A stretch of DNA of 64,000 nucleotides from the IMG/VR virus record IMGVR_UViG_3300021142_000016. One strand, 5' to 3'. The stretch is from an uncultured virus (IMG/VR IMGVR_UViG_3300021142_000016) (lineage: Duplodnaviria; Heunggongvirae; Uroviricota; Caudoviricetes). The position numbers and the translations under genes were made by a program. Of the stretch, positions 1 through 64,000 are shown piece after piece (position 1 is the stretch's first letter; every line of letters starts with the position of its first letter). The notes beneath the pieces are model-generated. The model saw nothing but the letters and a program-made list of their open reading frames with translations, ran no database searches and was not told the DNA's origin.

Positions 1-193
1 CATCAGAGTCCCCGCACTGCTCACATGTAATTCCGTCCCAAGTTGTATTTTCATGCTTACATAATTCTTTTTCAATAGCTATTACAGATTCTTTGACTTT
101 ACCCCATATTGATGATCCGTAGTTATTGTTCATATATGAGACTAACTCTTTACCCGCCTCTGTTTTAATATCTTCTAATAATTCATCACTCAT
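1..193 (-). CDS. hypothetical protein, partial (runs off window), C-terminal CxxC
   Basis: Hand-translated MSDELLEDIKTEAGKELVSY...CEQCGDS; ATG overlaps the stop of 190..447 (ATGA coupling). Confidence 0.6.
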   Translation of the reverse strand, partial: MSDELLEDIKTEAGKELVSYMNNNYGSSIWGKVKESVIAIEKELCKHENTTWDGITCEQCGDSD

Positions 194-447
194 CCCAACT
201 CCTTTTCAATTGCTTGTATAGTAGGGCAAGGATATAAAGGATGGCAATCACAATCACATTTAGGCCATTCACAACCCCATTCTCCACAACCCCAACATTC
301 ACCATCACATGCTTCGCATATTCCATTTGAATCTGGTTTATGCAATTCCACTACTGCACGAAGGGCTGAGTAAGCAAAGCCTGTTTCAGTGCCATTTTCC
401 CAAGATAATTTATCATCTATATATTTTAGCAATTCATCGTAAGTCAT
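190..447 (-). CDS. small Cys-rich phage protein
   Basis: ALRAVVELHKP...C..C...YPCPTIQAIEKEL pattern typical of small actinophage proteins; coupled to its neighbours. Confidence 0.65.
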   Translation of the reverse strand: MTYDELLKYIDDKLSWENGTETGFAYSALRAVVELHKPDSNGICEACDGECWGCGEWGCEWPKCDCDCHPLYPCPTIQAIEKELG

Positions 448-746
448 TTTCTTGGCTCCTTCTTTGGCTCACGTTCTTGTATAAAGTTTATAACGGCGTT
501 TATAGCCTCTGAATAGGCTTCTACGTCATCTTTCATCCATAAAACATTACCGTCAGCATCAAAACTACTGCCACGGTATTGTTGGTACTCTTTTAAGTGA
601 TTTTGTAGTGCATCAATAATTTCATCCCGCTCAAATTTGCGAGATTTAGCACACATATTACAAGGACATGGTACTTTATTTAAAGATTTATATATAATTT
701 GATCACGGGGGTCACGATATGCATTTTCAGCTGCTTCTAAATCCAT
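444..746 (-). CDS. hypothetical protein
   Basis: ORF track; likely start MDLEAA at 746, overlapping the upstream stop (TAATG). Confidence 0.6.
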   Translation of the reverse strand: MDLEAAENAYRDPRDQIIYKSLNKVPCPCNMCAKSRKFERDEIIDALQNHLKEYQQYRGSSFDADGNVLWMKDDVEAYSEAINAVINFIQEREPKKEPRK

Positions 747-877
747 TATTTTTCCTTTTGTTCCTTTACCCAAGCCGAACCTGCGTAATCCTCATAACAA
801 CTAGGACACAAAGAAAGTTTGCCTAAACCTACAATCTTTTTGCCCTCATAACTACATTGATCGCACCTGTAACCCAT
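746..877 (-). CDS. small zinc-ribbon protein (43 aa)
   Basis: Hand-translated MGYRCDQCSYEGKKIVGLGKLSLCPSCYEDY...; two CxxC; TAATG coupling on both sides. Confidence 0.6.
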   Translation of the reverse strand: MGYRCDQCSYEGKKIVGLGKLSLCPSCYEDYAGSAWVKEQKEK

Positions 878-1020
878 TATTCTTTTGGAAATCCTTCCAA
901 TTCATCAAACATAAAAATAGATTCAATCTTTGCAAAGATTGTTCTTGTTTTATCAGGGTCACCATTTATGTCAATTTGAGATGTAAGATTGTATAACTCT
1001 TCAATGTTTTTTTGTAACAT
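877..1020 (-). CDS. hypothetical protein (47 aa)
   Basis: Hand-translated MLQKNIEELYNLTSQIDING...; TAATG coupling on both sides. Confidence 0.55.
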   Translation of the reverse strand: MLQKNIEELYNLTSQIDINGDPDKTRTIFAKIESIFMFDELEGFPKE

Positions 1021-1238
1021 TACCAGCCTCCCAAGCAGTCTTTTGAACGTGTATGTTTTTGCACTTGCATTAGATATTCTGATTTATTTGGAGCATAAAA
1101 ATCTTTGTAACATGCCCCACAGTTTCCATGCCATTCATCCCCAAAAAAATCATAGGTCATGAACTTAATTCGTGGGTTGGTACTTATTGTCGGTGTATTT
1201 TTTTGTTTCCGTACTTGTTTTTTACGTCTTGTTTGCAT
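1020..1238 (-). CDS. small C2H2-like zinc-finger protein
   Basis: CGAC...H....C; start uncertain. Confidence 0.55.
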   Translation of the reverse strand: MQTRRKKQVRKQKNTPTISTNPRIKFMTYDFFGDEWHGNCGACYKDFYAPNKSEYLMQVQKHTRSKDCLGGW

Positions 1239-1333
1239 TTTTCAACAATCGCTTTCGTCATTAGTTCAATACGGCGAGAAGATTCAAGCTTCTTGATATC
1301 TTCCCAATCCATCGGGTCTTCTTGTTGGTTCAT
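1184..1333 (-). CDS. hypothetical protein (49 aa), probably leaderless
   Basis: MNQQEDPMDWEDIKK...; ATG lies 6 nt after a TAGAAT -10 box. Confidence 0.5.
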   Translation of the reverse strand: MNQQEDPMDWEDIKKLESSRRIELMTKAIVEKCKQDVKNKYGNKKIHRQ

Positions 1334-1339
1334 GTAGTT

Positions 1340-1369
1340 ATTCTACTACATCAATGTGCGAGTTGTCAA
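1340..1369 (-). promoter_or_regulatory. sigma70/SigA-type promoter
   Basis: TTGACA-N18-TAGAAT on the minus strand. Confidence 0.65.
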
Positions 1370-1488
1370 TAGGCTTATGCCATTTTTCCCAATAAGGGAT
1401 GCCTTCTTCATCAAAGTCAGATCCAAGATTCTTTAAAAGCTCTTCATCTTCTTCCATGATTCGCTTGATATAAGAATCAAAACCAGTT

Positions 1489-1890
1489 TTATAACTCATG
1501 ATTTTTAGGCTGAACAAATTTCTTATGGATTAAATATTGATCTACAAAATCTGCAGCAACATCGTAGCCGTGCTCTAATGTAAAGAACTGTTTATCTTCA
1601 ACAATTGTATTCCAAATTACAGAAGCATCTTCAGTAAATTCCCATTCATTGTCAGGGTCATTAATTGCTTCAAGCATTGTGCCATATGCAACAATGTCTT
1701 CATACAATGGTCTGCCCCACTTATGACCATATTGCTGTGCAATTTGATCTAAGAGGGTGATATCTTCGTAAGGGGTCATTCCCTCACCGTTTGCTTGTTT
1801 TACCTCAACATTTTCGTCTGGGTTAACGTTTACTATACCGTACTTGTCATGAATAACTACGGGTCCGTTTTTCTTTTTTGATTTTGGCAT
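1489..1890 (-). CDS. hypothetical protein
   Basis: 133-aa ORF on the coding strand. Confidence 0.65.
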   Translation of the reverse strand: MPKSKKKNGPVVIHDKYGIVNVNPDENVEVKQANGEGMTPYEDITLLDQIAQQYGHKWGRPLYEDIVAYGTMLEAINDPDNEWEFTEDASVIWNTIVEDKQFFTLEHGYDVAADFVDQYLIHKKFVQPKNHEL

Positions 1891-2053
1891 TTATTACCTA
1901 TTCTTCTTTTTCTGTTACTGCTTGAACCCCAGCCGATTTTGCACCGTTAGTCCACGCTGTATCGTCGTCGTACCAATCGCTATAAGGATCAAGAGTAATT
2001 AGCTCTTCAACCTTAGCTACTTCTGCTGCTATGTCTACATTTTCCATGGACAT

Positions 2054-2083
2054 ATTATGTCACATCTTTCTACTAGTTGTCAA
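2054..2083 (-). promoter_or_regulatory. sigma70/SigA-type promoter
   Basis: TTGACA-N18-CATAAT with extended TG. Confidence 0.65.
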
Positions 2084-2180
2084 GTAATATTAAAATCTTA
2101 CTTTTTGTGCCATCTACGCATATGGCACTTGAACGAAAGTCCAAGTACCACAGCCATACTAGCCCAAAGCAGGATGCAAT

Positions 2181-2549
2181 TCATCTTTCCTCCTCATCTC
2201 TGAGGCGTGCTACATCCTCGTGCAAATCCCTCAAAAGCTCAAGAGTTTCTTCAGCGATCAAATTTGTTTCTGAAGCTATTCTGAGATTTTTTCTGGTTAT
2301 TTTCTTTTCAGCTTCACCTTCACGATTTCCTGAAGAAAGCAACAAAGAAGACAGCACAATTGCTTCTAGGGACACGATAAGAGTTAGTAAGCCATATGGA
2401 AAGGGTTCAATCTTGAAACCTATCCATACGCCCCACCAGATGGCGTGAAAGAGTATAAAGAAAGGATGTGCAGATATTTCTGCTACCCAATCTGAAAGTT
2501 CTTCTATTTTCTTTATAAATCTTTTGATATAATGCTTAATTTTAAGCAC
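2181..2549 (-). CDS. DUF1003-like membrane protein
   Basis: Two hydrophobic segments with the EPFPYGLLTLIVSLEAI motif, then a coiled coil. Confidence 0.7.
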   Translation of the reverse strand: MLKIKHYIKRFIKKIEELSDWVAEISAHPFFILFHAIWWGVWIGFKIEPFPYGLLTLIVSLEAIVLSSLLLSSGNREGEAEKKITRKNLRIASETNLIAEETLELLRDLHEDVARLRDEEER

Positions 2550-2598
2550 CCCTTGTAAAACATTTTTTATTACAAGTTTATTATACCATAATATTTAT

Positions 2599-2820
2599 TT
2601 AAATAATCTTTGATTCTCTTGCTTTTTCTGCAACCAATGCGTTAAATTGTTCCATAAACTGACCAATCACAAATACTGTATCACTCACTGCATTCTGTGT
2701 TGCTTGTTCAAGTTCATCTTCTTTAAAACGATCATTGATTGCCCAATCTTCTAGCAACAAACGTGCTACAGATTCTGTAATTTTATTTAATTCTTGTAGT
2801 GGTACTGGTACTTCTGCCAT
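2599..2820 (-). CDS. hypothetical protein
   Basis: 73-aa ORF directly after 2821..3102. Confidence 0.6.
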   Translation of the reverse strand: MAEVPVPLQELNKITESVARLLLEDWAINDRFKEDELEQATQNAVSDTVFVIGQFMEQFNALVAEKARESKII

Positions 2821-3102
2821 TTACTTACTCTTTCTGCTATAGTTCATCGGATTAAAATGAAACATGTTTCTAACACGTGCTCGTCTTTCATCTGAAAGCC
2901 ATTTGTTTATATTTAAGGAATACACTGTAATATATATTGTTGATCCAAATATAAAACCCCACTGCTTAGTGTCTATAGAGTATATCACCCAAGCACACTC
3001 GTTTGCAATTCCCACCGCAAACCCGTACCATTTCTTTTTACCTGTAAGCCAAATTCCTACAACTCCAAGTATGGATAATGCCCATGACACCCACCAAGAC
3101 AT
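2821..3102 (-). CDS. small three-TM membrane protein, PnuC/SemiSWEET-like half transporter
   Basis: WALSILGVVGIWL.GKK.WYGF..G...E.AW..Y.....QWGF; three hydrophobic helices. Confidence 0.55.
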   Translation of the reverse strand: MSWWVSWALSILGVVGIWLTGKKKWYGFAVGIANECAWVIYSIDTKQWGFIFGSTIYITVYSLNINKWLSDERRARVRNMFHFNPMNYSRKSK

Positions 3103-3103
3103 T

Positions 3104-3418
3104 TTAATTTACTCCCATAAAATGAAACATATGTGGATAAAAATGCTTTAAAATTTGCACTGTGGCAAGAATAACCCACATCACATTAAAATAAATAATT
3201 GTTGGCAGCTTCTTTTTAATAGAAGACCAGATGAGTGAAAATGCTGAATATTCTGCAAAGATATAAAGCCACCACCACTGCTTATTCCATACAAGCCCTG
3301 GAATAATGATTGCTAATTTAATTGTAAAGCCAAACCATTCAATAAAATTGGTGTAGTGCCAATACTTTGCTTTAAAAAATGGTGCAAACTCTTTAACAAA
3401 ACTGTTAAAGATCTTCAT
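3104..3418 (-). CDS. small membrane protein
   Basis: About three hydrophobic, Trp-rich segments. Confidence 0.6.
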   Translation of the reverse strand: MKIFNSFVKEFAPFFKAKYWHYTNFIEWFGFTIKLAIIIPGLVWNKQWWWLYIFAEYSAFSLIWSSIKKKLPTIIYFNVMWVILATVQILKHFYPHMFHFMGVN

Positions 3419-4973
3419 GTATATTCTCCTTTAGATACTGATATTGCGTTGGTAAATCTTTGACAAACTCTTTTAAGTTCTGAGCTTTTTTATCTTTTGC
3501 TTCCCAATAAGGGACTAAATCATTTACTACATCTACATTTATTACTCTTTGTGCAAGCCAAAGCTTCTCAACGTAGTCTTGGAAGATAATATCATACTGC
3601 ATCCCCGCACCTACTGACAAGTAACCAACACCAGATCTATCTCCCCATTCTCCAGTTCTGATTACTTCTTTAAACTGATCAATAAGATTTTTAGGCCCAC
3701 CCAATTTATTAACATTTAACCAATATTGGCTATCATCTCTTTGAGATAAGATAAAATGAATTTGAATAAAATCTTTTGTTGTTGTTACTTGAGTTTCCCA
3801 GTATCTATTAAATACTTGAATATCAAAACCATTATAATAATCTTTGTAAAATGTATTTGCAATTTTTGATGACATTTCGTGAACAAAATAAAGACCTGCA
3901 CCTTCAAGCGGGTCAAGGAATGCTGCAGATAAACCAATTGCAATTACATTTTTAACCCAAGCTCGTTTGTAATACCCATTACGCATAAATAGTTTGCGTA
4001 TTTCAACTTCTTTAGACCTATTAGGATTATAAACAACCATTTTATCTGAGTCTAAATGATCTTTGAACTCTTGTAGGGCTGTTTCTTCATCTACAAATTG
4101 ATCACTAAAAGCATACCCAGTTCCAATTCTGCTCCAAATCGGTGTATTCCAAGCCCAACCGTTCTTTAAAGCAATTGAATGTGTAAAGTTTTGTAGTTCT
4201 AATTCTTTATCAGTATACTCTACAGGGGTAAAAAATGCTCTATTATGGGGCAATTCTTCTTTTGTAGAAATAAATTCTTCATCTAAAGTTTGGCCAATTA
4301 GTAAACTTTTAAAACCTGAACAATCAATAAAAATATCACCAGTCAATTCTGTACCATCGTCTAGGACTAGTGCTTCAACACCGTCTTCATTTTGTTTTAC
4401 AGAAGTTACTGTTGCATAAATTCTTTTAACACCACGTGGGATAGCATATTGATCTGCTAAATATTGACCAAGCTTTACAGCATTTAATTGCAACCCAACA
4501 TCTTTTTCTGGGTTGTATGGGAAAAAGTCGGGATTCATTTCATTAAGAAACTTATTATCTTTAAACAAAGCAAATTGTGGATAATGGGTTTCTGTAAAAT
4601 TAGTATGATGTGTTTCAGGATACTTAAACTTTTTAAATTTCCAATCTTCAAGGTTCATTGCAGTGTTTTGAAAATCTGCAAGTCCAAAAACTGTGTACCA
4701 AGGCTCATCATTTTCTCTATAAAAATTTGAAAACTTTACCCCAAGCTTGAATATGGCTTCAGTGCCACGCATAAAATCTTTAATATCAATGCCCAAATGG
4801 TATAACCATGGCATAATTTCATTAGTTGTGCTTTCGCCTACGCTAATATTTGGAATGGAAGGGCTTTCAACAACTGTTATATTTTTGTTAGGCAAATCGT
4901 GAATTAAGGTAGATGCAGTCATCCAGCCAGCGGACCCGCCACCTAATATAACTATGTTTTGAGGACTTTTCAT
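3405..4973 (-). CDS. tryptophan halogenase (PrnA/RebH-family flavin-dependent halogenase)
   Basis: GGGSAGWMTA FAD motif, VGEST, FKLGVKF (catalytic Lys position), FIDCSGF, GWAWNTP, R.GTGY, FLDPLEG; likely start MKSPQN at 4973. Confidence 0.9.
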   Translation of the reverse strand: MKSPQNIVILGGGSAGWMTASTLIHDLPNKNITVVESPSIPNISVGESTTNEIMPWLYHLGIDIKDFMRGTEAIFKLGVKFSNFYRENDEPWYTVFGLADFQNTAMNLEDWKFKKFKYPETHHTNFTETHYPQFALFKDNKFLNEMNPDFFPYNPEKDVGLQLNAVKLGQYLADQYAIPRGVKRIYATVTSVKQNEDGVEALVLDDGTELTGDIFIDCSGFKSLLIGQTLDEEFISTKEELPHNRAFFTPVEYTDKELELQNFTHSIALKNGWAWNTPIWSRIGTGYAFSDQFVDEETALQEFKDHLDSDKMVVYNPNRSKEVEIRKLFMRNGYYKRAWVKNVIAIGLSAAFLDPLEGAGLYFVHEMSSKIANTFYKDYYNGFDIQVFNRYWETQVTTTKDFIQIHFILSQRDDSQYWLNVNKLGGPKNLIDQFKEVIRTGEWGDRSGVGYLSVGAGMQYDIIFQDYVEKLWLAQRVINVDVVNDLVPYWEAKDKKAQNLKEFVKDLPTQYQYLKENIHEDL

Positions 4974-5000
4974 TTTTTCTTTCTGATATAAGATTATAAT

Positions 5001-5009
5001 ATTATACCA
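5001..5009 (-). promoter_or_regulatory. extended -10 promoter
   Basis: TGGTATAAT immediately after a terminator, upstream of the halogenase. Confidence 0.6.
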
Positions 5010-5036
5010 AAAGGGGTAGAATTTGTCTACCCCTTT
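5010..5036 (-). terminator. intrinsic terminator
   Basis: AAAGGGGTAGA-caaat-TCTACCCCTTT hairpin after 5049..6119. Confidence 0.75.
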
Positions 5037-5048
5037 CAAATATTTTAT

Positions 5049-6119
5049 TTACTTAGTTAGCTGTGGCTGACGGAAACGCTTAGCCAATGCGTTGTACTTA
5101 GCAATAAGTGCTGCATACTTTGCCTTATCAGTAGCATGTGATGCCTTTTCTGCAATCAACGCTGCTTGTACAGTATTGAATGAAGACTGAATTGATGCTG
5201 TTGAAGTATCAGAAGCAGTCTTATTTGATGCAATAGTTGCATTTGCAGTAGCAAGCTGTGATTGCAATGATGCGATTGTATTGCTAAGTCCTGCAACCTG
5301 AGCTTGCAATGCTGAGATTGAAGCGTTAAGATCTGATACAACAAATGATGCAGAGATAGCCTTAACTGGTGCTGGCAATCCTGTGACTGCTGAACCAATT
5401 GAAGTATCTGTTGCAACAACTGTTACTGTACCTGCAGATACTGCAGCCAATGTAGCAGACTTTGAACCCAATGTGAGTGTGTTATCTGCAAGTACGTTTG
5501 CTGCTGTAGATGTTACTAGGGACTTGGTAACAGTAAGATCAGAGAATGTTGCTCCAATTAAAGTAACTGATACGGTTTCTCCACCAACTGCGTTACCAAA
5601 AACGTCTGTTGCTGAAACAGAAATTGTTGGAGCAGTGTTAATTGCTGACGATGCTGGTACTGAAACTGCAACATTTGATGCTGCTCCCGCTGTACCTTGA
5701 ATGTAAACAATTGTTGAATATGCACCATTTGTAATGGTTACAGAGCCAACTGATGTGCTTGTTGTATAAGCATACTCTGTTACTGCTGTGCCTTGTGAGG
5801 TTACAGAAGCAGATGTAGAACCTGATTCAGTTGTAACTGGAGCAGGTGTTGTGTTAAGTGATGATACAAGCTTTACAGAACCTGATGCAGTAAATGTTAC
5901 TACAGTGTTGGTATCTGCTGTTGCTGCAAGAGCAACCGAATGACCTGAATCAATTACGTTAGAGGCAGGTACTGCTACGGTTGCTGGTGCTGCAGAAGTT
6001 GTTGTGTTTGCTGATCCAGCAACTGTTACCGCAAGCGGTGCAGCATGTGCTGAAGCAGAGATGCCTACGATTGCAAGAGCTGCAGCGGTTGCAAGAGCGA
6101 TCTTCTTATTTGTCTTCAT
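5049..6119 (-). CDS. secreted Ala/Thr/Ser-rich surface protein (Ig-like beta domains plus C-terminal coiled coil)
   Basis: Sec signal peptide MKTNKKIALATAAALAIVGISASAHA; SATDVFGNAV Ig-like motif; heptad-like tail. Confidence 0.7.
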   Translation of the reverse strand: MKTNKKIALATAAALAIVGISASAHAAPLAVTVAGSANTTTSAAPATVAVPASNVIDSGHSVALAATADTNTVVTFTASGSVKLVSSLNTTPAPVTTESGSTSASVTSQGTAVTEYAYTTSTSVGSVTITNGAYSTIVYIQGTAGAASNVAVSVPASSAINTAPTISVSATDVFGNAVGGETVSVTLIGATFSDLTVTKSLVTSTAANVLADNTLTLGSKSATLAAVSAGTVTVVATDTSIGSAVTGLPAPVKAISASFVVSDLNASISALQAQVAGLSNTIASLQSQLATANATIASNKTASDTSTASIQSSFNTVQAALIAEKASHATDKAKYAALIAKYNALAKRFRQPQLTK

Positions 6120-6181
6120 AGTTTCCTATTCTTGTTAGTATCCCTGTACAGGATAATGGTCACGAAAATGACCAATGCTTT

Positions 6182-6211
6182 ATTATACATTATCTATTCT
6201 TTTTTTGTCAA
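6182..6211 (-). promoter_or_regulatory. consensus sigma70/SigA promoter
   Basis: TTGACA-N18-TATAAT upstream of the secreted-protein gene. Confidence 0.75.
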
Positions 6212-6748
6212 CTTGGTTTGCTTCTGTTGCCTTACTATTTGAAAAGGACCAGAAGTATAAATATCGTTGGTAGCAGCAATTTCAAGAGCTTTTTCTACCG
6301 TCGCACCTGCATACAACGCACCAATAGCGAATTGAGAACCATTTCCTACACCGTATATACCGTCGCTATTCAGCAATACGCTAAAGTCATTTCCTATATC
6401 AAAGACTTCTCCGTCAAATGAAAATAACATACTAAACCCAGAGTCTTTATCGTCTTTATCTTCTTTCCATCCATTTTCTTCTAAGCACTCACGCATTGCT
6501 GGAATAAATTTGGTAATCATAAATTTGTAAAGATTGTCTCTTTCTTTAACCGCTGGAACTGGAGGAACAAAAACATGCTGCAATATGTCGCAAGGGGTAG
6601 AGTCACCGCTACCAGCAATTAACCAGCCATTATTCTTAGTAATCTTTTCCATTTTTGGATGGCGATTTGGACGTGACCCATCAGAAACTTGAGCATCAGC
6701 ACCCATAGTTACATTGCCGTTTTTACATACTGCAACAATAGTTGTCAT
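6194..6748 (-). CDS. HslV/proteasome-beta-like Ntn threonine protease
   Basis: N-terminal (M)TTIVAV, GAD, conserved Lys (EKI), IAGSG, GVGNGSQFAIGAL, DIYTSGP. Confidence 0.85.
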   Translation of the reverse strand: MTTIVAVCKNGNVTMGADAQVSDGSRPNRHPKMEKITKNNGWLIAGSGDSTPCDILQHVFVPPVPAVKERDNLYKFMITKFIPAMRECLEENGWKEDKDDKDSGFSMLFSFDGEVFDIGNDFSVLLNSDGIYGVGNGSQFAIGALYAGATVEKALEIAATNDIYTSGPFQIVRQQKQTKLTKKE

Positions 6749-7041
6749 TTACCCAGCTCCTCCAAAATTGCTTCAGCAGTACGTGATTCAATACGGTCAA
6801 CAATTTCTCCCTGCCTCATGGTAAAAATTTGAGGAATACTTTTGATTCCATAATATTCTACAGTAGACGAGTCAATCTTGTCAACATCTACCAAATAATA
6901 GTTAGTTTCAGGATCAATTACTGAAACCTTGCCATAATGTGGCTTTAATTGTTTACAGGGATTGCACCAATCTGCTGTAAAATAAACTACACATTCATCT
7001 TCAGCAATAAATTCATTTACGTCATTTGTGATCTTAAGCAA
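6745..7041 (-). CDS. thioredoxin
   Basis: FTADWCNPCK active site; cis-Pro motif SIP. Confidence 0.9.
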   Translation of the reverse strand: MLKITNDVNEFIAEDECVVYFTADWCNPCKQLKPHYGKVSVIDPETNYYLVDVDKIDSSTVEYYGIKSIPQIFTMRQGEIVDRIESRTAEAILEELGK

Positions 7042-7264
7042 TTAATTCCTCCGCAGTTATGGTTTTACCCACATATCGGCGTTTTGTGATGTAGTCCTTG
7101 ACATGTTCGGGGCCCTTTTGCCGTCCTCCTAAAATGATAACCCATCTAGGCTCAAATTGGGAATCCACGCATGTTTGACACATATAAAGGGTGGTGCCCT
7201 TTAAAATTTCTGACTGAAATGGCCCCAGCTCGTTCTTGTTTTTACCGCAAGAATAGCAAATCAT
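7034..7264 (-). CDS. zinc-finger hypothetical protein
   Basis: CYSC...CQTC. Confidence 0.65.
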   Translation of the reverse strand: MICYSCGKNKNELGPFQSEILKGTTLYMCQTCVDSQFEPRWVIILGGRQKGPEHVKDYITKRRYVGKTITAEELIA

Positions 7265-7485
7265 TCATTTTCCCCTTCATTGACATATCCAATACCGATC
7301 TCATCCACCTCTATAAACTCATCATTAGGAATTTCTATTAAATAACTAATTCCCATATCAAAGTATTCAATAAGAGATGCATAAGCCCCATGAGACTTTA
7401 CTGTTCCATATATGCCATCTTCTGGCAAATATACATAGGTAACAGAAAGCTCAACGCTGTCCTCTTCGTTTTCTTGCTTGCTCAT
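7261..7485 (-). CDS. hypothetical acidic protein
   Basis: ORF coupled to its neighbours. Confidence 0.6.
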   Translation of the reverse strand: MSKQENEEDSVELSVTYVYLPEDGIYGTVKSHGAYASLIEYFDMGISYLIEIPNDEFIEVDEIGIGYVNEGENE

Positions 7486-7729
7486 CAGTATACTTCATCC
7501 CTTCTATTTCGCATGGTGTACCGTAAGACATAATTAATTGACGAACAGTTAGTAAATAATCCATTAAGGCCATTCTATCTGTTTCGTTATACTCCATGAC
7601 ATTACTCTCATATACAGTTAATGCAAGATAGTTTGGTCTTGCTCTAACGTCCATGACTAGGCCACGTACTGGACATTTAATATCCCGCACCTTTTTAGCC
7701 ATATCAACTGTATATCTAATTTTTGGCAT
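7451..7729 (-). CDS. hypothetical protein
   Basis: 92-aa ORF overlapping its neighbours. Confidence 0.6.
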   Translation of the reverse strand: MPKIRYTVDMAKKVRDIKCPVRGLVMDVRARPNYLALTVYESNVMEYNETDRMALMDYLLTVRQLIMSYGTPCEIEGMKYTDEQARKRRGQR

Positions 7730-8039
7730 GAAGTTTCTTTAACCTTTTCCATGTCTCTGGATCTTTGTGCTCATTGTGTTGTTTATCTGGTCTGCCAAGA
7801 TCCATAAATACCCCGCCCCAAACACCTTTTTCTTTATTCTTAACACCCTCGGAATGACATTTCTTAATTACTGGACAATGTAGACATACTTGATCTACTT
7901 GTTTGGCAAGCTCTTTGTCAGACTCATAGTCATCATAAAACCAATTAATTGACATATTGTTACAAGCAGCAAAATGATACCATTTAATATCTAGTGGATC
8001 AATGCCAAGATTATTGATTATATCTGGCATACTTGTCAC
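7716..8039 (-). CDS. whiB: WhiB-family Fe-S transcription factor
   Basis: W...AAC-x-CLHCPV..C four-Cys pattern plus GVWGG turn. Confidence 0.92.
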   Translation of the reverse strand: MTSMPDIINNLGIDPLDIKWYHFAACNNMSINWFYDDYESDKELAKQVDQVCLHCPVIKKCHSEGVKNKEKGVWGGVFMDLGRPDKQHNEHKDPETWKRLKKLHAKN

Positions 8040-8244
8040 TAATTTCCCAAGTACCGTTATCCTTTAGCTTATAGCGTAAAATATAACCCCACTTGTTGTC
8101 CCTCAACATGCCGTTTTTTTGCATGTAACCATTATCATTTCGGGTCCACTTAACAATTGTGTAACCATCCCAAAAAAACCCAAACTTTTTGTTTTTTTCA
8201 ACAAATGAATGCGCTTGATTGTAATCTAAAACAAAATTAGCCAT
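8011..8244 (-). CDS. hypothetical protein
   Basis: 77-aa ORF on the coding strand. Confidence 0.6.
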   Translation of the reverse strand: MANFVLDYNQAHSFVEKNKKFGFFWDGYTIVKWTRNDNGYMQKNGMLRDNKWGYILRYKLKDNGTWEISDKYARYNQ

Positions 8245-8548
8245 TATTTTGTGCCAACTTCTTTCCTAGTAGTTGTCTCCAGTTAACAAAGAAATACTTT
8301 TCTCCGTCTTCTTCAATTTCTGTTGCATGATTTGGTGAGTAAATTACAGTGTCACCTAAATCTAACGGTATGTCGTAGTGATTACCTGATGGGTCGTGGT
8401 CTCCATCGCCTTTGGCAACAACAATCCCCCGCTTTGTAACTTCATCTTGAATGGTTGCTGCTAAAACAATTCCAGATTTAGTAGTCTTTTCTCCATCCTC
8501 AATTTCTTTAATAATAATCATTGGGCCCAATGGGATAATATTTATCAT
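8237..8548 (-). CDS. groES: GroES/Cpn10 co-chaperonin
   Basis: IIPLG..., EKTTKSGIVL mobile loop, GIVVAKGDG, LGDTVIY. Confidence 0.9.
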   Translation of the reverse strand: MINIIPLGPMIIIKEIEDGEKTTKSGIVLAATIQDEVTKRGIVVAKGDGDHDPSGNHYDIPLDLGDTVIYSPNHATEIEEDGEKYFFVNWRQLLGKKLAQNNG

Positions 8549-9267
8549 AGGAAAATTAATCCTCTCATTCCTAGTAGTTTATTCATAATTCCTTGCGGTA
8601 CAGATTGTGGATACTCATTTTGATTTAACATTAAATTAATTGTATTTTGAGTATTAGTAATTGCTTGTTGCAATTGAGTTCCTGTTAATCCCGAATCAAT
8701 CGGTATTGGATTCTTAGTAATATTATAAGGTACAGGATCGCTACTTCCTAGCGTTAGGCATTCAACATTAAGTGAATTTGCAATATCAGTGCAATCAACA
8801 GTCGCCGTTTCTACTGGCGTAGTTGTTTCAGTTTGTGTAATAATTGGTTGAGATTCAGTTACAATTGGCTGTGGTGTAAAAACTGGTTGTGGAGGTGCAA
8901 CAAAAGTCCTGACTAATGCAATAGGAGCAGCAGGTGCTGCAACAGTAATTGATGCTACAGGCGCACCAGCATTAGTTGAGGGTGAAGCTGTTTGTGTTAC
9001 AGTAAATGTATTTGTATTTTGAGAGTAATTAACAGTTTGATTTTGTTGAGTAAGTAATCCACCAGAAATTCCAGAAGATTGCAAAACTAACTTATTACCA
9101 TCTGGAGCAATACCGCCCCAAGAACCTCCAGCACCGCATACTGATGCTGTGCAAGAGATAATATTAGTTACATTTCCGTTTGCATCTACTGATGCATATG
9201 TGTCTGCGTATGCGACTGATGTTGATGATGCCAAAATAAGAGTTGTAATTAACAACGCTTTTTTCAT
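8545..9267 (-). CDS. secreted Pro/Thr-rich protein
   Basis: Signal peptide MKKALLITTLILASSTSVAYA; YASVDANGNVTNIISC; P/T/A linker. Confidence 0.7.
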   Translation of the reverse strand: MKKALLITTLILASSTSVAYADTYASVDANGNVTNIISCTASVCGAGGSWGGIAPDGNKLVLQSSGISGGLLTQQNQTVNYSQNTNTFTVTQTASPSTNAGAPVASITVAAPAAPIALVRTFVAPPQPVFTPQPIVTESQPIITQTETTTPVETATVDCTDIANSLNVECLTLGSSDPVPYNITKNPIPIDSGLTGTQLQQAITNTQNTINLMLNQNEYPQSVPQGIMNKLLGMRGLIFL

Positions 9268-9299
9268 TTATTTCCTTTGTTAGTAGGGATGGTTAATAT

Positions 9300-9329
9300 A
9301 TTGTATCACTATATGTGTTTATGTGTCAA
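9300..9329 (-). promoter_or_regulatory. sigma70/SigA-type promoter
   Basis: TTGACA-N18-TACAAT with extended TG. Confidence 0.7.
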
Positions 9330-9339
9330 GCTGTTTTTA

Positions 9340-9525
9340 CTAATTGTTTTCTTGAATTATATCTAAAGGTGTGGGTGCTGTCAACAATGCGTCACACAAA
9401 GCACACTCAGCATCTAGATTATATATCCCAATCTCGTAATCTTCTGGATCAAATTGTACAATAATCTTTATTAGTTTTGAGCCACATGCTGGGCACATTG
9501 CCGTAGGAATGCCTCTAAAATCCAC
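9340..9525 (-). CDS. small zinc-ribbon protein
   Basis: CPAC...CALC. Confidence 0.65.
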   Translation of the reverse strand: MDFRGIPTAMCPACGSKLIKIIVQFDPEDYEIGIYNLDAECALCDALLTAPTPLDIIQENN

Positions 9526-9527
9526 GA

Positions 9528-9896
9528 TTATTCCTTAAAATATCTATATGGAATTCCATATGATTCTAAGATTTTGATGCAAGAATAGTTTCTTGAAGAT
9601 TCACCAAAAATTAATGCAATACTTGCACCTGATTCAATCATAGTTACATCAGAAAAAGATGAAAAATCTCTAACTATTTCTTCTTTGATTTTATAACCTT
9701 TTTGTCTAAGGAACTTCTCTGTTTTACCTATGTATTCGGTTACCATGTTTTCTGCACCCCGCATACCCTTATGAACAAAAACAAATTCTTTGTCGTCAGG
9801 ATAATGGTATTTATTATCTTCAATTAATAAAGTTATTTGACGAATTAAATCGTTATAATCCGTCCAATCTTTACTTCCAAAAACTAATGCTCTCAT
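9528..9896 (-). CDS. SLOG-superfamily (DUF2493/YspA-like) protein
   Basis: MRALVFGSKDWTDY...VHKGMRGAE Rossmannoid pattern; start trimmed to 9896. Confidence 0.6.
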   Translation of the reverse strand: MRALVFGSKDWTDYNDLIRQITLLIEDNKYHYPDDKEFVFVHKGMRGAENMVTEYIGKTEKFLRQKGYKIKEEIVRDFSSFSDVTMIESGASIALIFGESSRNYSCIKILESYGIPYRYFKE

Positions 9897-9914
9897 GGTT
9901 TCCTTTCTGAAATA

Positions 9915-9942
9915 CATAAGGACGGGGGAAACCGTCCTTATG
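9915..9942 (-). terminator. probable intrinsic terminator
   Basis: CATAAGGACGG-6 nt-CCGTCCTTATG 11-bp hairpin followed by TATTT. Confidence 0.65.
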
Positions 9943-9964
9943 CAAATATATACGTATATATTTA

Positions 9965-10765
9965 TTACTTACGTGGTGCGAATGCTCCACCCCAAAGTGA
10001 CTTCTTAACTTCCTTTGGCTCTTCTTTATCAGCTACGGTTTCATCCTTAGCTTCTGCCTTGTTAAGATCTTCTTCGGTGACTTCATCTGAAGATGCAGCC
10101 TTGTTTACATCTGTAGAATCTCCCCAGCACTCGTGCATTACTGCATTTCCGCAATCTGGGCAAGTCATTCCTGACTTATAAATTCCTGCGCCATTTGTTG
10201 CAACTTGCTCTGGGAGCTTGTCGTCATTTGGTGCATCTGAAACTGAAACATCACCCTCTGGGCGAGTTGCTTGATCAACTAGATCAGTTGATGCTGGTTG
10301 AGTAGCATTTGGTAGATCCTTGGTTACAGCGATGTTACCTTTTGGATCTGGCTCTGTTGTTTGATCTGACATTGTGGTTCCTCCAATCGTATAGTCTCCA
10401 GGGTTGTTATTAACGTTTGTGTTAAAGTTACCTCTGGTGTAATTTTCTACGGTTCTTTCATCCCGCTCTTGGTCTACTGAAGAAGATGTGCCAATTGCTT
10501 TAAGAAAAGCATCTTTAACATCATCAATAAACTTAGTAACCTTCCAATCCTCTGGGAGAACATTTGTTGCTTCCAAAGCCTTTGCTCTAGCAATTATGTG
10601 CGCCTTTGCTTTTGCATAATTTGCTGAACGTCCGATTGATTGAATGGCATTGTGTAAATCTGTGACATTTTCAATTGGAAAAGAACCATCTGGTAGAGCG
10701 TGACCTGCTGCTGCCAATTGTTTGCGCTTTTCTTCTGAAAATTCTCTTTTAAATACAAGATCCAT
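9965..10765 (-). CDS. modular putative head-associated/internal virion protein
   Basis: EKRKQLAAAGHALPDGSFPI module of the kind fused to phage head proteins; acidic linkers; C-terminal SLWGGAFAP. Confidence 0.6.
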   Translation of the reverse strand: MDLVFKREFSEEKRKQLAAAGHALPDGSFPIENVTDLHNAIQSIGRSANYAKAKAHIIARAKALEATNVLPEDWKVTKFIDDVKDAFLKAIGTSSSVDQERDERTVENYTRGNFNTNVNNNPGDYTIGGTTMSDQTTEPDPKGNIAVTKDLPNATQPASTDLVDQATRPEGDVSVSDAPNDDKLPEQVATNGAGIYKSGMTCPDCGNAVMHECWGDSTDVNKAASSDEVTEEDLNKAEAKDETVADKEEPKEVKKSLWGGAFAPRK

Positions 10766-11002
10766 TTACTTTGACCCTACCTCTGTTGTAGTGATATTTC
10801 CTCCAGCGTAGCGTGGAGTGGTCATTGAAACATCACTTCCCGTGAAAGGGGATCCGACATTCATAGTACCAGCATTGTTCACGCCGAGATCTGTCTTTGC
10901 ATCTGTGCGAAGACCTGCCTCAGGACCTGCTTGCTCTGTAACTGGTGTTGCTGCAGCGGGTTGTTGTGTACCGCCTTCTTTACCTTGTTGGTTGTTATCC
11001 AT
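10766..11002 (-). CDS. small low-complexity protein, possibly virion-associated
   Basis: Same AAGGTGGTGA Shine-Dalgarno as the major capsid gene. Confidence 0.55.
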   Translation of the reverse strand: MDNNQQGKEGGTQQPAAATPVTEQAGPEAGLRTDAKTDLGVNNAGTMNVGSPFTGSDVSMTTPRYAGGNITTTEVGSK

Positions 11003-11032
11003 ATTAAATCACCACCTTATTTTCATTGTACG

Positions 11033-11359
11033 TTAAAAATCTGTTTCATCAAAATCATTCATATCAAAGCCTTCAGCTTGCAAAGCACGCTTACCATCTT
11101 CGGATATAGTCATCTGTGCGTTTAGATTTTCATCATAAGATACTTCAATCAAACCTTTTAAATATAAATCAATTAAAACCTGATCCATATCGTCTTGCAT
11201 AACTTGATATAATTCTGGCATTACTTCTTCCAAAACATCCATATCAAATCTGTAAATTGTTTCGCCATCTTCATCAATTCCATCAAAAAATGCTGCACCT
11301 TCTGAGACAAGGTACTCCATTATTTCTATATGATCTTCATCAGATGGGTCGTATTCCAA
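11033..11359 (-). CDS. acidic hypothetical protein (possible winged helix)
   Basis: LIDLYLKGLIEV...ISEDGKRAL. Confidence 0.6.
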   Translation of the reverse strand: MEYDPSDEDHIEIMEYLVSEGAAFFDGIDEDGETIYRFDMDVLEEVMPELYQVMQDDMDQVLIDLYLKGLIEVSYDENLNAQMTISEDGKRALQAEGFDMNDFDETDF

Positions 11360-11394
11360 TTTACCACTTCCTCGCTACTATTATACCTTAATTG

Positions 11395-11467
11395 CGCCCC
11401 TGGCAGGAATTGAACCTGCGACACATGGCTTAGAAGTCCATTGTTCTATCCACTGAACTACAGGGGC
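11395..11467 (-). tRNA. tRNA-Arg (UCU)
   Basis: GCCCCTG/CAGGGGC acceptor, loop CT-TCT-AA, GGTTCAATTCC T arm; A31-G39 mismatch; no encoded CCA. Confidence 0.9.
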
Positions 11468-11474
11468 AAACACA

Positions 11475-11498
11475 AAAGGTACTATTTCTAGTACCTTT
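11475..11498 (-). terminator. probable terminator after dps
   Basis: AAAGGTACTA-gaaa-TAGTACCTTT followed by TGTGTTT. Confidence 0.6.
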
Positions 11499-11524
11499 AA
11501 TGCGGATAAGCTTTGACTGCTGTA

Positions 11525-11986
11525 TTACATTATAGTAGGCTTTAGAGTTGATGTCAACTGCCATTGCCAAAATTTATGTGCTTCTTGTCTGCCAGCGATA
11601 AAATTGCAAATTCCTTGTTCATCTAATTCATTTGATACGTCGTATGTTTTTTTAAGTTGAGCCATTACTACTACATTTGTATTAATTAATTCCTGAATCA
11701 TTTGCCGAGCATTTAAATCTTCTGAATCATTAATTTCCAAACTAGGGCTAAGCTCTGTCCATGACTTTAAACCAAATGGAGTTTTTGCGCCCATTTTACG
11801 GATATTTTCTGCTATAGGATCAATAGACTCATATAAATCTTCATAAATCTTTAAGAAAAACTTGTGATATTGTGGGAATCCCGCACCTTCTACGTTCCAG
11901 TGATAGCCGTGTGCTTGCACATAATGCTTCACAACCATTGATTTTAAAACTTTTAATTCATTAATTAAATCTTCATTTGTTGCCAT
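11525..11986 (-). CDS. dps: Dps-family ferritin-like protein
   Basis: HGYHWNVEG.GF..YH..F...YE......D.IAE ferroxidase signature; likely start MATNED. Confidence 0.93.
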   Translation of the reverse strand: MATNEDLINELKVLKSMVVKHYVQAHGYHWNVEGAGFPQYHKFFLKIYEDLYESIDPIAENIRKMGAKTPFGLKSWTELSPSLEINDSEDLNARQMIQELINTNVVVMAQLKKTYDVSNELDEQGICNFIAGRQEAHKFWQWQLTSTLKPTIM

Positions 11987-12278
11987 TTTTATCACCCTTT
12001 ATATCTTCATCTATGTGACGTAGCATTTCTACTATAATCTCGTCATCTTGTTTATTTGGATCATTATGTGTGTACAAAGCTTGAACTGTCTTTTTATCCT
12101 CAAGTCTTTGGCTACCCTCACCCATCATAATTAAAAGCATTGCAATTGGAATAAGTAGACCTGTTGGAACATTTGTCCAATATTTCATGGCATTTAAACT
12201 AATTGCAGAAACATAGCCAGACAATCTTGCTGGGTATTTCTGTATATAAAAAGCTAAATTTTGCCAAAAATTCTTCAT
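11973..12278 (-). CDS. small membrane protein
   Basis: Hydrophobic segment; ATG 8 nt after TATAAT (leaderless-like). Confidence 0.55.
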   Translation of the reverse strand: MKNFWQNLAFYIQKYPARLSGYVSAISLNAMKYWTNVPTGLLIPIAMLLIMMGEGSQRLEDKKTVQALYTHNDPNKQDDEIIVEMLRHIDEDIKGDKNGNK

Positions 12279-12298
12279 ATAACTAATTATACATCAAG

Positions 12299-12368
12299 AT
12301 GAGCAGTTTTGAAAAAGACATGCTCAGGTCTTTGTCCTGCGACTCCCCGATGAAAGGGTGCAGTGACA
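12299..12368 (-). ncRNA. putative structured small RNA or 3' element: bulged hairpin plus H-type pseudoknot
   Basis: AAAGAC-CTGAGCAT-GTCTTT stem whose loop TGAGCA pairs with downstream TGCTCA; upstream CTGC..CCC/GGG..GCAG hairpin. Confidence 0.55.
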
Positions 12369-12385
12369 TTATTATATATTATTGT

Positions 12386-12847
12386 TTACTTGATGCGAAT
12401 TGTCTTAGGCTTTTGATCTTCTGGAATTTCCCGTTCAATTTTAACGGAAAGAAGTCCATTTTCAAGAGACGCAGACTTTACAACCATATATTCACCAAGC
12501 GTGAAGGTTTGTGTGAAATTGCGTCCTGCAATTCCTTTATGTAGGAATTCAGACTTTTCATCATTTTCACGATCACTCTTAATAATTAATGTATCTTTAT
12601 CTACAGTAATATCAAGATCTTCACGATCATATCCAGCAACCGCTAGTTCAACAACGTAATTGTCTTCGTCAATCTTCTTGACGTTATATGGGGGGAATGA
12701 AGATGTTGTTGTTTTATTTACATTCCAGCGATGGAACTGTGAATCAAATCCCAAGAAAAATGGATCACTGAACCATGTTTCCAAAGTTGTAAAGGGATTT
12801 GTTGATGCGATGTTATAGTTGTATGTATTGTTTCTTAGATGTGTCAT
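12386..12847 (-). CDS. small heat shock protein Hsp20 (IbpA-like)
   Basis: FPPYNV, ELAVAGY, FLHKGIA.RNF, ASLENGLL.V, C-terminal IxI (TIRIK). Confidence 0.95.
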   Translation of the reverse strand: MTHLRNNTYNYNIASTNPFTTLETWFSDPFFLGFDSQFHRWNVNKTTTSSFPPYNVKKIDEDNYVVELAVAGYDREDLDITVDKDTLIIKSDRENDEKSEFLHKGIAGRNFTQTFTLGEYMVVKSASLENGLLSVKIEREIPEDQKPKTIRIK

Positions 12848-12876
12848 TATACTTAGCTCCTTTTCAGCAAGTTAGT
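12845..12876 (-). promoter_or_regulatory. ROSE-like RNA thermometer hairpin over the hsp20 Shine-Dalgarno
   Basis: CTTGCT-GAAA-AGGAG: U(U/C)GCU pairs with AGGAG leaving a bulged G. Confidence 0.7.
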
Positions 12877-12880
12877 TAGA

Positions 12881-12907
12881 TTGGCACTCCCTGACGGCGA
12901 GTGCTAA
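12881..12907 (-). promoter_or_regulatory. CIRCE element (HrcA operator)
   Basis: TTAGCACTC-N9-GAGTGCCAA, one mismatch from consensus, between the -10 box and hsp20. Confidence 0.9.
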
Positions 12908-12911
12908 ATAT

Positions 12912-12920
12912 ATTATATCA
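12912..12920 (-). promoter_or_regulatory. extended -10 promoter for hsp20
   Basis: TGATATAAT 4 nt upstream of CIRCE. Confidence 0.7.
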
Positions 12921-13643
12921 GTTTCCTATAGCTTTGTAAAGTGAAAAATCTAGTTTTTGAAAGTCTTGAGATCTGGTCCAAAATGCTGTATTAACATATC
13001 TTGTTCCAGATGTGATCTGTGTCACACCATGTGGGTTATAGATATTCCCGCTAAAAATAGCTAACATACCTGGCTTTGGCTTAATTGTAAAGTTATTGTG
13101 AGTTGGAAAATATAATTCCCCGCCTTCAAAATCATCATTAAGGTATAGCATGCTTGTATAATGCTTTGTTGTAAACTTGCTCTTCCACAAAGATTCATCA
13201 GATTCTTTAAAATAAGTTAAATCAACATCTGGTGCAACTTTTGTACGATCAAAATCTGGGTCTATATAATCTATATGCGGTTTTTGTTGAAATGGATGAT
13301 ACCATCTTACAACTTCCCAGCATTCCAACAAGGTGTCTTGATTTCCTATATTAAAAAAATCTTTAACTTGCTCTCTTGCTTTTACATTAATTTTGTGAGT
13401 AACATCAACTAATTCTTTTTCTTTTCCTTGAAAAGCAAACCCAGTTAAATCTATTCTTCTGTTATCCCACTGAGCAGATTGTCTTAAAAAATGCTCTTCT
13501 TCTATAAAATCTTCCCTCTTGGCATTACCATGTGACCAGGAATTTGTTCTATTTGCGTATTCAATAATCCAATCACATGTTTCTTTATCTATAAAGTCTT
13601 CAACAATTCTTGCTACTGGAGAATTGTAATCTGTTACCTTCAT
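12918..13643 (-). CDS. 2OG-Fe(II) oxygenase (prolyl-4-hydroxylase-like)
   Basis: PHID (HxD), LYLNDDFEGGELYF, HGVTQITSGTRY. Confidence 0.92.
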   Translation of the reverse strand: MKVTDYNSPVARIVEDFIDKETCDWIIEYANRTNSWSHGNAKREDFIEEEHFLRQSAQWDNRRIDLTGFAFQGKEKELVDVTHKINVKAREQVKDFFNIGNQDTLLECWEVVRWYHPFQQKPHIDYIDPDFDRTKVAPDVDLTYFKESDESLWKSKFTTKHYTSMLYLNDDFEGGELYFPTHNNFTIKPKPGMLAIFSGNIYNPHGVTQITSGTRYVNTAFWTRSQDFQKLDFSLYKAIGN

Positions 13644-14762
13644 TTATTGATTGCTTCTTCCTCTTGAATCGCTATGATTTCCATAGCCTACAGATGGCTT
13701 ACCATCATTTTGTGGCGGTGTATTGTAAGTTGATTGCCATGATGGCATAACTTTTTCATTTCCCATTACTGGAGCAAAGGAACCATTCCAAACGCTAAGT
13801 CTTCCAATTCCTTCTTGTTCATCTTGTTTTGTTTGACCATTTACATCATCTTTCTTAACGGGAATACAGTTGGGAACTGTTTTACCATTTTCGTTTTCTT
13901 TTGTACCAGCGTATGCGTAGCCATCCCAACATGGTCCTTGCCCCTTATCTAAACAGTAGTTACACTTTTGTGTATCTGAAATATAATGATGATCGTTACC
14001 TAGATCATCGCAACCGCATGTCATGCATTTGCGAACATAAGTTTTTTGTAATTTAACTGGAGAAAAAACACCATCCCATGATGCTTCGCCTTTTTCAACT
14101 TTGTTAGCTCTTTCTACAATAGCACGTGACCAAGAATACCCTGCGTCCCCGCCCCATGCATACCACATAACTTTACCGTGAGATGGTTTATCCCAGTCTT
14201 TACCTTGCTTATCAACTTCATGACGAGAAAAAAATGAATACATGCGTTTTACAGTATCAAGAGATAATGATGTTCCATTTACAATTTGGTGCGCACGAGT
14301 CCAGCCAACATTAGTTCCTGCACCATTTGCTTTTCCTTCTTCTTTCCATTTGATTGCTTTTGCTGCTGCAGATTTCATTCCTGCAGTTGGCTTATAGCCA
14401 CCTTCAGCTTTATTAACAACTGGTTCCGTAACTGCAAGTGCTGCAAGTGCATCTTCAGCATCTGCACGATTGATATAGCATCCTATTGTTTGACCAGAAC
14501 CAACTTTACTAACAGAGTATCCATGCTGGCAATCTGAGGTATTAAATACAATTTCCCAACCGACTCCGCCACTAATACGGCCAGAGTTTGCTGATGAGTC
14601 ACCAGCTATTCCTACATTTTTATTAACATCTTTAACATTAGCATATAAAGCAGCAAGTTGTGCTTGTGCTTTCTTTTTAGAAGGATGAGTTCCTACAACT
14701 TTACCAGTATTTGTTGCAATAACTGCATACTGATCTCCGACTTGCTTAATGTTATATGGCAT
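13644..14762 (-). CDS. modular putative internal head protein/polyprotein
   Basis: Two GKVVG.H...A...LAAL modules, a YKPT.GM..AA..A..W...WGGDAG.SW module, a CW.GY...G.K....K.VPNC.P module and two WxGxF.P motifs. Confidence 0.6.
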   Translation of the reverse strand: MPYNIKQVGDQYAVIATNTGKVVGTHPSKKKAQAQLAALYANVKDVNKNVGIAGDSSANSGRISGGVGWEIVFNTSDCQHGYSVSKVGSGQTIGCYINRADAEDALAALAVTEPVVNKAEGGYKPTAGMKSAAAKAIKWKEEGKANGAGTNVGWTRAHQIVNGTSLSLDTVKRMYSFFSRHEVDKQGKDWDKPSHGKVMWYAWGGDAGYSWSRAIVERANKVEKGEASWDGVFSPVKLQKTYVRKCMTCGCDDLGNDHHYISDTQKCNYCLDKGQGPCWDGYAYAGTKENENGKTVPNCIPVKKDDVNGQTKQDEQEGIGRLSVWNGSFAPVMGNEKVMPSWQSTYNTPPQNDGKPSVGYGNHSDSRGRSNQ

Positions 14763-14764
14763 AT

Positions 14765-15262
14765 TTATCCTACGTTATAAATTGTTAGATTAGCACTTGG
14801 TGATGCTGGTCTTGTTGGATTTGTTCCTGCTGCTGTAGCCAATAATGACATTCCCGCTGCACCTGACCACCAATGAAATTGAATATAATCTCCTGCATTA
14901 ACAATAATTGGTGATTCAATATTTGCCAATACCTGTGAACCTTGAGCACTTGTAGTTGTAAATGTAAAAGAAGATGATGGTACCTGTACACCATTTTTAG
15001 AATACCAAGTTGTAATATTATAATTAGATGCTCCACCAGTAAAGTCAAATTGACCTAAAAAGTTAAGGTTGTATGTTCCTGGAACTTGAAAGGTAATCTT
15101 TGTAGCATCTGTACCGCTAATTGACATACCTTTTGAAAGATTTGTTGTATCCCAAGTTATAACGTTATCTGTTGTTGTACCGCCAGATGACATACTTGTT
15201 GAACGTGCAAAGTTTCCGTAATAAAGAATTTGAGCGGGAACTGTTGAAACTTTAATGCTCAT
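14765..15262 (-). CDS. C1q/TNF-like jelly-roll protein, possible head fibre/decoration
   Basis: YGNF, ITF..PGTYNL.F..QF, W..KNG..VP.S, AGDYI. Confidence 0.55.
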   Translation of the reverse strand: MSIKVSTVPAQILYYGNFARSTSMSSGGTTTDNVITWDTTNLSKGMSISGTDATKITFQVPGTYNLNFLGQFDFTGGASNYNITTWYSKNGVQVPSSSFTFTTTSAQGSQVLANIESPIIVNAGDYIQFHWWSGAAGMSLLATAAGTNPTRPASPSANLTIYNVG

Positions 15263-15263
15263 A

Positions 15264-15551
15264 TTAAACCTCTGCTGCTAATACTGCGACGTTTGGAGTT
15301 CCAGATGCTGCAATAGCATAAAGTTGATCGGAAGCAAGAAGATCTACTGTGTATGTTTGACCTGCTAAAAGAGCAAAACCATAAGATGATGTAGTAACTA
15401 AAGAAGATCCTAGATATACAGTAATTACTGGGTCTAAATTTTGAACAGAAAGTGAAACTCTGCTTTCATATACAGTTTCATTTGCTGATGGAATACTTAC
15501 TAATGTTGCTGTAGAAGCATTAAGAGCTACTACTTGGTGTGTTATTGCCAT
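15264..15551 (-). CDS. small beta-rich putative virion protein
   Basis: VQNL....VYLG...VT...YGF.L..G........LYAIA pattern. Confidence 0.55.
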   Translation of the reverse strand: MAITHQVVALNASTATLVSIPSANETVYESRVSLSVQNLDPVITVYLGSSLVTTSSYGFALLAGQTYTVDLLASDQLYAIAASGTPNVAVLAAEV

Positions 15552-16050
15552 TTGTTACCTCCGTGTTTTTTGTATCTTTACCAATTATATCATTTATCTT
15601 GCGAGATTTCATTTTCTTTGGATTAGGTATTACCTCTGCTGCGGGTAAAGTTCCCGCCTTTCTAAACCTAAGAGATTCCCAGAGAGCATGAGGTAGGGTA
15701 TGCACCCCGTAGTGTGTTCTGTGATGATTTGTACACAAAGTTTCAAGATTGCCTGGACTTTCCAGCCATTGTTGAAATTCATCATCATCTTTAAAATTTA
15801 AACCAAAATAAGCTTCAATTTTTTCTTGATCTGCATTTGGTAGTTGTGAAAATTCTACATGCGTATGATGTAATTCTATTTGACCGCCACATAAATCATC
15901 ATTGATGTTGCACTTCCAAAGTCCAGCTTCCTTGATCTTCTTTTTAGCAGCCACAAAATATTTATAATTTGGGTCATGCTCTCGTGGATCATGCTCGGGT
16001 ATATGTGCTAAAATATGAAATTCCATATTTACATCATGTGCATCTGTCAT
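15520..16050 (-). CDS. HNH-like His/Cys-rich protein
   Basis: C...C....ELHH...NLETLC..HH....GVH. Confidence 0.55.
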   Translation of the reverse strand: MTDAHDVNMEFHILAHIPEHDPREHDPNYKYFVAAKKKIKEAGLWKCNINDDLCGGQIELHHTHVEFSQLPNADQEKIEAYFGLNFKDDDEFQQWLESPGNLETLCTNHHRTHYGVHTLPHALWESLRFRKAGTLPAAEVIPNPKKMKSRKINDIIGKDTKNTEVTNGNNTPSSSS

Positions 16051-16073
16051 AATAGTTAATTATACATTATTTG

Positions 16074-16144
16074 AGCGAATAGCGGGAATCAAACCCGCGC
16101 ATTAACCTTGGCAAGGTTACGCACTATCACTATGCAATATTCGC
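16074..16144 (-). tRNA. tRNA-Gly (GCC)
   Basis: GCGAATA/TATTCGC acceptor, TAACC-TTGCCAA-GGTTA, U73. Confidence 0.88.
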
Positions 16145-16147
16145 AGG

Positions 16148-16272
16148 GGCTATATACGGATTCCAGCACATTGAATGGCTGCCCTAAGAAGTCTCCCACT
16201 CACAGAACTCTGGTCACGGGTTACTTGGTTATTCGTAACTATATCCATACCTAAGGTGTGCCGTATATAGCC
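16148..16272 (-). ncRNA. putative structured ncRNA between tRNA-Leu and tRNA-Gly
   Basis: Perfect 12-bp terminal stem GGCTATATACGG/CCGTATATAGCC with nested helices; not a cloverleaf. Confidence 0.6.
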
Positions 16273-16275
16273 TTG

Positions 16276-16349
16276 TGCTTCATGTAAGACTTGAACTTAC
16301 AACATCATGATCCTAAGTCATGTGCCTCTACCAATTGGGCCAATGAAGC
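16276..16349 (-). tRNA. tRNA-Leu (UAG), short variable loop
   Basis: GCTTCAT/ATGAAGC acceptor, CATGA-CTTAGGA-TCATG, A73. Confidence 0.88.
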
Positions 16350-16354
16350 TTCTG

Positions 16355-16426
16355 CTTCCCGTCATGGATTCGGACCACGATTCTCGGCTCCAAAGGCCGA
16401 TGTCCTGCCAATTGGACGAACGGGAA
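16355..16426 (-). tRNA. tRNA-Gln (UUG)
   Basis: TTCCCGT/ACGGGAA acceptor, TCGGC-CTTTGGA-GCCGA, G73. Confidence 0.9.
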
Positions 16427-16430
16427 ATAG

Positions 16431-16504
16431 TGTGGGATGTCAGACTTGAACTGACGATTACCGAATTATGAGTTCGGGGCTTTGACCAACTAAGCTAATC
16501 CCAC
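16431..16504 (-). tRNA. tRNA with CAU anticodon (elongator Met or Ile2)
   Basis: GTGGGAT/ATCCCAC acceptor, CCGAA-CTCATAA-TTCGG; lacks initiator features. Confidence 0.88.
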
Positions 16505-16511
16505 TTTGGGT

Positions 16512-16748
16512 TTAGTTAGCAGATCCTATTAATTTGCTTTGGATTATTTTTGCTCTTTCATCAATTACTTCGTAAGCAAATGGCTTAATTGCCTCTTCAT
16601 TTTTAGCATAATGATGACCACAGAACATCAACTCTCCAGTAACACCTTTAACTAAAACAAGTGCTTGAGCTGAGCAACTATCACAACGATCAGCAATTTT
16701 AAGAACATATTCTTCTTTAATTACTTCTTCTGTTTTCTCTGCCATCAT
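16512..16748 (-). CDS. small actinobacterial-type zinc-finger protein
   Basis: ADRCDSCSAQA...GELMFCGHH; ATG 7 nt after TATAAT. Confidence 0.7.
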   Translation of the reverse strand: MMAEKTEEVIKEEYVLKIADRCDSCSAQALVLVKGVTGELMFCGHHYAKNEEAIKPFAYEVIDERAKIIQSKLIGSAN

Positions 16749-16792
16749 GTTCATAATTATACTCTCTTCACTAGTTAGTTAATAATTGATCG

Positions 16793-16865
16793 CTGGGGTG
16801 GTAGGACTCGGACCTACGACATTCCGATTAACAGTCGGACGCTCTGCCAGCTGAGCTACACCCCA
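16793..16865 (-). tRNA. tRNA-Asn (GUU)
   Basis: TGGGGTG/CACCCCA acceptor, TCCGA-CTGTTAA-TCGGA, G73. Confidence 0.9.
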
Positions 16866-16870
16866 ATGTT

Positions 16871-17140
16871 TTATCTATACTTTTTCATATCCAAAATATC
16901 TTGAGGTGTTTCAATCATTCTGCGTTGTGCCTCAAATTTTCCCAACTCTACGATTTCCTGAGCAACTGTTGCCATCATATCGTAAAGTCCTGCTGCATAC
17001 CGCTTATGCTTTACTGGTGCTGCTTCAATTTCATCTTTCATGTTAACTACTGATTGTGTAAAATACTCGCACAATTGTGTCAAACTTATATAAATATCTT
17101 TATCATCTTCAATGGTCTTAATTGTGCCATCTGCTAACAT
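16871..17140 (-). CDS. hypothetical protein
   Basis: 89-aa ORF with a GGA Shine-Dalgarno. Confidence 0.6.
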   Translation of the reverse strand: MLADGTIKTIEDDKDIYISLTQLCEYFTQSVVNMKDEIEAAPVKHKRYAAGLYDMMATVAQEIVELGKFEAQRRMIETPQDILDMKKYR

Positions 17141-17173
17141 TTTTATCCTTTGTTTGTTGTTGATGTTATTCTA

Positions 17174-19021
17174 CTATAGAATTCTCATGCTGTCAACACG
17201 TAATTCATCTTCATCGTCATCAAGTCCCATAAATTCCCGCAAACTTTTTGGCATTTCTTTTTTGTCAGGCATTCTAATTGTATTATTTTTATTTAATCTA
17301 GCATCTGATTGTTTTCTTAGCTCTTCTAATTCTGATGCAAATACGCCAGAATAAGTATAGATCTCTACTTCTTTATCAGCGTCTGGGGGAGTTAACGATA
17401 TAGCATTATATACTGAACCACAAACTGCGTCAGACAAGTCCTTAGAACCTTTTCTGGGGTGGTCTACACGATCTTTTACTATACGCAATTGAAGCAATTC
17501 ATCAATAAGCAATTGAATTTTTGGACCATGTAATCTTTCTTCAGTTAAAGTAAGAGACATATCTTCGTAATGTTTTTTTGCTACTGAAAGAATTTCTGTT
17601 TTAATCCCATGAACGCCAAGCTGTTGCATCATGTCATGAGAATTCCATCTGTCAAATGTTACTAACTTAAGGTTAAATCCTTTTTCTCTAACACTTGTAA
17701 TATAATCTTTAACTTCTGTAAAATCAACAGATTTTGAAGCTGTAGGTGTCCAATATCTTACTGCATCTACAACAACTCTAGGGGCTGCTTCTTTATACTG
17801 TTCACCAATTTTCATTGTCACCCAGCCCTCAACGTGAGCTAAAGCTACTGCACAATGGTCATGCTTTTGAGCAAGGTCAACGTGCATAAAATATGTTTTT
17901 TCTGGATCTGGTTTAAAATCATCGTCAAACCTGCCATATGAATCTACATTTAATTTAGGATTACTAAATGCTTTTTCAATTACCAATCTGCTTTTAAAGA
18001 ACGCATCAGTAGCATCTGGTGGCATGCAGGCAAAACGAGAAAGAGCATCTGTTGGATCTGTATAAAAGTCAATAGTAAAATCTTCAATTTTACGTGTTGG
18101 ATTAATTTCCCAAGTAGGTCTTTTTAAAGCATACATTCGTGGGACTTTGTATGAAATAATATGGTCTTCTTCCCATTCAATTTCAAATTCATTGCCCTCA
18201 GTATTATCTGGAAGATCTGGGTCTACTTTAAACCTATGATGCCTAAGAACCACTTCTTTTTCGGCTACCGCTTCATTATATTTTTGCTGGATATAGTCGT
18301 TTTTAAAACGTGGGAATGAAAGCAAAATAACTTTACCAAAATCTGGGAAACGTGAGTTTACAGATGCACGATACATCTTATAAATTGATGATGCAGTTTT
18401 TGCTTGTTCATGCCCAGTAGTTGACTCAAGTTCAAAACCTGAAATCTCATCAAGAATAATTACAAGAACGTTATATCCTTCCCAAGCTTCTCTTTCTGAG
18501 TGACCTGAGTGAACAGTAACTGATTTATCAAACTCAACCATGTTGGCCTTAGCAACATATTTCCCTTGAAACCATGGGGATTTTTCAATACGCTGATTAA
18601 ATCCTTTAAAGAATACTCGGTTAGCCTGAACGGCGTTAATAGCAATGTTAATAATATCAATAGCATCGCCTGGTGGCTTACCAAAATAAACTGCTGGGTC
18701 TGCTAGACAAAGCAGCAAATAAACCATATAGGCACAAGCAATTGTAGATGTATAGTCTTTTCCAGAACCCTTACCCAACTGCAAAATAACTTCGTTACAT
18801 GTTTGCTTAAATATTTTGGTGCCTTCATCTTCACCATAAATACGTATTAATGTATCTTTTTTATAAATTTGAGTCATCGCACGAATCATGGTGTATTGAT
18901 AATCAGAAAGTGGTGGTAAGCCTAAATAAGCTTTATCTGTAACAAATTGCTCAAGTGATACTGGAGTTTCTGAAAATTCATCTCCAGTCAAAGCATCTAA
19001 AAATACGTTAAAATCATTCAT
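17174..19021 (-). CDS. terL: terminase large subunit
   Basis: Walker A GKGSGKD, Walker B IILDE, LLSFP coupling motif, nuclease HVDLA, TFDRW, DHP..GSKDLSDA. Confidence 0.93.
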   Translation of the reverse strand: MNDFNVFLDALTGDEFSETPVSLEQFVTDKAYLGLPPLSDYQYTMIRAMTQIYKKDTLIRIYGEDEGTKIFKQTCNEVILQLGKGSGKDYTSTIACAYMVYLLLCLADPAVYFGKPPGDAIDIINIAINAVQANRVFFKGFNQRIEKSPWFQGKYVAKANMVEFDKSVTVHSGHSEREAWEGYNVLVIILDEISGFELESTTGHEQAKTASSIYKMYRASVNSRFPDFGKVILLSFPRFKNDYIQQKYNEAVAEKEVVLRHHRFKVDPDLPDNTEGNEFEIEWEEDHIISYKVPRMYALKRPTWEINPTRKIEDFTIDFYTDPTDALSRFACMPPDATDAFFKSRLVIEKAFSNPKLNVDSYGRFDDDFKPDPEKTYFMHVDLAQKHDHCAVALAHVEGWVTMKIGEQYKEAAPRVVVDAVRYWTPTASKSVDFTEVKDYITSVREKGFNLKLVTFDRWNSHDMMQQLGVHGIKTEILSVAKKHYEDMSLTLTEERLHGPKIQLLIDELLQLRIVKDRVDHPRKGSKDLSDAVCGSVYNAISLTPPDADKEVEIYTYSGVFASELEELRKQSDARLNKNNTIRMPDKKEMPKSLREFMGLDDDEDELRVDSMRIL

Positions 19022-19541
19022 TTACAACTACGGCCTCAACTTGACCCGTAACTTGTGACAATCTTCTTGAAACTTCCCACTTGCAATGATCACAGTTAGC
19101 TGTAACTTCTTTAAGTATATTTACAAGGATTTCTTGTTTTCTTTCTGAATCTAAAATCTGGTCTGTGATGTCATTGTTTTCAAGAACCCCTGCTTTATTT
19201 AACATATCAATGCGTTTTGCTTCAATATCAGCAATTAATTTAAGAGATTGTGCTTTGACATTAAGTGCATCTTGCATGTCTGCTTGTTCTACCGTGCGCC
19301 ATGCCTCTTTAATAAGCATATTGTAATGTTCATCTGCTCCCGCCAAAGCTTCTTTGGCACGGGCTTTAATTGCATTATTGTCTTGAACAAGTTCTTTCCA
19401 AGTTGTTATGTGATTATCAACTTGAACTCGGGTAAGCTCTAGGGTTTTAGCAATCTGTGCTGGTGTGCTGCCCTTAAGTAGTTCTTCAACTACCTTATTC
19501 ATTTGATCAAACTTGCCTGCAACCTCTAGTTCATTATCCAT
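19014..19541 (-). CDS. probable terminase small subunit (N-terminal HTH)
   Basis: GSTPAQIAKTLELTR HTH plus helical body, directly upstream of terL; likely start MDNELEV. Confidence 0.7.
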   Translation of the reverse strand: MDNELEVAGKFDQMNKVVEELLKGSTPAQIAKTLELTRVQVDNHITTWKELVQDNNAIKARAKEALAGADEHYNMLIKEAWRTVEQADMQDALNVKAQSLKLIADIEAKRIDMLNKAGVLENNDITDQILDSERKQEILVNILKEVTANCDHCKWEVSRRLSQVTGQVEAVVVNE

Positions 19542-19713
19542 TATCTGTTTTATAAAACCCTGATCCCTTAAATTGAATTCCTGCTGGCGTATAAACTCTT
19601 GCCATCTTATAACCACAATTAGGGCATGGAGGAAAAACCTCTTCATCATTAAATCCACGAGTAATTTCTTTTGAGGTTTCACATTCTATACAGTTGTATT
19701 CATAAACTGGCAT
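19534..19713 (-). CDS. FmdB-family zinc-ribbon protein (59 aa, not in the ORF track)
   Basis: Hand-translated MPVYEYNCIECE...CPNCGYKMARVYTPAGIQFKGSGFYKTDNG. Confidence 0.9.
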   Translation of the reverse strand: MPVYEYNCIECETSKEITRGFNDEEVFPPCPNCGYKMARVYTPAGIQFKGSGFYKTDNG

Positions 19714-19718
19714 ACTTA

Positions 19719-19748
19719 ATTATACTCCTTGAGATCTGTTTTTGTCAA
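19719..19748 (-). promoter_or_regulatory. consensus promoter for the fmdB-like/terminase operon
   Basis: TTGACA-N18-TATAAT; ATG follows 5 nt after the -10 box. Confidence 0.8.
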
Positions 19749-20061
19749 CCGCAATTTTAAGTAAGATTAAATAACCAATCAAATCATCAATGTCGTTATC
19801 TCCAGCAAAACCTTGATTATTTTTTACACGATTTAATTTATCATCAATTCTTACTTTCAACTGTTCAATATTGTCAGATTGTGCAAATATTCTGTTTGGC
19901 GATAAAGCTGAATCTCCATATGAAATGTTTTTTTCTATAAGAAGTTGTGCAATTTCGTGGCAGGCATCCCAAATTCTTTTGCCAGAAGGGGCACTGGTTG
20001 AGTGTAAATATAAATCATTACAACTAAATTGGCTAACATCTTGAAATACTGGTTTAAGCAT
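19720..20061 (-). CDS. DUF1599/nucleotide-modification-associated domain protein
   Basis: LL.EKN.SYGDS....VRIDDKL.R....D...DLIGYLIL all-alpha pattern. Confidence 0.7.
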   Translation of the reverse strand: MLKPVFQDVSQFSCNDLYLHSTSAPSGKRIWDACHEIAQLLIEKNISYGDSALSPNRIFAQSDNIEQLKVRIDDKLNRVKNNQGFAGDNDIDDLIGYLILLKIAVDKNRSQGV

Positions 20062-21065
20062 TACATTAACCTTTCTGACCAAGTTTTAGGAGTTTTTTCT
20101 GTAACAAACTCAAGTGGCAAATGATAATCAAATGGCTTTGTACCCTTTATTTTAATCCATTCTACCAATTCTGTCAAGCCCTCATCAAGAGTTTTAGATG
20201 TTTTATAATTTAATAATTGTCTTGCTTTATCTGCAGAACAATTAGCATGTTTTACTTCTTGGGGTCTGCCTGGCATATACTTAATATTAAGATCAAATCC
20301 AATAATTTTAGCTAATTTTTGAGCCAATTCATTGATTGTAATAAATTCTTCGTCTGGTCCAATATTAACAACTTGACCATCAACTACATCTGATTCACAT
20401 GCAATCATTAATGGATTTGCTACATCTTCCCAAAAAGAAAAACAACGCATTTGATTTCCATCTCCATAAACTATAGGCTGTTCACCTTTAAGCATACGGT
20501 TAATCATAATTGATGCTACATTTCTAAATGGGTCGTCATATTTTTGACGTGGGCCAATAATATTATGAGGAACAAGAATAACATATTTCATTCCGTGTGT
20601 TTCACAAATGTTTTTAATTAAAAGCTCTGCCCCATATTTTGCAATGCCGTAAGGATCTTGAGGTTTTGGAATCATGTCTTCTGTAAATGGAACTGTATCT
20701 TGTGTGCCGTATCTAGCCATTGATGACATATGAACAAATTTCTTAACCCCGCCCCTAATAGATGCTGAAAGAGCAACTGTTGTAATGTGTGAGGTGTTGC
20801 GAGTTACAAGTGCAGGACTAAACACTGATAAGCCTTCGTAAGCAGTGCATGCTGTATGAACAACTAAATCTATTCCTTTAAAATGTTCTTTAACGGAATC
20901 AAAATCTCCAAGATCTTTTGAATAAAATTCAACACCAGTGGGTACATTTTCATAATAACCGCCAATTAAATTATCAATACCAACCACAGAATGTCCACGT
21001 TTTAAAAACTCATCAGCCAAATGGCTACCCATAAATCCAGCAACGCCTGTGATTAAAACCTTCAT
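20061..21065 (-). CDS. NAD-dependent nucleotide-sugar epimerase/dehydratase (extended SDR)
   Basis: TGVAGFMG, SSMARYG, PYGIAK (YxxxK), NIIGPRQ. Confidence 0.93.
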   Translation of the reverse strand: MKVLITGVAGFMGSHLADEFLKRGHSVVGIDNLIGGYYENVPTGVEFYSKDLGDFDSVKEHFKGIDLVVHTACTAYEGLSVFSPALVTRNTSHITTVALSASIRGGVKKFVHMSSMARYGTQDTVPFTEDMIPKPQDPYGIAKYGAELLIKNICETHGMKYVILVPHNIIGPRQKYDDPFRNVASIMINRMLKGEQPIVYGDGNQMRCFSFWEDVANPLMIACESDVVDGQVVNIGPDEEFITINELAQKLAKIIGFDLNIKYMPGRPQEVKHANCSADKARQLLNYKTSKTLDEGLTELVEWIKIKGTKPFDYHLPLEFVTEKTPKTWSERLM

Positions 21066-21066
21066 G

Positions 21067-21720
21067 TTATCCTCTTAACCATTCATTTTCACGTCTTCTT
21101 GTAAGATCCCAGCCTTTAACTGTATAATCGCCTGATCTTTTCTTTTCTCTGTAATATTCTCCATTTTTATTAAATGTTTCATGATTTCTATTCATTAATT
21201 TTGCATCGCTTTTAATTGTTTGTGAGCCACCGTGATCATCAACTTGTATTCCTGGACAAATAATACTGTCAGATAATCCTGATAATACCATCCTGTCATC
21301 ATAATCGTTATCTTCAAAATAGGCTGGATAAATATATTCATCAAACAAACCAACTTTTGCCACTATGTTTTCTCCAATAGAGAAGCAACTATAGTGTGCG
21401 TTGCTTTTTACAAACTTATTGGGGGAACTAAACGAATGCATCTTTTCTAATTCACCAGATCTAAAACTTGTATCTGCAGAAGAAATAAGCCAATAAGGAA
21501 CATGGGGGTAAAGCTTAATGCCTAAATTCCATGAGCCTGCTATCCCTTGATTTGAAGGAAGATTTAAAACTCTAAAGTTTAAATCAAATCTTTTAGGCAC
21601 GTATTCTTCAATTCCATTATTAATAATTAATATCTCATTAATTGGATAATCAATTTCTTCAAGAGATTCATCAAGCAAATCATATCTGTTTAAAACAGGA
21701 ATAATTAATACTGGTATCAC
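21067..21720 (-). CDS. family 2 glycosyltransferase
   Basis: IIPVLNR, NQGIAGSWNLG, SADT, VGLFDE....YFEDND; GTG start. Confidence 0.88.
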   Translation of the reverse strand: MIPVLIIPVLNRYDLLDESLEEIDYPINEILIINNGIEEYVPKRFDLNFRVLNLPSNQGIAGSWNLGIKLYPHVPYWLISSADTSFRSGELEKMHSFSSPNKFVKSNAHYSCFSIGENIVAKVGLFDEYIYPAYFEDNDYDDRMVLSGLSDSIICPGIQVDDHGGSQTIKSDAKLMNRNHETFNKNGEYYREKKRSGDYTVKGWDLTRRRENEWLRG

Positions 21721-21893
21721 TATTTAGTCCACTTTCTAGGTTTTTTAATAAATCCAAATTTTTCCAAAGCACGTTGAATTGTCATATGAGAACATTTTGC
21801 TTCCATTGCCATTTGAAGAACTGATTTCTTCTCAACAACATATCTCTTATGGACCCATTCTTTGTTTTCCCAAGGTGTAAATCCTTTAGCCAC
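21720..21893 (-). CDS. small HTH DNA-binding protein (57 aa, not in the ORF track)
   Basis: Hand-translated MAKGFTPWENKEWVHKRYVVEKKSVLQMAMEAKCSHMTIQRALEKFG; GAGGAGGT Shine-Dalgarno. Confidence 0.75.
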   Translation of the reverse strand: MAKGFTPWENKEWVHKRYVVEKKSVLQMAMEAKCSHMTIQRALEKFGFIKKPRKWTK

Positions 21894-21902
21894 TATACCT
21901 CC

Positions 21903-22460
21903 TCACAAGATTTCGTTGACGGCATACCATGCGATCCCCGCAGCATCTGCAACATTGTCGGATTCAGTCTGGATGCCGAGCGTTCGCACAAAATCAATAG
22001 TACGCTGTTTTCTGCGTTCTCTGATCTTTCCTTTGATCCAGTTGTCAGACCTGTCTGGGAATTCATTTTTAATAGCCTCTTTTTCGGCTTTAGTGTAGTT
22101 CTTGTTTCCAAGATACGACTGCCAAGTTATCGGGTGAACCTCAACAACTTCAACATTATCACTAAGCAACTCTCCCATTATAGCACCAAATACGTATGCC
22201 ATCTTCATTCCCGTTGCTACAGACTTAACAGAAATTGCTGCTTCAATAACAACAAAGTCTGTATCAAGCTCTCTTTTAAAAGACCTAATTTTTTGTTTAG
22301 CATCAAGAATTCTTTCATAAACATCTGACCCTTCAAAAATGATTTCTCCCCATTTTACTGGCTTTTTATCATTCATAAGGCAAAAAGCAATGCTATTTGT
22401 ACTTGCATCTATACCTAAAACTTTGCTATGTTTACTTTTTGCTAGTTTTGCCAGAGACAT
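21903..22460 (-). CDS. ruvC: RuvC-like resolvase
   Basis: VLGIDAST, VVIE, P..W, DNVADAAGIA. Confidence 0.85.
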   Translation of the reverse strand: MSLAKLAKSKHSKVLGIDASTNSIAFCLMNDKKPVKWGEIIFEGSDVYERILDAKQKIRSFKRELDTDFVVIEAAISVKSVATGMKMAYVFGAIMGELLSDNVEVVEVHPITWQSYLGNKNYTKAEKEAIKNEFPDRSDNWIKGKIRERRKQRTIDFVRTLGIQTESDNVADAAGIAWYAVNEIL

Positions 22461-22734
22461 TTCGTATCATTTCTAGTAGTTCTTGTCTTTCTTTTTCTTT
22501 TTGAGATCCTATGCACTTATCGCATATATTAGACTCATTATATCTGCTAAGTATGACCGTGCACCCACGAGACTTGCATATTCTTTGCTTACCCGCAAGC
22601 CTAGCTTTTTTGTCATAATAAGCCTGCTTTAACTTTGCATTTGTTGCTATACGGCAACATTCATCTGAGCAATACTTTTGATTGTGTGTCTTTGGCTCAA
22701 AATCTTTTCCGCATTCTTCATAAGCACATTTCAT
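22432..22734 (-). CDS. Cys-rich zinc-finger protein
   Basis: C...CGKDF......KYCS..C plus a second C...C...CDKC. Confidence 0.7.
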   Translation of the reverse strand: MKCAYEECGKDFEPKTHNQKYCSDECCRIATNAKLKQAYYDKKARLAGKQRICKSRGCTVILSRYNESNICDKCIGSQKEKERQELLEMIRNVSGKTSKK

Positions 22735-23519
22735 TTTTCAAGTACCAAGGGCTCTATGTAAATATCTCCCTCTTCTGCCTTCATGTCTTTCCAACAAACA
22801 TTTTTGACTGGGCAACCTTTGCATGCCCATTGAGATTTGGTAAATGTACGTTCTGGCAAAGTTCCTGCCTGATAAGCTACATAAACTTTACGCATCCAAT
22901 TCCACACATCGTCAACAAGCTTCTTATTACGCTCATCCATATTAATAGGAATAATTAAAAATGAATTATCATTTTTATTTTCATAAAAGAAAAAGCCTTG
23001 ATCTGCTCCACGAATCTTCATATAAGTAAGCAGTTGAACTTTGTGGTATGGCAGACCTTGCATTTCTGCTTGTCTTATTGCAAAAATTTCTTCTTTAGCA
23101 GATTTAATTTCGCCTATTACTTCTTTTCCATTCCATTCAATAAAAGTGTCTGCAAAACCTCTAATTGGTGGATCATCATGGGTAACTTCTGTTTCATTTG
23201 CTTTGAATACTGGAGTTTTAGCCAGTACTTTCTGTATGCGATCATGGACATACGTACCATTGTCCATATTAATGACACCCATACTATCGGTTTCATTTTC
23301 AAATTCAGCACCAGTGAAAGCAATGAACCAATATCTAGGACAGTTACCGTTACCGTAGCCAATAGAACTAGGACTAAAAGTCTTTTTTTGAGTAAATTCA
23401 TTTGGTCTCTTTCCGCTTAATACAGCTTCTTCATACATTTTTGCAAAAGCAATAGGGTCAAAACCCTCGGGGTCTGACATTTTTTGAAACTTTAAATTAG
23501 CTATGATGTCTCTTGCCAT
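22731..23519 (-). CDS. Cas4-like PD-(D/E)xK exonuclease with Fe-S cysteines
   Basis: CPR, GT.VH, GFAD, EIKS, Q...Y, C-terminal CKGCP....C. Confidence 0.85.
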   Translation of the reverse strand: MARDIIANLKFQKMSDPEGFDPIAFAKMYEEAVLSGKRPNEFTQKKTFSPSSIGYGNGNCPRYWFIAFTGAEFENETDSMGVINMDNGTYVHDRIQKVLAKTPVFKANETEVTHDDPPIRGFADTFIEWNGKEVIGEIKSAKEEIFAIRQAEMQGLPYHKVQLLTYMKIRGADQGFFFYENKNDNSFLIIPINMDERNKKLVDDVWNWMRKVYVAYQAGTLPERTFTKSQWACKGCPVKNVCWKDMKAEEGDIYIEPLVLEK

Positions 23520-23845
23520 TATGCCCCATATCTTGCTGAATACTTAAGAGCATCAACTAGTCTATTAATTGCTTCTTCTGCTGTGTAATATACGTTTTTC
23601 TTCTTGCTATTCTCCCCGCCTTTTTCAAAAGTGGTGTAGTAACGTGACATCATTGCAAACTTAGCAGACAAAGCCTGCATCTTTACAATAAGGTCGGGAG
23701 CTTTAGTTGAAGGAACATCTGGTTTAGCAATAAGCTTAATAATCAGATCTAGGGCGTAGTCCAAATCTGCATCATTCATATATGATTTCATATCATTAAA
23801 CTCTGTAAGCTCACTAATTAAATCAATAACTGGTTTGTCTGTCAT
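23519..23845 (-). CDS. hypothetical helical protein
   Basis: 108-aa ORF, translationally coupled. Confidence 0.65.
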   Translation of the reverse strand: MTDKPVIDLISELTEFNDMKSYMNDADLDYALDLIIKLIAKPDVPSTKAPDLIVKMQALSAKFAMMSRYYTTFEKGGENSKKKNVYYTAEEAINRLVDALKYSARYGA

Positions 23846-24048
23846 TCTAATATCCTAACAACAAATTGGCAAGGGTCTCCGCCAGCTTCCCATTCTTTTT
23901 CTTCTTCTTCATCAATTGGTGGAATGCCATCATGTGTAGCACAAACAATGTCGCTAATCCAGCCTCTATCAACACCATTGTTAAACCAAATAAAAAACTC
24001 TTGTTGATTTTCTTTAGTTATCACAGACCCGCTACCTTTCTTAAACAA
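23842..24048 (-). CDS. hypothetical protein
   Basis: GW.S..VC.THDG.P....E....E.G.DPC motif. Confidence 0.6.
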   Translation of the reverse strand: MFKKGSGSVITKENQQEFFIWFNNGVDRGWISDIVCATHDGIPPIDEEEEKEWEAGGDPCQFVVRILE

Positions 24049-24114
24049 TCTGGGTTACACTTGCCACAAAAACAAGTAACTGCTTGCTCTTTAAAAATAT
24101 AATTAAAAATCATT

Positions 24115-24429
24115 TTAATTATCTTCATTATTCTTTTCCCAACACTCTACCATTTGCTCAAACAACGCCCATTCAATTACTGCAAGACGAGTTTTATTTG
24201 ATTCCCCGCCCAAAATTAATTTAAGTACTGGATATTTATCCCGACTAACTTTGAAAGTATCAGTACAAATCTTTGCCCATATCTCTTTTGAGATTGATAT
24301 TGATTTGGCATACTCCTTGTAATCAACCACGAAATCATGCCAAGTGGCATCACCCTTTTGATAGTCACCACGGCCACTATTTTTTTGTTGTTTTGCTCCG
24401 TCACGCTTTGCTTCTCCACGCTCTGACAT
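24115..24429 (-). CDS. Holliday-junction-resolvase-like PD-(D/E)xK nuclease
   Basis: SE..EAKR.G.....NSGRG...KGD......VDYK. Confidence 0.7.
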   Translation of the reverse strand: MSERGEAKRDGAKQQKNSGRGDYQKGDATWHDFVVDYKEYAKSISISKEIWAKICTDTFKVSRDKYPVLKLILGGESNKTRLAVIEWALFEQMVECWEKNNEDN

Positions 24430-24623
24430 TACATTGCCATACTTGATTCATGGTCTTTTACGCAATACCAAAATAATTTATTTTTATCTGGGTCAAAATA
24501 ACCTTTAAGAGTAATGTCACCGCATTCAATATCTTGACAAACAAAGGTGCCTTCAACTTCAGCAAGGACATTTCTTTGATAGTTAGCATCTTTTTTACTT
24601 AAAAAATTTTCAAGATTTGACAT
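24429..24623 (-). CDS. small zinc-binding protein
   Basis: CQDIEC...WYC..DH. Confidence 0.55.
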   Translation of the reverse strand: MSNLENFLSKKDANYQRNVLAEVEGTFVCQDIECGDITLKGYFDPDKNKLFWYCVKDHESSMAM

Positions 24624-25614
24624 ATATCTCCTCAATAATTTTTTGTGCTACATCGGGGTTATCTCTAAGATACTCTACTGATTTAGAGCGTCCTTGAAAA
24701 CGCTCACCATTAACCGTATACCAAGCTCCGCCCTTTTGTACAATTCCCATCATTTCAGCAACATCTAGGATTTCTCCAACGGAGTCAACTCCAACTTGGT
24801 CACCTTGAAAATAGAAGTCGTATTGTCCTGATAAGCCCATTGGTCCTGTTTTGTTGTAGTCAATAATCCAATTGACTGGTCTGCCAACCTTTTGTTCAAT
24901 AATCTTATCACCAACTTGCACTCCCGATTTAATAGCATTCGCATCAGCTTCCGATGCCCAGAGCTTAATAACAGTACTGCTGAAAAATTTAACAGCCATT
25001 CCCCCTGTTGGAATGTGGGACGCATGCATGCTTCCAAATTGATTTCTCTGTTGAGAAATAAGAACGAGTAGCGTATTTTTATTAGCATAGTTAAGCATTT
25101 TGACTGCATGTGTCATATCCTTTGCTTCTGCACCGATTTGCTTGGTGTCTTCTAGTTTCTTAAGATCAGAACTATCTTTCTCAAAATAGATGGCGGGGAG
25201 TAGTGCTGAGATAGAATCTACAACAATAATATCTACTCCCGCCTCCATAAGTTGTTGTGCGACGTCAACCATATCATTAATAGATTTAGCTGGTGAATAG
25301 ATAAGAGAATCTGAATCAACACCTAGTCGTGCAGCCCATGCAGGATCATAAGATGCTTCTGCATCAATCCATGCACATGTTTTGCCTTCTTTTTGTGCTT
25401 GACCAATCATTTGTAAACAAAACGATGATTTACCAGCAGACTTGTTTCCCCAAATTAAAACCTGACGGCCAAAGCCTAATCCGCCCTTTAAACCCATTGT
25501 TAAACCAATGCTAGGAGTCTTTTGCTTTTCTACGTTGACTGTTGTTGCCAGTTGCAGTCTTGCTCTTGTTTTTGGATCCAGCTTTGCTAGTATCTCTTCT
25601 GTTACCATCGTCAT
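24610..25614 (-). CDS. recA: RecA/UvsX-like recombinase
   Basis: GNKSAGKS Walker A, WIDAE, IVVDS, PTGG.A.KF.S, KGGAWY. Confidence 0.95.
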   Translation of the reverse strand: MTMVTEEILAKLDPKTRARLQLATTVNVEKQKTPSIGLTMGLKGGLGFGRQVLIWGNKSAGKSSFCLQMIGQAQKEGKTCAWIDAEASYDPAWAARLGVDSDSLIYSPAKSINDMVDVAQQLMEAGVDIIVVDSISALLPAIYFEKDSSDLKKLEDTKQIGAEAKDMTHAVKMLNYANKNTLLVLISQQRNQFGSMHASHIPTGGMAVKFFSSTVIKLWASEADANAIKSGVQVGDKIIEQKVGRPVNWIIDYNKTGPMGLSGQYDFYFQGDQVGVDSVGEILDVAEMMGIVQKGGAWYTVNGERFQGRSKSVEYLRDNPDVAQKIIEEIYVKS

Positions 25615-25774
25615 ATAAACTCTTTTCTAAATCAATTGCTAAGTCTTGAACTTTTTGCACCCGACTTGCAGAAAGTGCTTCAATCATGTCTTTAATATCT
25701 TTTTCATTTTCAGTTCTGACAACTAAAAGATATTCTTTATCATTACTACTTTTTAATACGTAAGCAACTTCCAC
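25511..25774 (-). CDS. hypothetical protein
   Basis: ORF between dnaE-linked genes and recA; its C-terminus overlaps the recA start. Confidence 0.5.
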   Translation of the reverse strand: MEVAYVLKSSNDKEYLLVVRTENEKDIKDMIEALSASRVQKVQDLAIDLEKSLYDDGNRRDTSKAGSKNKSKTATGNNSQRRKAKDS

Positions 25775-25776
25775 AA

Positions 25777-26034
25777 TTACTCCGCTGTCTCAGTAACTGT
25801 TACTTCTTGAACTGGAGTCTCTGCAAGTTCAAAAATAATAGTATTATTTTCATCATCATGAGTAATTTGAATACTAAACTTTGAATAATCTTGCAATAGA
25901 ACTGCTGTTGGAACTGAAATCTTTCCATCATTTTGAGCAATGATTGCTGCACAAATCTGCTCTAGGGTAATTTGAACCTGTGATAAATCTGGTGTTGCAG
26001 GTGAATCTGTTGCTACTACTGTCTCTTCTGTCAT
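25777..26034 (-). CDS. hypothetical acidic protein
   Basis: Strong AAGGAGGTGA Shine-Dalgarno; coupled to dnaE. Confidence 0.65.
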   Translation of the reverse strand: MTEETVVATDSPATPDLSQVQITLEQICAAIIAQNDGKISVPTAVLLQDYSKFSIQITHDDENNTIIFELAETPVQEVTVTETAE

Positions 26035-29000
26035 ACTGTCACCTCCTTAACGTATAGTGTTCCATCATCCATCTTTGAAATGGCTGGGTCGCAAACAGTT
26101 CCTGGTTTCATTTTACCAAGTGCTGTTGTATAAAATTTAGGGAAAGCAATTACACGCTCTAGATTTTTTTCTGAATCAGAAAGAATAATATGAGCCATCA
26201 TTTTGTTTTGCTTTGTCTTATAGTGGGTAAAATCAAGAACCAATCTTTTACCATCATCAATCTTTAATTTATCTTTGTACAACCAGTGTACAAATGGGTC
26301 ATCTAATTTTTCAACTACGCTATCAATTGTAACATATTTATGAATGCGATTGTCTCCTACAAGGAAAAAATACATGTTGCCAGTTTCAATTTGAGTGTTT
26401 TCTGCATGGAAAATACCTATTGATCCTGTATCATCTACAAGCTCAACACGGCTCCAGCCCTGCCCCTTCTTAATTGATTTAACCATTGCAAGAAGAACAA
26501 AGCAGCCTTGCTCCAAGAATTCCTCCAATGGGTTGACTTGAGCTTTAATCTTTGGGCTTAATTTTCCAGTATCAAACTTTGGAATACCTAAGTATTCATA
26601 AAGCTTTTCATTTTCATTACCACGTCTTGGGTTATCAGGGTAAGCAGCAGCACCAATCATATTAAGGGATTCTATGGCTCTAGCATTGATACCGCTGCCT
26701 TTTTCCTGGGCTTTATTCAGAAAATCTGTATAAGTTTTAAATGGACGTTGAGCAATAATTTTGCTACCGATATTGTCCGATATGTATTTAATATTAGATA
26801 AACCAAATCTTATTGAATTCCCTTGGATACTAAAATCAAGTGCTGATTCGTTAATATGTGGGAGCAATACTTTAATGCCCAACCGTTTAGCTTCCAGCAA
26901 ATAGTCTGTTCTTGCATCCTTATCTTTTTCATTCTTAAGAATGGCAAACATAAATTCAAGAGGATAATAATGTTTGAGCCAAGCAGTATAATAGCTAAGC
27001 ATAGAATATGCAATAGCGTGAGAACGGTTAAAAGAATAGCCAGCATGGGCTTCAAAATCATGCCAAAGTTTTTCTGCATCTTCCCTTGTGATGTGTTGAG
27101 AAGCACCCGTAACAAATTGCTCTCTATATTGATCAAATTCACTAGCGTCTTTCTTCTTTCCAATAATCTTTCTAACTTTATCTGCATCAGCCCATGACAT
27201 CCCGCCCAAATATACGCAAGCCTGCATAACTTGCTCTTGATAAATGATCACGCCATATGTACGCTCTGTAAACTCATGCATAATTGGATGGGCATATGTA
27301 ACCATCTCTTCACCCTTTTTACGGCGGATATAGGATCCTCCAACCGTATTCATGGCACCTGGACGAACCAAAGCATTGGATGCTGCAAGATCTTCAAATG
27401 TGCTAACACCCATCTTCATAAGAAGGTTCGTATATGGTGTTGCTTCTGCTTGAAACACACCCTTTGTAAAACCACTTGATAGCATTTCAAAAACTTTTGG
27501 ATCATCAAGCTTAATTGATTTAAGATTAATTTTTTCTTTCTTGATATGATCAATAGTTCTAATTGCATCATCAATAACCGATAAAGTTTTTAATCCCAAT
27601 ACATCCAGCTTAATCAAACCCAAATCTGCTGTTTGTTCCATATCGTAGGCAACAACTGGTATGCGACCAGAGATTGATTCGTTTGGGTCTTTTCGTGTTT
27701 CAATTGGGACGTACTTACTAATATCATCTTTAGCAACAACAACGCCTGCTGCATGCATACCATTGCCACGAATTCTTCCACGTAGCATTGAAGCGTATTT
27801 TGTAATCTCTGGATATTTTTGACGAAATTCTGCTGTTGAAGGACTTACTTCATATTCTTCAAATGTCTCTACACTTTTGAGTGCTTTATTAACTTCTCCC
27901 AGTGGGACAAGGAATGCACGTGCAACGTCACGAATAACACCTTTATCTTTAAAATAAGTATAAGTAGAGATAGATGCTACATGCTTAAATTTCTTTTTAA
28001 GATAATCTTTAACTTCACCACGACGACGATCCATAAAATCTGTATCAATATCTGGAAAGTCGTTACGCTCTGGATTAATAAATCTAAAGAACAATAAGTC
28101 AAATTTAATTGGGTCTACATCTGTAATACCCAACAAATAACATACTAACGACCCCGCTGCTGACCCACGTCCTGGTCCAACAAGAATTTCATTCTGTTTC
28201 GCCCAATTAACCATATCACTAACAACGAGAAAATAACTAGCAAAATTTTTATCTTTGATGACTTTAAGTTCTTCTTCAAGCCTTGATTTGTAAGCCTCAT
28301 TTTCTAACCCCATATCTACTAGAGACTTCTCACACATTTCCTGCAATGTTTTTAATGCGTTCTTTTTAGGAACTGGTAACAAGTCAAGGTTTTCGTGAAA
28401 ATCATATGCCTCAACTTTATTAGATATTTCTATTGATGACTCGTAGATGTCTTTTCTAGTGATTCCCGCTTTTTCAAAGTCCATGCGAATCTCATCATAG
28501 GATTGAATATAAACGTTAATGTCAGCGAAACTGATAGGGCGGTTGGGATAAATATAATCAAAGCGATCAATAATACTACTGAATTTGCGACTGCTTGCAT
28601 AATCTGCTTCTTTGTTTTCTGATGGCTTTGTTGAGAGGATGAGGAGTAGTTCTTCCAGATCCCTCTCCTCTTTCTTTGCAAAATGACAGTCTCCTGTAGC
28701 AACTGGCTTCACCCCAAATTTATCCGCCAAGTTCAGCAGATTATTGTTTAAATCTGAAGGATTATGAGCCTGTACTTCTATATAGAAATCATTTCCAAAT
28801 TGTTGTTGAAATTCATTAACAAGTTCTTCAGCTTTTTCATGTTCGCCACGTTCAATAGCTTTTGAAATAAGACCATTCATACATCCAGATACTACAATTA
28901 TACCTTCTTTATTCTCAAACAATACTTCCATGTCAATTCGTGGCTTATGGTAATAACCTTCAGTCCACGCAATCTGTGAAAGTTTTTGCAGATTTTTTAA

Positions 29001-29306
29001 TCCTGTATCATTTTTTGCAAGAAGAATAATGTGGTTGTATAAAGAGGTGTTATCTTCACGCTTAGATACGGCACGCTTATCAAATCTATCAGTTGCAGAA
29101 ATATACGCTTCAAGTCCTAAAATTGGTTTTAAACCTAATTCTTTTGCAGCAATCTGCATATCTCTATGAGATGACAGCGTACCGTGATCTGTAATAGCCA
29201 ATGCCGTTTGCCCAGCCTTTTTTGCAGCCTCAAGTAATTCATAAGGTGTGTTTAATCCATCCATTAGTGAATAGTGACTATGGACGTGAAGGTGGGTAAA
29301 CTTCAT
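26031..29306 (-). CDS. dnaE: DNA polymerase III alpha subunit
   Basis: PHP HLHVHSHYSLMDG, AITDHG, GPGRGSAAGSLV, PDIDTDF, HAAG, KLDVLGL, YSFNRSHA. Confidence 0.97.
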   Translation of the reverse strand: MKFTHLHVHSHYSLMDGLNTPYELLEAAKKAGQTALAITDHGTLSSHRDMQIAAKELGLKPILGLEAYISATDRFDKRAVSKREDNTSLYNHIILLAKNDTGLKNLQKLSQIAWTEGYYHKPRIDMEVLFENKEGIIVVSGCMNGLISKAIERGEHEKAEELVNEFQQQFGNDFYIEVQAHNPSDLNNNLLNLADKFGVKPVATGDCHFAKKEERDLEELLLILSTKPSENKEADYASSRKFSSIIDRFDYIYPNRPISFADINVYIQSYDEIRMDFEKAGITRKDIYESSIEISNKVEAYDFHENLDLLPVPKKNALKTLQEMCEKSLVDMGLENEAYKSRLEEELKVIKDKNFASYFLVVSDMVNWAKQNEILVGPGRGSAAGSLVCYLLGITDVDPIKFDLLFFRFINPERNDFPDIDTDFMDRRRGEVKDYLKKKFKHVASISTYTYFKDKGVIRDVARAFLVPLGEVNKALKSVETFEEYEVSPSTAEFRQKYPEITKYASMLRGRIRGNGMHAAGVVVAKDDISKYVPIETRKDPNESISGRIPVVAYDMEQTADLGLIKLDVLGLKTLSVIDDAIRTIDHIKKEKINLKSIKLDDPKVFEMLSSGFTKGVFQAEATPYTNLLMKMGVSTFEDLAASNALVRPGAMNTVGGSYIRRKKGEEMVTYAHPIMHEFTERTYGVIIYQEQVMQACVYLGGMSWADADKVRKIIGKKKDASEFDQYREQFVTGASQHITREDAEKLWHDFEAHAGYSFNRSHAIAYSMLSYYTAWLKHYYPLEFMFAILKNEKDKDARTDYLLEAKRLGIKVLLPHINESALDFSIQGNSIRFGLSNIKYISDNIGSKIIAQRPFKTYTDFLNKAQEKGSGINARAIESLNMIGAAAYPDNPRRGNENEKLYEYLGIPKFDTGKLSPKIKAQVNPLEEFLEQGCFVLLAMVKSIKKGQGWSRVELVDDTGSIGIFHAENTQIETGNMYFFLVGDNRIHKYVTIDSVVEKLDDPFVHWLYKDKLKIDDGKRLVLDFTHYKTKQNKMMAHIILSDSEKNLERVIAFPKFYTTALGKMKPGTVCDPAISKMDDGTLYVKEVTV

Positions 29307-29317
29307 TATTTTTTATT

Positions 29318-29998
29318 TTACCATTCTACTGCAGAAGAAGTTGATGAAGCTGGTTCATCTCCAGAATCGGACGTAATACCAAGATAAAATGCTTCTTGCT
29401 CATTGTAAGGTACATCACGAACTGCAGACTTTTCAAGATCAAACAATTCGTACTTATCCAAATCAATTGAAGCAACATCAGCAGTTGGCAGAGGAATAAT
29501 TGAATAGTTTGTATCTGTTGCAGTACCCGTGCGCTTTAGCTTCCAAGTAAGGTTAGAGATACTACCTGTTTCTCCTGCGTAGTTAATAATTTCAGGTGTT
29601 GCAGACTTTGGTCCAGCACCCTGCGAAAAGATTGCAACATATGGATCTTCTTGACCATCGTCAACAAGAACGTTTGCATAAAAGCGTGAGCGACCCTTCC
29701 AACCAGCCTTTGGGTCACGACGATGTTGTTCACATCCGAAGCAACGACCTTGGTCTTCAATTGTACAAAGTGCCTTGCGCTTATAATCTTTTGGATTTGT
29801 ATGTTCAACTGCAATAAATGCTAGTCCAGCCTTTTCAATATAATTCTTTGAGTCTGCATCTAGCTCTTGCATGAAACGAATTTTTACTGATTGACCATCT
29901 TTAACTGATAGCCATCTTCCCTTTTGCGAGTCACCCGTGTGTGATGACTTTGTTTCCATTTGCTGGTTAAGTGCACTGAGGCCTTTAACGATTCCCAT
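29318..29998 (-). CDS. gp32-like single-stranded DNA-binding protein
   Basis: Zn ligands H...C......C..C, KRTG..TDTNY, acidic tail ending in W; lies between primase and dnaE. Confidence 0.8.
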   Translation of the reverse strand: MGIVKGLSALNQQMETKSSHTGDSQKGRWLSVKDGQSVKIRFMQELDADSKNYIEKAGLAFIAVEHTNPKDYKRKALCTIEDQGRCFGCEQHRRDPKAGWKGRSRFYANVLVDDGQEDPYVAIFSQGAGPKSATPEIINYAGETGSISNLTWKLKRTGTATDTNYSIIPLPTADVASIDLDKYELFDLEKSAVRDVPYNEQEAFYLGITSDSGDEPASSTSSAVEW

Positions 29999-30050
29999 AG
30001 TATATCTCCTTGTGTAAGTGGGCTATATTATGCCCTTTTCATTTATTATA

Positions 30051-31016
30051 TCATATATTAGCGTACTCAAAGTGCGGAATTGCATTTTTTATACACTGTT
30101 TTATTTCTTGATCTGTGAGATCACCCACATCTTTTGCTGAATGTGGATAAATAGTATTATAATCATACTTAGCCCACAATATATTTTTATTCTTTAATTT
30201 AGTAGCGATTGTATTACCAAGCGATCTGCCTGCTGCATCATTATCAGTCATTAATATAATTGTTGATGCATATCTATTTAAGTTCTGAATGTTAATATCT
30301 GATATGCTTCCACCTAATGTGGCTACAGCATTTGGAAATCCCGCCTGCCATAAACGAATAGCATCAAAACTAGACTCTACGACTATAATAGTTCCACCTT
30401 GTCGCTTTGCTCTATGTAGATTAAACATGGTCTTATTGCGTGGCAGATTAGGGCTATTCTTAAAAGATTTGCCTTCTATTGATCTACCAATTACTCCAAC
30501 CAATATACCATCAGGTGAATGCAATGGCACTGTTACCATTTTTTGCTCAGCAGAATATCCTAATCCAAAATGTTCTTGTGCATCCTTATAAATCTTTCGC
30601 ATTTCAAAGTAGGCTTGAGATGCATTGATATCATGCACTACAAGATTTTCGTGCAACTTATTTTGAACAGATTGTGGGAATTCTACAAATTCTGGCTTAT
30701 CATCTAAAAGTTCTTTTAGCTCTTCTTCTAGCATTTCTGCTTGAGATAGCTTGCTTGCAGATATAAACCTAAGTGCTTCAAAATCATTGCGATTTGTTAA
30801 TAATTTTACTAAGTCTAAAATAGTTCCAGAAGAGTTACAATTTTGGTTATAGCAAATATAAAGACCTTTTGAATAACTAACAGCAAATGCTGGCGAGTCT
30901 GTATTGTGATGAAATGGACATAAGCAAAGAAAATCTGAGCCAGTTTGAGAAATTATTTCAATGCCACAGGATTGCAAAATAGAGCGGAGATCCGCTTTAG
31001 TGTATGCATCTAACAT
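30051..31016 (-). CDS. dnaG: DNA primase (CHC2 zinc finger plus TOPRIM)
   Basis: CPFHHNTDSPAF, VVES.FD, ATLG, DNDAAG, KDVGD. Confidence 0.93.
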   Translation of the reverse strand: MLDAYTKADLRSILQSCGIEIISQTGSDFLCLCPFHHNTDSPAFAVSYSKGLYICYNQNCNSSGTILDLVKLLTNRNDFEALRFISASKLSQAEMLEEELKELLDDKPEFVEFPQSVQNKLHENLVVHDINASQAYFEMRKIYKDAQEHFGLGYSAEQKMVTVPLHSPDGILVGVIGRSIEGKSFKNSPNLPRNKTMFNLHRAKRQGGTIIVVESSFDAIRLWQAGFPNAVATLGGSISDINIQNLNRYASTIILMTDNDAAGRSLGNTIATKLKNKNILWAKYDYNTIYPHSAKDVGDLTDQEIKQCIKNAIPHFEYANI

Positions 31017-31039
31017 TTTTATCCTTTTTTAAATATTTT

Positions 31040-31564
31040 TTAAATGTACCTAGCATCGTATCCAATTTTAGAAATCATATGGCTTGCTTCTTCCCATGTT
31101 TCTGAATTTTCTGTTACAAAATGTCCTTCAACAATACGGTTATACATGTTAAATGCAGCACATACCAATATTGCGTCATGAAGTTCTTCTTCTGTAAATC
31201 CCGCCTTAATAACATTATCATACTGCCAACTTTGTAGGCCCGATGGATTAAGTGTTAGTGTTTTTAAATAATTAAAAATTGTTGCCATTCGGTGGTTTTC
31301 ATAATCACCAGATGTTACACGTTTAATTTCTTCTTGACCTGCTCCTTGCTCAATAGCAAAAACAATATGTGAACCTGTACAAAACTTACATTTATTAAGT
31401 GATGATGTAAATGCTGCAATAAGCTCTCTGTCCGAAGAACTTAACGCTGAAGACTCACGAAGAACTTCTTGTGCTACTGAAAAAATTGCCTTTGCTTTTG
31501 CGCTATCATTTGAAAATTGAAAAACGTCTCTAATTCCTTTTAGAGGTTTTTGTGGTGTAAACAT
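31040..31564 (-). CDS. AhpD/carboxymuconolactone-decarboxylase-family peroxidase
   Basis: LS..DRELIA...S.LNKCKFC..SH; AGFTEEEL...A.FN.YNR. Confidence 0.85.
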   Translation of the reverse strand: MFTPQKPLKGIRDVFQFSNDSAKAKAIFSVAQEVLRESSALSSSDRELIAAFTSSLNKCKFCTGSHIVFAIEQGAGQEEIKRVTSGDYENHRMATIFNYLKTLTLNPSGLQSWQYDNVIKAGFTEEELHDAILVCAAFNMYNRIVEGHFVTENSETWEEASHMISKIGYDARYI

Positions 31565-31571
31565 TTTTTCC

Positions 31572-31862
31572 TTATCTGCTAGGTATTAAACTTTGACCAG
31601 AAAACCCTTCGTACTTTAATGCTTTTGATTTACCTAAGTAAATTCCATACATTACAAGATTAAAAGTGTAGTGATCTTTCTCTTCATTATATTTTACATT
31701 AAACTGTGGCTGCATGTCAAGAACAGGAACATAACCTTTGTCCCGCATCTGCTGGACCAAAAGCCTTTCATAATTTTCTCTTGAACTCTGAAATTTAGAA
31801 TCATCTTTAATGGTTCCGCTTATCCAAAAATCATGTATTTTCCGTGGGTACATATCTGCCAA
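31572..31862 (-). CDS. conserved hypothetical phage protein
   Basis: MRDKGYVPVLD; preceded by TGATATAAT and a Shine-Dalgarno. Confidence 0.65.
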   Translation of the reverse strand: MADMYPRKIHDFWISGTIKDDSKFQSSRENYERLLVQQMRDKGYVPVLDMQPQFNVKYNEEKDHYTFNLVMYGIYLGKSKALKYEGFSGQSLIPSR

Positions 31863-31906
31863 TCTCTCCTTGACAATTATATCAAGTTAAAGATTGATTA
31901 CATAAA

Positions 31907-33133
31907 CTAAGCTATGCCTTTATCGTACAACTCAGTTAATACACCTCTATTAAGATCCCAATCAAGATAGAATCCGAACTCCGTACCGTGACGATTTTTT
32001 CTGCTTACAATCTCCATCACATTTGAATCTGGGCTCTTATGAACTGCAATAGCCATATCAGCATCATATTCAATTGCTTTTGACCAAGCAACCTGAGACA
32101 ACAAAGGTGGGGCATCTTGATCAGAAACATCATCCATTGTTGCAGCAGTAATATCAATGATTGGAATATTATTTCTTACTGCAAGCAATTTAAAGTCACG
32201 AGAAATATTACGGTTACGTTCTACTTCTGATTTAGCTCCTGATGAATCATTAAATAGTTGATGATAATCAAGGATTACAAGGTCGGGCTTATGTTGATCA
32301 ATTTTTGCTTGTACTGTGTTTGGTGTGACTTGACCTGTTCCTTCATTTGAAACAAGAATAAATTGATTCTTGTTAGCAAACTTTTTTGAACCCCAGTCAT
32401 CAAATACATCTATGTCAACATTACCTCTTGAAAAATCTGAAGCTTTAAACAAGCCTGAACCCATCATTGTATAGATACGGTCACGCATATTTTCTGGAGT
32501 CATCTCAAGGGATATGATCATAGGCTTAAAGCCCTGTTCCCACGCTTTACAAGCCAAATAAGAGGAGAACCATGTCTTACCCCTACCTGGCCAACCAATC
32601 ATAACAATAAGGTGTCCTGGAGCCATTCCTGTGGGATAAGCATAGTCAATAGCTTTAAAACCAGTAGTAATTCCTGGGGCACCGCCCATTGCATCAGAAC
32701 GATTCTTAACTGCTTCAAAGTGCTTTTCTGCTAACTTAAAGTCTGTTAAATCAACATCTCTAACTGCGGATGTAAGTTTTCCTAAGGAGTTCAACTCGGA
32801 TTGCATTTGCAAGATAACACGAGAAGATGCTTCTGTTTTTAAACTGGCTCCAGAGGTCAGTAAAAGGTTGCGTAGTTTACTTGCAAGATATTCGTTCTTA
32901 AGTTGATCAAGATAGTATGCAGTTTCACCTTTTGTAGATGTTGGTTCAAAATCTTTAAACTTTTCAATAAGAACTGAAACATCTGGCACTGCTTTAAACT
33001 TTAAATAATAAGACTTTAAGCCTTCCCACACATCCCTGTGAGATGTAAAAACTTCATCAATATTTTCAGCAAGTACCGTTGCAATATCTTTATTGTTACA
33101 AACTGCTGTAATGACGGCGGACTCAGTGTTCAT
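31907..33133 (-). CDS. dnaB: DnaB-like replicative helicase
   Basis: GWPGRGKT, ISLEM, ILDY, IEYDAD, KNRHG. Confidence 0.95.
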   Translation of the reverse strand: MNTESAVITAVCNNKDIATVLAENIDEVFTSHRDVWEGLKSYYLKFKAVPDVSVLIEKFKDFEPTSTKGETAYYLDQLKNEYLASKLRNLLLTSGASLKTEASSRVILQMQSELNSLGKLTSAVRDVDLTDFKLAEKHFEAVKNRSDAMGGAPGITTGFKAIDYAYPTGMAPGHLIVMIGWPGRGKTWFSSYLACKAWEQGFKPMIISLEMTPENMRDRIYTMMGSGLFKASDFSRGNVDIDVFDDWGSKKFANKNQFILVSNEGTGQVTPNTVQAKIDQHKPDLVILDYHQLFNDSSGAKSEVERNRNISRDFKLLAVRNNIPIIDITAATMDDVSDQDAPPLLSQVAWSKAIEYDADMAIAVHKSPDSNVMEIVSRKNRHGTEFGFYLDWDLNRGVLTELYDKGIA

Positions 33134-33455
33134 TGTCCCTTTCTTGAACCATAGACTTGGTTTTATTTCTTATTAATTCCCGACGAGATTTATCTTCTTC
33201 TGCTTGCTGTAATGTTAAATCTAATTTTTCAAAATTATAAAAAAACCATTGCAGTGGATGACCAGACTTAGTGATCTTAAAATAATACTCTAAGAGTACT
33301 TTAGCCCTGTCGTAGCCAACGCTGTCAATTACATCTTGCATTGCCCATTTTTCACGGTATTTGTTTACAACTGGTGTTTTTTTATAAGTTTCTTTAAATA
33401 AAACACAATAAAGAGAAACTAGACCGTAGGCCAGCTTTGCTTCATCTTTTGTCAT
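33123..33455 (-). CDS. hypothetical protein (possible helicase loader)
   Basis: Helical ORF directly upstream of dnaB; function inferred from position only. Confidence 0.55.
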   Translation of the reverse strand: MTKDEAKLAYGLVSLYCVLFKETYKKTPVVNKYREKWAMQDVIDSVGYDRAKVLLEYYFKITKSGHPLQWFFYNFEKLDLTLQQAEEDKSRRELIRNKTKSMVQERDNEH

Positions 33456-33670
33456 TTTTTACCTTTGTTAGACTTTAACTCTTCTTCAATTTCGTTAACT
33501 TTTTCCATTAACTTATGCTCTACAAAATTATACACTCTATTTGTGGCTTCGTCAATATTTTCACCATCTCTTTGAAAATCTTCAATACCAATATTTATTT
33601 TAATACTCTCAAAGTTTCCTAGGTTACGAGTAAAAGATAATTCAACCTTAACGTTAGTCTTCGTCGTCAT
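33452..33670 (-). CDS. hypothetical protein
   Basis: FTRNLGNFESIKI motif common in small phage proteins. Confidence 0.65.
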   Translation of the reverse strand: MTTKTNVKVELSFTRNLGNFESIKINIGIEDFQRDGENIDEATNRVYNFVEHKLMEKVNEIEEELKSNKGKK

Positions 33671-33884
33671 CTTTCTTTTCTTCCCTTTCAATTAGTGCAA
33701 AGCCTGGCTTAAACTTTTTAATATTGCCTTCTGATAGGTGTTGATAAAGCATCATCAGTCTATCCGAGATACCAATCATAGCATCAATATCGCCCTTTTC
33801 CTGTGCTAACTCCATTGTGAATTCTAACACTTTTAGTGCTTGATGCAATACGTGTTTAGCATCTTTATCAGACTTATTTACCAT
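33654..33884 (-). CDS. hypothetical protein
   Basis: ORF overlapping its neighbours. Confidence 0.6.
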   Translation of the reverse strand: MVNKSDKDAKHVLHQALKVLEFTMELAQEKGDIDAMIGISDRLMMLYQHLSEGNIKKFKPGFALIEREEKKDDDED

Positions 33885-34393
33885 TCAGGTTGTTTCCAAA
33901 CTGGGACAAATTCCCCGTCGTTATTTTTAATATACAAAATGTTTTCTTGATTAATCATGGCTTCCAGTTCCGCTCTACTTGGCATATCTCCTGGAGTAAT
34001 CATACCATCTTTTCGTGGTCTACCTCTATGAACTGTCTTAAAAAAATCGTGCATGTGACGAACATCATCTTCACTCCAGTAATATTTTCCTGGAGTTTTA
34101 TTTCCATTTAAAGAATAACTTTGTTGCGGAAATTTAAGGTTGCCTCTATAAAGGTGCCATTTTATAGTATCTTCGTGTTTTCCTATAAGTTTGACAACTT
34201 CTGATATTGGATAAGCGTGTTGTTTATTTTTATTAACATCTGTTAAATTATAAGCAACACGCTTTTCCTCTAGATAATTCCATGCGACAAGAAGATTTTC
34301 AGCTCTTGAGCGACGCAAAACTTTATGCAGTAAACCGTTTAGATAGAAATACCGTAAGCGTGTTGTAGTGTTTCCTCTAGCTTTGCCACCCAT
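33878..34393 (-). CDS. MerR-like HTH DNA-binding protein
   Basis: YPISEVVKLIGKHEDTIK...YWSEDDV, plus an RGRPRK AT-hook-like motif. Confidence 0.65.
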   Translation of the reverse strand: MGGKARGNTTTRLRYFYLNGLLHKVLRRSRAENLLVAWNYLEEKRVAYNLTDVNKNKQHAYPISEVVKLIGKHEDTIKWHLYRGNLKFPQQSYSLNGNKTPGKYYWSEDDVRHMHDFFKTVHRGRPRKDGMITPGDMPSRAELEAMINQENILYIKNNDGEFVPVWKQPEW

Positions 34394-34524
34394 GCTGCGA
34401 ACCTATTGTCTTTCTTAATCATCCATCTTTTTCCGCACATAACGCAAAAGAGTTCTACTCTTAAATTTTGAGCATATATCCGATCAACGAATACTCTTCC
34501 TTTGCATTTTTTACAATTAAGCAT
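34339..34524 (-). CDS. small zinc-ribbon protein
   Basis: CKKC...CVMCG. Confidence 0.7.
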   Translation of the reverse strand: MLNCKKCKGRVFVDRIYAQNLRVELFCVMCGKRWMIKKDNRFAAWVAKLEETLQHAYGISI

Positions 34525-34545
34525 TATTAAGTTTTATCTTGCCTG

Positions 34546-34866
34546 CTACTTAGTAGTTGCTGAAGTGGTTGTTGCGTCAACAGCAGCCTTTGCTACCGCC
34601 TTTTGTGCATCTGCAACTGCAGTTGTAGCTACAGATGTCAGTGCTGCAGTTGTTACTGCATCAAGATGCTCCTTCTTTGCAAGATCATTTACAACACCCT
34701 TAGGGTTGAACTTTGCAAAAAGTGGACCTACTGTACCAATCAAAGCTGACCAAGCTACGTGCTTGATGCTGTGATTTCCAGTTTGCCAGATAGCCACTGC
34801 AGAAGCTGCAGTTGCATATACATAGTGCTCAACAAGAGCACGTTCTGATTGTGTGAACTTAGCCAC
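34546..34866 (-). CDS. holin-like small membrane protein
   Basis: Two Ala-rich hydrophobic segments and a GP....NP motif. Confidence 0.45.
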   Translation of the reverse strand: MAKFTQSERALVEHYVYATAASAVAIWQTGNHSIKHVAWSALIGTVGPLFAKFNPKGVVNDLAKKEHLDAVTTAALTSVATTAVADAQKAVAKAAVDATTTSATTK

Positions 34867-34881
34867 GTTTTCTCCTTTATG

Positions 34882-35643
34882 TTATGCGGTAAAAATTTTA
34901 CCGTCTACGACACAGGTATAATCCCGTGTTATTTGAATTAGCTGCATATGTGGATAATCATTAACAACGTGTGCCACTGCAAATCCTGCCTGCCAATTCT
35001 TTTGGATGGAATAATCCATCTTATCCTCGTCGCAAAGATGCCCAATCTCATATCCACGAAGCTCTTGCCCCGTAATATTGTATGTTTGATAATAGGCACC
35101 CATGCGGTGAGAATGTCCACGCACTAGGGAAACACCCCAGTTGTTGACATCATTACGCACAGATTCTCCAGAGTGCTTTGAAATGGACTCGCCGTGGTGA
35201 CCATACATATCCCCAAAACGCTTAACAGGTGGCTGATCATATTCATGCCAGTTAATGCCATGCTTTTTATATTCATAGAGTGAATCTGGTGTAATGAATT
35301 CTAGAAATGCTGGAGCTTTCTTTGCTAGGTAATCACCATGTCTTGTCCAGCCATGATTACCGTCATGGAAATGAATATCAGCTTCCGACCCAGCAACAGT
35401 ACGAACTTCTGCAAGAAAATCTCTTGTACCCGTAACGCCACCATCTCCCAGCGGGATTGTAAATTCTGCAGGATAATCTGCAGCCCATCGTGAAGTTGAA
35501 TCAGCATCATCAATATCGCCTAGCAGGTCTACTGCATCTGGCTTGAACCATTTCATAACATTCATAAATAGTTCTACTTTACGTGGATCATGGCGAGGGA
35601 AGTGGATATCCGAAACCATCATCCATTTGATGTCATTAGTCAT
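34882..35643 (-). CDS. calcineurin-like metallophosphoesterase
   Basis: SDIH, GDIDD, GNH, HHG, GHSH. Confidence 0.9.
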   Translation of the reverse strand: MTNDIKWMMVSDIHFPRHDPRKVELFMNVMKWFKPDAVDLLGDIDDADSTSRWAADYPAEFTIPLGDGGVTGTRDFLAEVRTVAGSEADIHFHDGNHGWTRHGDYLAKKAPAFLEFITPDSLYEYKKHGINWHEYDQPPVKRFGDMYGHHGESISKHSGESVRNDVNNWGVSLVRGHSHRMGAYYQTYNITGQELRGYEIGHLCDEDKMDYSIQKNWQAGFAVAHVVNDYPHMQLIQITRDYTCVVDGKIFTA

Positions 35644-35668
35644 ATAATCCTTTGTTTAGGTTTAATTA

Positions 35669-35698
35669 AGTGTAGCGTATTGTGTTGTATTTTGTCAA
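35669..35698 (-). promoter_or_regulatory. sigma70/SigA-type promoter at the tail-to-replication boundary
   Basis: TTGACA-N18-TACACT. Confidence 0.6.
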
Positions 35699-35979
35699 GC
35701 AGCGTGTGCTTTATTATGCTCAATTCTTGAACACAAGAAAAGATTAATTAATTTATTATCTATTTTTACTTCGTTTATGTGGTGGACGGTTTCCCAGTCC
35801 TGAAGAACTCTGTCAATTTCTTTTTCAATTATAAGGCGGTGTTCATAATACCAGCCTTTAAAACTTTTTGGATGTTCTGGAACTTTAATTAGAACATAGC
35901 CTTCTTTGCCGATCTTCCTATCTCTCTTTGTCCAAGATTTGATAGGAATATACATGTTATAGTTTTTCTCCTTCGTCAT
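35695..35979 (-). CDS. HNH endonuclease
   Basis: EHRL...E.VHHIN..K.DN...NL......H...H. Confidence 0.88.
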   Translation of the reverse strand: MTKEKNYNMYIPIKSWTKRDRKIGKEGYVLIKVPEHPKSFKGWYYEHRLIIEKEIDRVLQDWETVHHINEVKIDNKLINLFLCSRIEHNKAHAA

Positions 35980-36355
35980 GGACTAAAATTTCTTTTTGTC
36001 CAATCTTAATGATTTTACTATCAAGCCATTCTAACGCATCTGGATCTGTAATATGTCTGCGTTTTGAATCGCTTATTAAGTATATTTTACCATCAGAGAT
36101 ATCTTGCACCAAACTTCCATCACGAAATCCCAAAGTTCCCGCCGTAATAAAACCAGTTATTACAGATTCTTTTGTTGTAACAATTGGAAGTTTCCATGAC
36201 AACATTGCTCTATCAGAAACAAATTTAAATTTCTTTTTACCTTTAATGTAAAAATAACCTTTTTCTGTATGAGCAATTAACCCACTAGGTACTAGCGGGT
36301 TATGATTGTGCGGTTGCTTGGGTTGTGATTTCTGAAAGACTTTGAGAATATTCAT
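35957..36355 (-). CDS. hypothetical protein with an internal duplication
   Basis: Two G.L.......Y.I...K+.. repeats. Confidence 0.6.
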   Translation of the reverse strand: MNILKVFQKSQPKQPHNHNPLVPSGLIAHTEKGYFYIKGKKKFKFVSDRAMLSWKLPIVTTKESVITGFITAGTLGFRDGSLVQDISDGKIYLISDSKRRHITDPDALEWLDSKIIKIGQKEILVHDEGEKL

Positions 36356-36506
36356 CTGCTGCCTTCTGTTTATCTTGAATGTCTTGTAATTGTTTTGTTA
36401 CTTGTGTATAGTCTGCTCTAATTGATGCCAGCTGAAGTTCATAACTTGCTGTAAGTTCACCAATACGTTGTTGTAGAGCAGTAATCATTAATTCTGCTTT
36501 TTCCAT
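36300..36506 (-). CDS. small coiled-coil protein
   Basis: Heptad pattern; downstream of the tail fibres. Confidence 0.6.
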   Translation of the reverse strand: MEKAELMITALQQRIGELTASYELQLASIRADYTQVTKQLQDIQDKQKAADEYSQSLSEITTQATAQS

Positions 36507-36521
36507 TTATTACCTGTTCTA

Positions 36522-36761
36522 TTAGTTAGATGCTGAGGTTGATGCTGCTGTTTGAGCGTCTATCTCTTTTTGCAAAGCTGCAATTTGTGCAGTAATATCT
36601 GCATCTTGTGCATTTAACGAAGCAATAGTATCAGCATTTGGTTTAGCTGAAGCGTTAGCTTCAATTAAGCTGAGGCTTACGTTGTATTGAGAGTATAGCA
36701 CATTTCTCATGTGTTGTTGTGCAATCTCAATCTTTTCTGCGGGTGTTAGTTCAGTGGCCAT
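36522..36761 (-). CDS. small coiled-coil protein (possible fibre chaperone)
   Basis: Strong AAGGAGG Shine-Dalgarno; similar to 36788..37012. Confidence 0.65.
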   Translation of the reverse strand: MATELTPAEKIEIAQQHMRNVLYSQYNVSLSLIEANASAKPNADTIASLNAQDADITAQIAALQKEIDAQTAASTSASN

Positions 36762-36787
36762 TTTTCCTCCTTAGATAGTATATCAGG

Positions 36788-37012
36788 TTATTGATTTTCA
36801 GTCAACAAGCTTAATTCTTTATTTAGTGCTATTATTCTTAATTGAGCATCCTGCAAATACTGGTTGTATCCGTTTAAACGCCCCTCATCTGGTATTTCTT
36901 GAGATTGTTCTTTTTTTAAACAATCATTTGCATCATTGATAGATAATTTAATATTATTTATTCTATTATTAATTATTTCTACTTTTTCTTTTATACTTAA
37001 ACTATTTATCAT
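36788..37012 (-). CDS. small coiled-coil protein (possible fibre chaperone)
   Basis: Likely start MINSLSIKEKVEII right after the fibre stop. Confidence 0.6.
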   Translation of the reverse strand: MINSLSIKEKVEIINNRINNIKLSINDANDCLKKEQSQEIPDEGRLNGYNQYLQDAQLRIIALNKELSLLTENQ

Positions 37013-37013
37013 T

Positions 37014-40000
37014 TTAATATACCTGCGTAAATGAATCTGAGCTTGCTTTAGTTTTTGACGTAGTAATTGGAGTTCCTGATGTTCCAGTACCACTTGCACC
37101 CGTCCATGGGGTTAAAACTGCATAATAGTAATAGTTTGCTCCACCGTTACCAGTTCCTACCTGAGTTCCTGGTGCTGTAAATGCAGAACCAGTATACGTT
37201 CCACCCAATGTTGATGAACGATAAATTGTTCCAGTAATTGATCCTAAATTAGTACCATATGCATAAAAAGTAATAAATGGATTACTTGCGCCACCTGTAG
37301 CATATACTGATGTGATAGATGGTTTTGGAGCTGTATAAGTCCATTGAGCATATAATGTTATATTGCTTGTTGGTGAATATGATCCTCCACCGCCTCCAAC
37401 TCTTGTTCCCCCAGAAGACGCAGTGTACCAACCATTAAATGTGTAATTTGCTACAGATGAAGGTGTTGGCAAAGTTACTGTGCTACCTGTTGTACTTCCG
37501 CCTGCGGAGTCAACCGAGTCTGAAAAAGTAACCGTATAAGATGGAGCAGTATAAGTTAAATAAAACGATGAACTGGTTGCAGATGTTGATTTTGCAGATG
37601 GAGTTACTGTTGAGCTGTAACCGTTTTGCAAAGTACCACCTGTTCCAGCACCAGTAGCATTTGGTCCAGACCATGCTGATACACCAGTTAATGTTACAGA
37701 TGTTGATGCAGGAACAGAAAAAGTTATAGAAGTTAATGTTGTAGTTCCACTGTAAAGTGTGCTTCCTAAGCTATATGCATAAAAATAGCTTACAGCATTA
37801 GACGATGCCCCCCAAGTTAATGTTACTTGTTGGCTTGTGTTATATGCATAAACAGTTCCCGATTCATATCCACTTGATGAGTAACTCCAAGTATCACTAA
37901 GGTTTGTTGCTCTATCATATAATGATGAATTATAAACTCCTGAAACTTGATCTTTATAGTCTGTTGCATATGTTGCAGCATTCCAAGAAATAGTCATTAC
38001 GTTGTTAGATGCCCCAGATATTGATATCCCTGCACCACTTGGCCAATGAGGTGTATTTGTACTGTCGTAAGCATAATATGTAAATGCGCCTGGAGCTGTT
38101 ATTGCAGATCCTGTTACATAAATTGTTGAAGAAATATAACCAGATACTGAATATGTAACAGTTACTGTTGAATTTCCACCTGAAGAAAGTCCTGTAACTG
38201 TAATTGCACCAGTAGACGAGTTGATAGAAAGTGTGCCAGACGATGCTGATCCTGAATAGGTACCGCCCGATGGGTTTGGTGAGTTATTTACAGAAGCTGT
38301 AAATCCATCACTTGTTGAAGTTAGAGTTCCATATGTTGGTGGTATTGGCATACTTGGCAAATAAGAAAGTATTGAACCTGAACCATTATTAATAGTTACT
38401 GTAGTAGAACCTGTTGTTAAATATCCATGAGCAGAATCTGCACCACTCCAATAATAATATGTGCTTCCATTAAGCCCTACAACTGTATCTCTAGTTGCAT
38501 AATTAAATGCTGGGTAAGTTGCGTCATTAGTATTAATTGTATAGTATGCATTTGTAAATGTTAATACTTCACTTAAAGGCCCGCCACTTGTTGTATAACC
38601 AGTGTGTTGGTTTAAAGTTAATGTAGTTCCATTAATAGCTGTTACATAACTTCCAGATGTTATATATGAACCTGACACCTGTGTAATACCAGCAACTATC
38701 CCAGTAGTGCTGGGCACAACTACAGTATATTGTAAAGAACCATTTCCTGGTAAAGGCGACGTATTTACTGTACTTGTTAAAGTAACTGATGCTGTACTTT
38801 CTGCATAAGTTAATCCTGAAAAATTTGTAACATTGGTAACTGGCACAAGATCTGTTCTTACACTACTTGCAAGATTATATGATCCTGCGTTGTAGTAAAG
38901 ATTTGTACCAGCTCGTCCGCTACCGCTTATTGTTGGATATGAATTTACTGTAGGTGCTTGATACGTAATTGGCCCAATTGATGGTGCACTTGCTGGATTT
39001 CCTAAACCACCTGAATTTCCTGCGTAAATAGATGTTCCTATTGTATAAGAAGTACCAAAACTAAATGTTATATCTACATAATTTGATTGATAATTTCCAC
39101 TTACATCTTGCTGAATAGATTGACCATTTTGATTATTTAGATAAACTTGATATTCATAATAAGTTGGACTATTGCTCCATGTACCAAAATGCAAACGATA
39201 TGTTGAGCCGACATAGTACGGTGCTGAAATTGGATTATTTGAAGTGTCAGTCCAGTAAGGGGCGGATGTATTTACTGGTACAGAAATTGTAACATTTCCC
39301 GTTGCTTGTGTTGCAGTTGTAACACCAACTGTTGGAGCACCTGTATTATAGGCAGTTACATAGCAACTTATTGGATGTCCAACATCTGATGCTTGAATAG
39401 TATAACTATTTTGTGGATTACCCGAGCCATATGCCCAACTATAATTATAAGTGCCTGATGCTGTAATAAATGTAGCTGTATAAGAATCTGGTAAATATGT
39501 TGCTCCCGTGTTCCAACTTGAGCTAATACTTAATATGTCACCAACGTGAGGGCTAGACGTTGATCCTCCAGTATTTAAGCTTATTGATGATGAAATATTT
39601 ACTGGCATATTTTTTGTAACTTCTATGGCGGTTGAATTGGCCGTTGTTGTTCCCGATGTATCAGTTGCTGTTACTGAAAAAGTTATATTTTGACCATCAT
39701 ATCCAGTTGTTGAAAATGTTGTTCCAGTGGACCCCGTTGATGTTCCATTAGACAACCAAGAGTATGCGTAGCTATTTGTTCCCGTTCCGTATGGCTCAGT
39801 CCAGGTTCCTTTTGAACTAGTCAGTGTGGATCCAAGTAATGCTTGATTTCCAGGGATATTTGTATTGGCATATGTTGGAGCTGTAATTGAAGGCAATACC
39901 GTGTTAACTGGGGTATCTATTGTGCTTGAAAACCATTTTTGCCATGTCGTGGTTGATGTTTTAACATAAGCAGATTTAATTGATGTCCATGCAGTTGTTG

Positions 40001-40067
40001 ATGTTTTAACATACATTCTTTTTGCAGATGACCAGGCACTTGTTGATGTTTTAATATATGCGCCCAT
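37014..40067 (-). CDS. tail fibre/adhesin with Ig-like and InlB-B/Flg_new-type repeats
   Basis: Three Y(I/V)KTST..W repeats, PVN...P Ig-like starts, YTFNGWYTASSGG...TLYAQW; Ser/Thr/Gly-rich. Confidence 0.8.
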   Translation of the reverse strand: MGAYIKTSTSAWSSAKRMYVKTSTTAWTSIKSAYVKTSTTTWQKWFSSTIDTPVNTVLPSITAPTYANTNIPGNQALLGSTLTSSKGTWTEPYGTGTNSYAYSWLSNGTSTGSTGTTFSTTGYDGQNITFSVTATDTSGTTTANSTAIEVTKNMPVNISSSISLNTGGSTSSPHVGDILSISSSWNTGATYLPDSYTATFITASGTYNYSWAYGSGNPQNSYTIQASDVGHPISCYVTAYNTGAPTVGVTTATQATGNVTISVPVNTSAPYWTDTSNNPISAPYYVGSTYRLHFGTWSNSPTYYEYQVYLNNQNGQSIQQDVSGNYQSNYVDITFSFGTSYTIGTSIYAGNSGGLGNPASAPSIGPITYQAPTVNSYPTISGSGRAGTNLYYNAGSYNLASSVRTDLVPVTNVTNFSGLTYAESTASVTLTSTVNTSPLPGNGSLQYTVVVPSTTGIVAGITQVSGSYITSGSYVTAINGTTLTLNQHTGYTTSGGPLSEVLTFTNAYYTINTNDATYPAFNYATRDTVVGLNGSTYYYWSGADSAHGYLTTGSTTVTINNGSGSILSYLPSMPIPPTYGTLTSTSDGFTASVNNSPNPSGGTYSGSASSGTLSINSSTGAITVTGLSSGGNSTVTVTYSVSGYISSTIYVTGSAITAPGAFTYYAYDSTNTPHWPSGAGISISGASNNVMTISWNAATYATDYKDQVSGVYNSSLYDRATNLSDTWSYSSSGYESGTVYAYNTSQQVTLTWGASSNAVSYFYAYSLGSTLYSGTTTLTSITFSVPASTSVTLTGVSAWSGPNATGAGTGGTLQNGYSSTVTPSAKSTSATSSSFYLTYTAPSYTVTFSDSVDSAGGSTTGSTVTLPTPSSVANYTFNGWYTASSGGTRVGGGGGSYSPTSNITLYAQWTYTAPKPSITSVYATGGASNPFITFYAYGTNLGSITGTIYRSSTLGGTYTGSAFTAPGTQVGTGNGGANYYYYAVLTPWTGASGTGTSGTPITTSKTKASSDSFTQVY

Positions 40068-43000
40068 TTATACCTCTATAAACAAATCGCCTATTAAACC
40101 AGTAGAACCATTTGGTGTATTCGTGGATGTTTTACCATAATAAATTGCAAATCCAGTTGCCATATCTCCCGCAGTAATACTTGTGGTGTCTGGTCCATCA
40201 GTAGCACCTGAACTATTTGGTGCATACACCATAACTCTTGTAAATGGTGCTCCGTAAACTAGTGTCCCTACAGCATTTGTATAAGATCCCGTAGACATAT
40301 AAGTTTGAACACGAACATCATCTCCGTAATAAGAAAGTCCATGAATGTGCATTCCATTTGAATCAAGTCTAATTTGTCCCACGCCAGCTTGTGAGTGTGC
40401 GTATCCATCGGAACCAATATAAAATCCAGTTCCTGGTTCTGGTGTTTGCAAGGTTATAGAGCCATTTGTTCCATCAACATTTAACGATGTAGTTGAAGTT
40501 CCTGCATTAAAATTTTTACCGCCTGGAGAGCCATTATTATAATTCCAATAATTGTAACCATCTACATAAAATGATGCTCCAGATATTGTTGATCCTGCAG
40601 CAATTGTTCCTGTTACATAAACATTTCCGCTAGAATCTAAGACAAAGTTTGGAGATATAATAGATCCTTTGCCATCAAGAACTATTGACATGCCTGCCTG
40701 AGAATAAATACTTCCTGTTGCTGGTGCCGTATATGTTGTTGATTTAATTGTACCCGCGCTAATATTACCGCCAGTAATTGTTGTATTGTTGGATGTAATA
40801 TCTGCAGCTGCTCCACCGATTGTAATTTTCCCAGCTGCTGTGTTTGCTGCATTAGTTGCTGCATTTGCTGCATCTGAAGCTGTTTTTTGTGCGGTACTGG
40901 CTGCCGATGCTGCATTTGAAGCTGTTGTTGAAATTCCAGTTAAAGAAGTTGATAATGCTGTTCCATTAAATATTGCACCTGTTGCATAAAGTGTTCCATC
41001 TACACCAACTCTAAAATTAGCACTTGGTACAGCTGCTGAGGTGTTTGCACTTGCACCCGCCCACATGACATATGTATTACTATCTGAACCAACAAGGGGG
41101 ACTGAAAGCGAAGAATAGTATGTTCCTGCAGCATTTTTTGCTGTAAATAAAGAGTTTGCACTATCTAGGGTTATGGTGCCAGTTGACACAGTTTTATGAA
41201 TTGTAGATGAGTCAATAGTCCACCCACCGATATTTGCACTTGCTGTTGTAAGTGTTCCTGTTGATCCATCAATGGTTGTTATATTAGTTGTACCATTATT
41301 AAATGTAATACCTGATGAATTAAGAATATATCCTGCTGATGTTAGGTTTCCAGAAACATTTAATGTTCCAGAATAGATTGAAGCTCCTCCAGATACCCCA
41401 GAAGCCATCTTTATATTTCCGCTAAACGAACCGCCTGTTGCAGTAATTGTTCCAGATATATTTGCAGAGGTTGCATATAAAGATCCACCCGCAGTAATAT
41501 GTGCACCATTTTGAGAAATAAAGTTTAAAGAAATATTTGTAATGTTTGATACGGGAGTTGCGGATAATACAACATTTCCAGTTCCTACACTTACTATTGT
41601 TGTTCCGCTTGCAATTCCTGTTCCTACTACATACATTCCTGCCGTTAAATTGGTTGTACTTGAAACATTTAATGTTGTAGAAGCAGTCGTGCCTGTTCCT
41701 GTATAAGTATATGAGTTTGAACCAATATCTAAGCTGCCGCCTGCAATTTGCATATTTCTTGCAATAACAGAGCCTGATGGAGATACGCTAAATTTAGCAC
41801 TACCGTCTGAGTTGTCTGAACTTATTGCACCCGCCCAAAATGCATACTTTGAATTTGAGCCAGATAACCCTGTGTACCCAGCAGAGTAAGATCCACCAGA
41901 TAAATCATTCTGTATGTGACTTGAAGTTATAGACCAATCACCAATATGAGCATTTGTTGTTACAAATGTATATGGAGCACCTGCTGCTCCTATAATTTGT
42001 GTTGATGGTGTACCCGATGTTGTGCTAGTACCGTCATTTGGACCCCAAACAAAAAGTCCCGCTTCACCTGATGTTGTTCCCAAAATAACATTTGGGACAG
42101 AAGTATTTGATGATCCTAGATAGATGGAGCCTGTATTTGATATTTGAATTGATGAATTAATTAATGATGTTGTTGGGTTAGTTGGAGTTACTGTAATTGG
42201 ATTTGAAAATAAAGAGTTATTGTTAAACTCATCATAATAAACTGTTACAGTCCAAACTTTAACATAATTTGTTGTAAACCTTGTTAGTGGGGCATTACCA
42301 CTTGCTACAAGTGCTTGCATGTGATAATTACCTACTGCTTGATCAGTTAAACTATTGCTTAAATGTATTGTATAATTGTTAGCCCCTGGACCATCAGTAA
42401 TTGATGTGACATATGTTAATGGAGGTATTCCATGTCCCGTAATTGCCATTCCATAACACATGTCTGGATTTTGGCCCATGTTATCTTGGTCTAAAAAGTT
42501 AGTAGCTACGATAGAATTTGTTCCTACTTTACCTATTGTTGGATCTGAAACAAAATCTGCATCCATAAAATCCATCAAAGTTCCCATAGCATTTAACATT
42601 GCTGTTGGATCAACAAAATATTCATAAACTTCAACATGTTGTACTTGAGTAATTTCGTTAGATACAGAAACGCTATACCCATCAATAATAGCTGAAACTG
42701 TTGGATTTGGAGTAATTGATGCAAGTGGATTTGTCCTTGATGCTACTGTAAAAGCAACACCGTTTGATCTTGCATCTACACCAGAAGCACTTTGAAATAG
42801 ACCAGTAAATGAACTATAGTAGGTGGCAAATTGACTGAATAGTTGGGTATCTGTAATTGTAGCTGTTTGAGTTAAACTTGAAGTGCCGTCGGGATAAACA
42901 TAAAAATAACCATTTAAATTGTTTGGTGCAGTTAATGTAACAATAAATCTAACTCCCGCATTTGTTGACGGAAGTGTATAATTAATAACAACATTATTTC

Positions 43001-43952
43001 CTGCCCATGTTGCAGATGTAATTGTTACTTCACTTGGAGGAATATAATTTACTGCAACTGGGGATGTTGGTGTAATTCTATAGGCTGTTGAATATCCTGT
43101 ATAGCTGCCTGTGCTATCTGTAAATCTTGCTCTAACCCAGCGAGTCTGCGTGTCTGGAGTAATGACAATTGCTGGATTAATAATCCCAGTGTAGACGTCT
43201 GCGTACCCCGTTCCTGGATCTGATGCAGCTGATGAAACAACTTCTTGAATTTCAATTTCATTAAAATCAGATTGAGTTGGAGTTGTATATGCAACAGAAT
43301 ATCCATTTTTTACCGAAGTAACAGTAATTACTGGTGTTGGCAAATCCATCATATACTGTGGCAAAACAAATGGAACTGTTGGTTGTGTACTGTCATTTCC
43401 AAAGGCATCTTGTACAACTGCCGTAACTGTTAATCCTGAAGTTATTGGTAATCCAAATAAAATTCTATTTTCAGCAAGTGTAAGATCATAAAAAATCTGA
43501 GATGAAGAAACAGTAATAGATTTAGTTAACACGCCATTAGAAAATGTAAGAACAACAAATTGTGCATAAGCATTTACTGGATCTGTAGAATCCCAAGTCC
43601 ATGCTAGATGAAGGGTTGAACCCACCCATTCTGTATTTACAGTGTCCCAAACAATTGGGTTTGGTGGAGTTACTGTATTTGCAGCTTTAAGAATATTTGC
43701 TGCTTGATAAAAGTTTAATAATCCACTAGTATCTGCATTACTAGAATTTGTATCTGGTGCTTTGAGGGCAACTTGAGAATCAAGTGAAATCGCACGAGCA
43801 TTTTGTGCTTTTAAATCAACAATAACAACTTCAGCTCCTTGACGAGCCATTGTTTGTGCATAATTACCATTTTTTAGACGTGGGTCATTAACGTCTATAA
43901 AGACTGTTTGTCTTTTAGAGACGCTATTGGGTGAGTTATATTTACTCTGCAT
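40068..43952 (-). CDS. tail fibre/minor tail protein (FN3-like domains plus beta-helical repeats)
   Basis: FN3-like N-terminal half; IGGWTI and ANISGTITATGG repeats; Ala-rich coil. Confidence 0.8.
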   Translation of the reverse strand: MQSKYNSPNSVSKRQTVFIDVNDPRLKNGNYAQTMARQGAEVVIVDLKAQNARAISLDSQVALKAPDTNSSNADTSGLLNFYQAANILKAANTVTPPNPIVWDTVNTEWVGSTLHLAWTWDSTDPVNAYAQFVVLTFSNGVLTKSITVSSSQIFYDLTLAENRILFGLPITSGLTVTAVVQDAFGNDSTQPTVPFVLPQYMMDLPTPVITVTSVKNGYSVAYTTPTQSDFNEIEIQEVVSSAASDPGTGYADVYTGIINPAIVITPDTQTRWVRARFTDSTGSYTGYSTAYRITPTSPVAVNYIPPSEVTITSATWAGNNVVINYTLPSTNAGVRFIVTLTAPNNLNGYFYVYPDGTSSLTQTATITDTQLFSQFATYYSSFTGLFQSASGVDARSNGVAFTVASRTNPLASITPNPTVSAIIDGYSVSVSNEITQVQHVEVYEYFVDPTAMLNAMGTLMDFMDADFVSDPTIGKVGTNSIVATNFLDQDNMGQNPDMCYGMAITGHGIPPLTYVTSITDGPGANNYTIHLSNSLTDQAVGNYHMQALVASGNAPLTRFTTNYVKVWTVTVYYDEFNNNSLFSNPITVTPTNPTTSLINSSIQISNTGSIYLGSSNTSVPNVILGTTSGEAGLFVWGPNDGTSTTSGTPSTQIIGAAGAPYTFVTTNAHIGDWSITSSHIQNDLSGGSYSAGYTGLSGSNSKYAFWAGAISSDNSDGSAKFSVSPSGSVIARNMQIAGGSLDIGSNSYTYTGTGTTASTTLNVSSTTNLTAGMYVVGTGIASGTTIVSVGTGNVVLSATPVSNITNISLNFISQNGAHITAGGSLYATSANISGTITATGGSFSGNIKMASGVSGGASIYSGTLNVSGNLTSAGYILNSSGITFNNGTTNITTIDGSTGTLTTASANIGGWTIDSSTIHKTVSTGTITLDSANSLFTAKNAAGTYYSSLSVPLVGSDSNTYVMWAGASANTSAAVPSANFRVGVDGTLYATGAIFNGTALSTSLTGISTTASNAASAASTAQKTASDAANAATNAANTAAGKITIGGAAADITSNNTTITGGNISAGTIKSTTYTAPATGSIYSQAGMSIVLDGKGSIISPNFVLDSSGNVYVTGTIAAGSTISGASFYVDGYNYWNYNNGSPGGKNFNAGTSTTSLNVDGTNGSITLQTPEPGTGFYIGSDGYAHSQAGVGQIRLDSNGMHIHGLSYYGDDVRVQTYMSTGSYTNAVGTLVYGAPFTRVMVYAPNSSGATDGPDTTSITAGDMATGFAIYYGKTSTNTPNGSTGLIGDLFIEV

Positions 43953-43964
43953 GACCCTCCCCTG

Positions 43965-44450
43965 CTATCTTGGACCGATTGCAATCCAATTAATAAAAAC
44001 GGTTCCAGTAACTGTTTTAGTTGTTCCCGTTCTATAAAGCCTATAAGCAAAGCCAGTTGAGGTTACATTGTATACGTTAATAATTAAATCGTCAAGCGTT
44101 GTTGATACTGTTGATGAATTACCTGTCCATATTGTTGCTGTAACAACAGGTGCTGCAGAAAAAGAATTTGTTCCTGTTTGAGCATCTGCAAATGTTACAT
44201 TTCCATAATATACGTGAGGAGTACCAGAATTGTCTGGAGCATAGCTGGAAGCTTTACCAAATACGATTGCTTGTGAACCTGGATCATACTGGTGTGTGAG
44301 TGGAGAGGTGGTCCAATCAACAACGCTAGATGTTCCAAAATTATTGGTTAGATTATTAATACTGTCACTGTGTTGGTTTACAACATTGATAACCTGGTGC
44401 CAGGCAGCCAAATCAATGATGTTTGGATCTGATATTTTAACGTATGCCAT
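43965..44450 (-). CDS. minor tail protein (gp53-like/H-type lectin-like C-terminus)
   Basis: VTF....FS.AP.V.AT...VT.TGF...INWIAIG. Confidence 0.7.
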   Translation of the reverse strand: MAYVKISDPNIIDLAAWHQVINVVNQHSDSINNLTNNFGTSSVVDWTTSPLTHQYDPGSQAIVFGKASSYAPDNSGTPHVYYGNVTFADAQTGTNSFSAAPVVTATIWTGNSSTVSTTLDDLIINVYNVTSTGFAYRLYRTGTTKTVTGTVFINWIAIGPR

Positions 44451-44501
44451 TATTTTCCACCTTTTTTATTTATACATAGATTATACCATTTTTGAGCCAT
44501 T

Positions 44502-47500
44502 TTAGTAAGATAGTCCCTTGTCAATCTGATTTAATACCAGCGTAGTTTTAAGGCCTTGGTTAAACACATGGGAAACAGAGTGAACTGTATACTTTTGCTG
44601 ATTTAATGCAGACAATGTATAATTAACCGTTATTACATCTCCAACTTGGATCATTGGGTTACCAAAAATAATTAACTGTGTGTCTTTTGAAAACCCGTCA
44701 AAACCTTTTTCAATAACTGTCATTAATCTGTTTGCAGACTGTTCTGATTGAATCCATTGAGAATCTACCTGTGCTACCTCTGTGGCATTTACTGGATCAA
44801 CAATTTTTTCAATAACTTTGGGATCTGATGGAGCAATAATTTCATGAGTCCACAAATTTAAGTTTACTGTAAACTGATTTAAGTTATCTGATTGCTTACT
44901 TAAATATACCATGTGGTTTGAGTTATTTACAATAGCCATTTTTGCTCTAAACCCAGTATTGATTGGGGTTGAGTACGCCAAAGAATACTCGTCAACAGTT
45001 TGTTGTTGATAGTATTGTTGATCCGTAGGAGTAGTTCCTGGAAAATAATACCACAAATATGAAATTGGAAGAATATCAACAGAAACCGCAGCTGGATTTG
45101 TATATTGAACATCATAAGTATTAATACCAACAATTTGAGGTGTTGTTTGCATCATATAGCTTTTATATTTTGAAAACAAATTATTTCCTTGAATAAGACC
45201 ATTTAAAAATTCTCTATCTTGAAAATAATAACTTACGCTTCTTTCCTTAAAAGGTTTTTGACAAGCATAAATTTCTTGAAGGTGAGCTGGAGTAACAGTA
45301 GAGCTTACTGTATTTGGATAAGTAATTCCTGATATTGTTACTGGTTTTGTTGAAGTATAAAAACCAAAATTTGTGCCAGTAAAATCAAGAGCTGACCCAC
45401 CAGTTGTCAACATATTTTTTTGTCTTAATCCAGTTACTGTATTCTTTGGCTTTGCCGTCCAACCAGAAACGCCGTATCCTGTTGAATCAACAGTTCTTGC
45501 ATCAGGTATTTGCCAGCCAGTAATTTCAATATTGTTTAAAAATATTTCAATAATTTCTCCGACTTGCTCTCCCGCTGAAAATGTTTGATCTGTTCCATCT
45601 GAATAATAATGTGCAACTTTAAGATTAAATGTTTGATCAGAAGATGCAACATATGTATAATTTGAGTTTGCCCCTGAACCTGTTACTTTTGTTAAAACCT
45701 GCTCAAAGTTAGCAATAATATAATTTGCATGCCCAGTTACATCTGCCCAAGTTATGACAGTGGCTGTAGAGCCCGAAACTGAATAGACAGCAATAACATA
45801 CCTGTATGAAGCAGTTCCAGAAGTTGCTGTATTAAATTTAATAAGCTCTACAAAATAAGCACCCGAACCATTTGATCCTGTTTGGTTGAAGAATATTCCA
45901 CTTGCAGATGTTTGTTGATTTGTTAAATCAAACTTAGCAGAATATGTATGATAACCTTGATCCGTGCTTGATGGATATACTAAAGTTTTAGTATTTGCTG
46001 CAGCTTGTACTGCTATTTTATTAACTCCTGGGAGACTTGGATAATTTGTTTTTGTATTGTACCAAGAAGTGTTGGTCCCAGATCCTAGGGAATAAGACGA
46101 GTTAAATGTACCCTCAAGCAAATTTTTTGCAGAAATTGATTGTCCGCTTGAAAAAACAGTATGTGCAGAAGGTACCGTTCCAAATAAACCTCTTTGCACA
46201 TTTGTAATTGATTGTGAATTATTGTCTACACCCGACGGTGAGACCAAAACGTTATAGTCTGATTTAGTTGTTGCTGAACCTGTTGAATCAACATTGGATG
46301 AAATTACAAGTCCTGTAGCATATTTTTTAATATATTGATTGATATAAGAAGAAAGTTCAAGATCATTTTTAACAGATATAGTCATTGGGCTTGAACCGTC
46401 AAGATTGCTAATTGTATATTGTTTGTATGCAAAAGAAACTATTTCATTTTCAATAACAGCATACCCATTATTATTTAAAGAAAAGCTGTGAAATACATCA
46501 AGTAAATCATTTTTATTAATTGTATATTTATTATCGTTTGCACTCATTGAAGAATACAAATAGTTAAATCCAACTGAATCCAGGCTTGATTGTTGCCATA
46601 CAACGTCATTTGATGTTGTATAAACAAATGATGGATCATTTTTAATTGTTGGATCTGTAGCATTTTGTAAGGCTAGGGATTGTTTAATTTTAGGAGGTTG
46701 ATATCTTAAAGAAAGTTTTCCTGGCTTTGCTTTATTGGTTATTGAATAGCCTTCCGTGACAATGCTTGAATCAGATATCGTGAGAGAAGAATTGGCAGAT
46801 GACAGTATTCCTGACAAACTCTTAAACCTCATAATTCCATATTCGTCAATAAATGCACCAATTTGATAGGCCAAGAATATTTGGGATAAAGCATCTATAA
46901 GCGTAGTGTCTTTACTATTTACATAATAGTAGGCTAGGTCCAAAGGCATTGTTTTATCGTTAGATACTGCGTATAATGAATCGTAATCATAATCTGTAAA
47001 TCCCGCCAAATCTAAAATGTTTGAAATTACATCCGATACTGGCTTTAAGTTAGCAACATAATCTGGAGATGGTAAAGTTTGAAGATATCTTGTAATATCA
47101 TAAGCGGTAATTTTAACATCTTTAATATCTGTTTCATCCCAGGCATCTGAGTAAAAAACACCAGCTGGTATGTAGGTTCCAGTGTTGCCATTTGGTTGAG
47201 TAAATGATCCTGTACTGCTATTAAAATATGATTTTAAAGTCCAGCCAAGATAAAACTTAATATTTTTTCTAAGCATGTTTGCCAGTATGTTTGTAGATAA
47301 ATTACTTTGACTTGAAAATACTGGAACAAAACCATTGTTTAATGCCACTGGGATTGCTGAAAGCGTAATCTCAGCATCATCAGCATTAATAGAAGAAATT
47401 GGAACAAAATTGTTTTTAGAATCAAGAGATTTATTAATTGTTACATCTTTTGTAAAGTTTGTTAAATCAATTTCTAATCTTGGAGACATTTCAATTAATT

Positions 47501-48686
47501 GCATTCTTGTTATATCTGATGTAAATGTGCTATTTGTATATCCCAAAAACGCAGAATTAATTGTTTGGCTAATCTGAGTTATTGCAATCTTTCTAAACGA
47601 AGTATAAGTTGTTAATGACCCAGAAGAATTAAATTGTGGCATTGTTGACCACTTAGTTTTTGTCCAAGTTGAGCCAGTCCAGTACAAAACTATCAACCCT
47701 TTTGAATCTGTTGATATTGAAGTGCTTCCGTCTACAGATATTTGAGTACCATCAATAAACAAGTTAATTGTTGGAACAGTCATAATTGCATTAAATTTAA
47801 TAACAATTTTATTAGCATTAATTGATTGATTATAAATAGAGGAAATACTTCTTGAAGAAGTATCTGAAACAAAATATTTATAAGAAGACATGTCATTTGG
47901 CAAAGCATTTTTGTAAAAAGGAACTGGTGCTGCAGCCATTGTAAAACCTGGAGATTGAACAATTGGGCTAATAGGGAAGTATGTTGGGGAAGCTTGATTT
48001 GATACAAGTTGTGTTGAAACAGATCTATACCCAGACGGCAGGGTGCAGTTTGCATTTCCCGTAGTAACATATGAGTCACCTGGTCTAAAGTATGTAAATG
48101 GGGCATCTGTTGGCCACAATGAACCATATTGATAATCTAAATAAGTAGTTTGATAAACTTCTGGCTTTGTAAATAATACATTAGTTTGTGTTGTATCTGA
48201 GTCCAAATTGCTTGCATTGATTACAAAATTAAATGAGTTTATGCCATCAGAAGACCCTGAGGACCCAACTATTGTTGTAACTTTTGTCCATCCAAAAGAG
48301 TTTGCTTCTGTTGATGAAGAACCATACTGAGTGCTTGTACCTGTGCCATATGCACTAATAATTAATGGTATTGGATTATCTGTTTTAACCCAAAAAACAA
48401 TTTTATATGCGGGTGATGAATTTGCAGTAGTAACATAGTAATCTACGTATGCTGATCCATTACTTACTTTAAAAGAATATGTGCTAAATCCAGGCAAAGT
48501 AGTATCTGGGCCAATTGGTGTTACTGTCCCACCGCTGCTATATGTAACTGTTTCAGATATTCCCAGCCCTGCGGTAGTTAGGTAAGGAGGATTAAATAAA
48601 TTTTGATTCCATTCGGCAGAAACTACTGGTTGTAATTCAACTGCATTGGATGTTGTAAAAATTGCTGGATCAACATTGGTTAGCAT
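44502..48686 (-). CDS. large tail tip/baseplate hub protein
   Basis: FIDEYGIMRF, GNPMIQVGDVITV; follows the Dit-like gene. Confidence 0.8.
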   Translation of the reverse strand: MLTNVDPAIFTTSNAVELQPVVSAEWNQNLFNPPYLTTAGLGISETVTYSSGGTVTPIGPDTTLPGFSTYSFKVSNGSAYVDYYVTTANSSPAYKIVFWVKTDNPIPLIISAYGTGTSTQYGSSSTEANSFGWTKVTTIVGSSGSSDGINSFNFVINASNLDSDTTQTNVLFTKPEVYQTTYLDYQYGSLWPTDAPFTYFRPGDSYVTTGNANCTLPSGYRSVSTQLVSNQASPTYFPISPIVQSPGFTMAAAPVPFYKNALPNDMSSYKYFVSDTSSRSISSIYNQSINANKIVIKFNAIMTVPTINLFIDGTQISVDGSTSISTDSKGLIVLYWTGSTWTKTKWSTMPQFNSSGSLTTYTSFRKIAITQISQTINSAFLGYTNSTFTSDITRMQLIEMSPRLEIDLTNFTKDVTINKSLDSKNNFVPISSINADDAEITLSAIPVALNNGFVPVFSSQSNLSTNILANMLRKNIKFYLGWTLKSYFNSSTGSFTQPNGNTGTYIPAGVFYSDAWDETDIKDVKITAYDITRYLQTLPSPDYVANLKPVSDVISNILDLAGFTDYDYDSLYAVSNDKTMPLDLAYYYVNSKDTTLIDALSQIFLAYQIGAFIDEYGIMRFKSLSGILSSANSSLTISDSSIVTEGYSITNKAKPGKLSLRYQPPKIKQSLALQNATDPTIKNDPSFVYTTSNDVVWQQSSLDSVGFNYLYSSMSANDNKYTINKNDLLDVFHSFSLNNNGYAVIENEIVSFAYKQYTISNLDGSSPMTISVKNDLELSSYINQYIKKYATGLVISSNVDSTGSATTKSDYNVLVSPSGVDNNSQSITNVQRGLFGTVPSAHTVFSSGQSISAKNLLEGTFNSSYSLGSGTNTSWYNTKTNYPSLPGVNKIAVQAAANTKTLVYPSSTDQGYHTYSAKFDLTNQQTSASGIFFNQTGSNGSGAYFVELIKFNTATSGTASYRYVIAVYSVSGSTATVITWADVTGHANYIIANFEQVLTKVTGSGANSNYTYVASSDQTFNLKVAHYYSDGTDQTFSAGEQVGEIIEIFLNNIEITGWQIPDARTVDSTGYGVSGWTAKPKNTVTGLRQKNMLTTGGSALDFTGTNFGFYTSTKPVTISGITYPNTVSSTVTPAHLQEIYACQKPFKERSVSYYFQDREFLNGLIQGNNLFSKYKSYMMQTTPQIVGINTYDVQYTNPAAVSVDILPISYLWYYFPGTTPTDQQYYQQQTVDEYSLAYSTPINTGFRAKMAIVNNSNHMVYLSKQSDNLNQFTVNLNLWTHEIIAPSDPKVIEKIVDPVNATEVAQVDSQWIQSEQSANRLMTVIEKGFDGFSKDTQLIIFGNPMIQVGDVITVNYTLSALNQQKYTVHSVSHVFNQGLKTTLVLNQIDKGLSY

Positions 48687-49165
48687 TAGATCTCCGTAAA
48701 TTCTATAGTTAGATTTACGTAATCGTATCCCGCTCTTCTTTTTGTGACATCATATGTAAATGTAGTCATATAAGCAGATTTGATATCACCAGTTGTATTT
48801 GCAGAATCTAAGTATGACCCAGTAGGCAGGCCATTTTGTGTTGATCCCTCAAGGGCATACATAAGTTTTACATAAATAGGATTAAAAGAATTACCTTCAT
48901 AAAATGCTTTCATCCAAGCTGCGCCTTGGCCACCTGTATTATAATCTACTACGTTTGAATCCAATGTTGGAAAATCTTTCCATTCAATTTTAATAACAAA
49001 CTTTTTAGCAACAATATATTTGCGAAGTGTTCCATTTGCCATTCTATCAGTTTGTTCTATAAGTGTGTACGTCAAACCCAAAGGCTGACGATTATGGTCA
49101 GACAACTTATACCATGTTGTTCCGTCTAAAGATACTTGAACTCCCTGCGGGATTGAATACGTCAT
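48686..49165 (-). CDS. distal tail-like minor tail protein
   Basis: RMANGTLRKY motif; directly after the tape measure. Confidence 0.75.
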   Translation of the reverse strand: MTYSIPQGVQVSLDGTTWYKLSDHNRQPLGLTYTLIEQTDRMANGTLRKYIVAKKFVIKIEWKDFPTLDSNVVDYNTGGQGAAWMKAFYEGNSFNPIYVKLMYALEGSTQNGLPTGSYLDSANTTGDIKSAYMTTFTYDVTKRRAGYDYVNLTIEFTEI

Positions 49166-52100
49166 GAGTGTGAACTACCTCCACCAACAACTACTTTGTT
49201 TGTTTTATTATTCTTAGCTAATGCTGAGGCTGTGCCAGTATGTGCTGCTGTTGCCACTACATGGCCTATTGTCTTATGGTCTGCTCCTGCTCCCGCAGTA
49301 ACTGTAATGTGATTATTTATAACAGGAGAACTACTGGATCCTGAACCACTTACAGATGGCTTAAACACAGACATATTTGAAATGTTCTTAATATTTTTAT
49401 CAAGAACAGTTACGCCGTTTGCAATAGCATCATTTAAATCTGCAAGAGCTTGAGCAAAAGTATCTGATTGAGCTTGAACTTTATCAATGTTATCTTGCAT
49501 TCCAGCTTCTTTTTGGCTACCAATATAATCAACAGTAGACATATTCATTTGCTGCTTAAATCCAGCTGCTCCCAAGTAGTCACCTGTAATCAACGCATCT
49601 TTCATTTGGTTATTAAGATTTTGTTGATCCATTTGGTATTGCATTTGAGCTTTTTGTTCTGCAGTAATTTTTTGTTGTAACTTTAATTGATCTTGCAAAG
49701 ACTTAAGAATAGATTTTTCATCTTTATCTTTCTTTGTAAGAAGATCTTTAGCTTTAAGTTCTTCTGCTGTTCCCTTAAATATTGCAGTACTGCCTGTTCC
49801 GCCACTACCCGCTGCTGCAGCTGCTGCTGCTTTATCTGCTGCTGCTTTTTGTTGTGCTGCAAGATCTTTTGATACTGCAGCATTAATAAGGCCCAGGTCT
49901 GCTGCAACTGCTTTAAGATTTCCAGCTTTTTGATCTTTAATTAACTTGTCTGTCATTGCGCTTCCATTAGGATCTTTTTCAAGCGCAATAATTTGACCTA
50001 ATGTTAATCCCATTTTACCAAGTGTTGCTACACTTTGAGACAACTTATCGGCTGCATCTCCTTGCTTCTTAGAACTGTTTTCTAGTGCAAGTGCATACAT
50101 GTGTGCACCTTCAGTGGTATCGTATAGTCCACCCTTAATACCATCAAGTTTTTGCTTATATTCATCAAAACTCTTTGTGTTAAGTGCTTGGTTAGCAACT
50201 GTTAATAGTTTATCTGCTGCAGATTTTGCTGTTTTTCCTAAGTCGCCGTAAGTTTTTGCTTCTTTAGTTTGTTGAGCAGAACCTCTCCCGCCAGCCTTCA
50301 AATACTCTGCGGTAGAATCAGAAGCATTTGTTGCAGCCTTAACTTTTCCAACCATATCTTTGTGCCCAGTTGATTCAAGATAAAGATCAATCATTTGTTG
50401 TGCTTGCTTTTGATTCATTCCATTAATTGCCATTTGTGTATCTGCAAATGATTTAGCAAGCTTTGCTGCGTCCGCACCATTTGTGTTTTTCATCTTATCA
50501 TAGATGACTGACATAGCGTTATCTTTTGGAAGTTCAGAAATAGATTTAGCAAATGATTGTGCTTGAGCATCAATAATACTAAGTTGTGGACCAAGTGCTT
50601 TAACTTTATCTGTTAAAGTATCCATTGGAGTTGAAGCATTTTCAACTGCGGTACCAAAATATTGTGCAGCTGATGCTGATGGGCTAAATGTTGCTTTAGA
50701 TACCGCTGCATGCTGATGCATTAATCCAATAAGCTTTCCTATTCCACCAGCAGCTAATCCTAACGCAGCACCTGCTGCTGCACCCCATGGACCAAACATT
50801 GCTCCAGTTGCAGCAAAATTAGCTGATTCAGAAAGTATTGACCCGCCTGGAATCTTTTTAAGCAATGGCTGAATTGCTGTATTGATAATACCAGCACCCA
50901 TTGACATTCCTACACCCGCCATTAATCCTTTACCACCACCAAGCATACTTGTCATTTTAGACATTGCTTTGCCACCAAAGCCCATAAGCTTGCTTAATAT
51001 TCCCGATTTTGCACCGATCTCTTCGCCTTCTTTTGCAAGATTACCGCTACCATTAAACAAATTAAATATCTTTCCAACAATACCACCTTTGCCAGATGAC
51101 TTTGTTTCTACATCTTTTTCAAGATTATTAATTACATTTGATCCTGCTTCATTTACAATTGCTTTATTTTCTTCAATACCCTTTGCAAGACCCATGTCAA
51201 TATCAAGGCCAAGTTGCTCAAACTTTCTTGCTGGAGATGCAGCTTGTGCTTGTGTTCTTGCACCACGTTCTGCTGATGCTGCAACATCTACTCCTGCTGA
51301 GTATGAAGCCATCATTGCTTGTCTATTTCTTAGTCCTGCTGCAGGCCCTGCTCCAGTTCCCACCATCCTTCCAATTGATGAGTTTGCAGTTCCTTGATAT
51401 TGTGCAGGAATATTACCCCAATCAATTCCCAGGCTTCTTGTACCTTCTGCTCCGCCTGAACCTCTAACTGTTTTAATTTGTTCAAAGTCTGATTGTAGAT
51501 TACTTGCTCCACCTTGAGTTGAAATTTTACTCAAATATGGATTCATAATTTTATTTGCAAACTCTTCAAACTTTTCGTTTTCTCCACCAAACACCTTTGT
51601 AGTATTTTCTAGTTCGGCAATTAAAGCTTCATGTGCTTGGTTTAATTTTTGAGCAGTATCTTTTGCATCATTTGCGCCTAATTTTAATGCTGCTCCATAT
51701 GACATAGCCATTGGGTGAACATCATTTGCAAGAAGATTTCTAAGATCTGCTGCAATTTCTGGACCACTAATTGGATTTTGACTATTTGAACGCATTCTTT
51801 GATTTGATTCACGAGACATCCACATCATTCCACCAGCTTCTCCTGGCATGTAATGTCCTCTTTCAAGAGGTCCTAATCCGTCTTCAAATCCTGGCAATCT
51901 TCCATTAATCATTGCATTAATAAATGGTGCATACTTAGCTGCCTGTGCTTTTGGAATAACAGCTTCGCCTGGAGTTAACATAGCTGGATATGTATCGCTA
52001 TTTCCAGATCCTGGAATGTAGCCTCCTGTTGCAAATCCTGGAATCTCCATTTGTTGGTAAATTCTTGATTCGGCAGTTGCAACTGCACCTACTGCACTTG

Positions 52101-54021
52101 TAAGATCTTGAATACCAGCTCCAACATTCATTGTTTCAACAAGCTTTGACATGTTTGCAGTTAAGGTTTCAACAGCAGCATTTAATGTAACAACTGCATC
52201 AGCATCTGCCAACATTTTTTCACTAAACATCTCTGCAGCATTTTGTGAAGCAATTAATTCTGGCGTAAGTAATTGACCTAATGTTTTGCCACCTGTGGCA
52301 AGGTTCTTTAAATTAAAATATCCTTTTACAAGCCATCCAGTAAAGTTAGCAAGCAAACCAGTAAGCATAAGAATTGGGCCAGACAAAACTACAAAGCCCG
52401 CAATAATACCAAGTACTGTTTTAACTGGACCTGGCAATCCTGTAAAAATTTTAGCAACAGAGTTACCAAAATTCATTAAGCCAGTAGCGATATCCATAAT
52501 CTTTTGACCAATTGGGTAGATGTCTGCTTTAAATGTTTCTAAAGCTCTTTGAAATTTTGCAGTGCCTGATTCTGTTGCTTGTTGCATTTCTTGATTTGCA
52601 AGATCTGCCAACTGTCCTGAAGTTGCTCCAGCAACTTTAAGAGCATTATATGTTTGGCTTCCAACTTGGCCAAAGTTGTCAAGAAGTGCTGAGATTCTTG
52701 CAAATTGAAATTTACCAAATAGCTTATCAATCAATTGTTCTCTAACAAGTGGAGAAAGTTTTGACATTGATGATTGTAAAGCTTCAATCATTTGAACAGG
52801 ATTGCCCTGTGTATTATCTTTGATTGCAGTTAAATTAATTCCATATTGTTGAAATTCTTTAGATGCTGCAGAAGTTGGAGCAATCATAGATGCCATAGCA
52901 GACTTTAATGCGTTAGCAGCTTGTGCTGCTGGAACTCCCGCTTCACGCATAGCAACAAGCATAACAGCAGTATCTTTGTATGTACCACCAAGCTGTTGCA
53001 TAATTGGGCCAACACGTGGGATAGCTTGAGTCATATCTCCAAGCGTCATTGTTGTTTGCTTCTGAATATCTGATAAGAAGTTAACTGCGTTAGCAAGATC
53101 GTTTGTACTTACTTTGTAAACATTTTGAAGAGCAACAATAGTATTTGTTGCATCAGCGGTGCTAACTGCGCCCAGCTTTGACAAACGCATTGTTTGTTGG
53201 GTTGTATTAATAAGATCTTGCCCTTGTTCACCCATAGCTGCAAAGTTAGCTGCTGCTTTTACAGTTTCAGATTGAGCAATACCCATTGTTGAAGCAATAT
53301 CTCTTCCTAGCTGTAGAACTTGATCAGAAATCTGCTTAATTTGTCCTTGGTCTGGAGGAGTAAGACCTTCACCATAAAGTCTTTGCAATCTTGTTAATTC
53401 TGTATTTGTGTCTCTAAAAGAAGCAACGGCTTGTTGACCAAATATCATAAGAGGTATGGACATACCAACTGTTAACTGACGACCTGCCCATTGGGTATTT
53501 TTACCCCAGTTAATAAGTTTTTGTGTTCCTTGATCAACAGCAATATTATAAAGATTTTGAGTTTGCGTTGCTATATTTGTAGCATCTTTAACGGCATTAA
53601 TTGTGGTGGGCGTATAAACAGAAAATACACCTTGTTTTGTAGGATCAGCAGTAATAATTGAATTGTTTAATTTTGCTTGCTCTACTGCAAGTGCTTTAAT
53701 GCTGTTAGTAGCACTAGAGGAATTATTTTTAATTATATTGTAATAGTCGTTAAGCTTTAATTTTCCTGTGGTCAGTGCTTGACCAAAAGCTTGTGTTTCA
53801 TTTTTAAGAGTTACTGTTTGTTGTGTAAATTGGCCAGTTGACAGCATTGTTGTTTTAAATGCTGCATTTGCTGATTGCAAATCTTTTGTAAGATTAGAAC
53901 TTAATCCAACCCCAGCTACATTTTTATTAAGTAAATCTACTTGTGCTCGGAGTTGTGCAATTTGTGTATTGACGCTAGAAAAGTCGCCCAAGGCGACTAT
54001 ATTCAGTTCAACTTTTGCCAT
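49162..54021 (-). CDS. tail tape measure protein
   Basis: 1619 aa, Ala/Gly-rich, TP901-like core, FATGG.IPG.GNSDT.PAMLTPGE motif. Confidence 0.95.
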   Translation of the reverse strand: MAKVELNIVALGDFSSVNTQIAQLRAQVDLLNKNVAGVGLSSNLTKDLQSANAAFKTTMLSTGQFTQQTVTLKNETQAFGQALTTGKLKLNDYYNIIKNNSSSATNSIKALAVEQAKLNNSIITADPTKQGVFSVYTPTTINAVKDATNIATQTQNLYNIAVDQGTQKLINWGKNTQWAGRQLTVGMSIPLMIFGQQAVASFRDTNTELTRLQRLYGEGLTPPDQGQIKQISDQVLQLGRDIASTMGIAQSETVKAAANFAAMGEQGQDLINTTQQTMRLSKLGAVSTADATNTIVALQNVYKVSTNDLANAVNFLSDIQKQTTMTLGDMTQAIPRVGPIMQQLGGTYKDTAVMLVAMREAGVPAAQAANALKSAMASMIAPTSAASKEFQQYGINLTAIKDNTQGNPVQMIEALQSSMSKLSPLVREQLIDKLFGKFQFARISALLDNFGQVGSQTYNALKVAGATSGQLADLANQEMQQATESGTAKFQRALETFKADIYPIGQKIMDIATGLMNFGNSVAKIFTGLPGPVKTVLGIIAGFVVLSGPILMLTGLLANFTGWLVKGYFNLKNLATGGKTLGQLLTPELIASQNAAEMFSEKMLADADAVVTLNAAVETLTANMSKLVETMNVGAGIQDLTSAVGAVATAESRIYQQMEIPGFATGGYIPGSGNSDTYPAMLTPGEAVIPKAQAAKYAPFINAMINGRLPGFEDGLGPLERGHYMPGEAGGMMWMSRESNQRMRSNSQNPISGPEIAADLRNLLANDVHPMAMSYGAALKLGANDAKDTAQKLNQAHEALIAELENTTKVFGGENEKFEEFANKIMNPYLSKISTQGGASNLQSDFEQIKTVRGSGGAEGTRSLGIDWGNIPAQYQGTANSSIGRMVGTGAGPAAGLRNRQAMMASYSAGVDVAASAERGARTQAQAASPARKFEQLGLDIDMGLAKGIEENKAIVNEAGSNVINNLEKDVETKSSGKGGIVGKIFNLFNGSGNLAKEGEEIGAKSGILSKLMGFGGKAMSKMTSMLGGGKGLMAGVGMSMGAGIINTAIQPLLKKIPGGSILSESANFAATGAMFGPWGAAAGAALGLAAGGIGKLIGLMHQHAAVSKATFSPSASAAQYFGTAVENASTPMDTLTDKVKALGPQLSIIDAQAQSFAKSISELPKDNAMSVIYDKMKNTNGADAAKLAKSFADTQMAINGMNQKQAQQMIDLYLESTGHKDMVGKVKAATNASDSTAEYLKAGGRGSAQQTKEAKTYGDLGKTAKSAADKLLTVANQALNTKSFDEYKQKLDGIKGGLYDTTEGAHMYALALENSSKKQGDAADKLSQSVATLGKMGLTLGQIIALEKDPNGSAMTDKLIKDQKAGNLKAVAADLGLINAAVSKDLAAQQKAAADKAAAAAAAGSGGTGSTAIFKGTAEELKAKDLLTKKDKDEKSILKSLQDQLKLQQKITAEQKAQMQYQMDQQNLNNQMKDALITGDYLGAAGFKQQMNMSTVDYIGSQKEAGMQDNIDKVQAQSDTFAQALADLNDAIANGVTVLDKNIKNISNMSVFKPSVSGSGSSSSPVINNHITVTAGAGADHKTIGHVVATAAHTGTASALAKNNKTNKVVVGGGSSHS

Positions 54022-54025
54022 TTAA

Positions 54026-54645
54026 TTACACCCCTAATTGCATAAGACCTAGACCTTCGCCAATTCCAAATCCTTCTTCTTGTGCCTGCCAACCCTGCAA
54101 AGATGTAATATCTTTATCAGAATCATTGCTTGCTGATTCATCAAGTTCTACTCCTTGAATAGAAGCAGCAAACTTTTTGTCTTCATAATCTTTCTTTCTT
54201 GAAGCTTCTAATGTTGCCATTAGTTCTTCAAGTGAAAGACTACTTTCTAAATCGTCAAAGTTTTTCCAATGACCAAGTAGAAAAGCTTCGGACTCTAAGG
54301 AGCGAAGATCTAGTTCGTCCCAACTAGAGCTGCTCCCAGAAGGTTTGGGTCTGTAAGTTTCAGACCGCCAGCAACTTCAAGAATCTTCATCATTGTAGGG
54401 ATCTCAATGACTTCTTCAAACTTATCTCTATCTTTAGATAGTTCTGGCTTATAGACTTCAAGGCAAATCATTGCACCTTTAATAAATATATCCATAGCAG
54501 CATCTTCTGTTTCTATGCTAGGATCATCCATTCCTTTAATAACTTCCATAAATTTTCTTAGCTGCTTGATTGGCAATGGCTTAAGGGTGAGTGTCTCACC
54601 GTTAGCCAGCTCAATCTCTACAATATCATATACCGTTGTTGCCAA
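54026..54645 (-). CDS. tail assembly chaperone GT (-1 frameshift product)
   Basis: The -1 frame is open from CCCAAAC through SSWDELDLRSLESEAFLLGHWKNF to the stop at 54026. Confidence 0.8.
54310..54645 (-). CDS. tail assembly chaperone G
   Basis: Lies between the major tail protein and the tape measure. Confidence 0.85.
   Translation of the reverse strand: MATTVYDIVEIELANGETLTLKPLPIKQLRKFMEVIKGMDDPSIETEDAAMDIFIKGAMICLEVYKPELSKDRDKFEEVIEIPTMMKILEVAGGLKLTDPNLLGAALVGTN
54343..54349 (-). other. programmed -1 frameshift slippery site C CCA AAC
   Basis: In-frame X XXY YYZ heptamer followed by a GGAGC..TCTAGTT/AACTAGA..GCTCC stem-loop. Confidence 0.8.
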
Positions 54646-54699
54646 TTAATAGCTCCTTTGTTTAGTTAAATTATACCAACATTATGCGTATAAACAAAC

Positions 54700-54730
54700 T
54701 CAAGACCCCACCATTTCTGGTGGGGCTTGA
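54700..54730 (-). terminator. intrinsic terminator after the major tail gene
   Basis: CCCCACCA-gaaa-TGGTGGGG hairpin followed by a T-rich tract. Confidence 0.8.
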
Positions 54731-54760
54731 ATTCAATATTAAGTTGTATATTAAGTTATA

Positions 54761-55510
54761 TCAGACTGTACCGTAAACACGGTCAATTACTACACCGTAT
54801 TCTGCGCCTGCGTATGATGCGTCAGCATCATCTGGCAAGCAACGGAAGTTTACTGGGAAAACAGTAGCTGCATCACGCTTCAAAGCATGCATTGTTGTAT
54901 CAATTTGAACAACACGACGAGCAATGTAAACACGCTCTTTTTGCTTAAGATCTGAAGTATGTGGAAGACCTACTGATCCACCTGCACCTGCAGATTGTGA
55001 TGGGTCATATTGTGAACCAATTTGACGTGGAGCTGAGCTTACGAAAACAACTGTACGCTCTACTGGAGTATCTCCAACTGCACCTGCAACGAGGTTGAGT
55101 GATGCTGTTGATGATGATGTGTTATTCAAAGTATAAACTGTTGAACCTGCTGATGTCTGAACGAAGTCTGATTGACCCCATGCGATATTTAGGTTTTCAA
55201 GTGTACCTTCTGCAAGCTCTGACTTAAGCATAACCTTAAGTGTTTGCTTAAATAGACGCGCTGCGTCAAGAAGCTGATCAACCATTACTTCACCATATGT
55301 TGGTTCGTATGAAACTTCAAGTCCTGTAGATGTATAACCTACTTGACGAAAATCTGTTCCTGCATTGAGCTGAGCTGAAGCTGAAGAGCCAGCTGCTACA
55401 ATGTTTGTTGAAATATAACTTGGAGCTGTGATTGGACGAGCTGCGCCATTTTTGTTTGAGACAAAGAGGTTTGCTGCACCAACGATCACGTTTCTAGTAT
55501 TTGTAGCCAT
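54761..55510 (-). CDS. major tail protein
   Basis: NVIVGAA, VGYTS.GL...Y, strong Shine-Dalgarno, position before the chaperones. Confidence 0.85.
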   Translation of the reverse strand: MATNTRNVIVGAANLFVSNKNGAARPITAPSYISTNIVAAGSSASAQLNAGTDFRQVGYTSTGLEVSYEPTYGEVMVDQLLDAARLFKQTLKVMLKSELAEGTLENLNIAWGQSDFVQTSAGSTVYTLNNTSSSTASLNLVAGAVGDTPVERTVVFVSSAPRQIGSQYDPSQSAGAGGSVGLPHTSDLKQKERVYIARRVVQIDTTMHALKRDAATVFPVNFRCLPDDADASYAGAEYGVVIDRVYGTV

Positions 55511-55606
55511 TTTTTATTTCACCGCCTTATTTATTTTTAAATTAAACAAGAGGCATTGTTACTTCCTCATGTAAAAGCATACCATTGATGTTAAATAAAA
55601 CAAACT

Positions 55607-56122
55607 TTAAGCAAATCTGCCTGTATTTGGGTCAACATTTCGTGTGTATGAATAGTGGATTGTAATGTCTCCACTCATATATCCGCCTTCATCCGTAAAT
55701 GGCTGTATTGGATCGGTTGTGTCAATCTTAAAATAGAAGAAATCATAGGGGCTATTTTGAGCTAGTTGGACATTTACCCCCTGTGCTGCCAAGTCGTACC
55801 TTCTAAATAGATCAACCATAAAGTTAATAATAGTTTGAATTTGAGCAGAGTCTCTGGATATAACTTCAAATATCATAGACTCTTGAGACATCCACCACTG
55901 AACTCCGTAATTCTTTTGAATTACATTGTATGTCAAATATGGCTTGCCAGGTAGCAAGTTATTAAATTCTGGGATTTGTTGTGCAGGTACAATTGGTATT
56001 AAAGGCTCATCAAATCCATCTGGATAGTAATCTTGCTCATTTAAAATACCCGCGTTTTTAAATTCTTCCCACAAAACATTTCTTACATCGTAAGCTGCTA
56101 CATATGTGTAATCTGTTGTCAT
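55607..56122 (-). CDS. tail terminator-like protein
   Basis: Position; PYLTY motif. Confidence 0.6.
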   Translation of the reverse strand: MTTDYTYVAAYDVRNVLWEEFKNAGILNEQDYYPDGFDEPLIPIVPAQQIPEFNNLLPGKPYLTYNVIQKNYGVQWWMSQESMIFEVISRDSAQIQTIINFMVDLFRRYDLAAQGVNVQLAQNSPYDFFYFKIDTTDPIQPFTDEGGYMSGDITIHYSYTRNVDPNTGRFA

Positions 56123-56847
56123 CTAATCATCTCCTTGCCTTGACTTGCTTGCTCTGCTGCTCTTGCAACTGCTGCTCTTACTTGCTCCGCATTGGAACCT
56201 GTTACATTTAAAGCTACTGCTGCATCATTAACTATTCTCTCATAGAATCCAGAAGAATCCATAATTACTCCTGCGTTTGCAACATACCAATCAACCATGA
56301 ATCTTGTAAATGAATTTTTAACCTTTGAGCCACCTGGATTTAAGATATTAACTGGTGTTCCTTTAGCAATAAAGGCAATTCCATTATTACCCATAAACGA
56401 CAAAACTCTTTTTGCGGTAAATCTTACTGCAGTTCCGCCTTCCATAATTTCAGCTTTATCTCTAAAAATATTTTGCGCTGTTACAGTTTTTCCTGTAGGG
56501 CCAGGTACTTGAAGTTCTGGATTAATTGGCACTGGCAAAGATGATGGTAAAAATTCTGAACCAATTTCTAATGTTCCACCTAGCATTGAAAGCATGTTTA
56601 TTACAAACAATCTTCCTTCTGGGTAACCAATTTTTCCCCACTCATAAACGTGATGCATAGCTTTTGGATTTGATCTTGCATAAGAGTCTGCTGCTAACAC
56701 AAATCTTTCGCCCGTAATAGTAAATACTGCTTTAGAAATTTGTTCTAAAACGTAGGGCTTTGTTAACTCTTCTATTCCTAAAAGCTTGTTATCAATTTCT
56801 TTAATTAAACTATCAAGATTAGCTTGATTAACTTCCAGTTGGATCAT
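56119..56847 (-). CDS. head-tail region virion protein
   Basis: HHVYEWG motif; likely start MIQLEV at 56847. Confidence 0.6.
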   Translation of the reverse strand: MIQLEVNQANLDSLIKEIDNKLLGIEELTKPYVLEQISKAVFTITGERFVLAADSYARSNPKAMHHVYEWGKIGYPEGRLFVINMLSMLGGTLEIGSEFLPSSLPVPINPELQVPGPTGKTVTAQNIFRDKAEIMEGGTAVRFTAKRVLSFMGNNGIAFIAKGTPVNILNPGGSKVKNSFTRFMVDWYVANAGVIMDSSGFYERIVNDAAVALNVTGSNAEQVRAAVARAAEQASQGKEMIR

Positions 56848-57280
56848 TGTCTTGTACCGACACTCTTTGTAGAACTGCTTCATAATAAGCAATTTTCCCA
56901 AATGGATCAAGGACTGCGTGTGATGATGTTACTTCAAATATTGTGTTTGGCGTGTCATATCTATCAATTTCAATAAAGATTTGCTCGTTAGATGTTGAGC
57001 GTATATTTTCTATTCTAGCTCTCTTTGAAAGTAGTTCATTGCACTTAATTCTGAGCTGTAGCTTTTCGCTATACTCTCCCTCAGAACCGCCAGCAAATTT
57101 TTTGTTATCTGTTCTGGTTGAAGAACCGCCTACCTTAATTGGCTCTACTTTGCAACGAATTGTTTTTGCATAAGACCATTCACGGATAACTGCACCCGTA
57201 TTTTTATTTTGTGAATATTGCTGCTCATAAATATCTGCAGTCATATTCATAATTGATGACATAAAGGTATTTGATAGCAT
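56828..57280 (-). CDS. head closure (stopper) protein
   Basis: Position and beta-rich pattern. Confidence 0.65.
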   Translation of the reverse strand: MLSNTFMSSIMNMTADIYEQQYSQNKNTGAVIREWSYAKTIRCKVEPIKVGGSSTRTDNKKFAGGSEGEYSEKLQLRIKCNELLSKRARIENIRSTSNEQIFIEIDRYDTPNTIFEVTSSHAVLDPFGKIAYYEAVLQRVSVQDNDPTGS

Positions 57281-58230
57281 TAGATAATTACAATATTAAC
57301 GTGGCGGTATTGATCAAGAATATTATCAACATTCAAGTTACCCGTTCCGTTAAATGCTCCCTTATGCATTTCAAACGAAATTTCACTAAGGTCAACCTTT
57401 GAAAGGTATTTAACTCTCCAGTTGTAATCGTTTGAAAGGATATCATTTACTAAAAGAATTGTTGCAATTTTAATGTCTTCTGGAACATACTGATATCCCA
57501 TAAGACCCACAAAACGATACCTGGAGCGGTCTCTGAAACGTCCGTAGTAAAGGATTGTTGGATCGTAACCGCCTTCGTAACTGATATCCCATTCTGGTCT
57601 ATATAGTCTTACACCAAAATTTGTTGGTGTAATTGTAAGATCATATTCAAAAATATTATAAACTGGGTTTTGTGTATAATCAATCATTAATTGATCGTTT
57701 TCATAAAACTGATCAATTTTTAAAATCTTTTCTGTCAATTCAATTGAATCGGAACCAATTCCAATTACTTCTTGAAAACCCGTATAAGATCTAAATTTTT
57801 GACCAGTGTAGCCGTCAACAATTGTTCTTGCTAGTTTTTCTGCATTCTCAATTTCTTTTATGTCATGATAATTTAATTCAGATGGAGTTGAACCCCATTG
57901 AAGAAAATCAATAATTTCATCTGGCGTTGCGTATACAGTTTCAACACTGTAAAAAGATGTTTCTGTTGCTTGTACTCCATTAAGTCTGTAACTCCAAACA
58001 ACTTGCAAAACTCTTGCAATGTTTGTGATAGCTGGAGTAAGCAAGAATGAATATATACCAGCGGGTGTCTCATCATAAGCAGTTAAATTGCTGAAACCAG
58101 CTATAGGGGACGAGTTGTTGTCTGCATCAAATATTTGTAGCGTAGGAACGGTATCTGCCTGTGTTAAAACTCCGTCGCTAAATACCTGTAGTTGAATTTT
58201 TTCCTGAGTGTTTGTTGTTATTGTTTGCAA
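57280..58230 (-). CDS. head-tail adaptor/connector
   Basis: YATPDEI, AR.IVDGYTGQKF, GY..VPEDIK.A; TTG start. Confidence 0.75.
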   Translation of the reverse strand: MQTITTNTQEKIQLQVFSDGVLTQADTVPTLQIFDADNNSSPIAGFSNLTAYDETPAGIYSFLLTPAITNIARVLQVVWSYRLNGVQATETSFYSVETVYATPDEIIDFLQWGSTPSELNYHDIKEIENAEKLARTIVDGYTGQKFRSYTGFQEVIGIGSDSIELTEKILKIDQFYENDQLMIDYTQNPVYNIFEYDLTITPTNFGVRLYRPEWDISYEGGYDPTILYYGRFRDRSRYRFVGLMGYQYVPEDIKIATILLVNDILSNDYNWRVKYLSKVDLSEISFEMHKGAFNGTGNLNVDNILDQYRHVNIVII

Positions 58231-58250
58231 TCAAAACGCCCCCTTATTTT

Positions 58251-58646
58251 TTAGTTGTAGTACTCCTGAGCCTCTCTAGGAGTTGCAATTCTGAAACCTT
58301 CTTGGGTATCAAAAAGTCTTTGTGCATCTGACTCTGGCATTGCAACAAAAGGGTGCTCTTGGCTGAAGGTGTAGCCCATAGCCTGATAAGAGTAATTACC
58401 TCTTACCATTCTTACAAGAATAGTGTTTTCGTTCTTAGACAATTTTTCCCTCTTCTTTTTTTCAACTTCTGGGACTTCAATATCTTGCTTTTCACTATTG
58501 TCAAATTTAGCATACATTTGATAAGTAACGCCCTCTTCTTCAAGAAGCGCAACTAGCTCATTCTTTGTCTTTGCAGCTGAAGATTCTACTCCAAATTGAT
58601 CTGCAATCTTTCTTAGTTCTGTGATTTTTAGGTCTGTAAATGACAT
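58251..58646 (-). CDS. Rho-N/HeH-like domain protein
   Basis: LKITELRKIA..FGV......KNELV. Confidence 0.65.
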   Translation of the reverse strand: MSFTDLKITELRKIADQFGVESSAAKTKNELVALLEEEGVTYQMYAKFDNSEKQDIEVPEVEKKKREKLSKNENTILVRMVRGNYSYQAMGYTFSQEHPFVAMPESDAQRLFDTQEGFRIATPREAQEYYN

Positions 58647-58683
58647 TTTATATCCTCTCGTTACGTCAATTATATCAGAAAAT

Positions 58684-58715
58684 AGTTAAGGGAGATATTG
58701 CTATCTCCCTTAACT
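58684..58715 (-). terminator. intrinsic terminator after the major capsid gene
   Basis: 14-bp AGTTAAGGGAGATA/TATCTCCCTTAACT hairpin followed by ATTTT. Confidence 0.85.
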
Positions 58716-58732
58716 TTGCAACTAATTAGAAA

Positions 58733-59875
58733 TTAGTATGTGTAAGTTCCTGAGCCACCGAAGGTACCAGCACCGTTTGTAACGGAACCAAAAGCACCTG
58801 TAGCAACTGAACCTGCAACCTTAACGTTCTTCACAATAACGTGAGCGTCATAGTTTTCCATTTGTGCGCCAACACGGATGAAGAGTGTATATTCAATTGT
58901 ATCCTTCTTTGGTTGGAACAAACGATAAACAGTTACATCGCGCTTGATACCAATGATGAAGTTCTGAGGGAAAGTCAAGTGGATGTCACCGTGCAAACCA
59001 GTTGCACCGTTGTAATCTCCTGCCTTTGTCTCGTCCATCAATGGAACGTTGATTACTGGGATACCGAAAGCGAAAGGAGTTGTAGTTCCTGGACCGCCAT
59101 CGTTAGCAGTAACATCACCACGGATAACGCCAGAAGCGATATCAAATGGGTTGACCGAACCAGCGTTAGCTGTTAGGTTGTATAGGTAATCTTGAACTAG
59201 GTTTGATCCTGAGAAGAAACGAAGTTGATTACGGCGTTGCTTGTACTTACGAGGAAGTGTCTTGATAGCAAGGTTGAATACAGCCTTGTCAAGTCCTACA
59301 CCTTGTGCGTCAACAACGTGAGCGTTAGCAAGTGCCAATGCACGGAATCCTGCGAATGCAGAAAGCAAACCAGAGCCAGTACCGAGACCATTGATTAGTA
59401 CATCCTCAATGTCGTTACCAGCTTGTGTTGCCATAAGACGTGCGATGTGGTCTTCTAGATCTGGACCCTCAATATTGTCTTCAAGAGACTCTGAAGAAAG
59501 TTCCCAGTCTAGGCGAAGCTTGCGAGTTGTCAAAGAAATCTTTGAGAATGTAGCAGCAGCGTTAGAGAAGTTTCCAACGTTTGCGCCTGAAGTATCATAT
59601 CCTGTGTAATCACGAGGATTTTCTTCTGAAGCGACTGTCATAATTCTCTGACCGACTGATACACGGTCAATTTCTGTTGTGTTTGAGCGCATACGAATAG
59701 TTCTTGCAGCCTTAGCAAGAATTGTAGCGTCCCACATGTAATCTAGGAAGCGATTAGCCTGATCTGGATAGAGGAGACCGTCACCGCTGAGGGTTGATGT
59801 ATCTGTTGATGCATTAACGCCAGCTGAACCAAGATTTGTTGTATCAATTACTTTTTGTAGAAGTTCATTACTCAT
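58733..59875 (-). CDS. major capsid protein (HK97 fold)
   Basis: GLL.PDQANRF, LS.ESLEDNIEG, INGL; strong Shine-Dalgarno and terminator; follows the protease. Confidence 0.92.
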   Translation of the reverse strand: MSNELLQKVIDTTNLGSAGVNASTDTSTLSGDGLLYPDQANRFLDYMWDATILAKAARTIRMRSNTTEIDRVSVGQRIMTVASEENPRDYTGYDTSGANVGNFSNAAATFSKISLTTRKLRLDWELSSESLEDNIEGPDLEDHIARLMATQAGNDIEDVLINGLGTGSGLLSAFAGFRALALANAHVVDAQGVGLDKAVFNLAIKTLPRKYKQRRNQLRFFSGSNLVQDYLYNLTANAGSVNPFDIASGVIRGDVTANDGGPGTTTPFAFGIPVINVPLMDETKAGDYNGATGLHGDIHLTFPQNFIIGIKRDVTVYRLFQPKKDTIEYTLFIRVGAQMENYDAHVIVKNVKVAGSVATGAFGSVTNGAGTFGGSGTYTY

Positions 59876-59902
59876 TGTTTTATTTCACCACCTTATTTTA
59901 TC

Positions 59903-61348
59903 TTATTTAGTTAAGCTATTAACACCGAGGAAGTGTCCTTGCCATATACTTGTTTTTTGTATCTTACTTACACCAGCTGATCCGTCAAGATCGCTGGACT
60001 TCTTAACTGCCGTTGCAGATTCAAAATTCTTGAGTTGATGATCAACATACTCAATCTTTCCGAACATATCTGTAACTGACTTACTCAAGGTTTCGTACTT
60101 TTCTACTAGATCAGCATTTGCTTTTTGAATATCCTCATAATTCTTAGACAAACGCGCCATCTCTGCTCTTGTTTCATTGACAATGTTGTACATGTCTTGA
60201 ACTGTTGCAGCTTGTGTAGCATAGTTCTTTTCAATAGACTCACCAAAGAAGGTCTTAAGGTCTGTGACCATCTTTTCAAAATCAAGGGTATCCTCTACTT
60301 CTGAAATAGATACGGCTTTCTCAATTGTTTCACCAGCATCAACTGCTGCTACTTCTTCAATTACCGCAACTTCTTCGGCTGGAGTTTCAACAGTTGTAGC
60401 TTCTGCTACCTCTGCAGTTGTATCTTCTGCCATTTTGTTACCTCCTTCGTTGAGCGAAATATCATCACTCTTTTTAAGCCCGTCATTAAACGTGACTTTC
60501 TTTTTTTCATTTTGATCAGGATAAAGATTAATTGAAGCATTGCTATCAATTACATTACCTGCCAAACCTGGAGCTGCTGTCTCCGTTGCTTCGTGTGCTG
60601 ATGTTGGTGCATCATCTTTCTTAAAATAAGAATCAATTACTTTTTCAATTGCTTCAAATTTTTCTGAATCTGTTTGTTCAACCCAACCAATGTTTGACAT
60701 TGGCTCTTCGCATACAACACAATTTTTTGTTGTAGATGTTGTTGTTGAAGCAACTTCATCTTGCTTACACCAAAAAACATTTTCTAAAATAACTTCTGCA
60801 ACCATTCCTTTTAGCATTGTGCTTCCATCAAGATTTTTTTCAATAGAGAAAAAGTTTGCAAGTTGATTTGCTGGTGAATCTACAAGACTTAATTCATGCA
60901 ATTCATAGTCATGAATAACACGACGATCTTGACCTGATCCATCATCAGCTTTTTCCATTTTTGCATCATTGATGTTTCCGCCAATTGAGAAACCACCGTA
61001 GGTTCCATCTAAGCACTTCTCCCATGCATCTTGTGCACCCTTTGAGATATATGCTGTTACATAAATTCCATTATATTTCTTTTTTGTTTCTGGATCAAAA
61101 AAAGAATCTTCTTTAAAATTAACCATCTTGCCAACAGCTGTTGGACCATGCATCTCGCGGATATTACCGCGAAAATTATCAAATGCTTTTTTGCTTGCTG
61201 CAGCTGTAACGATATCGCCGTGGCGATCAACATTGTCTAGGGACGCAAAACCAGAGACTGTTCTCTTCTCCTTATTAACCTTTGTAATAGGGAAGTGAAG
61301 AGCCATTGAGGATTCACTGTTTTGCCAATACGTTTTTTTAATGTCCAT
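59903..61348 (-). CDS. HK97-type prohead protease fused to an acidic/coiled-coil scaffold
   Basis: VSGFAS...VDRHGD, IREMH, GFSIGG, ELSLVDSPAN; C-terminal coiled coil. Confidence 0.92.
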   Translation of the reverse strand: MDIKKTYWQNSESSMALHFPITKVNKEKRTVSGFASLDNVDRHGDIVTAAASKKAFDNFRGNIREMHGPTAVGKMVNFKEDSFFDPETKKKYNGIYVTAYISKGAQDAWEKCLDGTYGGFSIGGNINDAKMEKADDGSGQDRRVIHDYELHELSLVDSPANQLANFFSIEKNLDGSTMLKGMVAEVILENVFWCKQDEVASTTTSTTKNCVVCEEPMSNIGWVEQTDSEKFEAIEKVIDSYFKKDDAPTSAHEATETAAPGLAGNVIDSNASINLYPDQNEKKKVTFNDGLKKSDDISLNEGGNKMAEDTTAEVAEATTVETPAEEVAVIEEVAAVDAGETIEKAVSISEVEDTLDFEKMVTDLKTFFGESIEKNYATQAATVQDMYNIVNETRAEMARLSKNYEDIQKANADLVEKYETLSKSVTDMFGKIEYVDHQLKNFESATAVKKSSDLDGSAGVSKIQKTSIWQGHFLGVNSLTK

Positions 61349-61389
61349 ATGTAAATAAATAATACCAATATTTATGATTAATACATAAT

Positions 61390-61731
61390 TTAACTGATAT
61401 TATTTTCCTCCTTTGGTATAACCTTTACATTTTGAAACTGTTGATTTTGAGGGTTTCCAGGAATTGTGAATTGTGGTGGCACCCCTTTATCCCCGTCATT
61501 TATATTGTTAACATAGGGGGTTTCTATATGAGATTGAGGCATAACATTTGGTGATGCTGTTGAATTGTGAGAAACTAGTCCACCCGTTATAAAACCACCG
61601 AATGTATACCATAATGTAGCTGCATCATGCGCAAATCCACGGCAAGCCCATGGGATACCCGCCGAGACCATTGCTATAGCAAGCTGTTTTGCATCTCCTA
61701 CATTAAACTTAAAATGATGTTTTAATTTCAT
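61390..61731 (-). CDS. putative holin/membrane protein
   Basis: Two hydrophobic segments; coupled to the endolysin. Confidence 0.5.
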   Translation of the reverse strand: MKLKHHFKFNVGDAKQLAIAMVSAGIPWACRGFAHDAATLWYTFGGFITGGLVSHNSTASPNVMPQSHIETPYVNNINDGDKGVPPQFTIPGNPQNQQFQNVKVIPKEENNIS

Positions 61732-62588
61732 AATGATCCCTTTAAAGTATCATAAACTATTTGAGGAACTACCCCTGCTTTTACTATGATCCCCGCTTTT
61801 TTATCAAATATAACTAAAGCCGCCTCTGTTTGAGAATTCATGGTTCCCGTTGCATATTTAGCCACGAGCAATCCTTTTTTGACAAGAGCTTTTTGAACAG
61901 TTAATACAGCATCATTTGTTTGGCCTAGGGCAAATGAATTTGCAGTTGATGGAAATGGTGGGGCATAAAATGCTGTAGGGCTTGGTGTAGGTGTAGGTGC
62001 TGTGGTTGCAGATGTTCCTGTATGAGACATACCAAGTGCTCCTGCTACACCAGTTCCAACTGTTGCTACTGTTGCTGTTGCTTTTTTACTTGTAGCAATA
62101 GATTTTGTAGGTTGAACTGGTACTGGATATTTAGGTCTTACAATTGCCATAACATAAAGATATGGACGATGTTCTCTATAACATCCTCCACCGTTTGCAG
62201 CAGATTTTCCTGTTGAATCACTAGTATTAAAACCAATTGTAGTTAGTCCATCAGAACTTGCTGCTTCAACAATTTCTACGTGTTCGGCAACACCTGTTCC
62301 CCATGAAAAGAAAACAAGATCACCAGGTTGCGCTTGGTATTTATTTACAACTAATCCTTGACGTTGAAACCAATTTAACCCTGCAGGACAATATGCAAAA
62401 CCTTTTGGAGTTTGTGCTGCAACAAGATTTGATAATCCAACTTGCGCAAAACACCAACTAACTCCCATTGCACAATAACTTGCATTTGGTATACCATACC
62501 AAATTCCATATGGATTTTCATTCATAGGTCCTTCAATAAAACCTATTTGACTACGTGCAACGTTTAATACATCAAGTGCCGTAGCCAT
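61728..62588 (-). CDS. endolysin: CHAP amidase plus peptidoglycan-binding domain
   Basis: YCAMGVSW (Cys), PGDLVFF, HVEIV (His), GFNT; C-terminal VLTVQKAL...G......T. Confidence 0.88.
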   Translation of the reverse strand: MATALDVLNVARSQIGFIEGPMNENPYGIWYGIPNASYCAMGVSWCFAQVGLSNLVAAQTPKGFAYCPAGLNWFQRQGLVVNKYQAQPGDLVFFSWGTGVAEHVEIVEAASSDGLTTIGFNTSDSTGKSAANGGGCYREHRPYLYVMAIVRPKYPVPVQPTKSIATSKKATATVATVGTGVAGALGMSHTGTSATTAPTPTPSPTAFYAPPFPSTANSFALGQTNDAVLTVQKALVKKGLLVAKYATGTMNSQTEAALVIFDKKAGIIVKAGVVPQIVYDTLKGSL

Positions 62589-62590
62589 TT

Positions 62591-64000
62591 TTAATTACCT
62601 TCTTGTGAGCCTTCGCCTTTTGCGTTCCTTGCCGTTCCCATTTTATCTGGAGCGTTTAAAGTTCTATTTTGATCACGTGTTTTATTTCCGCTGGCATCAG
62701 ATGCAGCATCTTGTGCAGCTTTTGGATTAATAATTAAAACAGCATCTCCGCCAGCAAGTGGTGCAAGACCCTTACGTGCGCGAACTTCGTTAGGAACAAT
62801 AACTTGATCTTTAAGATAACGGTCATCAATTCTAGATTGTGTCTCTTCATCTGTAAGTGCAAGTTCGTTAAACTGAAGCTTAAATGCATCAGTAAATTCT
62901 TTTACAATAAGATTAATTTTAAATTCAAGCTCTTCTTGTCTTGGACGACATACCTGCTCTTTAAATGTCTTATCTGCATCTTTAGCATTTGCCAATGACA
63001 CACCTTGTGGCATACCTATCTTTGATACTGGAACACGGTGAGCAATAAGAATACGGTCTCTGTTTTCTACAGCATAGTTCTTGAATGAAGAATCTTGAAC
63101 TCCCGCTTCAATTGGATCCATCTTAAACTCAACACGAGCATTATCACCATCTGATGGAAGGGGAATATAAAGAGTTCTATGGTTTCTGCCTTTAAGTCCT
63201 GTTTGAAAGAATTCAAGCAATTTGCGCTCTGAATCAGCGGTAAGCTTTGCGCCTTTTACTGTAATAATATATCTAGGGACAGCTTTGTTTTCAAAGTAAT
63301 CTAGATTAAAGCGTTGAGCAAATTCATCACCAGCAAGGGCGTTCTTTGCAGAAAGAATATCTGGAATACCATAGTATGTATTTGATGGAGTAAAAATTTT
63401 AAAGTGAATAACTTCATTTGGTTGTGGATCTGTTCCAATCTGGTCTGGTGTTTCTGTATCCCCAAAATTTCTAAAGAATGTGTATCGGTTATAAACAACT
63501 TGCACAAAACCATCACGGTGACGACGAATACGCATTGTAGTTGTTGGAATATGACCAATATAGCCAATCTTTCCAGTTGATGTGCGACCTATTTCAAGAT
63601 AAGCATTTCCAGTTGACTCCAGGTCAATGTAGAGCTTTTTCATTGTTTCAATAAATGAATCATCTGAGTTTAATGATTCAATATAGTCACGAAGTTCTTC
63701 TTTTGCCTGTTCAATTTTGCCACGCAACTTGTCAAGTTTTTTTGGAGTATCCATTACTGCTTCAATTTGCTGCGTAGTCTTCCATGTGTTTTCAAATCTA
63801 TATCCCAGCCCAACAACGTTGGCAGCTTTAGCATTTACGGCTGAGTGGTGGTATGGAGAAACATCATAAAGTTGTGCCAAGTAAAGCACGTTATATGGTG
63901 GTTGAACAATTTGAAATAGTGAATATCCTGTTAGGTCTAATGGGTCAAGTTTCTTTGACTTTGCATCGCCAACACCAGTAAATGACTTTTCAATTCTATT
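62591..64000 (-). CDS. portal protein (N-terminus beyond window)
   Basis: GNAYLEI, EVIHFK, YYGIP, YFENKAVP, AHRVP..KIG, NEVR...GL.P; frame open to 64000. Confidence 0.93.
   Translation of the reverse strand, partial: NRIEKSFTGVGDAKSKKLDPLDLTGYSLFQIVQPPYNVLYLAQLYDVSPYHHSAVNAKAANVVGLGYRFENTWKTTQQIEAVMDTPKKLDKLRGKIEQAKEELRDYIESLNSDDSFIETMKKLYIDLESTGNAYLEIGRTSTGKIGYIGHIPTTTMRIRRHRDGFVQVVYNRYTFFRNFGDTETPDQIGTDPQPNEVIHFKIFTPSNTYYGIPDILSAKNALAGDEFAQRFNLDYFENKAVPRYIITVKGAKLTADSERKLLEFFQTGLKGRNHRTLYIPLPSDGDNARVEFKMDPIEAGVQDSSFKNYAVENRDRILIAHRVPVSKIGMPQGVSLANAKDADKTFKEQVCRPRQEELEFKINLIVKEFTDAFKLQFNELALTDEETQSRIDDRYLKDQVIVPNEVRARKGLAPLAGGDAVLIINPKAAQDAASDASGNKTRDQNRTLNAPDKMGTARNAKGEGSQEGN

Follow-up and report, generated by a model that had tools for sequence, protein, structure and literature searches.

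Why should the last residues of a prohead protease-scaffold fusion recur in two unrelated proteins encoded ~45-50 kb away? The question is raised by a 64,000-nucleotide stretch of DNA, here called the window, from an uncultured, ~100-kb, actinophage-like virus. A preliminary description of the window, which had given this distance correctly, took the shared S-x-W-x-G-x-F peptide for a portable signal that loads proteins into the phage head.

P0001-P0004, the portal gene and the tags are all encoded on the minus strand. The portal gene (62591..63889; PHROG 12, E 1.6e-56) marks the head module together with the genes of the protease-scaffold P0001 and the major capsid protein, and the large terminase, tape measure and tail genes also lie in the window. 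The P0001 gene (59903..61348; 481 aa), located between those of the portal and the major capsid protein, encodes a predicted protease domain of the S78/XkdF type and, after it, a coiled-coil scaffold region. Matches were obtained to Pfam families PF14550 (E 4.6e-7; 30.3 bits, cut-off 24) and PF04586 (E 3.8e-4; 21.1 bits, cut-off 21) and to PHROG 9427 'head maturation protease' (E 6e-118), and by sequence P0001 would be classed as a prohead protease-scaffold fusion (Peptidase S78/XkdF). It is composed of the XkdF/S78 protease (residues 23-166), a small Cys-bearing beta domain (188-241), an acidic disordered linker (244-355) and, in the AF2 model, a long helix (357-440) and a disordered tail (441-481). 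The translation terminates ...IQKTSIWQGHFLGVNSLTK, and the tag, KTSIWQGHFLG (59924..59956), lies 5 residues ahead of the C-terminus with pLDDT < 50. The HK97-type major capsid protein P0004 (58733..59875) was recognized by PHROG 1623 (E 5.7e-78) and PHROG 10 'major head protein', its Pfam Phage_capsid match (E 3.9e-5, 23.6 bits) being narrowly below the 24.2 cut-off.

The accessory protein P0002 (9965..10765; 266 aa) consists of an N-domain (residues 6-76), a conserved middle part, a CPDC Cys motif and an acidic linker, and terminates ...VKKSLWGGAFAPRK, with the tag KKSLWGGAFAP (9974..10006) placed 2 residues ahead of the C-terminus. P0003 (13644..14762; 372 aa) is modular, in the order M1 (1-42), DUF2188-like M2 (69-112), helical M3 (121-223; the phrog_2859 region, 14094..14402; PHROG 2859, E 2.4e-31), tag 1, Cys-rich M4, tag 2 and a tail with a conserved GYGN...SNQ. 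Its translation holds EKGEASWDGVFSPV and LSVWNGSFAPV. Tag 1, ASWDGVFSP (14058..14084), follows M3 immediately (pLDDT ~37-46), and tag 2, SVWNGSFAP (13770..13796), is predicted to be disordered and lies 43 residues ahead of the stop. The tag is all that P0002 and P0003 have in common (best BLASTP E 0.062, tag region only). Both translations and a check of the tag codons place the four peptides where they had originally been reported; one correction is that the two in P0003 lie inside the protein, 139 and 43 residues ahead of the stop, and not at its C-terminus.

A six-frame scan with the pattern [ST]x{0,1}WxGxF returned four matches, all of them at these sites and none elsewhere in the ORFs, as had been noticed by eye. 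The looser W.G.F gave six: the four tags, a WhiB-like ORF (7806-7820) and a 34-codon non-coding frame (46168-46182). The motif is above background frequency in the window proteome (86 proteins, 20,269 aa), with 5 occurrences of W.G.F against 0.77 expected (Poisson P = 1.2e-3), a count of at least 5 being reached in 4 of 2000 within-protein shuffles. Four of the five have the S/T prefix, and these are the ones in P0001, P0002 and P0003. The WhiB-like occurrence falls inside Pfam Whib domain PF02467 (residues 20-77, the Trp being residue 74) and was therefore left out of the tag set; its GVWGG is a turn of the WhiB family itself, unrelated to the tag. The tag consensus is approximately K-K-S-Φ-W-x-G-x-F, continued by L-G/S in the scaffold or [AS]-P in the accessory proteins, a difference that is consistent in the window's clade (F-L-[GS] versus F-[AS]-P). 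In AlphaFold models the tags lie in tails or linkers of pLDDT < 50, immediately past confidently folded modules.

Homologues were collected by a word-indexed search, which may favour sequences having the motif, and the best 120 of 488, 3373 and 7870 matches were listed. Among the matches listed, W.G.F was retained within 15 aa of the C-end in 118/119 homologues of the scaffold and within 12 aa of it (4-8 residues from the end) in 115/119 of P0002, and the motif was present in 109/120 of P0003. In most P0003 family members listed, tag 2 is 42-43 residues from the stop (51 in one subfamily), and relatives with M3 as the last module stop shortly past tag 1. The modules are arranged in a different order in contig G003, and in contig G004 they form three separate genes, two of which stop 6-8 residues past a tag while the third has it 43 residues ahead of the stop. 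A search of 1.84 billion representatives for M3-module proteins gave W.G.F in 20 of the 150 best matches, in 11 of these within 13 aa of the C-end. The preliminary description was right in this respect: a real, conserved and portable peptide occurs both at the C-terminus of the scaffold and on accessory proteins unrelated to it, ends modules and moves with them when they are shuffled.

The pairing recurs in a sister clade, in which the scaffold ends ...KKSKWNGSFLGSV... in 7/7 genomes where the protease was found, and the cargo protein ends with KKS[IV]W.G.F[LI]K directly before the stop in 49/80 loci (37/55 distinct proteins). In two members, G012 and G013, the tails of the M3 proteins have diverged (KKSIFGTEGPQ..., TLWTGKLDP...) with the scaffold tail unchanged, and no co-variation of cargo tags and scaffold tail was observed in these two. 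The closest relatives in the phage collection are Streptomyces phages, 40% identical. One of them, the cultured phage Sham, has a protease of 40% identity that ends ...STWGGRFLGLSDLQN directly before the stop, and no other tag-like ORF was found in Sham. Because Sham has the motif on the scaffold only, the scaffold copy looks ancestral on sequence comparison, in keeping with the original suggestion that the accessory genes had copied it.

In other viruses the accessory modules are associated with heads through fusion with portal, MuF or prohead protease, as would suit the internal head proteins first envisaged. A tblastn search with M3 gave matches in 89 phage records; the module lies within the HRTV-28 portal-MuF protein, the HGTV-1 prohead protease and the DSL-LC01 'capsid maturation protease', and in Vibrio phage 1.171.O it is fused to an XkdF-like domain (read by eye from the translation) just upstream of the major capsid protein gene. 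MuF, portal or S78 domains (E ≤ 1e-6) were detected in 14/52 M3 proteins of at least 400 aa, and the names of the top 50 structural matches in BFVD include 6 'Prohead protease', 4 XkdF and 4 portal-type. The P0002 N-domain likewise occurs at the C-ends of head proteins, namely the capsid maturation protease gp30 of Gordonia phage ChisanaKitsune and the GX15bay portal. In the window, P0002 and P0003 stand alone, unfused to MuF, portal or protease. The tag was found in 0/14 head-fused M3 proteins and in 20/136 others, a split that fits the idea of modules being either fused or tagged and is not significant (~0.14 expected by chance).

We consider it probable that the tag is a portable procapsid-loading label copying the scaffold tail, with coat binding and packaging as its presumed functions. 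It would be a short linear motif for docking, carried on a flexible tether. By analogy with 80alpha, P22 and others, the scaffold tail may bind the coat protein, and the C-terminal tag would thereby tether the scaffold, and hence the protease, to the inner wall of the procapsid during assembly. P0004 is the presumed receptor, and docking would most likely take place on the inner face or the N-arm of this HK97-type coat protein. Since P0002 and P0003 carry copies of the tag, it is proposed that they would enter the procapsid as internal cargo while it assembles; tagging would then stand in for the covalent link to portal, MuF or protease by which these modules are carried elsewhere. The prohead protease may later free scaffold and cargo from the wall-bound tag at conserved Φ-x-K-[AS] sites close by, including the K-S bond just before the tag. 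We infer receptor, packaging and cleavage alike.

Alternatively, the motif might not dock on the wall and might instead serve the prohead protease as a recognition or cleavage element, such as an exosite or a mark of its substrates; the scaffold, P0002 and P0003 would then be marked as substrates, whether in the capsid or not. Candidate Φ-x-K-[AS] sites adjoin the tags, and they are enriched in two of the proteins: against expectations of 0.42 and 0.16, P0001 and P0002 contain 5 and 3 copies of Φ-[NKQE]-K-[AS], respectively, out of 22 in the whole proteome, the Φ-x-K-[AS] motif having been defined after the sequences had been seen. Among the homologues listed, K-K-S is conserved just before the tag in P0002 and in most scaffolds, K450/S451 of P0001 being invariant and K255/S256 of P0002 at least 90% conserved. 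Cleavage by the S78-type protease of HK97 is placed at K103/S104 in PMC10275583. The P0003 tags also mark module boundaries, as polyprotein junctions do, and in other viruses M3 is joined to protease domains. However, most copies of the motif are 2-8 residues from the C-terminus, where a cut would free just a tiny peptide; the W-x-G-x-F core lies downstream of any K-S bond, and many tags of the P0003 family members listed have no K-S. Furthermore, no tag motif was found in the major capsid protein (translation and six-frame scan), and the AF2 model, which is weak evidence, shows the P0001 tail undocked from the protease domain. We regard a protease element as unlikely.

Binding to some other partner, such as a host factor, a chaperone or a degradation system, is judged equally improbable; the three proteins would then share regulation and not location. 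Peptides at the C-terminus are common degrons and chaperone handles, and P0002 and P0003 lie distant from the head module among auxiliary genes (Hsp20, GroES-like, HslV-like and 2OG oxygenase), with tags that differ from the scaffold tail at positions +1 and +2. Against this, the sister clade's cargo tags are closer to the scaffold tail (F-L/I) than those of the window's clade, and fusions to head-assembly proteins are seen for both families of cargo module in many other viruses. Sham keeps the scaffold motif with no Hsp20, GroES or HslV annotated, so that whatever the scaffold copy binds must belong to the core components. Finally, it is very unlikely that two separately conserved motifs of different function are both W-x-G-x-F by coincidence: although the scaffold tail, the top non-cargo site on a cargo-tag matrix, reaches 11.5 bits there, near the top of the null (95th percentile 9.0, maximum 12.4; 300 shuffles), and the unrelated W-G-G motif of the WhiB-like protein reaches 9.9 bits, the likeness extends to K-x-S-Φ ahead of the Trp, both kinds are on disordered C-terminal tails, the sister-clade pair is alike (scaffold ...KKSKWNGSFLG, cargo ...KKSIWxGxF[LI]K), and some distant M3 proteins end scaffold-like, with IQKSIWGGTFLK.

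As a procapsid-loading label, the phage tag is a variant of capsid-targeting and scaffold-mimicry systems that are already known. Encapsulin targeting peptides are short, C-terminal sequences on flexible linkers that bring diverse cargo to the inside of an HK97-fold shell. The short terminal peptide, disordered linker and diverse cargo are found here as well, as a functional analogy only; the shell, however, belongs to a genuine tailed phage, complete with portal, terminase and tail, and the tag is unlike the encapsulin consensus in sequence and is common to the scaffold-protease. In T4, a short portable peptide, the CTS, loads the unrelated internal proteins IPI-III and Alt into the prohead, as the tag may do here, and is probably removed by the prohead protease. 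The CTS is an N-terminal leader that targets the scaffold core, whereas the tags here are C-terminal or internal and copy the scaffold's own tail, and the T4 protease gp21 belongs to another family than S78/XkdF. The C-terminal region of the HK97 protease gp4 directs this protease into the procapsid, and the C-terminus of the S78-type protease may be the capsid-targeting region here too. Unlike the window virus, HK97 uses a delta domain and no separate scaffold, and we know of no accessory proteins that copy the gp4 targeting region.

A closer parallel in arrangement is offered by phage 80alpha and its satellite SaPI1. According to PMC5644958, the 80alpha scaffold binds the coat N-arm through its last 16-21 residues, SaPI1 CpmB takes the same place, and the second protein thereby enters the same procapsid, a step that would hold here by analogy. 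In both cases a short conserved peptide lies at the very end of the scaffold (here in 118/119 of the homologues listed, the sister clade and Sham) and reappears on another protein that is otherwise unrelated (here the P0002 and P0003 families and the sister-clade M3 proteins). The 80alpha 'helix-and-hook' is described in that paper as an amphipathic helix with RIIK, whereas K-K-S-Φ-W-x-G-x-F is modelled with no helix (AF2, pLDDT < 50); CpmB is described there as the satellite's alternative, size-determining scaffold, while the carriers here are the phage's own, cargo-like modules, and the scaffold is fused to the protease, unlike that of 80alpha. In head-internal proteins of the fused type, for example MuF polymorphic toxins (PMC5576092), the passengers are covalently fused to a head protein. 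P0002 and P0003 instead stand alone with a peptide tag. The kinds of passenger module are nevertheless the same in MuF, portal and protease fusions: M3 itself and, in some relatives, ADP-ribosyltransferase, ferritin-like and NUDIX domains.

The preliminary description had placed four copies of a short peptide in three proteins of the window: the tail of the protease-scaffold fusion P0001 (59903-61348, minus), P0002 (9965-10765, minus) and, twice, P0003 (13644-14762, minus; tags 1 and 2). Translation with a codon check located all four at the positions claimed, and the pattern under which they had been described, [ST]x{0,1}WxGxF, matched in six frames at these four sites and nowhere else. The core motif W-x-G-x-F (W.G.F) alone gave six matches in six frames, one of the two extra ones being in a non-coding frame and the other in a WhiB-like protein (7716-8039, minus). 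The latter, GVWGGVF, was rejected as a fifth tag because it sits within the Whib domain. W.G.F occurred five times in the 86 proteins (20,269 aa) against an expectation of 0.77 (Poisson P = 1.2e-3), a count reached in 4 of 2000 shuffles, and thus exceeds background. The C-terminal placement expected of the peptide was found in P0001 and P0002, but both copies in P0003 are internal.

Among the best 119-120 homologues per protein, retrieved by word-indexed searches whose lists may favour motif-sharing sequences, W.G.F was conserved within 15 residues of the C-terminus in 118 of 119 protease-scaffolds and within 12 residues in 115 of 119 relatives of P0002, and was present in 109 of 120 relatives of P0003. 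The protease-scaffold tails in this set read ...K[KQ]S[IV]WQG[HA]FL[GS]..., with SIWQNRFLG as the sole exception, and the P0002 relatives mostly end ...KKS[LIV]WGGAF[AS]P.K. The four P0002 exceptions comprise one WGNAF variant, two homologues, probably fragments, that stop short of the tag region (P0161, P0172), and one with a different C-terminal region (P0180). Apart from the tag, P0002 and P0003 are unrelated. A DNA-pattern search of IMG/VR for W-G-G-A-F-[AS]-P returned 113 stretches, 45 of them P0002 homologues; the other 68 were discarded as new cargo families, being by eye mostly short, out-of-frame or unrelated ORFs, with one distant P0002-like ORF (in L113) among them.

The best-supported reading, which we regard as probable, is that the tag is the procapsid-docking element of the scaffold. 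The scaffold would dock to the procapsid by its tail peptide, and accessory proteins bearing a copy would be built into the same procapsid as cargo; we infer by analogy that the receptor lies on the coat protein, the HK97-type major capsid protein P0004 (MCP; 58733-59875, minus). In phage 80alpha the coat N-arm is bound by the final 16-21 residues of the scaffold, a position also occupied by CpmB of SaPI1 (PMC5644958). The distance of the P0002 and P0003 genes from the head module counts against the cargo reading, as does the internal position of the P0003 tags. A complex prediction of the MCP with P0002 residues 222-266 scored 0.00 in a run without controls, which counts neither way on binding; that the tag binds some other partner common to its three carriers is improbable.

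Candidate prohead-protease sites of the form Φ-[NKQE]-K-[AS], a motif defined post hoc on sequences already seen, number five in P0001 (0.42 expected; residues 131, 291, 342, 407 and 448) and three in P0002 (0.16 expected; residues 220, 234 and 253), of 22 in 20,269 aa. K450/S451 of P0001 is invariant and K255/S256 of P0002 is at least 90% conserved. HK97 has an S78-type protease, whose cut falls at K103/S104 (PMC10275583). Sites of the type Φ-x-K-[AS] may be prohead-protease cuts, a less secure proposal than docking, and cleavage there would leave the tag on the wall and set scaffold and cargo free. The same sites could be taken to mean that the tag itself is a protease-recognition element, which we consider rather unlikely.

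Scaffold tail and cargo tags were also compared directly. With a matrix built from 155 distinct cargo tags alone, the scaffold tail scored 11.5 bits, more than any other non-cargo site of the proteome but only moderately above shuffles (95th percentile 9.0; maximum of 300, 12.4). Past the Phe, the cargo tags of the window's clade diverge from its scaffold tail. No co-variation between the two was seen across genomes. In the sister clade, a second virus group reached via a tagged protein with module M3 of P0003, the ending ...KKS[IV]W.G.F[LI]K was found at 49 of 80 loci (37 of 55 distinct proteins). A protease-scaffold 50-54% identical to P0001 was found in 7 of the 10 sister-clade records searched, the remaining three being 50-66% complete, and all seven end ...TIKKSKWNGSFLGSV... 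This repetition of the pairing strengthens the scaffold-cargo link, and a merely coincidental likeness is very unlikely. The scaffold of Sham, a cultured Streptomyces phage, ends ...STWGGRFLGLSDLQN at its stop codon, and no further tag-like ORF was found in that phage. Since Sham carries the tag on the scaffold only, the copy on the scaffold appears to be the ancestral one, from which those on cargo derive.

P0003 consists of small modules in series (DUF2188-like M1 and M2, helical M3 and Cys-rich M4), with one tag after M3 and the other ahead of a conserved GYGN...SNQ tail. In a related contig (G004; L095 10292-11702) the modules form three separate genes, two stopping 6-8 residues past a tag; the third, which combines M2 and the tail, has a tag 43 residues before the stop. 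In another (G003, 80958-81848) they are reordered as M4-M3-M2 and one tag is lost. A phmmer search with M3 only against 1.84 billion representatives gave 3790 matches at E<=1e-3; in the best 150, W.G.F was present in 20, of which 11 had it within 13 residues of the C-terminus, and some of these tagged proteins have scaffold-like ends, e.g. IQKSIWGGTFLK before the stop. AlphaFold2 models placed the P0001 tag within a disordered tail (441-481) that follows a long helix; each P0003 tag fell in a linker of low confidence immediately behind a confident module. Such a setting is what one expects for a short linear motif. A second terminal motif, ...[SA][VA]GYGN.S...G[RK]SN[QS], ends most P0003-family proteins (13644-13700 in the window, minus); it lies 42-43 (or 51) residues beyond tag 2 and is predicted to be disordered. 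G004 also encodes another tagged protein, Cys-rich and of 108 aa.

Searches of P0002 and P0003 against Pfam gave nothing significant, and the P0003 model had no PDB match at E<=1e-3 (Foldseek). Protein Atlas look-ups returned unnamed viral clusters only, plus a DUF6582 lead (score 0.78). Both proteins are nevertheless made of modules that form parts of head-assembly proteins in other viruses. The N-domain of P0002 (residues 6-76) is also found at the C-terminus of the Gordonia phage ChisanaKitsune capsid maturation protease and of the Caudovirales GX15bay portal. M3 had matches in 89 phage records, and is contained in the HRTV-28 portal-MuF 'head morphogenesis' protein, the HGTV-1 prohead protease and the 'capsid maturation protease' of Actinomycetia phage DSL-LC01. 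In Vibrio phage 1.112.O it lies just upstream of a likely portal gene and an annotated MuF-like head-morphogenesis gene. Its copy in Vibrio phage 1.171.O is fused to a putative XkdF-like domain, judged by eye on the translated sequence, and directly precedes a likely scaffold and the annotated MCP. When M3 was compared with predicted viral structures by Foldseek, 60 matches were obtained at E<=1e-3, the best 50 including, by name, six 'Prohead protease', four XkdF and four portal-type proteins.

Fifty-two of the best 150 M3 proteins are of at least 400 aa, and in 14 of these a MuF, portal or S78 domain was recognised at E<=1e-6. Others of this set have ADP-ribosyltransferase, ferritin-like, NUDIX or phosphatase domains; such enzyme fusions often also include MuF or an S78 protease, and look like a varied set of head-carried enzymes. 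In the metagenomic proteins P0384, P0406, P0456, P0486 and P0412, for example, the fusion partner of M3 is an ADP-ribosyltransferase, ferritin-like, NUDIX, HAD or histidine-phosphatase domain. A 'fused or tagged' complementarity was dropped, the difference between head-fused (W.G.F in 0 of 14) and other M3 proteins (20 of 136) not being significant. P0001 also has a small beta-rich domain between the protease domain and an acidic linker (residues 188-241; 60626-60787, minus), with invariant Cys194, Cys210 and Cys213, that may bind metal. Cys clusters are present in P0002 and P0003 too.

A broader reading, possible but doubtful, is that the tag is a natural, portable, encapsulin-like loading peptide of tailed phages. 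A copy of about 10 scaffold-tail residues would then be enough to bring any protein into a phage capsid of the HK97 fold; a large uncultured group, probably of freshwater actinophages, would pack shuffling small modules as bead-on-a-string polyproteins cut by the prohead protease at Lys-Ser/Ala; the tag would do the work of the covalent fusions to portal, MuF or protease seen in other viruses; and it would connect scaffold tails with encapsulin targeting peptides in a single evolutionary theme. The systems most similar in working are the 80alpha/CpmB scaffold-tail mimicry, from which the tag differs in sequence and in having no helix-and-hook, and the T4 capsid-targeting sequence (CTS), which is N-terminal where the tag is C-terminal. 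Encapsulin targeting peptides are similar in logic, but the shell here is a true phage capsid. No description of the motif and no virion proteomics for the window's clade or Stanwilliamsviridae were found in the literature outside subscription journals. To our knowledge, copying of a scaffold peptide has hitherto been seen in CpmB, the rival scaffold of a satellite, and, in different form, in the T4 CTS.

If the tag functions as suggested, a simple rule would allow the proteins that a large uncultured phage group carries in its heads, and presumably injects, to be read from sequence. Such internal and ejected proteins are very difficult to predict by other means. A working tag would also show that cargo genes of a phage can acquire the docking peptide of that phage's own scaffold, and would account for the occurrence of the same small modules in two states, free and tagged or fused to portal, MuF or protease. 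Phage and nanocontainer engineering could make use of a peptide of about 10 residues that directs proteins into capsids of the HK97 type.

PHROG and Pfam scans identified the window (33-38% GC) as a siphovirus-type phage with all substantial ORFs on the minus strand, transcribed in the order portal (62591-63889), endolysin-like gene, P0001, P0004, head-tail and tail genes (including a tape measure of 1619 aa), replication block, large terminase (17174-19021) and auxiliary genes. The replication block encodes a DnaB-like helicase, a primase, an SSB and a DNA polymerase, the last labelled just 'DNA polymerase' by PHROG and annotated as DnaE-like in Sham. P0003, directly abutted by a 2OG-Fe(II) oxygenase gene (12918-13643), and P0002 lie among the auxiliary genes, together with Hsp20 (12386-12847), GroES-like (8237-8548), WhiB-like, HslV-like peptidase (6194-6748) and tryptophan-halogenase-like (3405-5039) genes and a thioredoxin-like gene (within 3405-13643), all minus.

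The head genes had no megablast match in the phage collection, and the genome-level comparison was done on related IMG/VR contigs; the clade is known from metagenomes only, as contigs of ~90-110 kb. Its closest cultured relatives are Streptomyces phages (Stanwilliamsviridae), among which Sham has the same gene order and a protease 40% identical to that of the window. The WhiB gene suggests an actinobacterial host, and together with the Streptomyces relatives and the low GC it may point to a low-GC freshwater actinobacterium. Portal and head genes are separated by ~44 kb from the large terminase gene, an arrangement shared with Sham. Inside the head module, between portal and protease-scaffold (61390-62588, minus), are a 113-aa ORF and the endolysin-like gene (286 aa; PHROG 21357, E 3.7e-38), which could encode a virion-associated lysin.

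Follow-up and report, generated by a model that had tools for sequence, protein, structure and literature searches.

A predicted noncoding RNA with tRNA-like ends in the tRNA clusters of uncultured freshwater phages

The spacer between tRNA-Leu and tRNA-Gly

The window analyzed here, a stretch of 64,000 nucleotides (64 kb) from an uncultured virus of the Caudoviricetes, contains six tRNA genes, all placed on the minus strand by ARAGORN and Rfam. Five of them (Asn, Met, Gln, Leu[UAG], and Gly[GCC], in that order) lie at 16073-16865, and the protein genes around this cluster, including that of the large terminase (17174-19021), are also on the minus strand. The whole of the spacer between tRNA-Leu(UAG) (16275-16349) and tRNA-Gly(GCC) (16073-16144), both called by ARAGORN and Rfam, is taken up by a 125-nt element at 16148-16272, with gaps of 3 nt and 2 to 3 nt to its neighbors; it is recognized by a covariance model (R1) and has homologues. 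An earlier note on this DNA had described the element as filling the gap between these two tRNAs, and the measured gaps agree with it. Because the tRNAs and the neighboring genes are all on the minus strand, the element is read from 16272 down to 16148, so that the layout in the note keeps its position and takes a minus-strand direction, with the transcript order Leu, element, Gly. All features described below are on that strand, and their sequences are given 5' to 3' along it.

The ends of the element form a perfect inverted repeat (16148-16159 and 16261-16272), which is the 12-bp closing stem that had been noticed earlier. The window holds 15 inverted repeats of at least 12 nt with arms no more than 150 nt apart, and two of them are perfect: that of the element and that of the capsid-gene terminator described below. 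The single-sequence fold of the minus strand has a free energy of -41.0 kcal/mol (z score of -2.07), which was equaled by 8 of 200 shuffled sequences. Since this is only modestly better than the shuffles, the case for the element is comparative rather than thermodynamic.

ARAGORN and cmscan with the tRNA model found no tRNA in 16148-16272, even at E values up to 10; ARAGORN found no tmRNA in the window, and no Rfam clan matched the element. The cmscan check that had been proposed for the element, run against Rfam 15 (including ribozymes, Y RNA, 6S, and SRP), returned no family at gathering scores or at E values up to 10. Neither ARAGORN nor Rfam found a T, D, or anticodon arm, in agreement with the earlier reading that the element has no anticodon and no T arm, and no T-loop or elbow mimic could be demonstrated in it. 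A scan for intrinsic terminators across 15000-18000 found no site; the closing helix encloses 101 nt, and in the window a tRNA follows it after 3 nt, which is not the form of an intrinsic terminator.

Two further observations concern the cluster itself. A gene for a small, Cys-rich DUF7455 protein lies within it at 16512-16754 (minus strand), with a TATAAT box a few nucleotides 5' of its ATG, as would resemble a leaderless mRNA; the gene is conserved in related loci, and a gap of about 285 nt after tRNA-Asn in most of those loci is its place. Rfam also reported sub-threshold Plastid-ycf2 matches on the plus strand of 16073-16144 and 16275-16349 (34.7 and 29.9 bits, with a cut-off of 65.7), which we rejected as a false-positive pattern on the antisense strand of two tRNA genes.

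Homologues, closing helix, and ends

The homology search suggested for this element recovered at least 51 distinct homologues in viral contigs, 77 to 138 nt long and 42 to 90% identical to the window copy. The set of 51 was assembled from blastn at terminase loci and two DNA-pattern scans, with chance matches removed. By blastn, the element is matched in 25 of 80 terminase-related viral loci, and the family is larger than the 51 members sampled. The window element scores 93.9 bits against model R1 (E value of 5e-25). Carriers are uncultured freshwater phages with an actinophage-like terminase, and a blastn search of the element against 50,697 phage records gave no match.

A strict 24-nt pattern for the core was found at two places among 185,579 bacterial and archaeal species genomes. 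One is on a phage-like contig in a metagenome-assembled genome (MAG), where the element lies between tRNA-Gln and tRNA-Gly. The other (L316:401-424, in a Selenomonadales MAG) was rejected as a host homologue and assigned to chance, being a promoter of the sigma-70 type in which the pattern makes up the spacer and the -10 box upstream of a gene; this place shows that the loop sequence can be read as a promoter. With only these two places, one phage-like and one due to chance, the family appears to be restricted to phages.

Some members are shortened. Forms of 77 to 79 nt (L008:7270-7346, L224:383-461, and at least 9 further loci) keep the 12-bp closing helix, P1, and the invariant core and lack the P3 hairpin and the 3' domain, which suggests either that the 3' domain is dispensable or that the short copies have decayed. 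In one other copy (L237:323-434) the 3' helix arm is missing or replaced, and in another (L300:286-397) it lies beyond the end of the DNA examined. At L013, a 1.7-kb insertion (6859-8568) separates tRNA-Leu(UAA) from the element and carries open reading frames of 317 and 240 amino acids, the first of which resembles, by eye, an NAD-dependent sugar epimerase/dehydratase; a new -10 box stands just 5' of the element there.

P1 is common to all 51 homologues. In the window it pairs the 5' arm GGCUAUAUACGG (16261-16272), the presumed mature 5' end, with its perfect complement CCGUAUAUAGCC (16148-16159). Compensatory changes were found at 11 of the 12 pairs in a set of 28 sequences. In an Infernal alignment of 56 rows, which includes five partial or spurious rows and was fitted to P1, every one of the 12 pairs had changes on both sides, with 99.1% of cells paired; a score as high was not obtained in any of 500 shuffles, and controls with slid partners were 28 to 48% paired. 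Across the first 12 positions in the 51 sequences, there were 590 Watson-Crick pairs, 18 G-U, 1 A-C, and 3 others. The ratio of G-U to A-C indicates that P1 pairs as RNA, on the strand that carries the tRNAs.

The sequence of P1 drifts freely, while its length is held: 12 bp in 38 members, 13 in 7, 14 in 4, 11 in 1, and bulged in 1. The acceptor stem (7 bp) and T stem (5 bp) of a tRNA add up to the same 12 bp. The tail is also tRNA-like. In the window it reads CCU (16145-16147; a discriminator-like C, a second C, and a spacer U before tRNA-Gly); the nucleotide after P1 is C in 45 of 51 members, and the first two are CC in 37. In at least 97 of 126 flanking tRNA genes, the discriminator is likewise followed directly by a C, after which the sequences diverge. 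In the flanks of loci L001 to L317, the phage tRNA genes have no encoded CCA; in most of them one C follows the discriminator, and the next two nucleotides are commonly AA. The 12-bp helix (38/51) and the 3' tail starting with CC (37/51) together present the geometry of an RNase P substrate; the 11 members with helices of 13 to 14 bp speak against a strict fit to a 12-bp stack.

Placement follows the same pattern, with an acceptor-type helix and a discriminator-like C standing in an operon slot close to their neighbors. In 36 of the 51 homologues, the helix starts 2 nt (33 members) or 1 nt (3 members) past the end that ARAGORN gives for an upstream tRNA, which is not always the same one (Met, 11; Gln, 10; Leu-UAA, 7; Ile, 5; Leu-UAG, 2; Asp, 1). 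A further tRNA follows 3 to 11 nt downstream in 29 members. The other 15 have no upstream tRNA, and all 15 have instead a TATAAT, TATACT, TACAAT, or TAAAAT hexamer ending 6 to 8 nt before the first G of P1, as read by eye from the flanks without a shuffle control. This spacing puts the predicted transcription start at the same 5' end that RNase P would otherwise make. Of the 22 members without a following tRNA, 16 have at least five T residues within the next 10 nt, compared with 3 of the 29 members that have one. Taken together, helix, placement, tail, promoter, and T tract argue for a gene whose RNA has defined ends, and to judge from these loci the element can occupy a tRNA slot or stand alone.

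These features could also belong to a spacer of the tRNA operon that acts purely in cis, guiding processing or insulating or ending the operon before being degraded. The U-rich tract where the element is last in its cluster is in keeping with such a role. We nevertheless consider a cis spacer unlikely: the simple terminator scan found nothing at the element, 15 members have a -10 box of their own and no upstream tRNA, the invariant 8-nt AUAGUUAC and several other blocks are kept across members that are 42 to 60% identical, and the core hairpin recurs behind capsid genes, away from tRNAs.

An acceptor-like helix with a C-C tail in a tRNA slot might suggest instead a degenerate or exotic aminoacylated molecule resembling tRNA or tmRNA. 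Against this stand the missing T, D, and anticodon arms and the null results with ARAGORN and the Rfam tRNA model. The helix is continuous over 12 bp and covaries freely, so positions 8 to 12 are not D-arm linkers. We regard this explanation as highly improbable.

A small protein gene was rejected because the 32-codon frame of the window, read from the AUG/GUG that precedes the core, is cut short after 2 codons in 31 of the 51 members. The claim of a structured RNA other than tRNA is thus sustained, in that the closing helix covaries, the element is noncoding, and no curated family contains it. On comparative grounds, we conclude that the element is a conserved noncoding RNA gene on the tRNA strand, with tRNA-like ends.

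Inner structure and the core hairpin behind major-head genes

Within P1, AUAGUUAC and most of a CUUAGG block are invariant or nearly so, as are RNAUA, RAGAGU, GAGA, CAG, GUGC, and GGAA. In our best inner model, a helix H2 (CCUUA/UAGGG) would enclose two hairpins, P2 and P3, and would be followed by the 3' domain and then by UGGAAU. Clear covariation is confined to P1 and P3 in these alignments. RNAalifold on MAFFT alignments returned P1 only, or unstable inner pairs; a pairwise covariation scan yielded mostly G-U noise; and averaged pair probabilities gave support for P1 and a UAUA/UAUA apical stem only.

The 5' strand of H2, CCUUA (16252-16256), begins the invariant CUUAGG block and may pair with UAGGG (16182-16186). 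H2 is paired in 78% of cells and has one pair with changes on both sides, a compensatory event (CCUUG/CAGGG) in the three related sequences L005, L009, and L013; the L004 group has a perfect CCUUA/UAAGG. Within the element family, support for H2 is weak. The earlier note had listed CCTTAGG/CTTAGGG as a pairing; these strings are a direct repeat, although pairing is possible between CCUUA and the UAGGG within the second copy.

P2, the core hairpin region (16220-16251; GG..UAUAGUUAC..CC), was modeled from per-sequence folds as GG...UAU[AGUUACR]AUA...CC, with UAU/AUA around a GUUAC loop in most members. Its predicted apical loop contains the invariant UAUAGUUAC (16235-16243, from alignment A1), which is single copy in the 64-kb window; this 9-mer is also present in the hairpins behind capsid genes described below. 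The 8-nt AUAGUUAC is invariant in the same alignment, apart from one member, L015, in which the first U is G. Because the apical pairs never vary, they are uninformative about P2. The distance from CUUAGG to UAUAG is not fixed but ranges from 4 to 8 nt. In the lineage of the window, the P2 region includes an alternative GUUAC/GUAAC pairing; this hairpin, proposed earlier, is present and is found in only 10 of the 51 members.

P3 (16195-16220), which carries the conserved AGAGU block (16207-16211), is identified by folds and covariation. Folding predicts a hairpin here in almost all members, and in 19 of 51 it is a 7-bp stem closing an RUAAGA hexaloop; these stems take 14 distinct forms, with compensatory changes at pairs 3 to 5, so that P3 appears well supported. 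The 3' domain differs between subfamilies, and no one fold fitted it. A tentative and unproven P4 (16166-16182; GCAG..CAUUC..GUGC) has its base, GCA/UGC, paired in 40 to 43 of 49 sequences, with inconsistent inner pairs. The conserved junction strand UGGAAU (16160-16165; alignments A1 and A2), which adjoins the 3' arm of P1, showed no consistent partner in our search for one.

Other candidate helices include CAC/GUG, GCAGCG/CGGUGC, and GGAUG/CAUUC. The last is paired in 34 to 42 of 48 to 49 sequences and competes with P2; it has a compensatory UGAUGG/CCAUUA in the L004 group and mismatches in others. A crossing ATGG/CCAT pairing, read previously as a possible pseudoknot, is not upheld in the relatives and stands as a possible but unproven pairing, as does CACA/TGTG. 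The CAGA/TCTG hairpin cannot form, because its loop would be 2 nt.

The core is not confined to tRNA clusters. The pattern CCTTAGG-N(2-6)-TTATAGTTAC was found at no fewer than 120 loci in viral contigs (L318 to L437; for example, L330:1497-1596 and L364:1426-1524). In 74 of 80 loci examined with 1.5-kb flanks, it starts 0 to 15 nt after the stop codon of a gene of about 360 codons. Four such genes were compared with PHROG; three match "major head protein" and one "virion structural protein," and the head protein of these capsid-type loci corresponds to PHROG 3922/1623. The motif at the 3' end of the capsid gene forms a hairpin, UAGGN/NCCUA, with GUUAUAGUUAC in the loop and CCUUAGG at the base. 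In 41 of 54 unique sequences, the fifth pair is G-C in 29, A-U in 7, C-G in 1, and G-U in 2, and the third pair includes 11 G-U cells and the first 5 U-G cells. A strongly covarying terminator hairpin follows, and then an invariant TTAC(TA) box, which stands where the -10 element of the next gene is expected. The capsid hairpin is equivalent to H2 plus P2 of the element, with its terminator hairpin in the place of P3. Model R1 picks up two of the capsid-type loci (E values of 1e-4 and 1e-3), and Rfam identified no family in eight of them at E values up to 1. Because the core recurs as a covarying hairpin behind head genes, it looks like a portable RNA module.

The window has its own major-head gene (58733-59875), whose product is 44% identical to one capsid-type head protein. 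This gene has a plain terminator at its 3' end, without the core motif: a perfect 14-bp hairpin with a 4-nt loop (58684-58715), then a U run, and then a promoter-like TGATATAAT. Conversely, in a capsid-type record of 87% completeness, the 9-mer occurs at the capsid gene and nowhere else. The occurrence of the motif as a single copy, either at the capsid gene or in the tRNA cluster, suggests that each genome keeps one copy, at one of these two sites; this appears to be so in the genomes compared.

The resemblance of the loop to the -10 box TATAGT, often preceded by G or TG, would be in keeping with a DNA-level role: the core could be an internal promoter, an operator, or another single-copy cis site, with P1 as a DNA inverted repeat. 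Its single-copy occurrence per genome is consistent with such a site, as are the sigma-70-type promoter formed by the 24-nt pattern at L316 and the related TTACTA box behind the capsid-family terminator, where the promoter of the next gene is expected. The pairing statistics point the other way, since an excess of G-U over A-C is expected of sense-strand RNA pairing and not of a DNA palindrome. This excess is 18 to 1 in P1, and the first five pairs of the capsid hairpin have 18 G-U or U-G cells and 1 A-C. In addition, the spacing between CUUAGG and UAUAG varies, no -35 box is present, and the upstream promoters lie where they would drive transcription of the entire element. We consider a DNA-level site quite unlikely, and less likely still than a cis spacer. 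A multicopy promoter motif was discarded because the core occurs once in 64 kb, and the variable spacing argues against a promoter for a single-subunit RNA polymerase. CsrA sites, put-type antiterminators, and packaging RNA are other candidate resemblances that were considered.

A compact fold of several helices with invariant unpaired nucleotides, located at transcript junctions (between tRNAs, or at an mRNA 3' end in the capsid family), could also indicate a self-cleaving ribozyme or another catalytic RNA that processes the transcript. However, no Rfam ribozyme matched the element (E values up to 10) or the capsid loci (E values up to 1), the sequences suggest no site of cleavage, and excision is already accounted for by the tRNA-like ends. 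We give a ribozyme very little weight, somewhat less than a DNA site.

Processing, known relatives in kind, and implications

On balance, we lean toward the hypothesis that the element is a small RNA that is cut out by tRNA-processing enzymes and acts in trans through its conserved hairpin. It would be transcribed together with the tRNAs. A helix of acceptor-plus-T length, a C-C tail, and a tRNA slot suggest that RNase P would make the 5' end and that RNase Z or exonucleases would make the 3' end, possibly with CCA addition; alternatively, a promoter would start the RNA at the nucleotide where RNase P would cut. P1 may then provide a stable scaffold on which the conserved hairpin (CUUAGG base, UAUAGUUAC loop) and the AGAGU hairpin are displayed, and the released RNA would bind a conserved partner in trans. 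Capsid-type phages would produce the conserved hairpin as the 3' end of an mRNA. We infer the processing enzymes, the stability, the action in trans, and the existence of a partner from these features of the sequences.

Two candidates for the partner or target of the hairpin, a UAACUAU site and the DUF7455 protein, were examined, and neither could be retained. The loop is antisense to a UAACUAU at the capsid terminator of the window, but this 7-mer occurs 15 times against 13 expected, and it is absent from the capsid terminator in three of three relatives. The DUF7455 protein is encoded in two of two records of the tRNA-cluster type and in none of three of the capsid type, which are incomplete, and it finds no support as a general partner.

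Excerpts of one study report that RNase P measures the stack of T-stem-loop and acceptor stem and cleaves non-tRNA RNAs that present one (PMC4919913). The element would be a substrate of this kind, with cleavage inferred here from the helix and tail and described in those excerpts for substrates with an acceptor/T-stem-like stack (PMC4919913). It matches no Rfam family of such substrates.

The closest known kind is that of the stable RNAs of the T4 and T5 tRNA clusters. The species 1 and 2 RNAs of T4 (rnaC, 139 nt, and rnaD, 119 nt, annotated as "small, stable RNA") are, like the element, about 120 to 140 nt long and situated in a tRNA cluster, on the tRNA strand, a few nucleotides from the next gene; the element, too, is thus a non-tRNA RNA gene within a phage tRNA cluster and on its strand. 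Stable RNAs are also encoded in the tRNA region of T5/BF23. The suggestion of a new RNA class therefore went too far, because small stable RNAs in phage tRNA clusters have long been known. Model R1 found no match in T4 69500-73500 at E values up to 10, and the fold of rnaC has a true T arm of the tRNA type, which the element lacks. These two differences indicate that the element, although of the T4 kind, is not a homologue of rnaC or rnaD. The T4 RNAs are confined to T4-like phages, whereas the element family is found in uncultured freshwater phages. To our knowledge, the function of rnaC and rnaD is still unexplained. Our search of the literature on stable RNAs of phage tRNA clusters, noncoding RNAs of freshwater actinophages, and the core string, supplements aside, found nothing on this RNA or its core.

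Two other known systems are similar in position. The Mu-gpT-DE RNA motif is a structured, conserved RNA that lies 3' of a gene for a major head protein and resembles the capsid-type hairpin in its place, although the Rfam search of eight capsid-type loci at E values up to 1 identified no family. GOLLD and ROOL RNAs are several hundred nucleotides long, and Rfam matched neither of them in the 125-nt element. Both are phage or prophage noncoding RNAs that often lie beside tRNA genes and are possibly cotranscribed with them, according to excerpts of another study (PMC5737381).

What seems distinctive about the element, as far as comparison of sequences can tell, is the depth of its comparative support together with a core hairpin that also forms part of a widespread, unannotated motif behind capsid genes. 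It adds a comparatively rich case to the stable RNAs of tRNA clusters, with 51 sequences, a helix of tRNA length, interchangeable upstream tRNAs and promoters, and a core shared with capsid loci. The capsid-type set is much larger than the tRNA-cluster set and suggests that many genomes of freshwater phages carry an RNA motif that is still unannotated. We speculate, with considerable reservation, that a single hairpin (CUUAGG base, UAUAGUUAC loop, and a second hairpin after it) might be a portable regulatory module that is delivered in two ways, each by different freshwater phages: as the 3' untranslated region of the head mRNA, ending in a terminator, or as a free-standing RNA with tRNA-like ends that is excised and stabilized by the tRNA-processing enzymes of the host. 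If this is true, the tRNA maturation pathway would be a general production line by which phages make trans-acting regulatory or decoy RNAs, and the element family would offer a comparative handle on the role of the T4- and T5-type stable RNAs.
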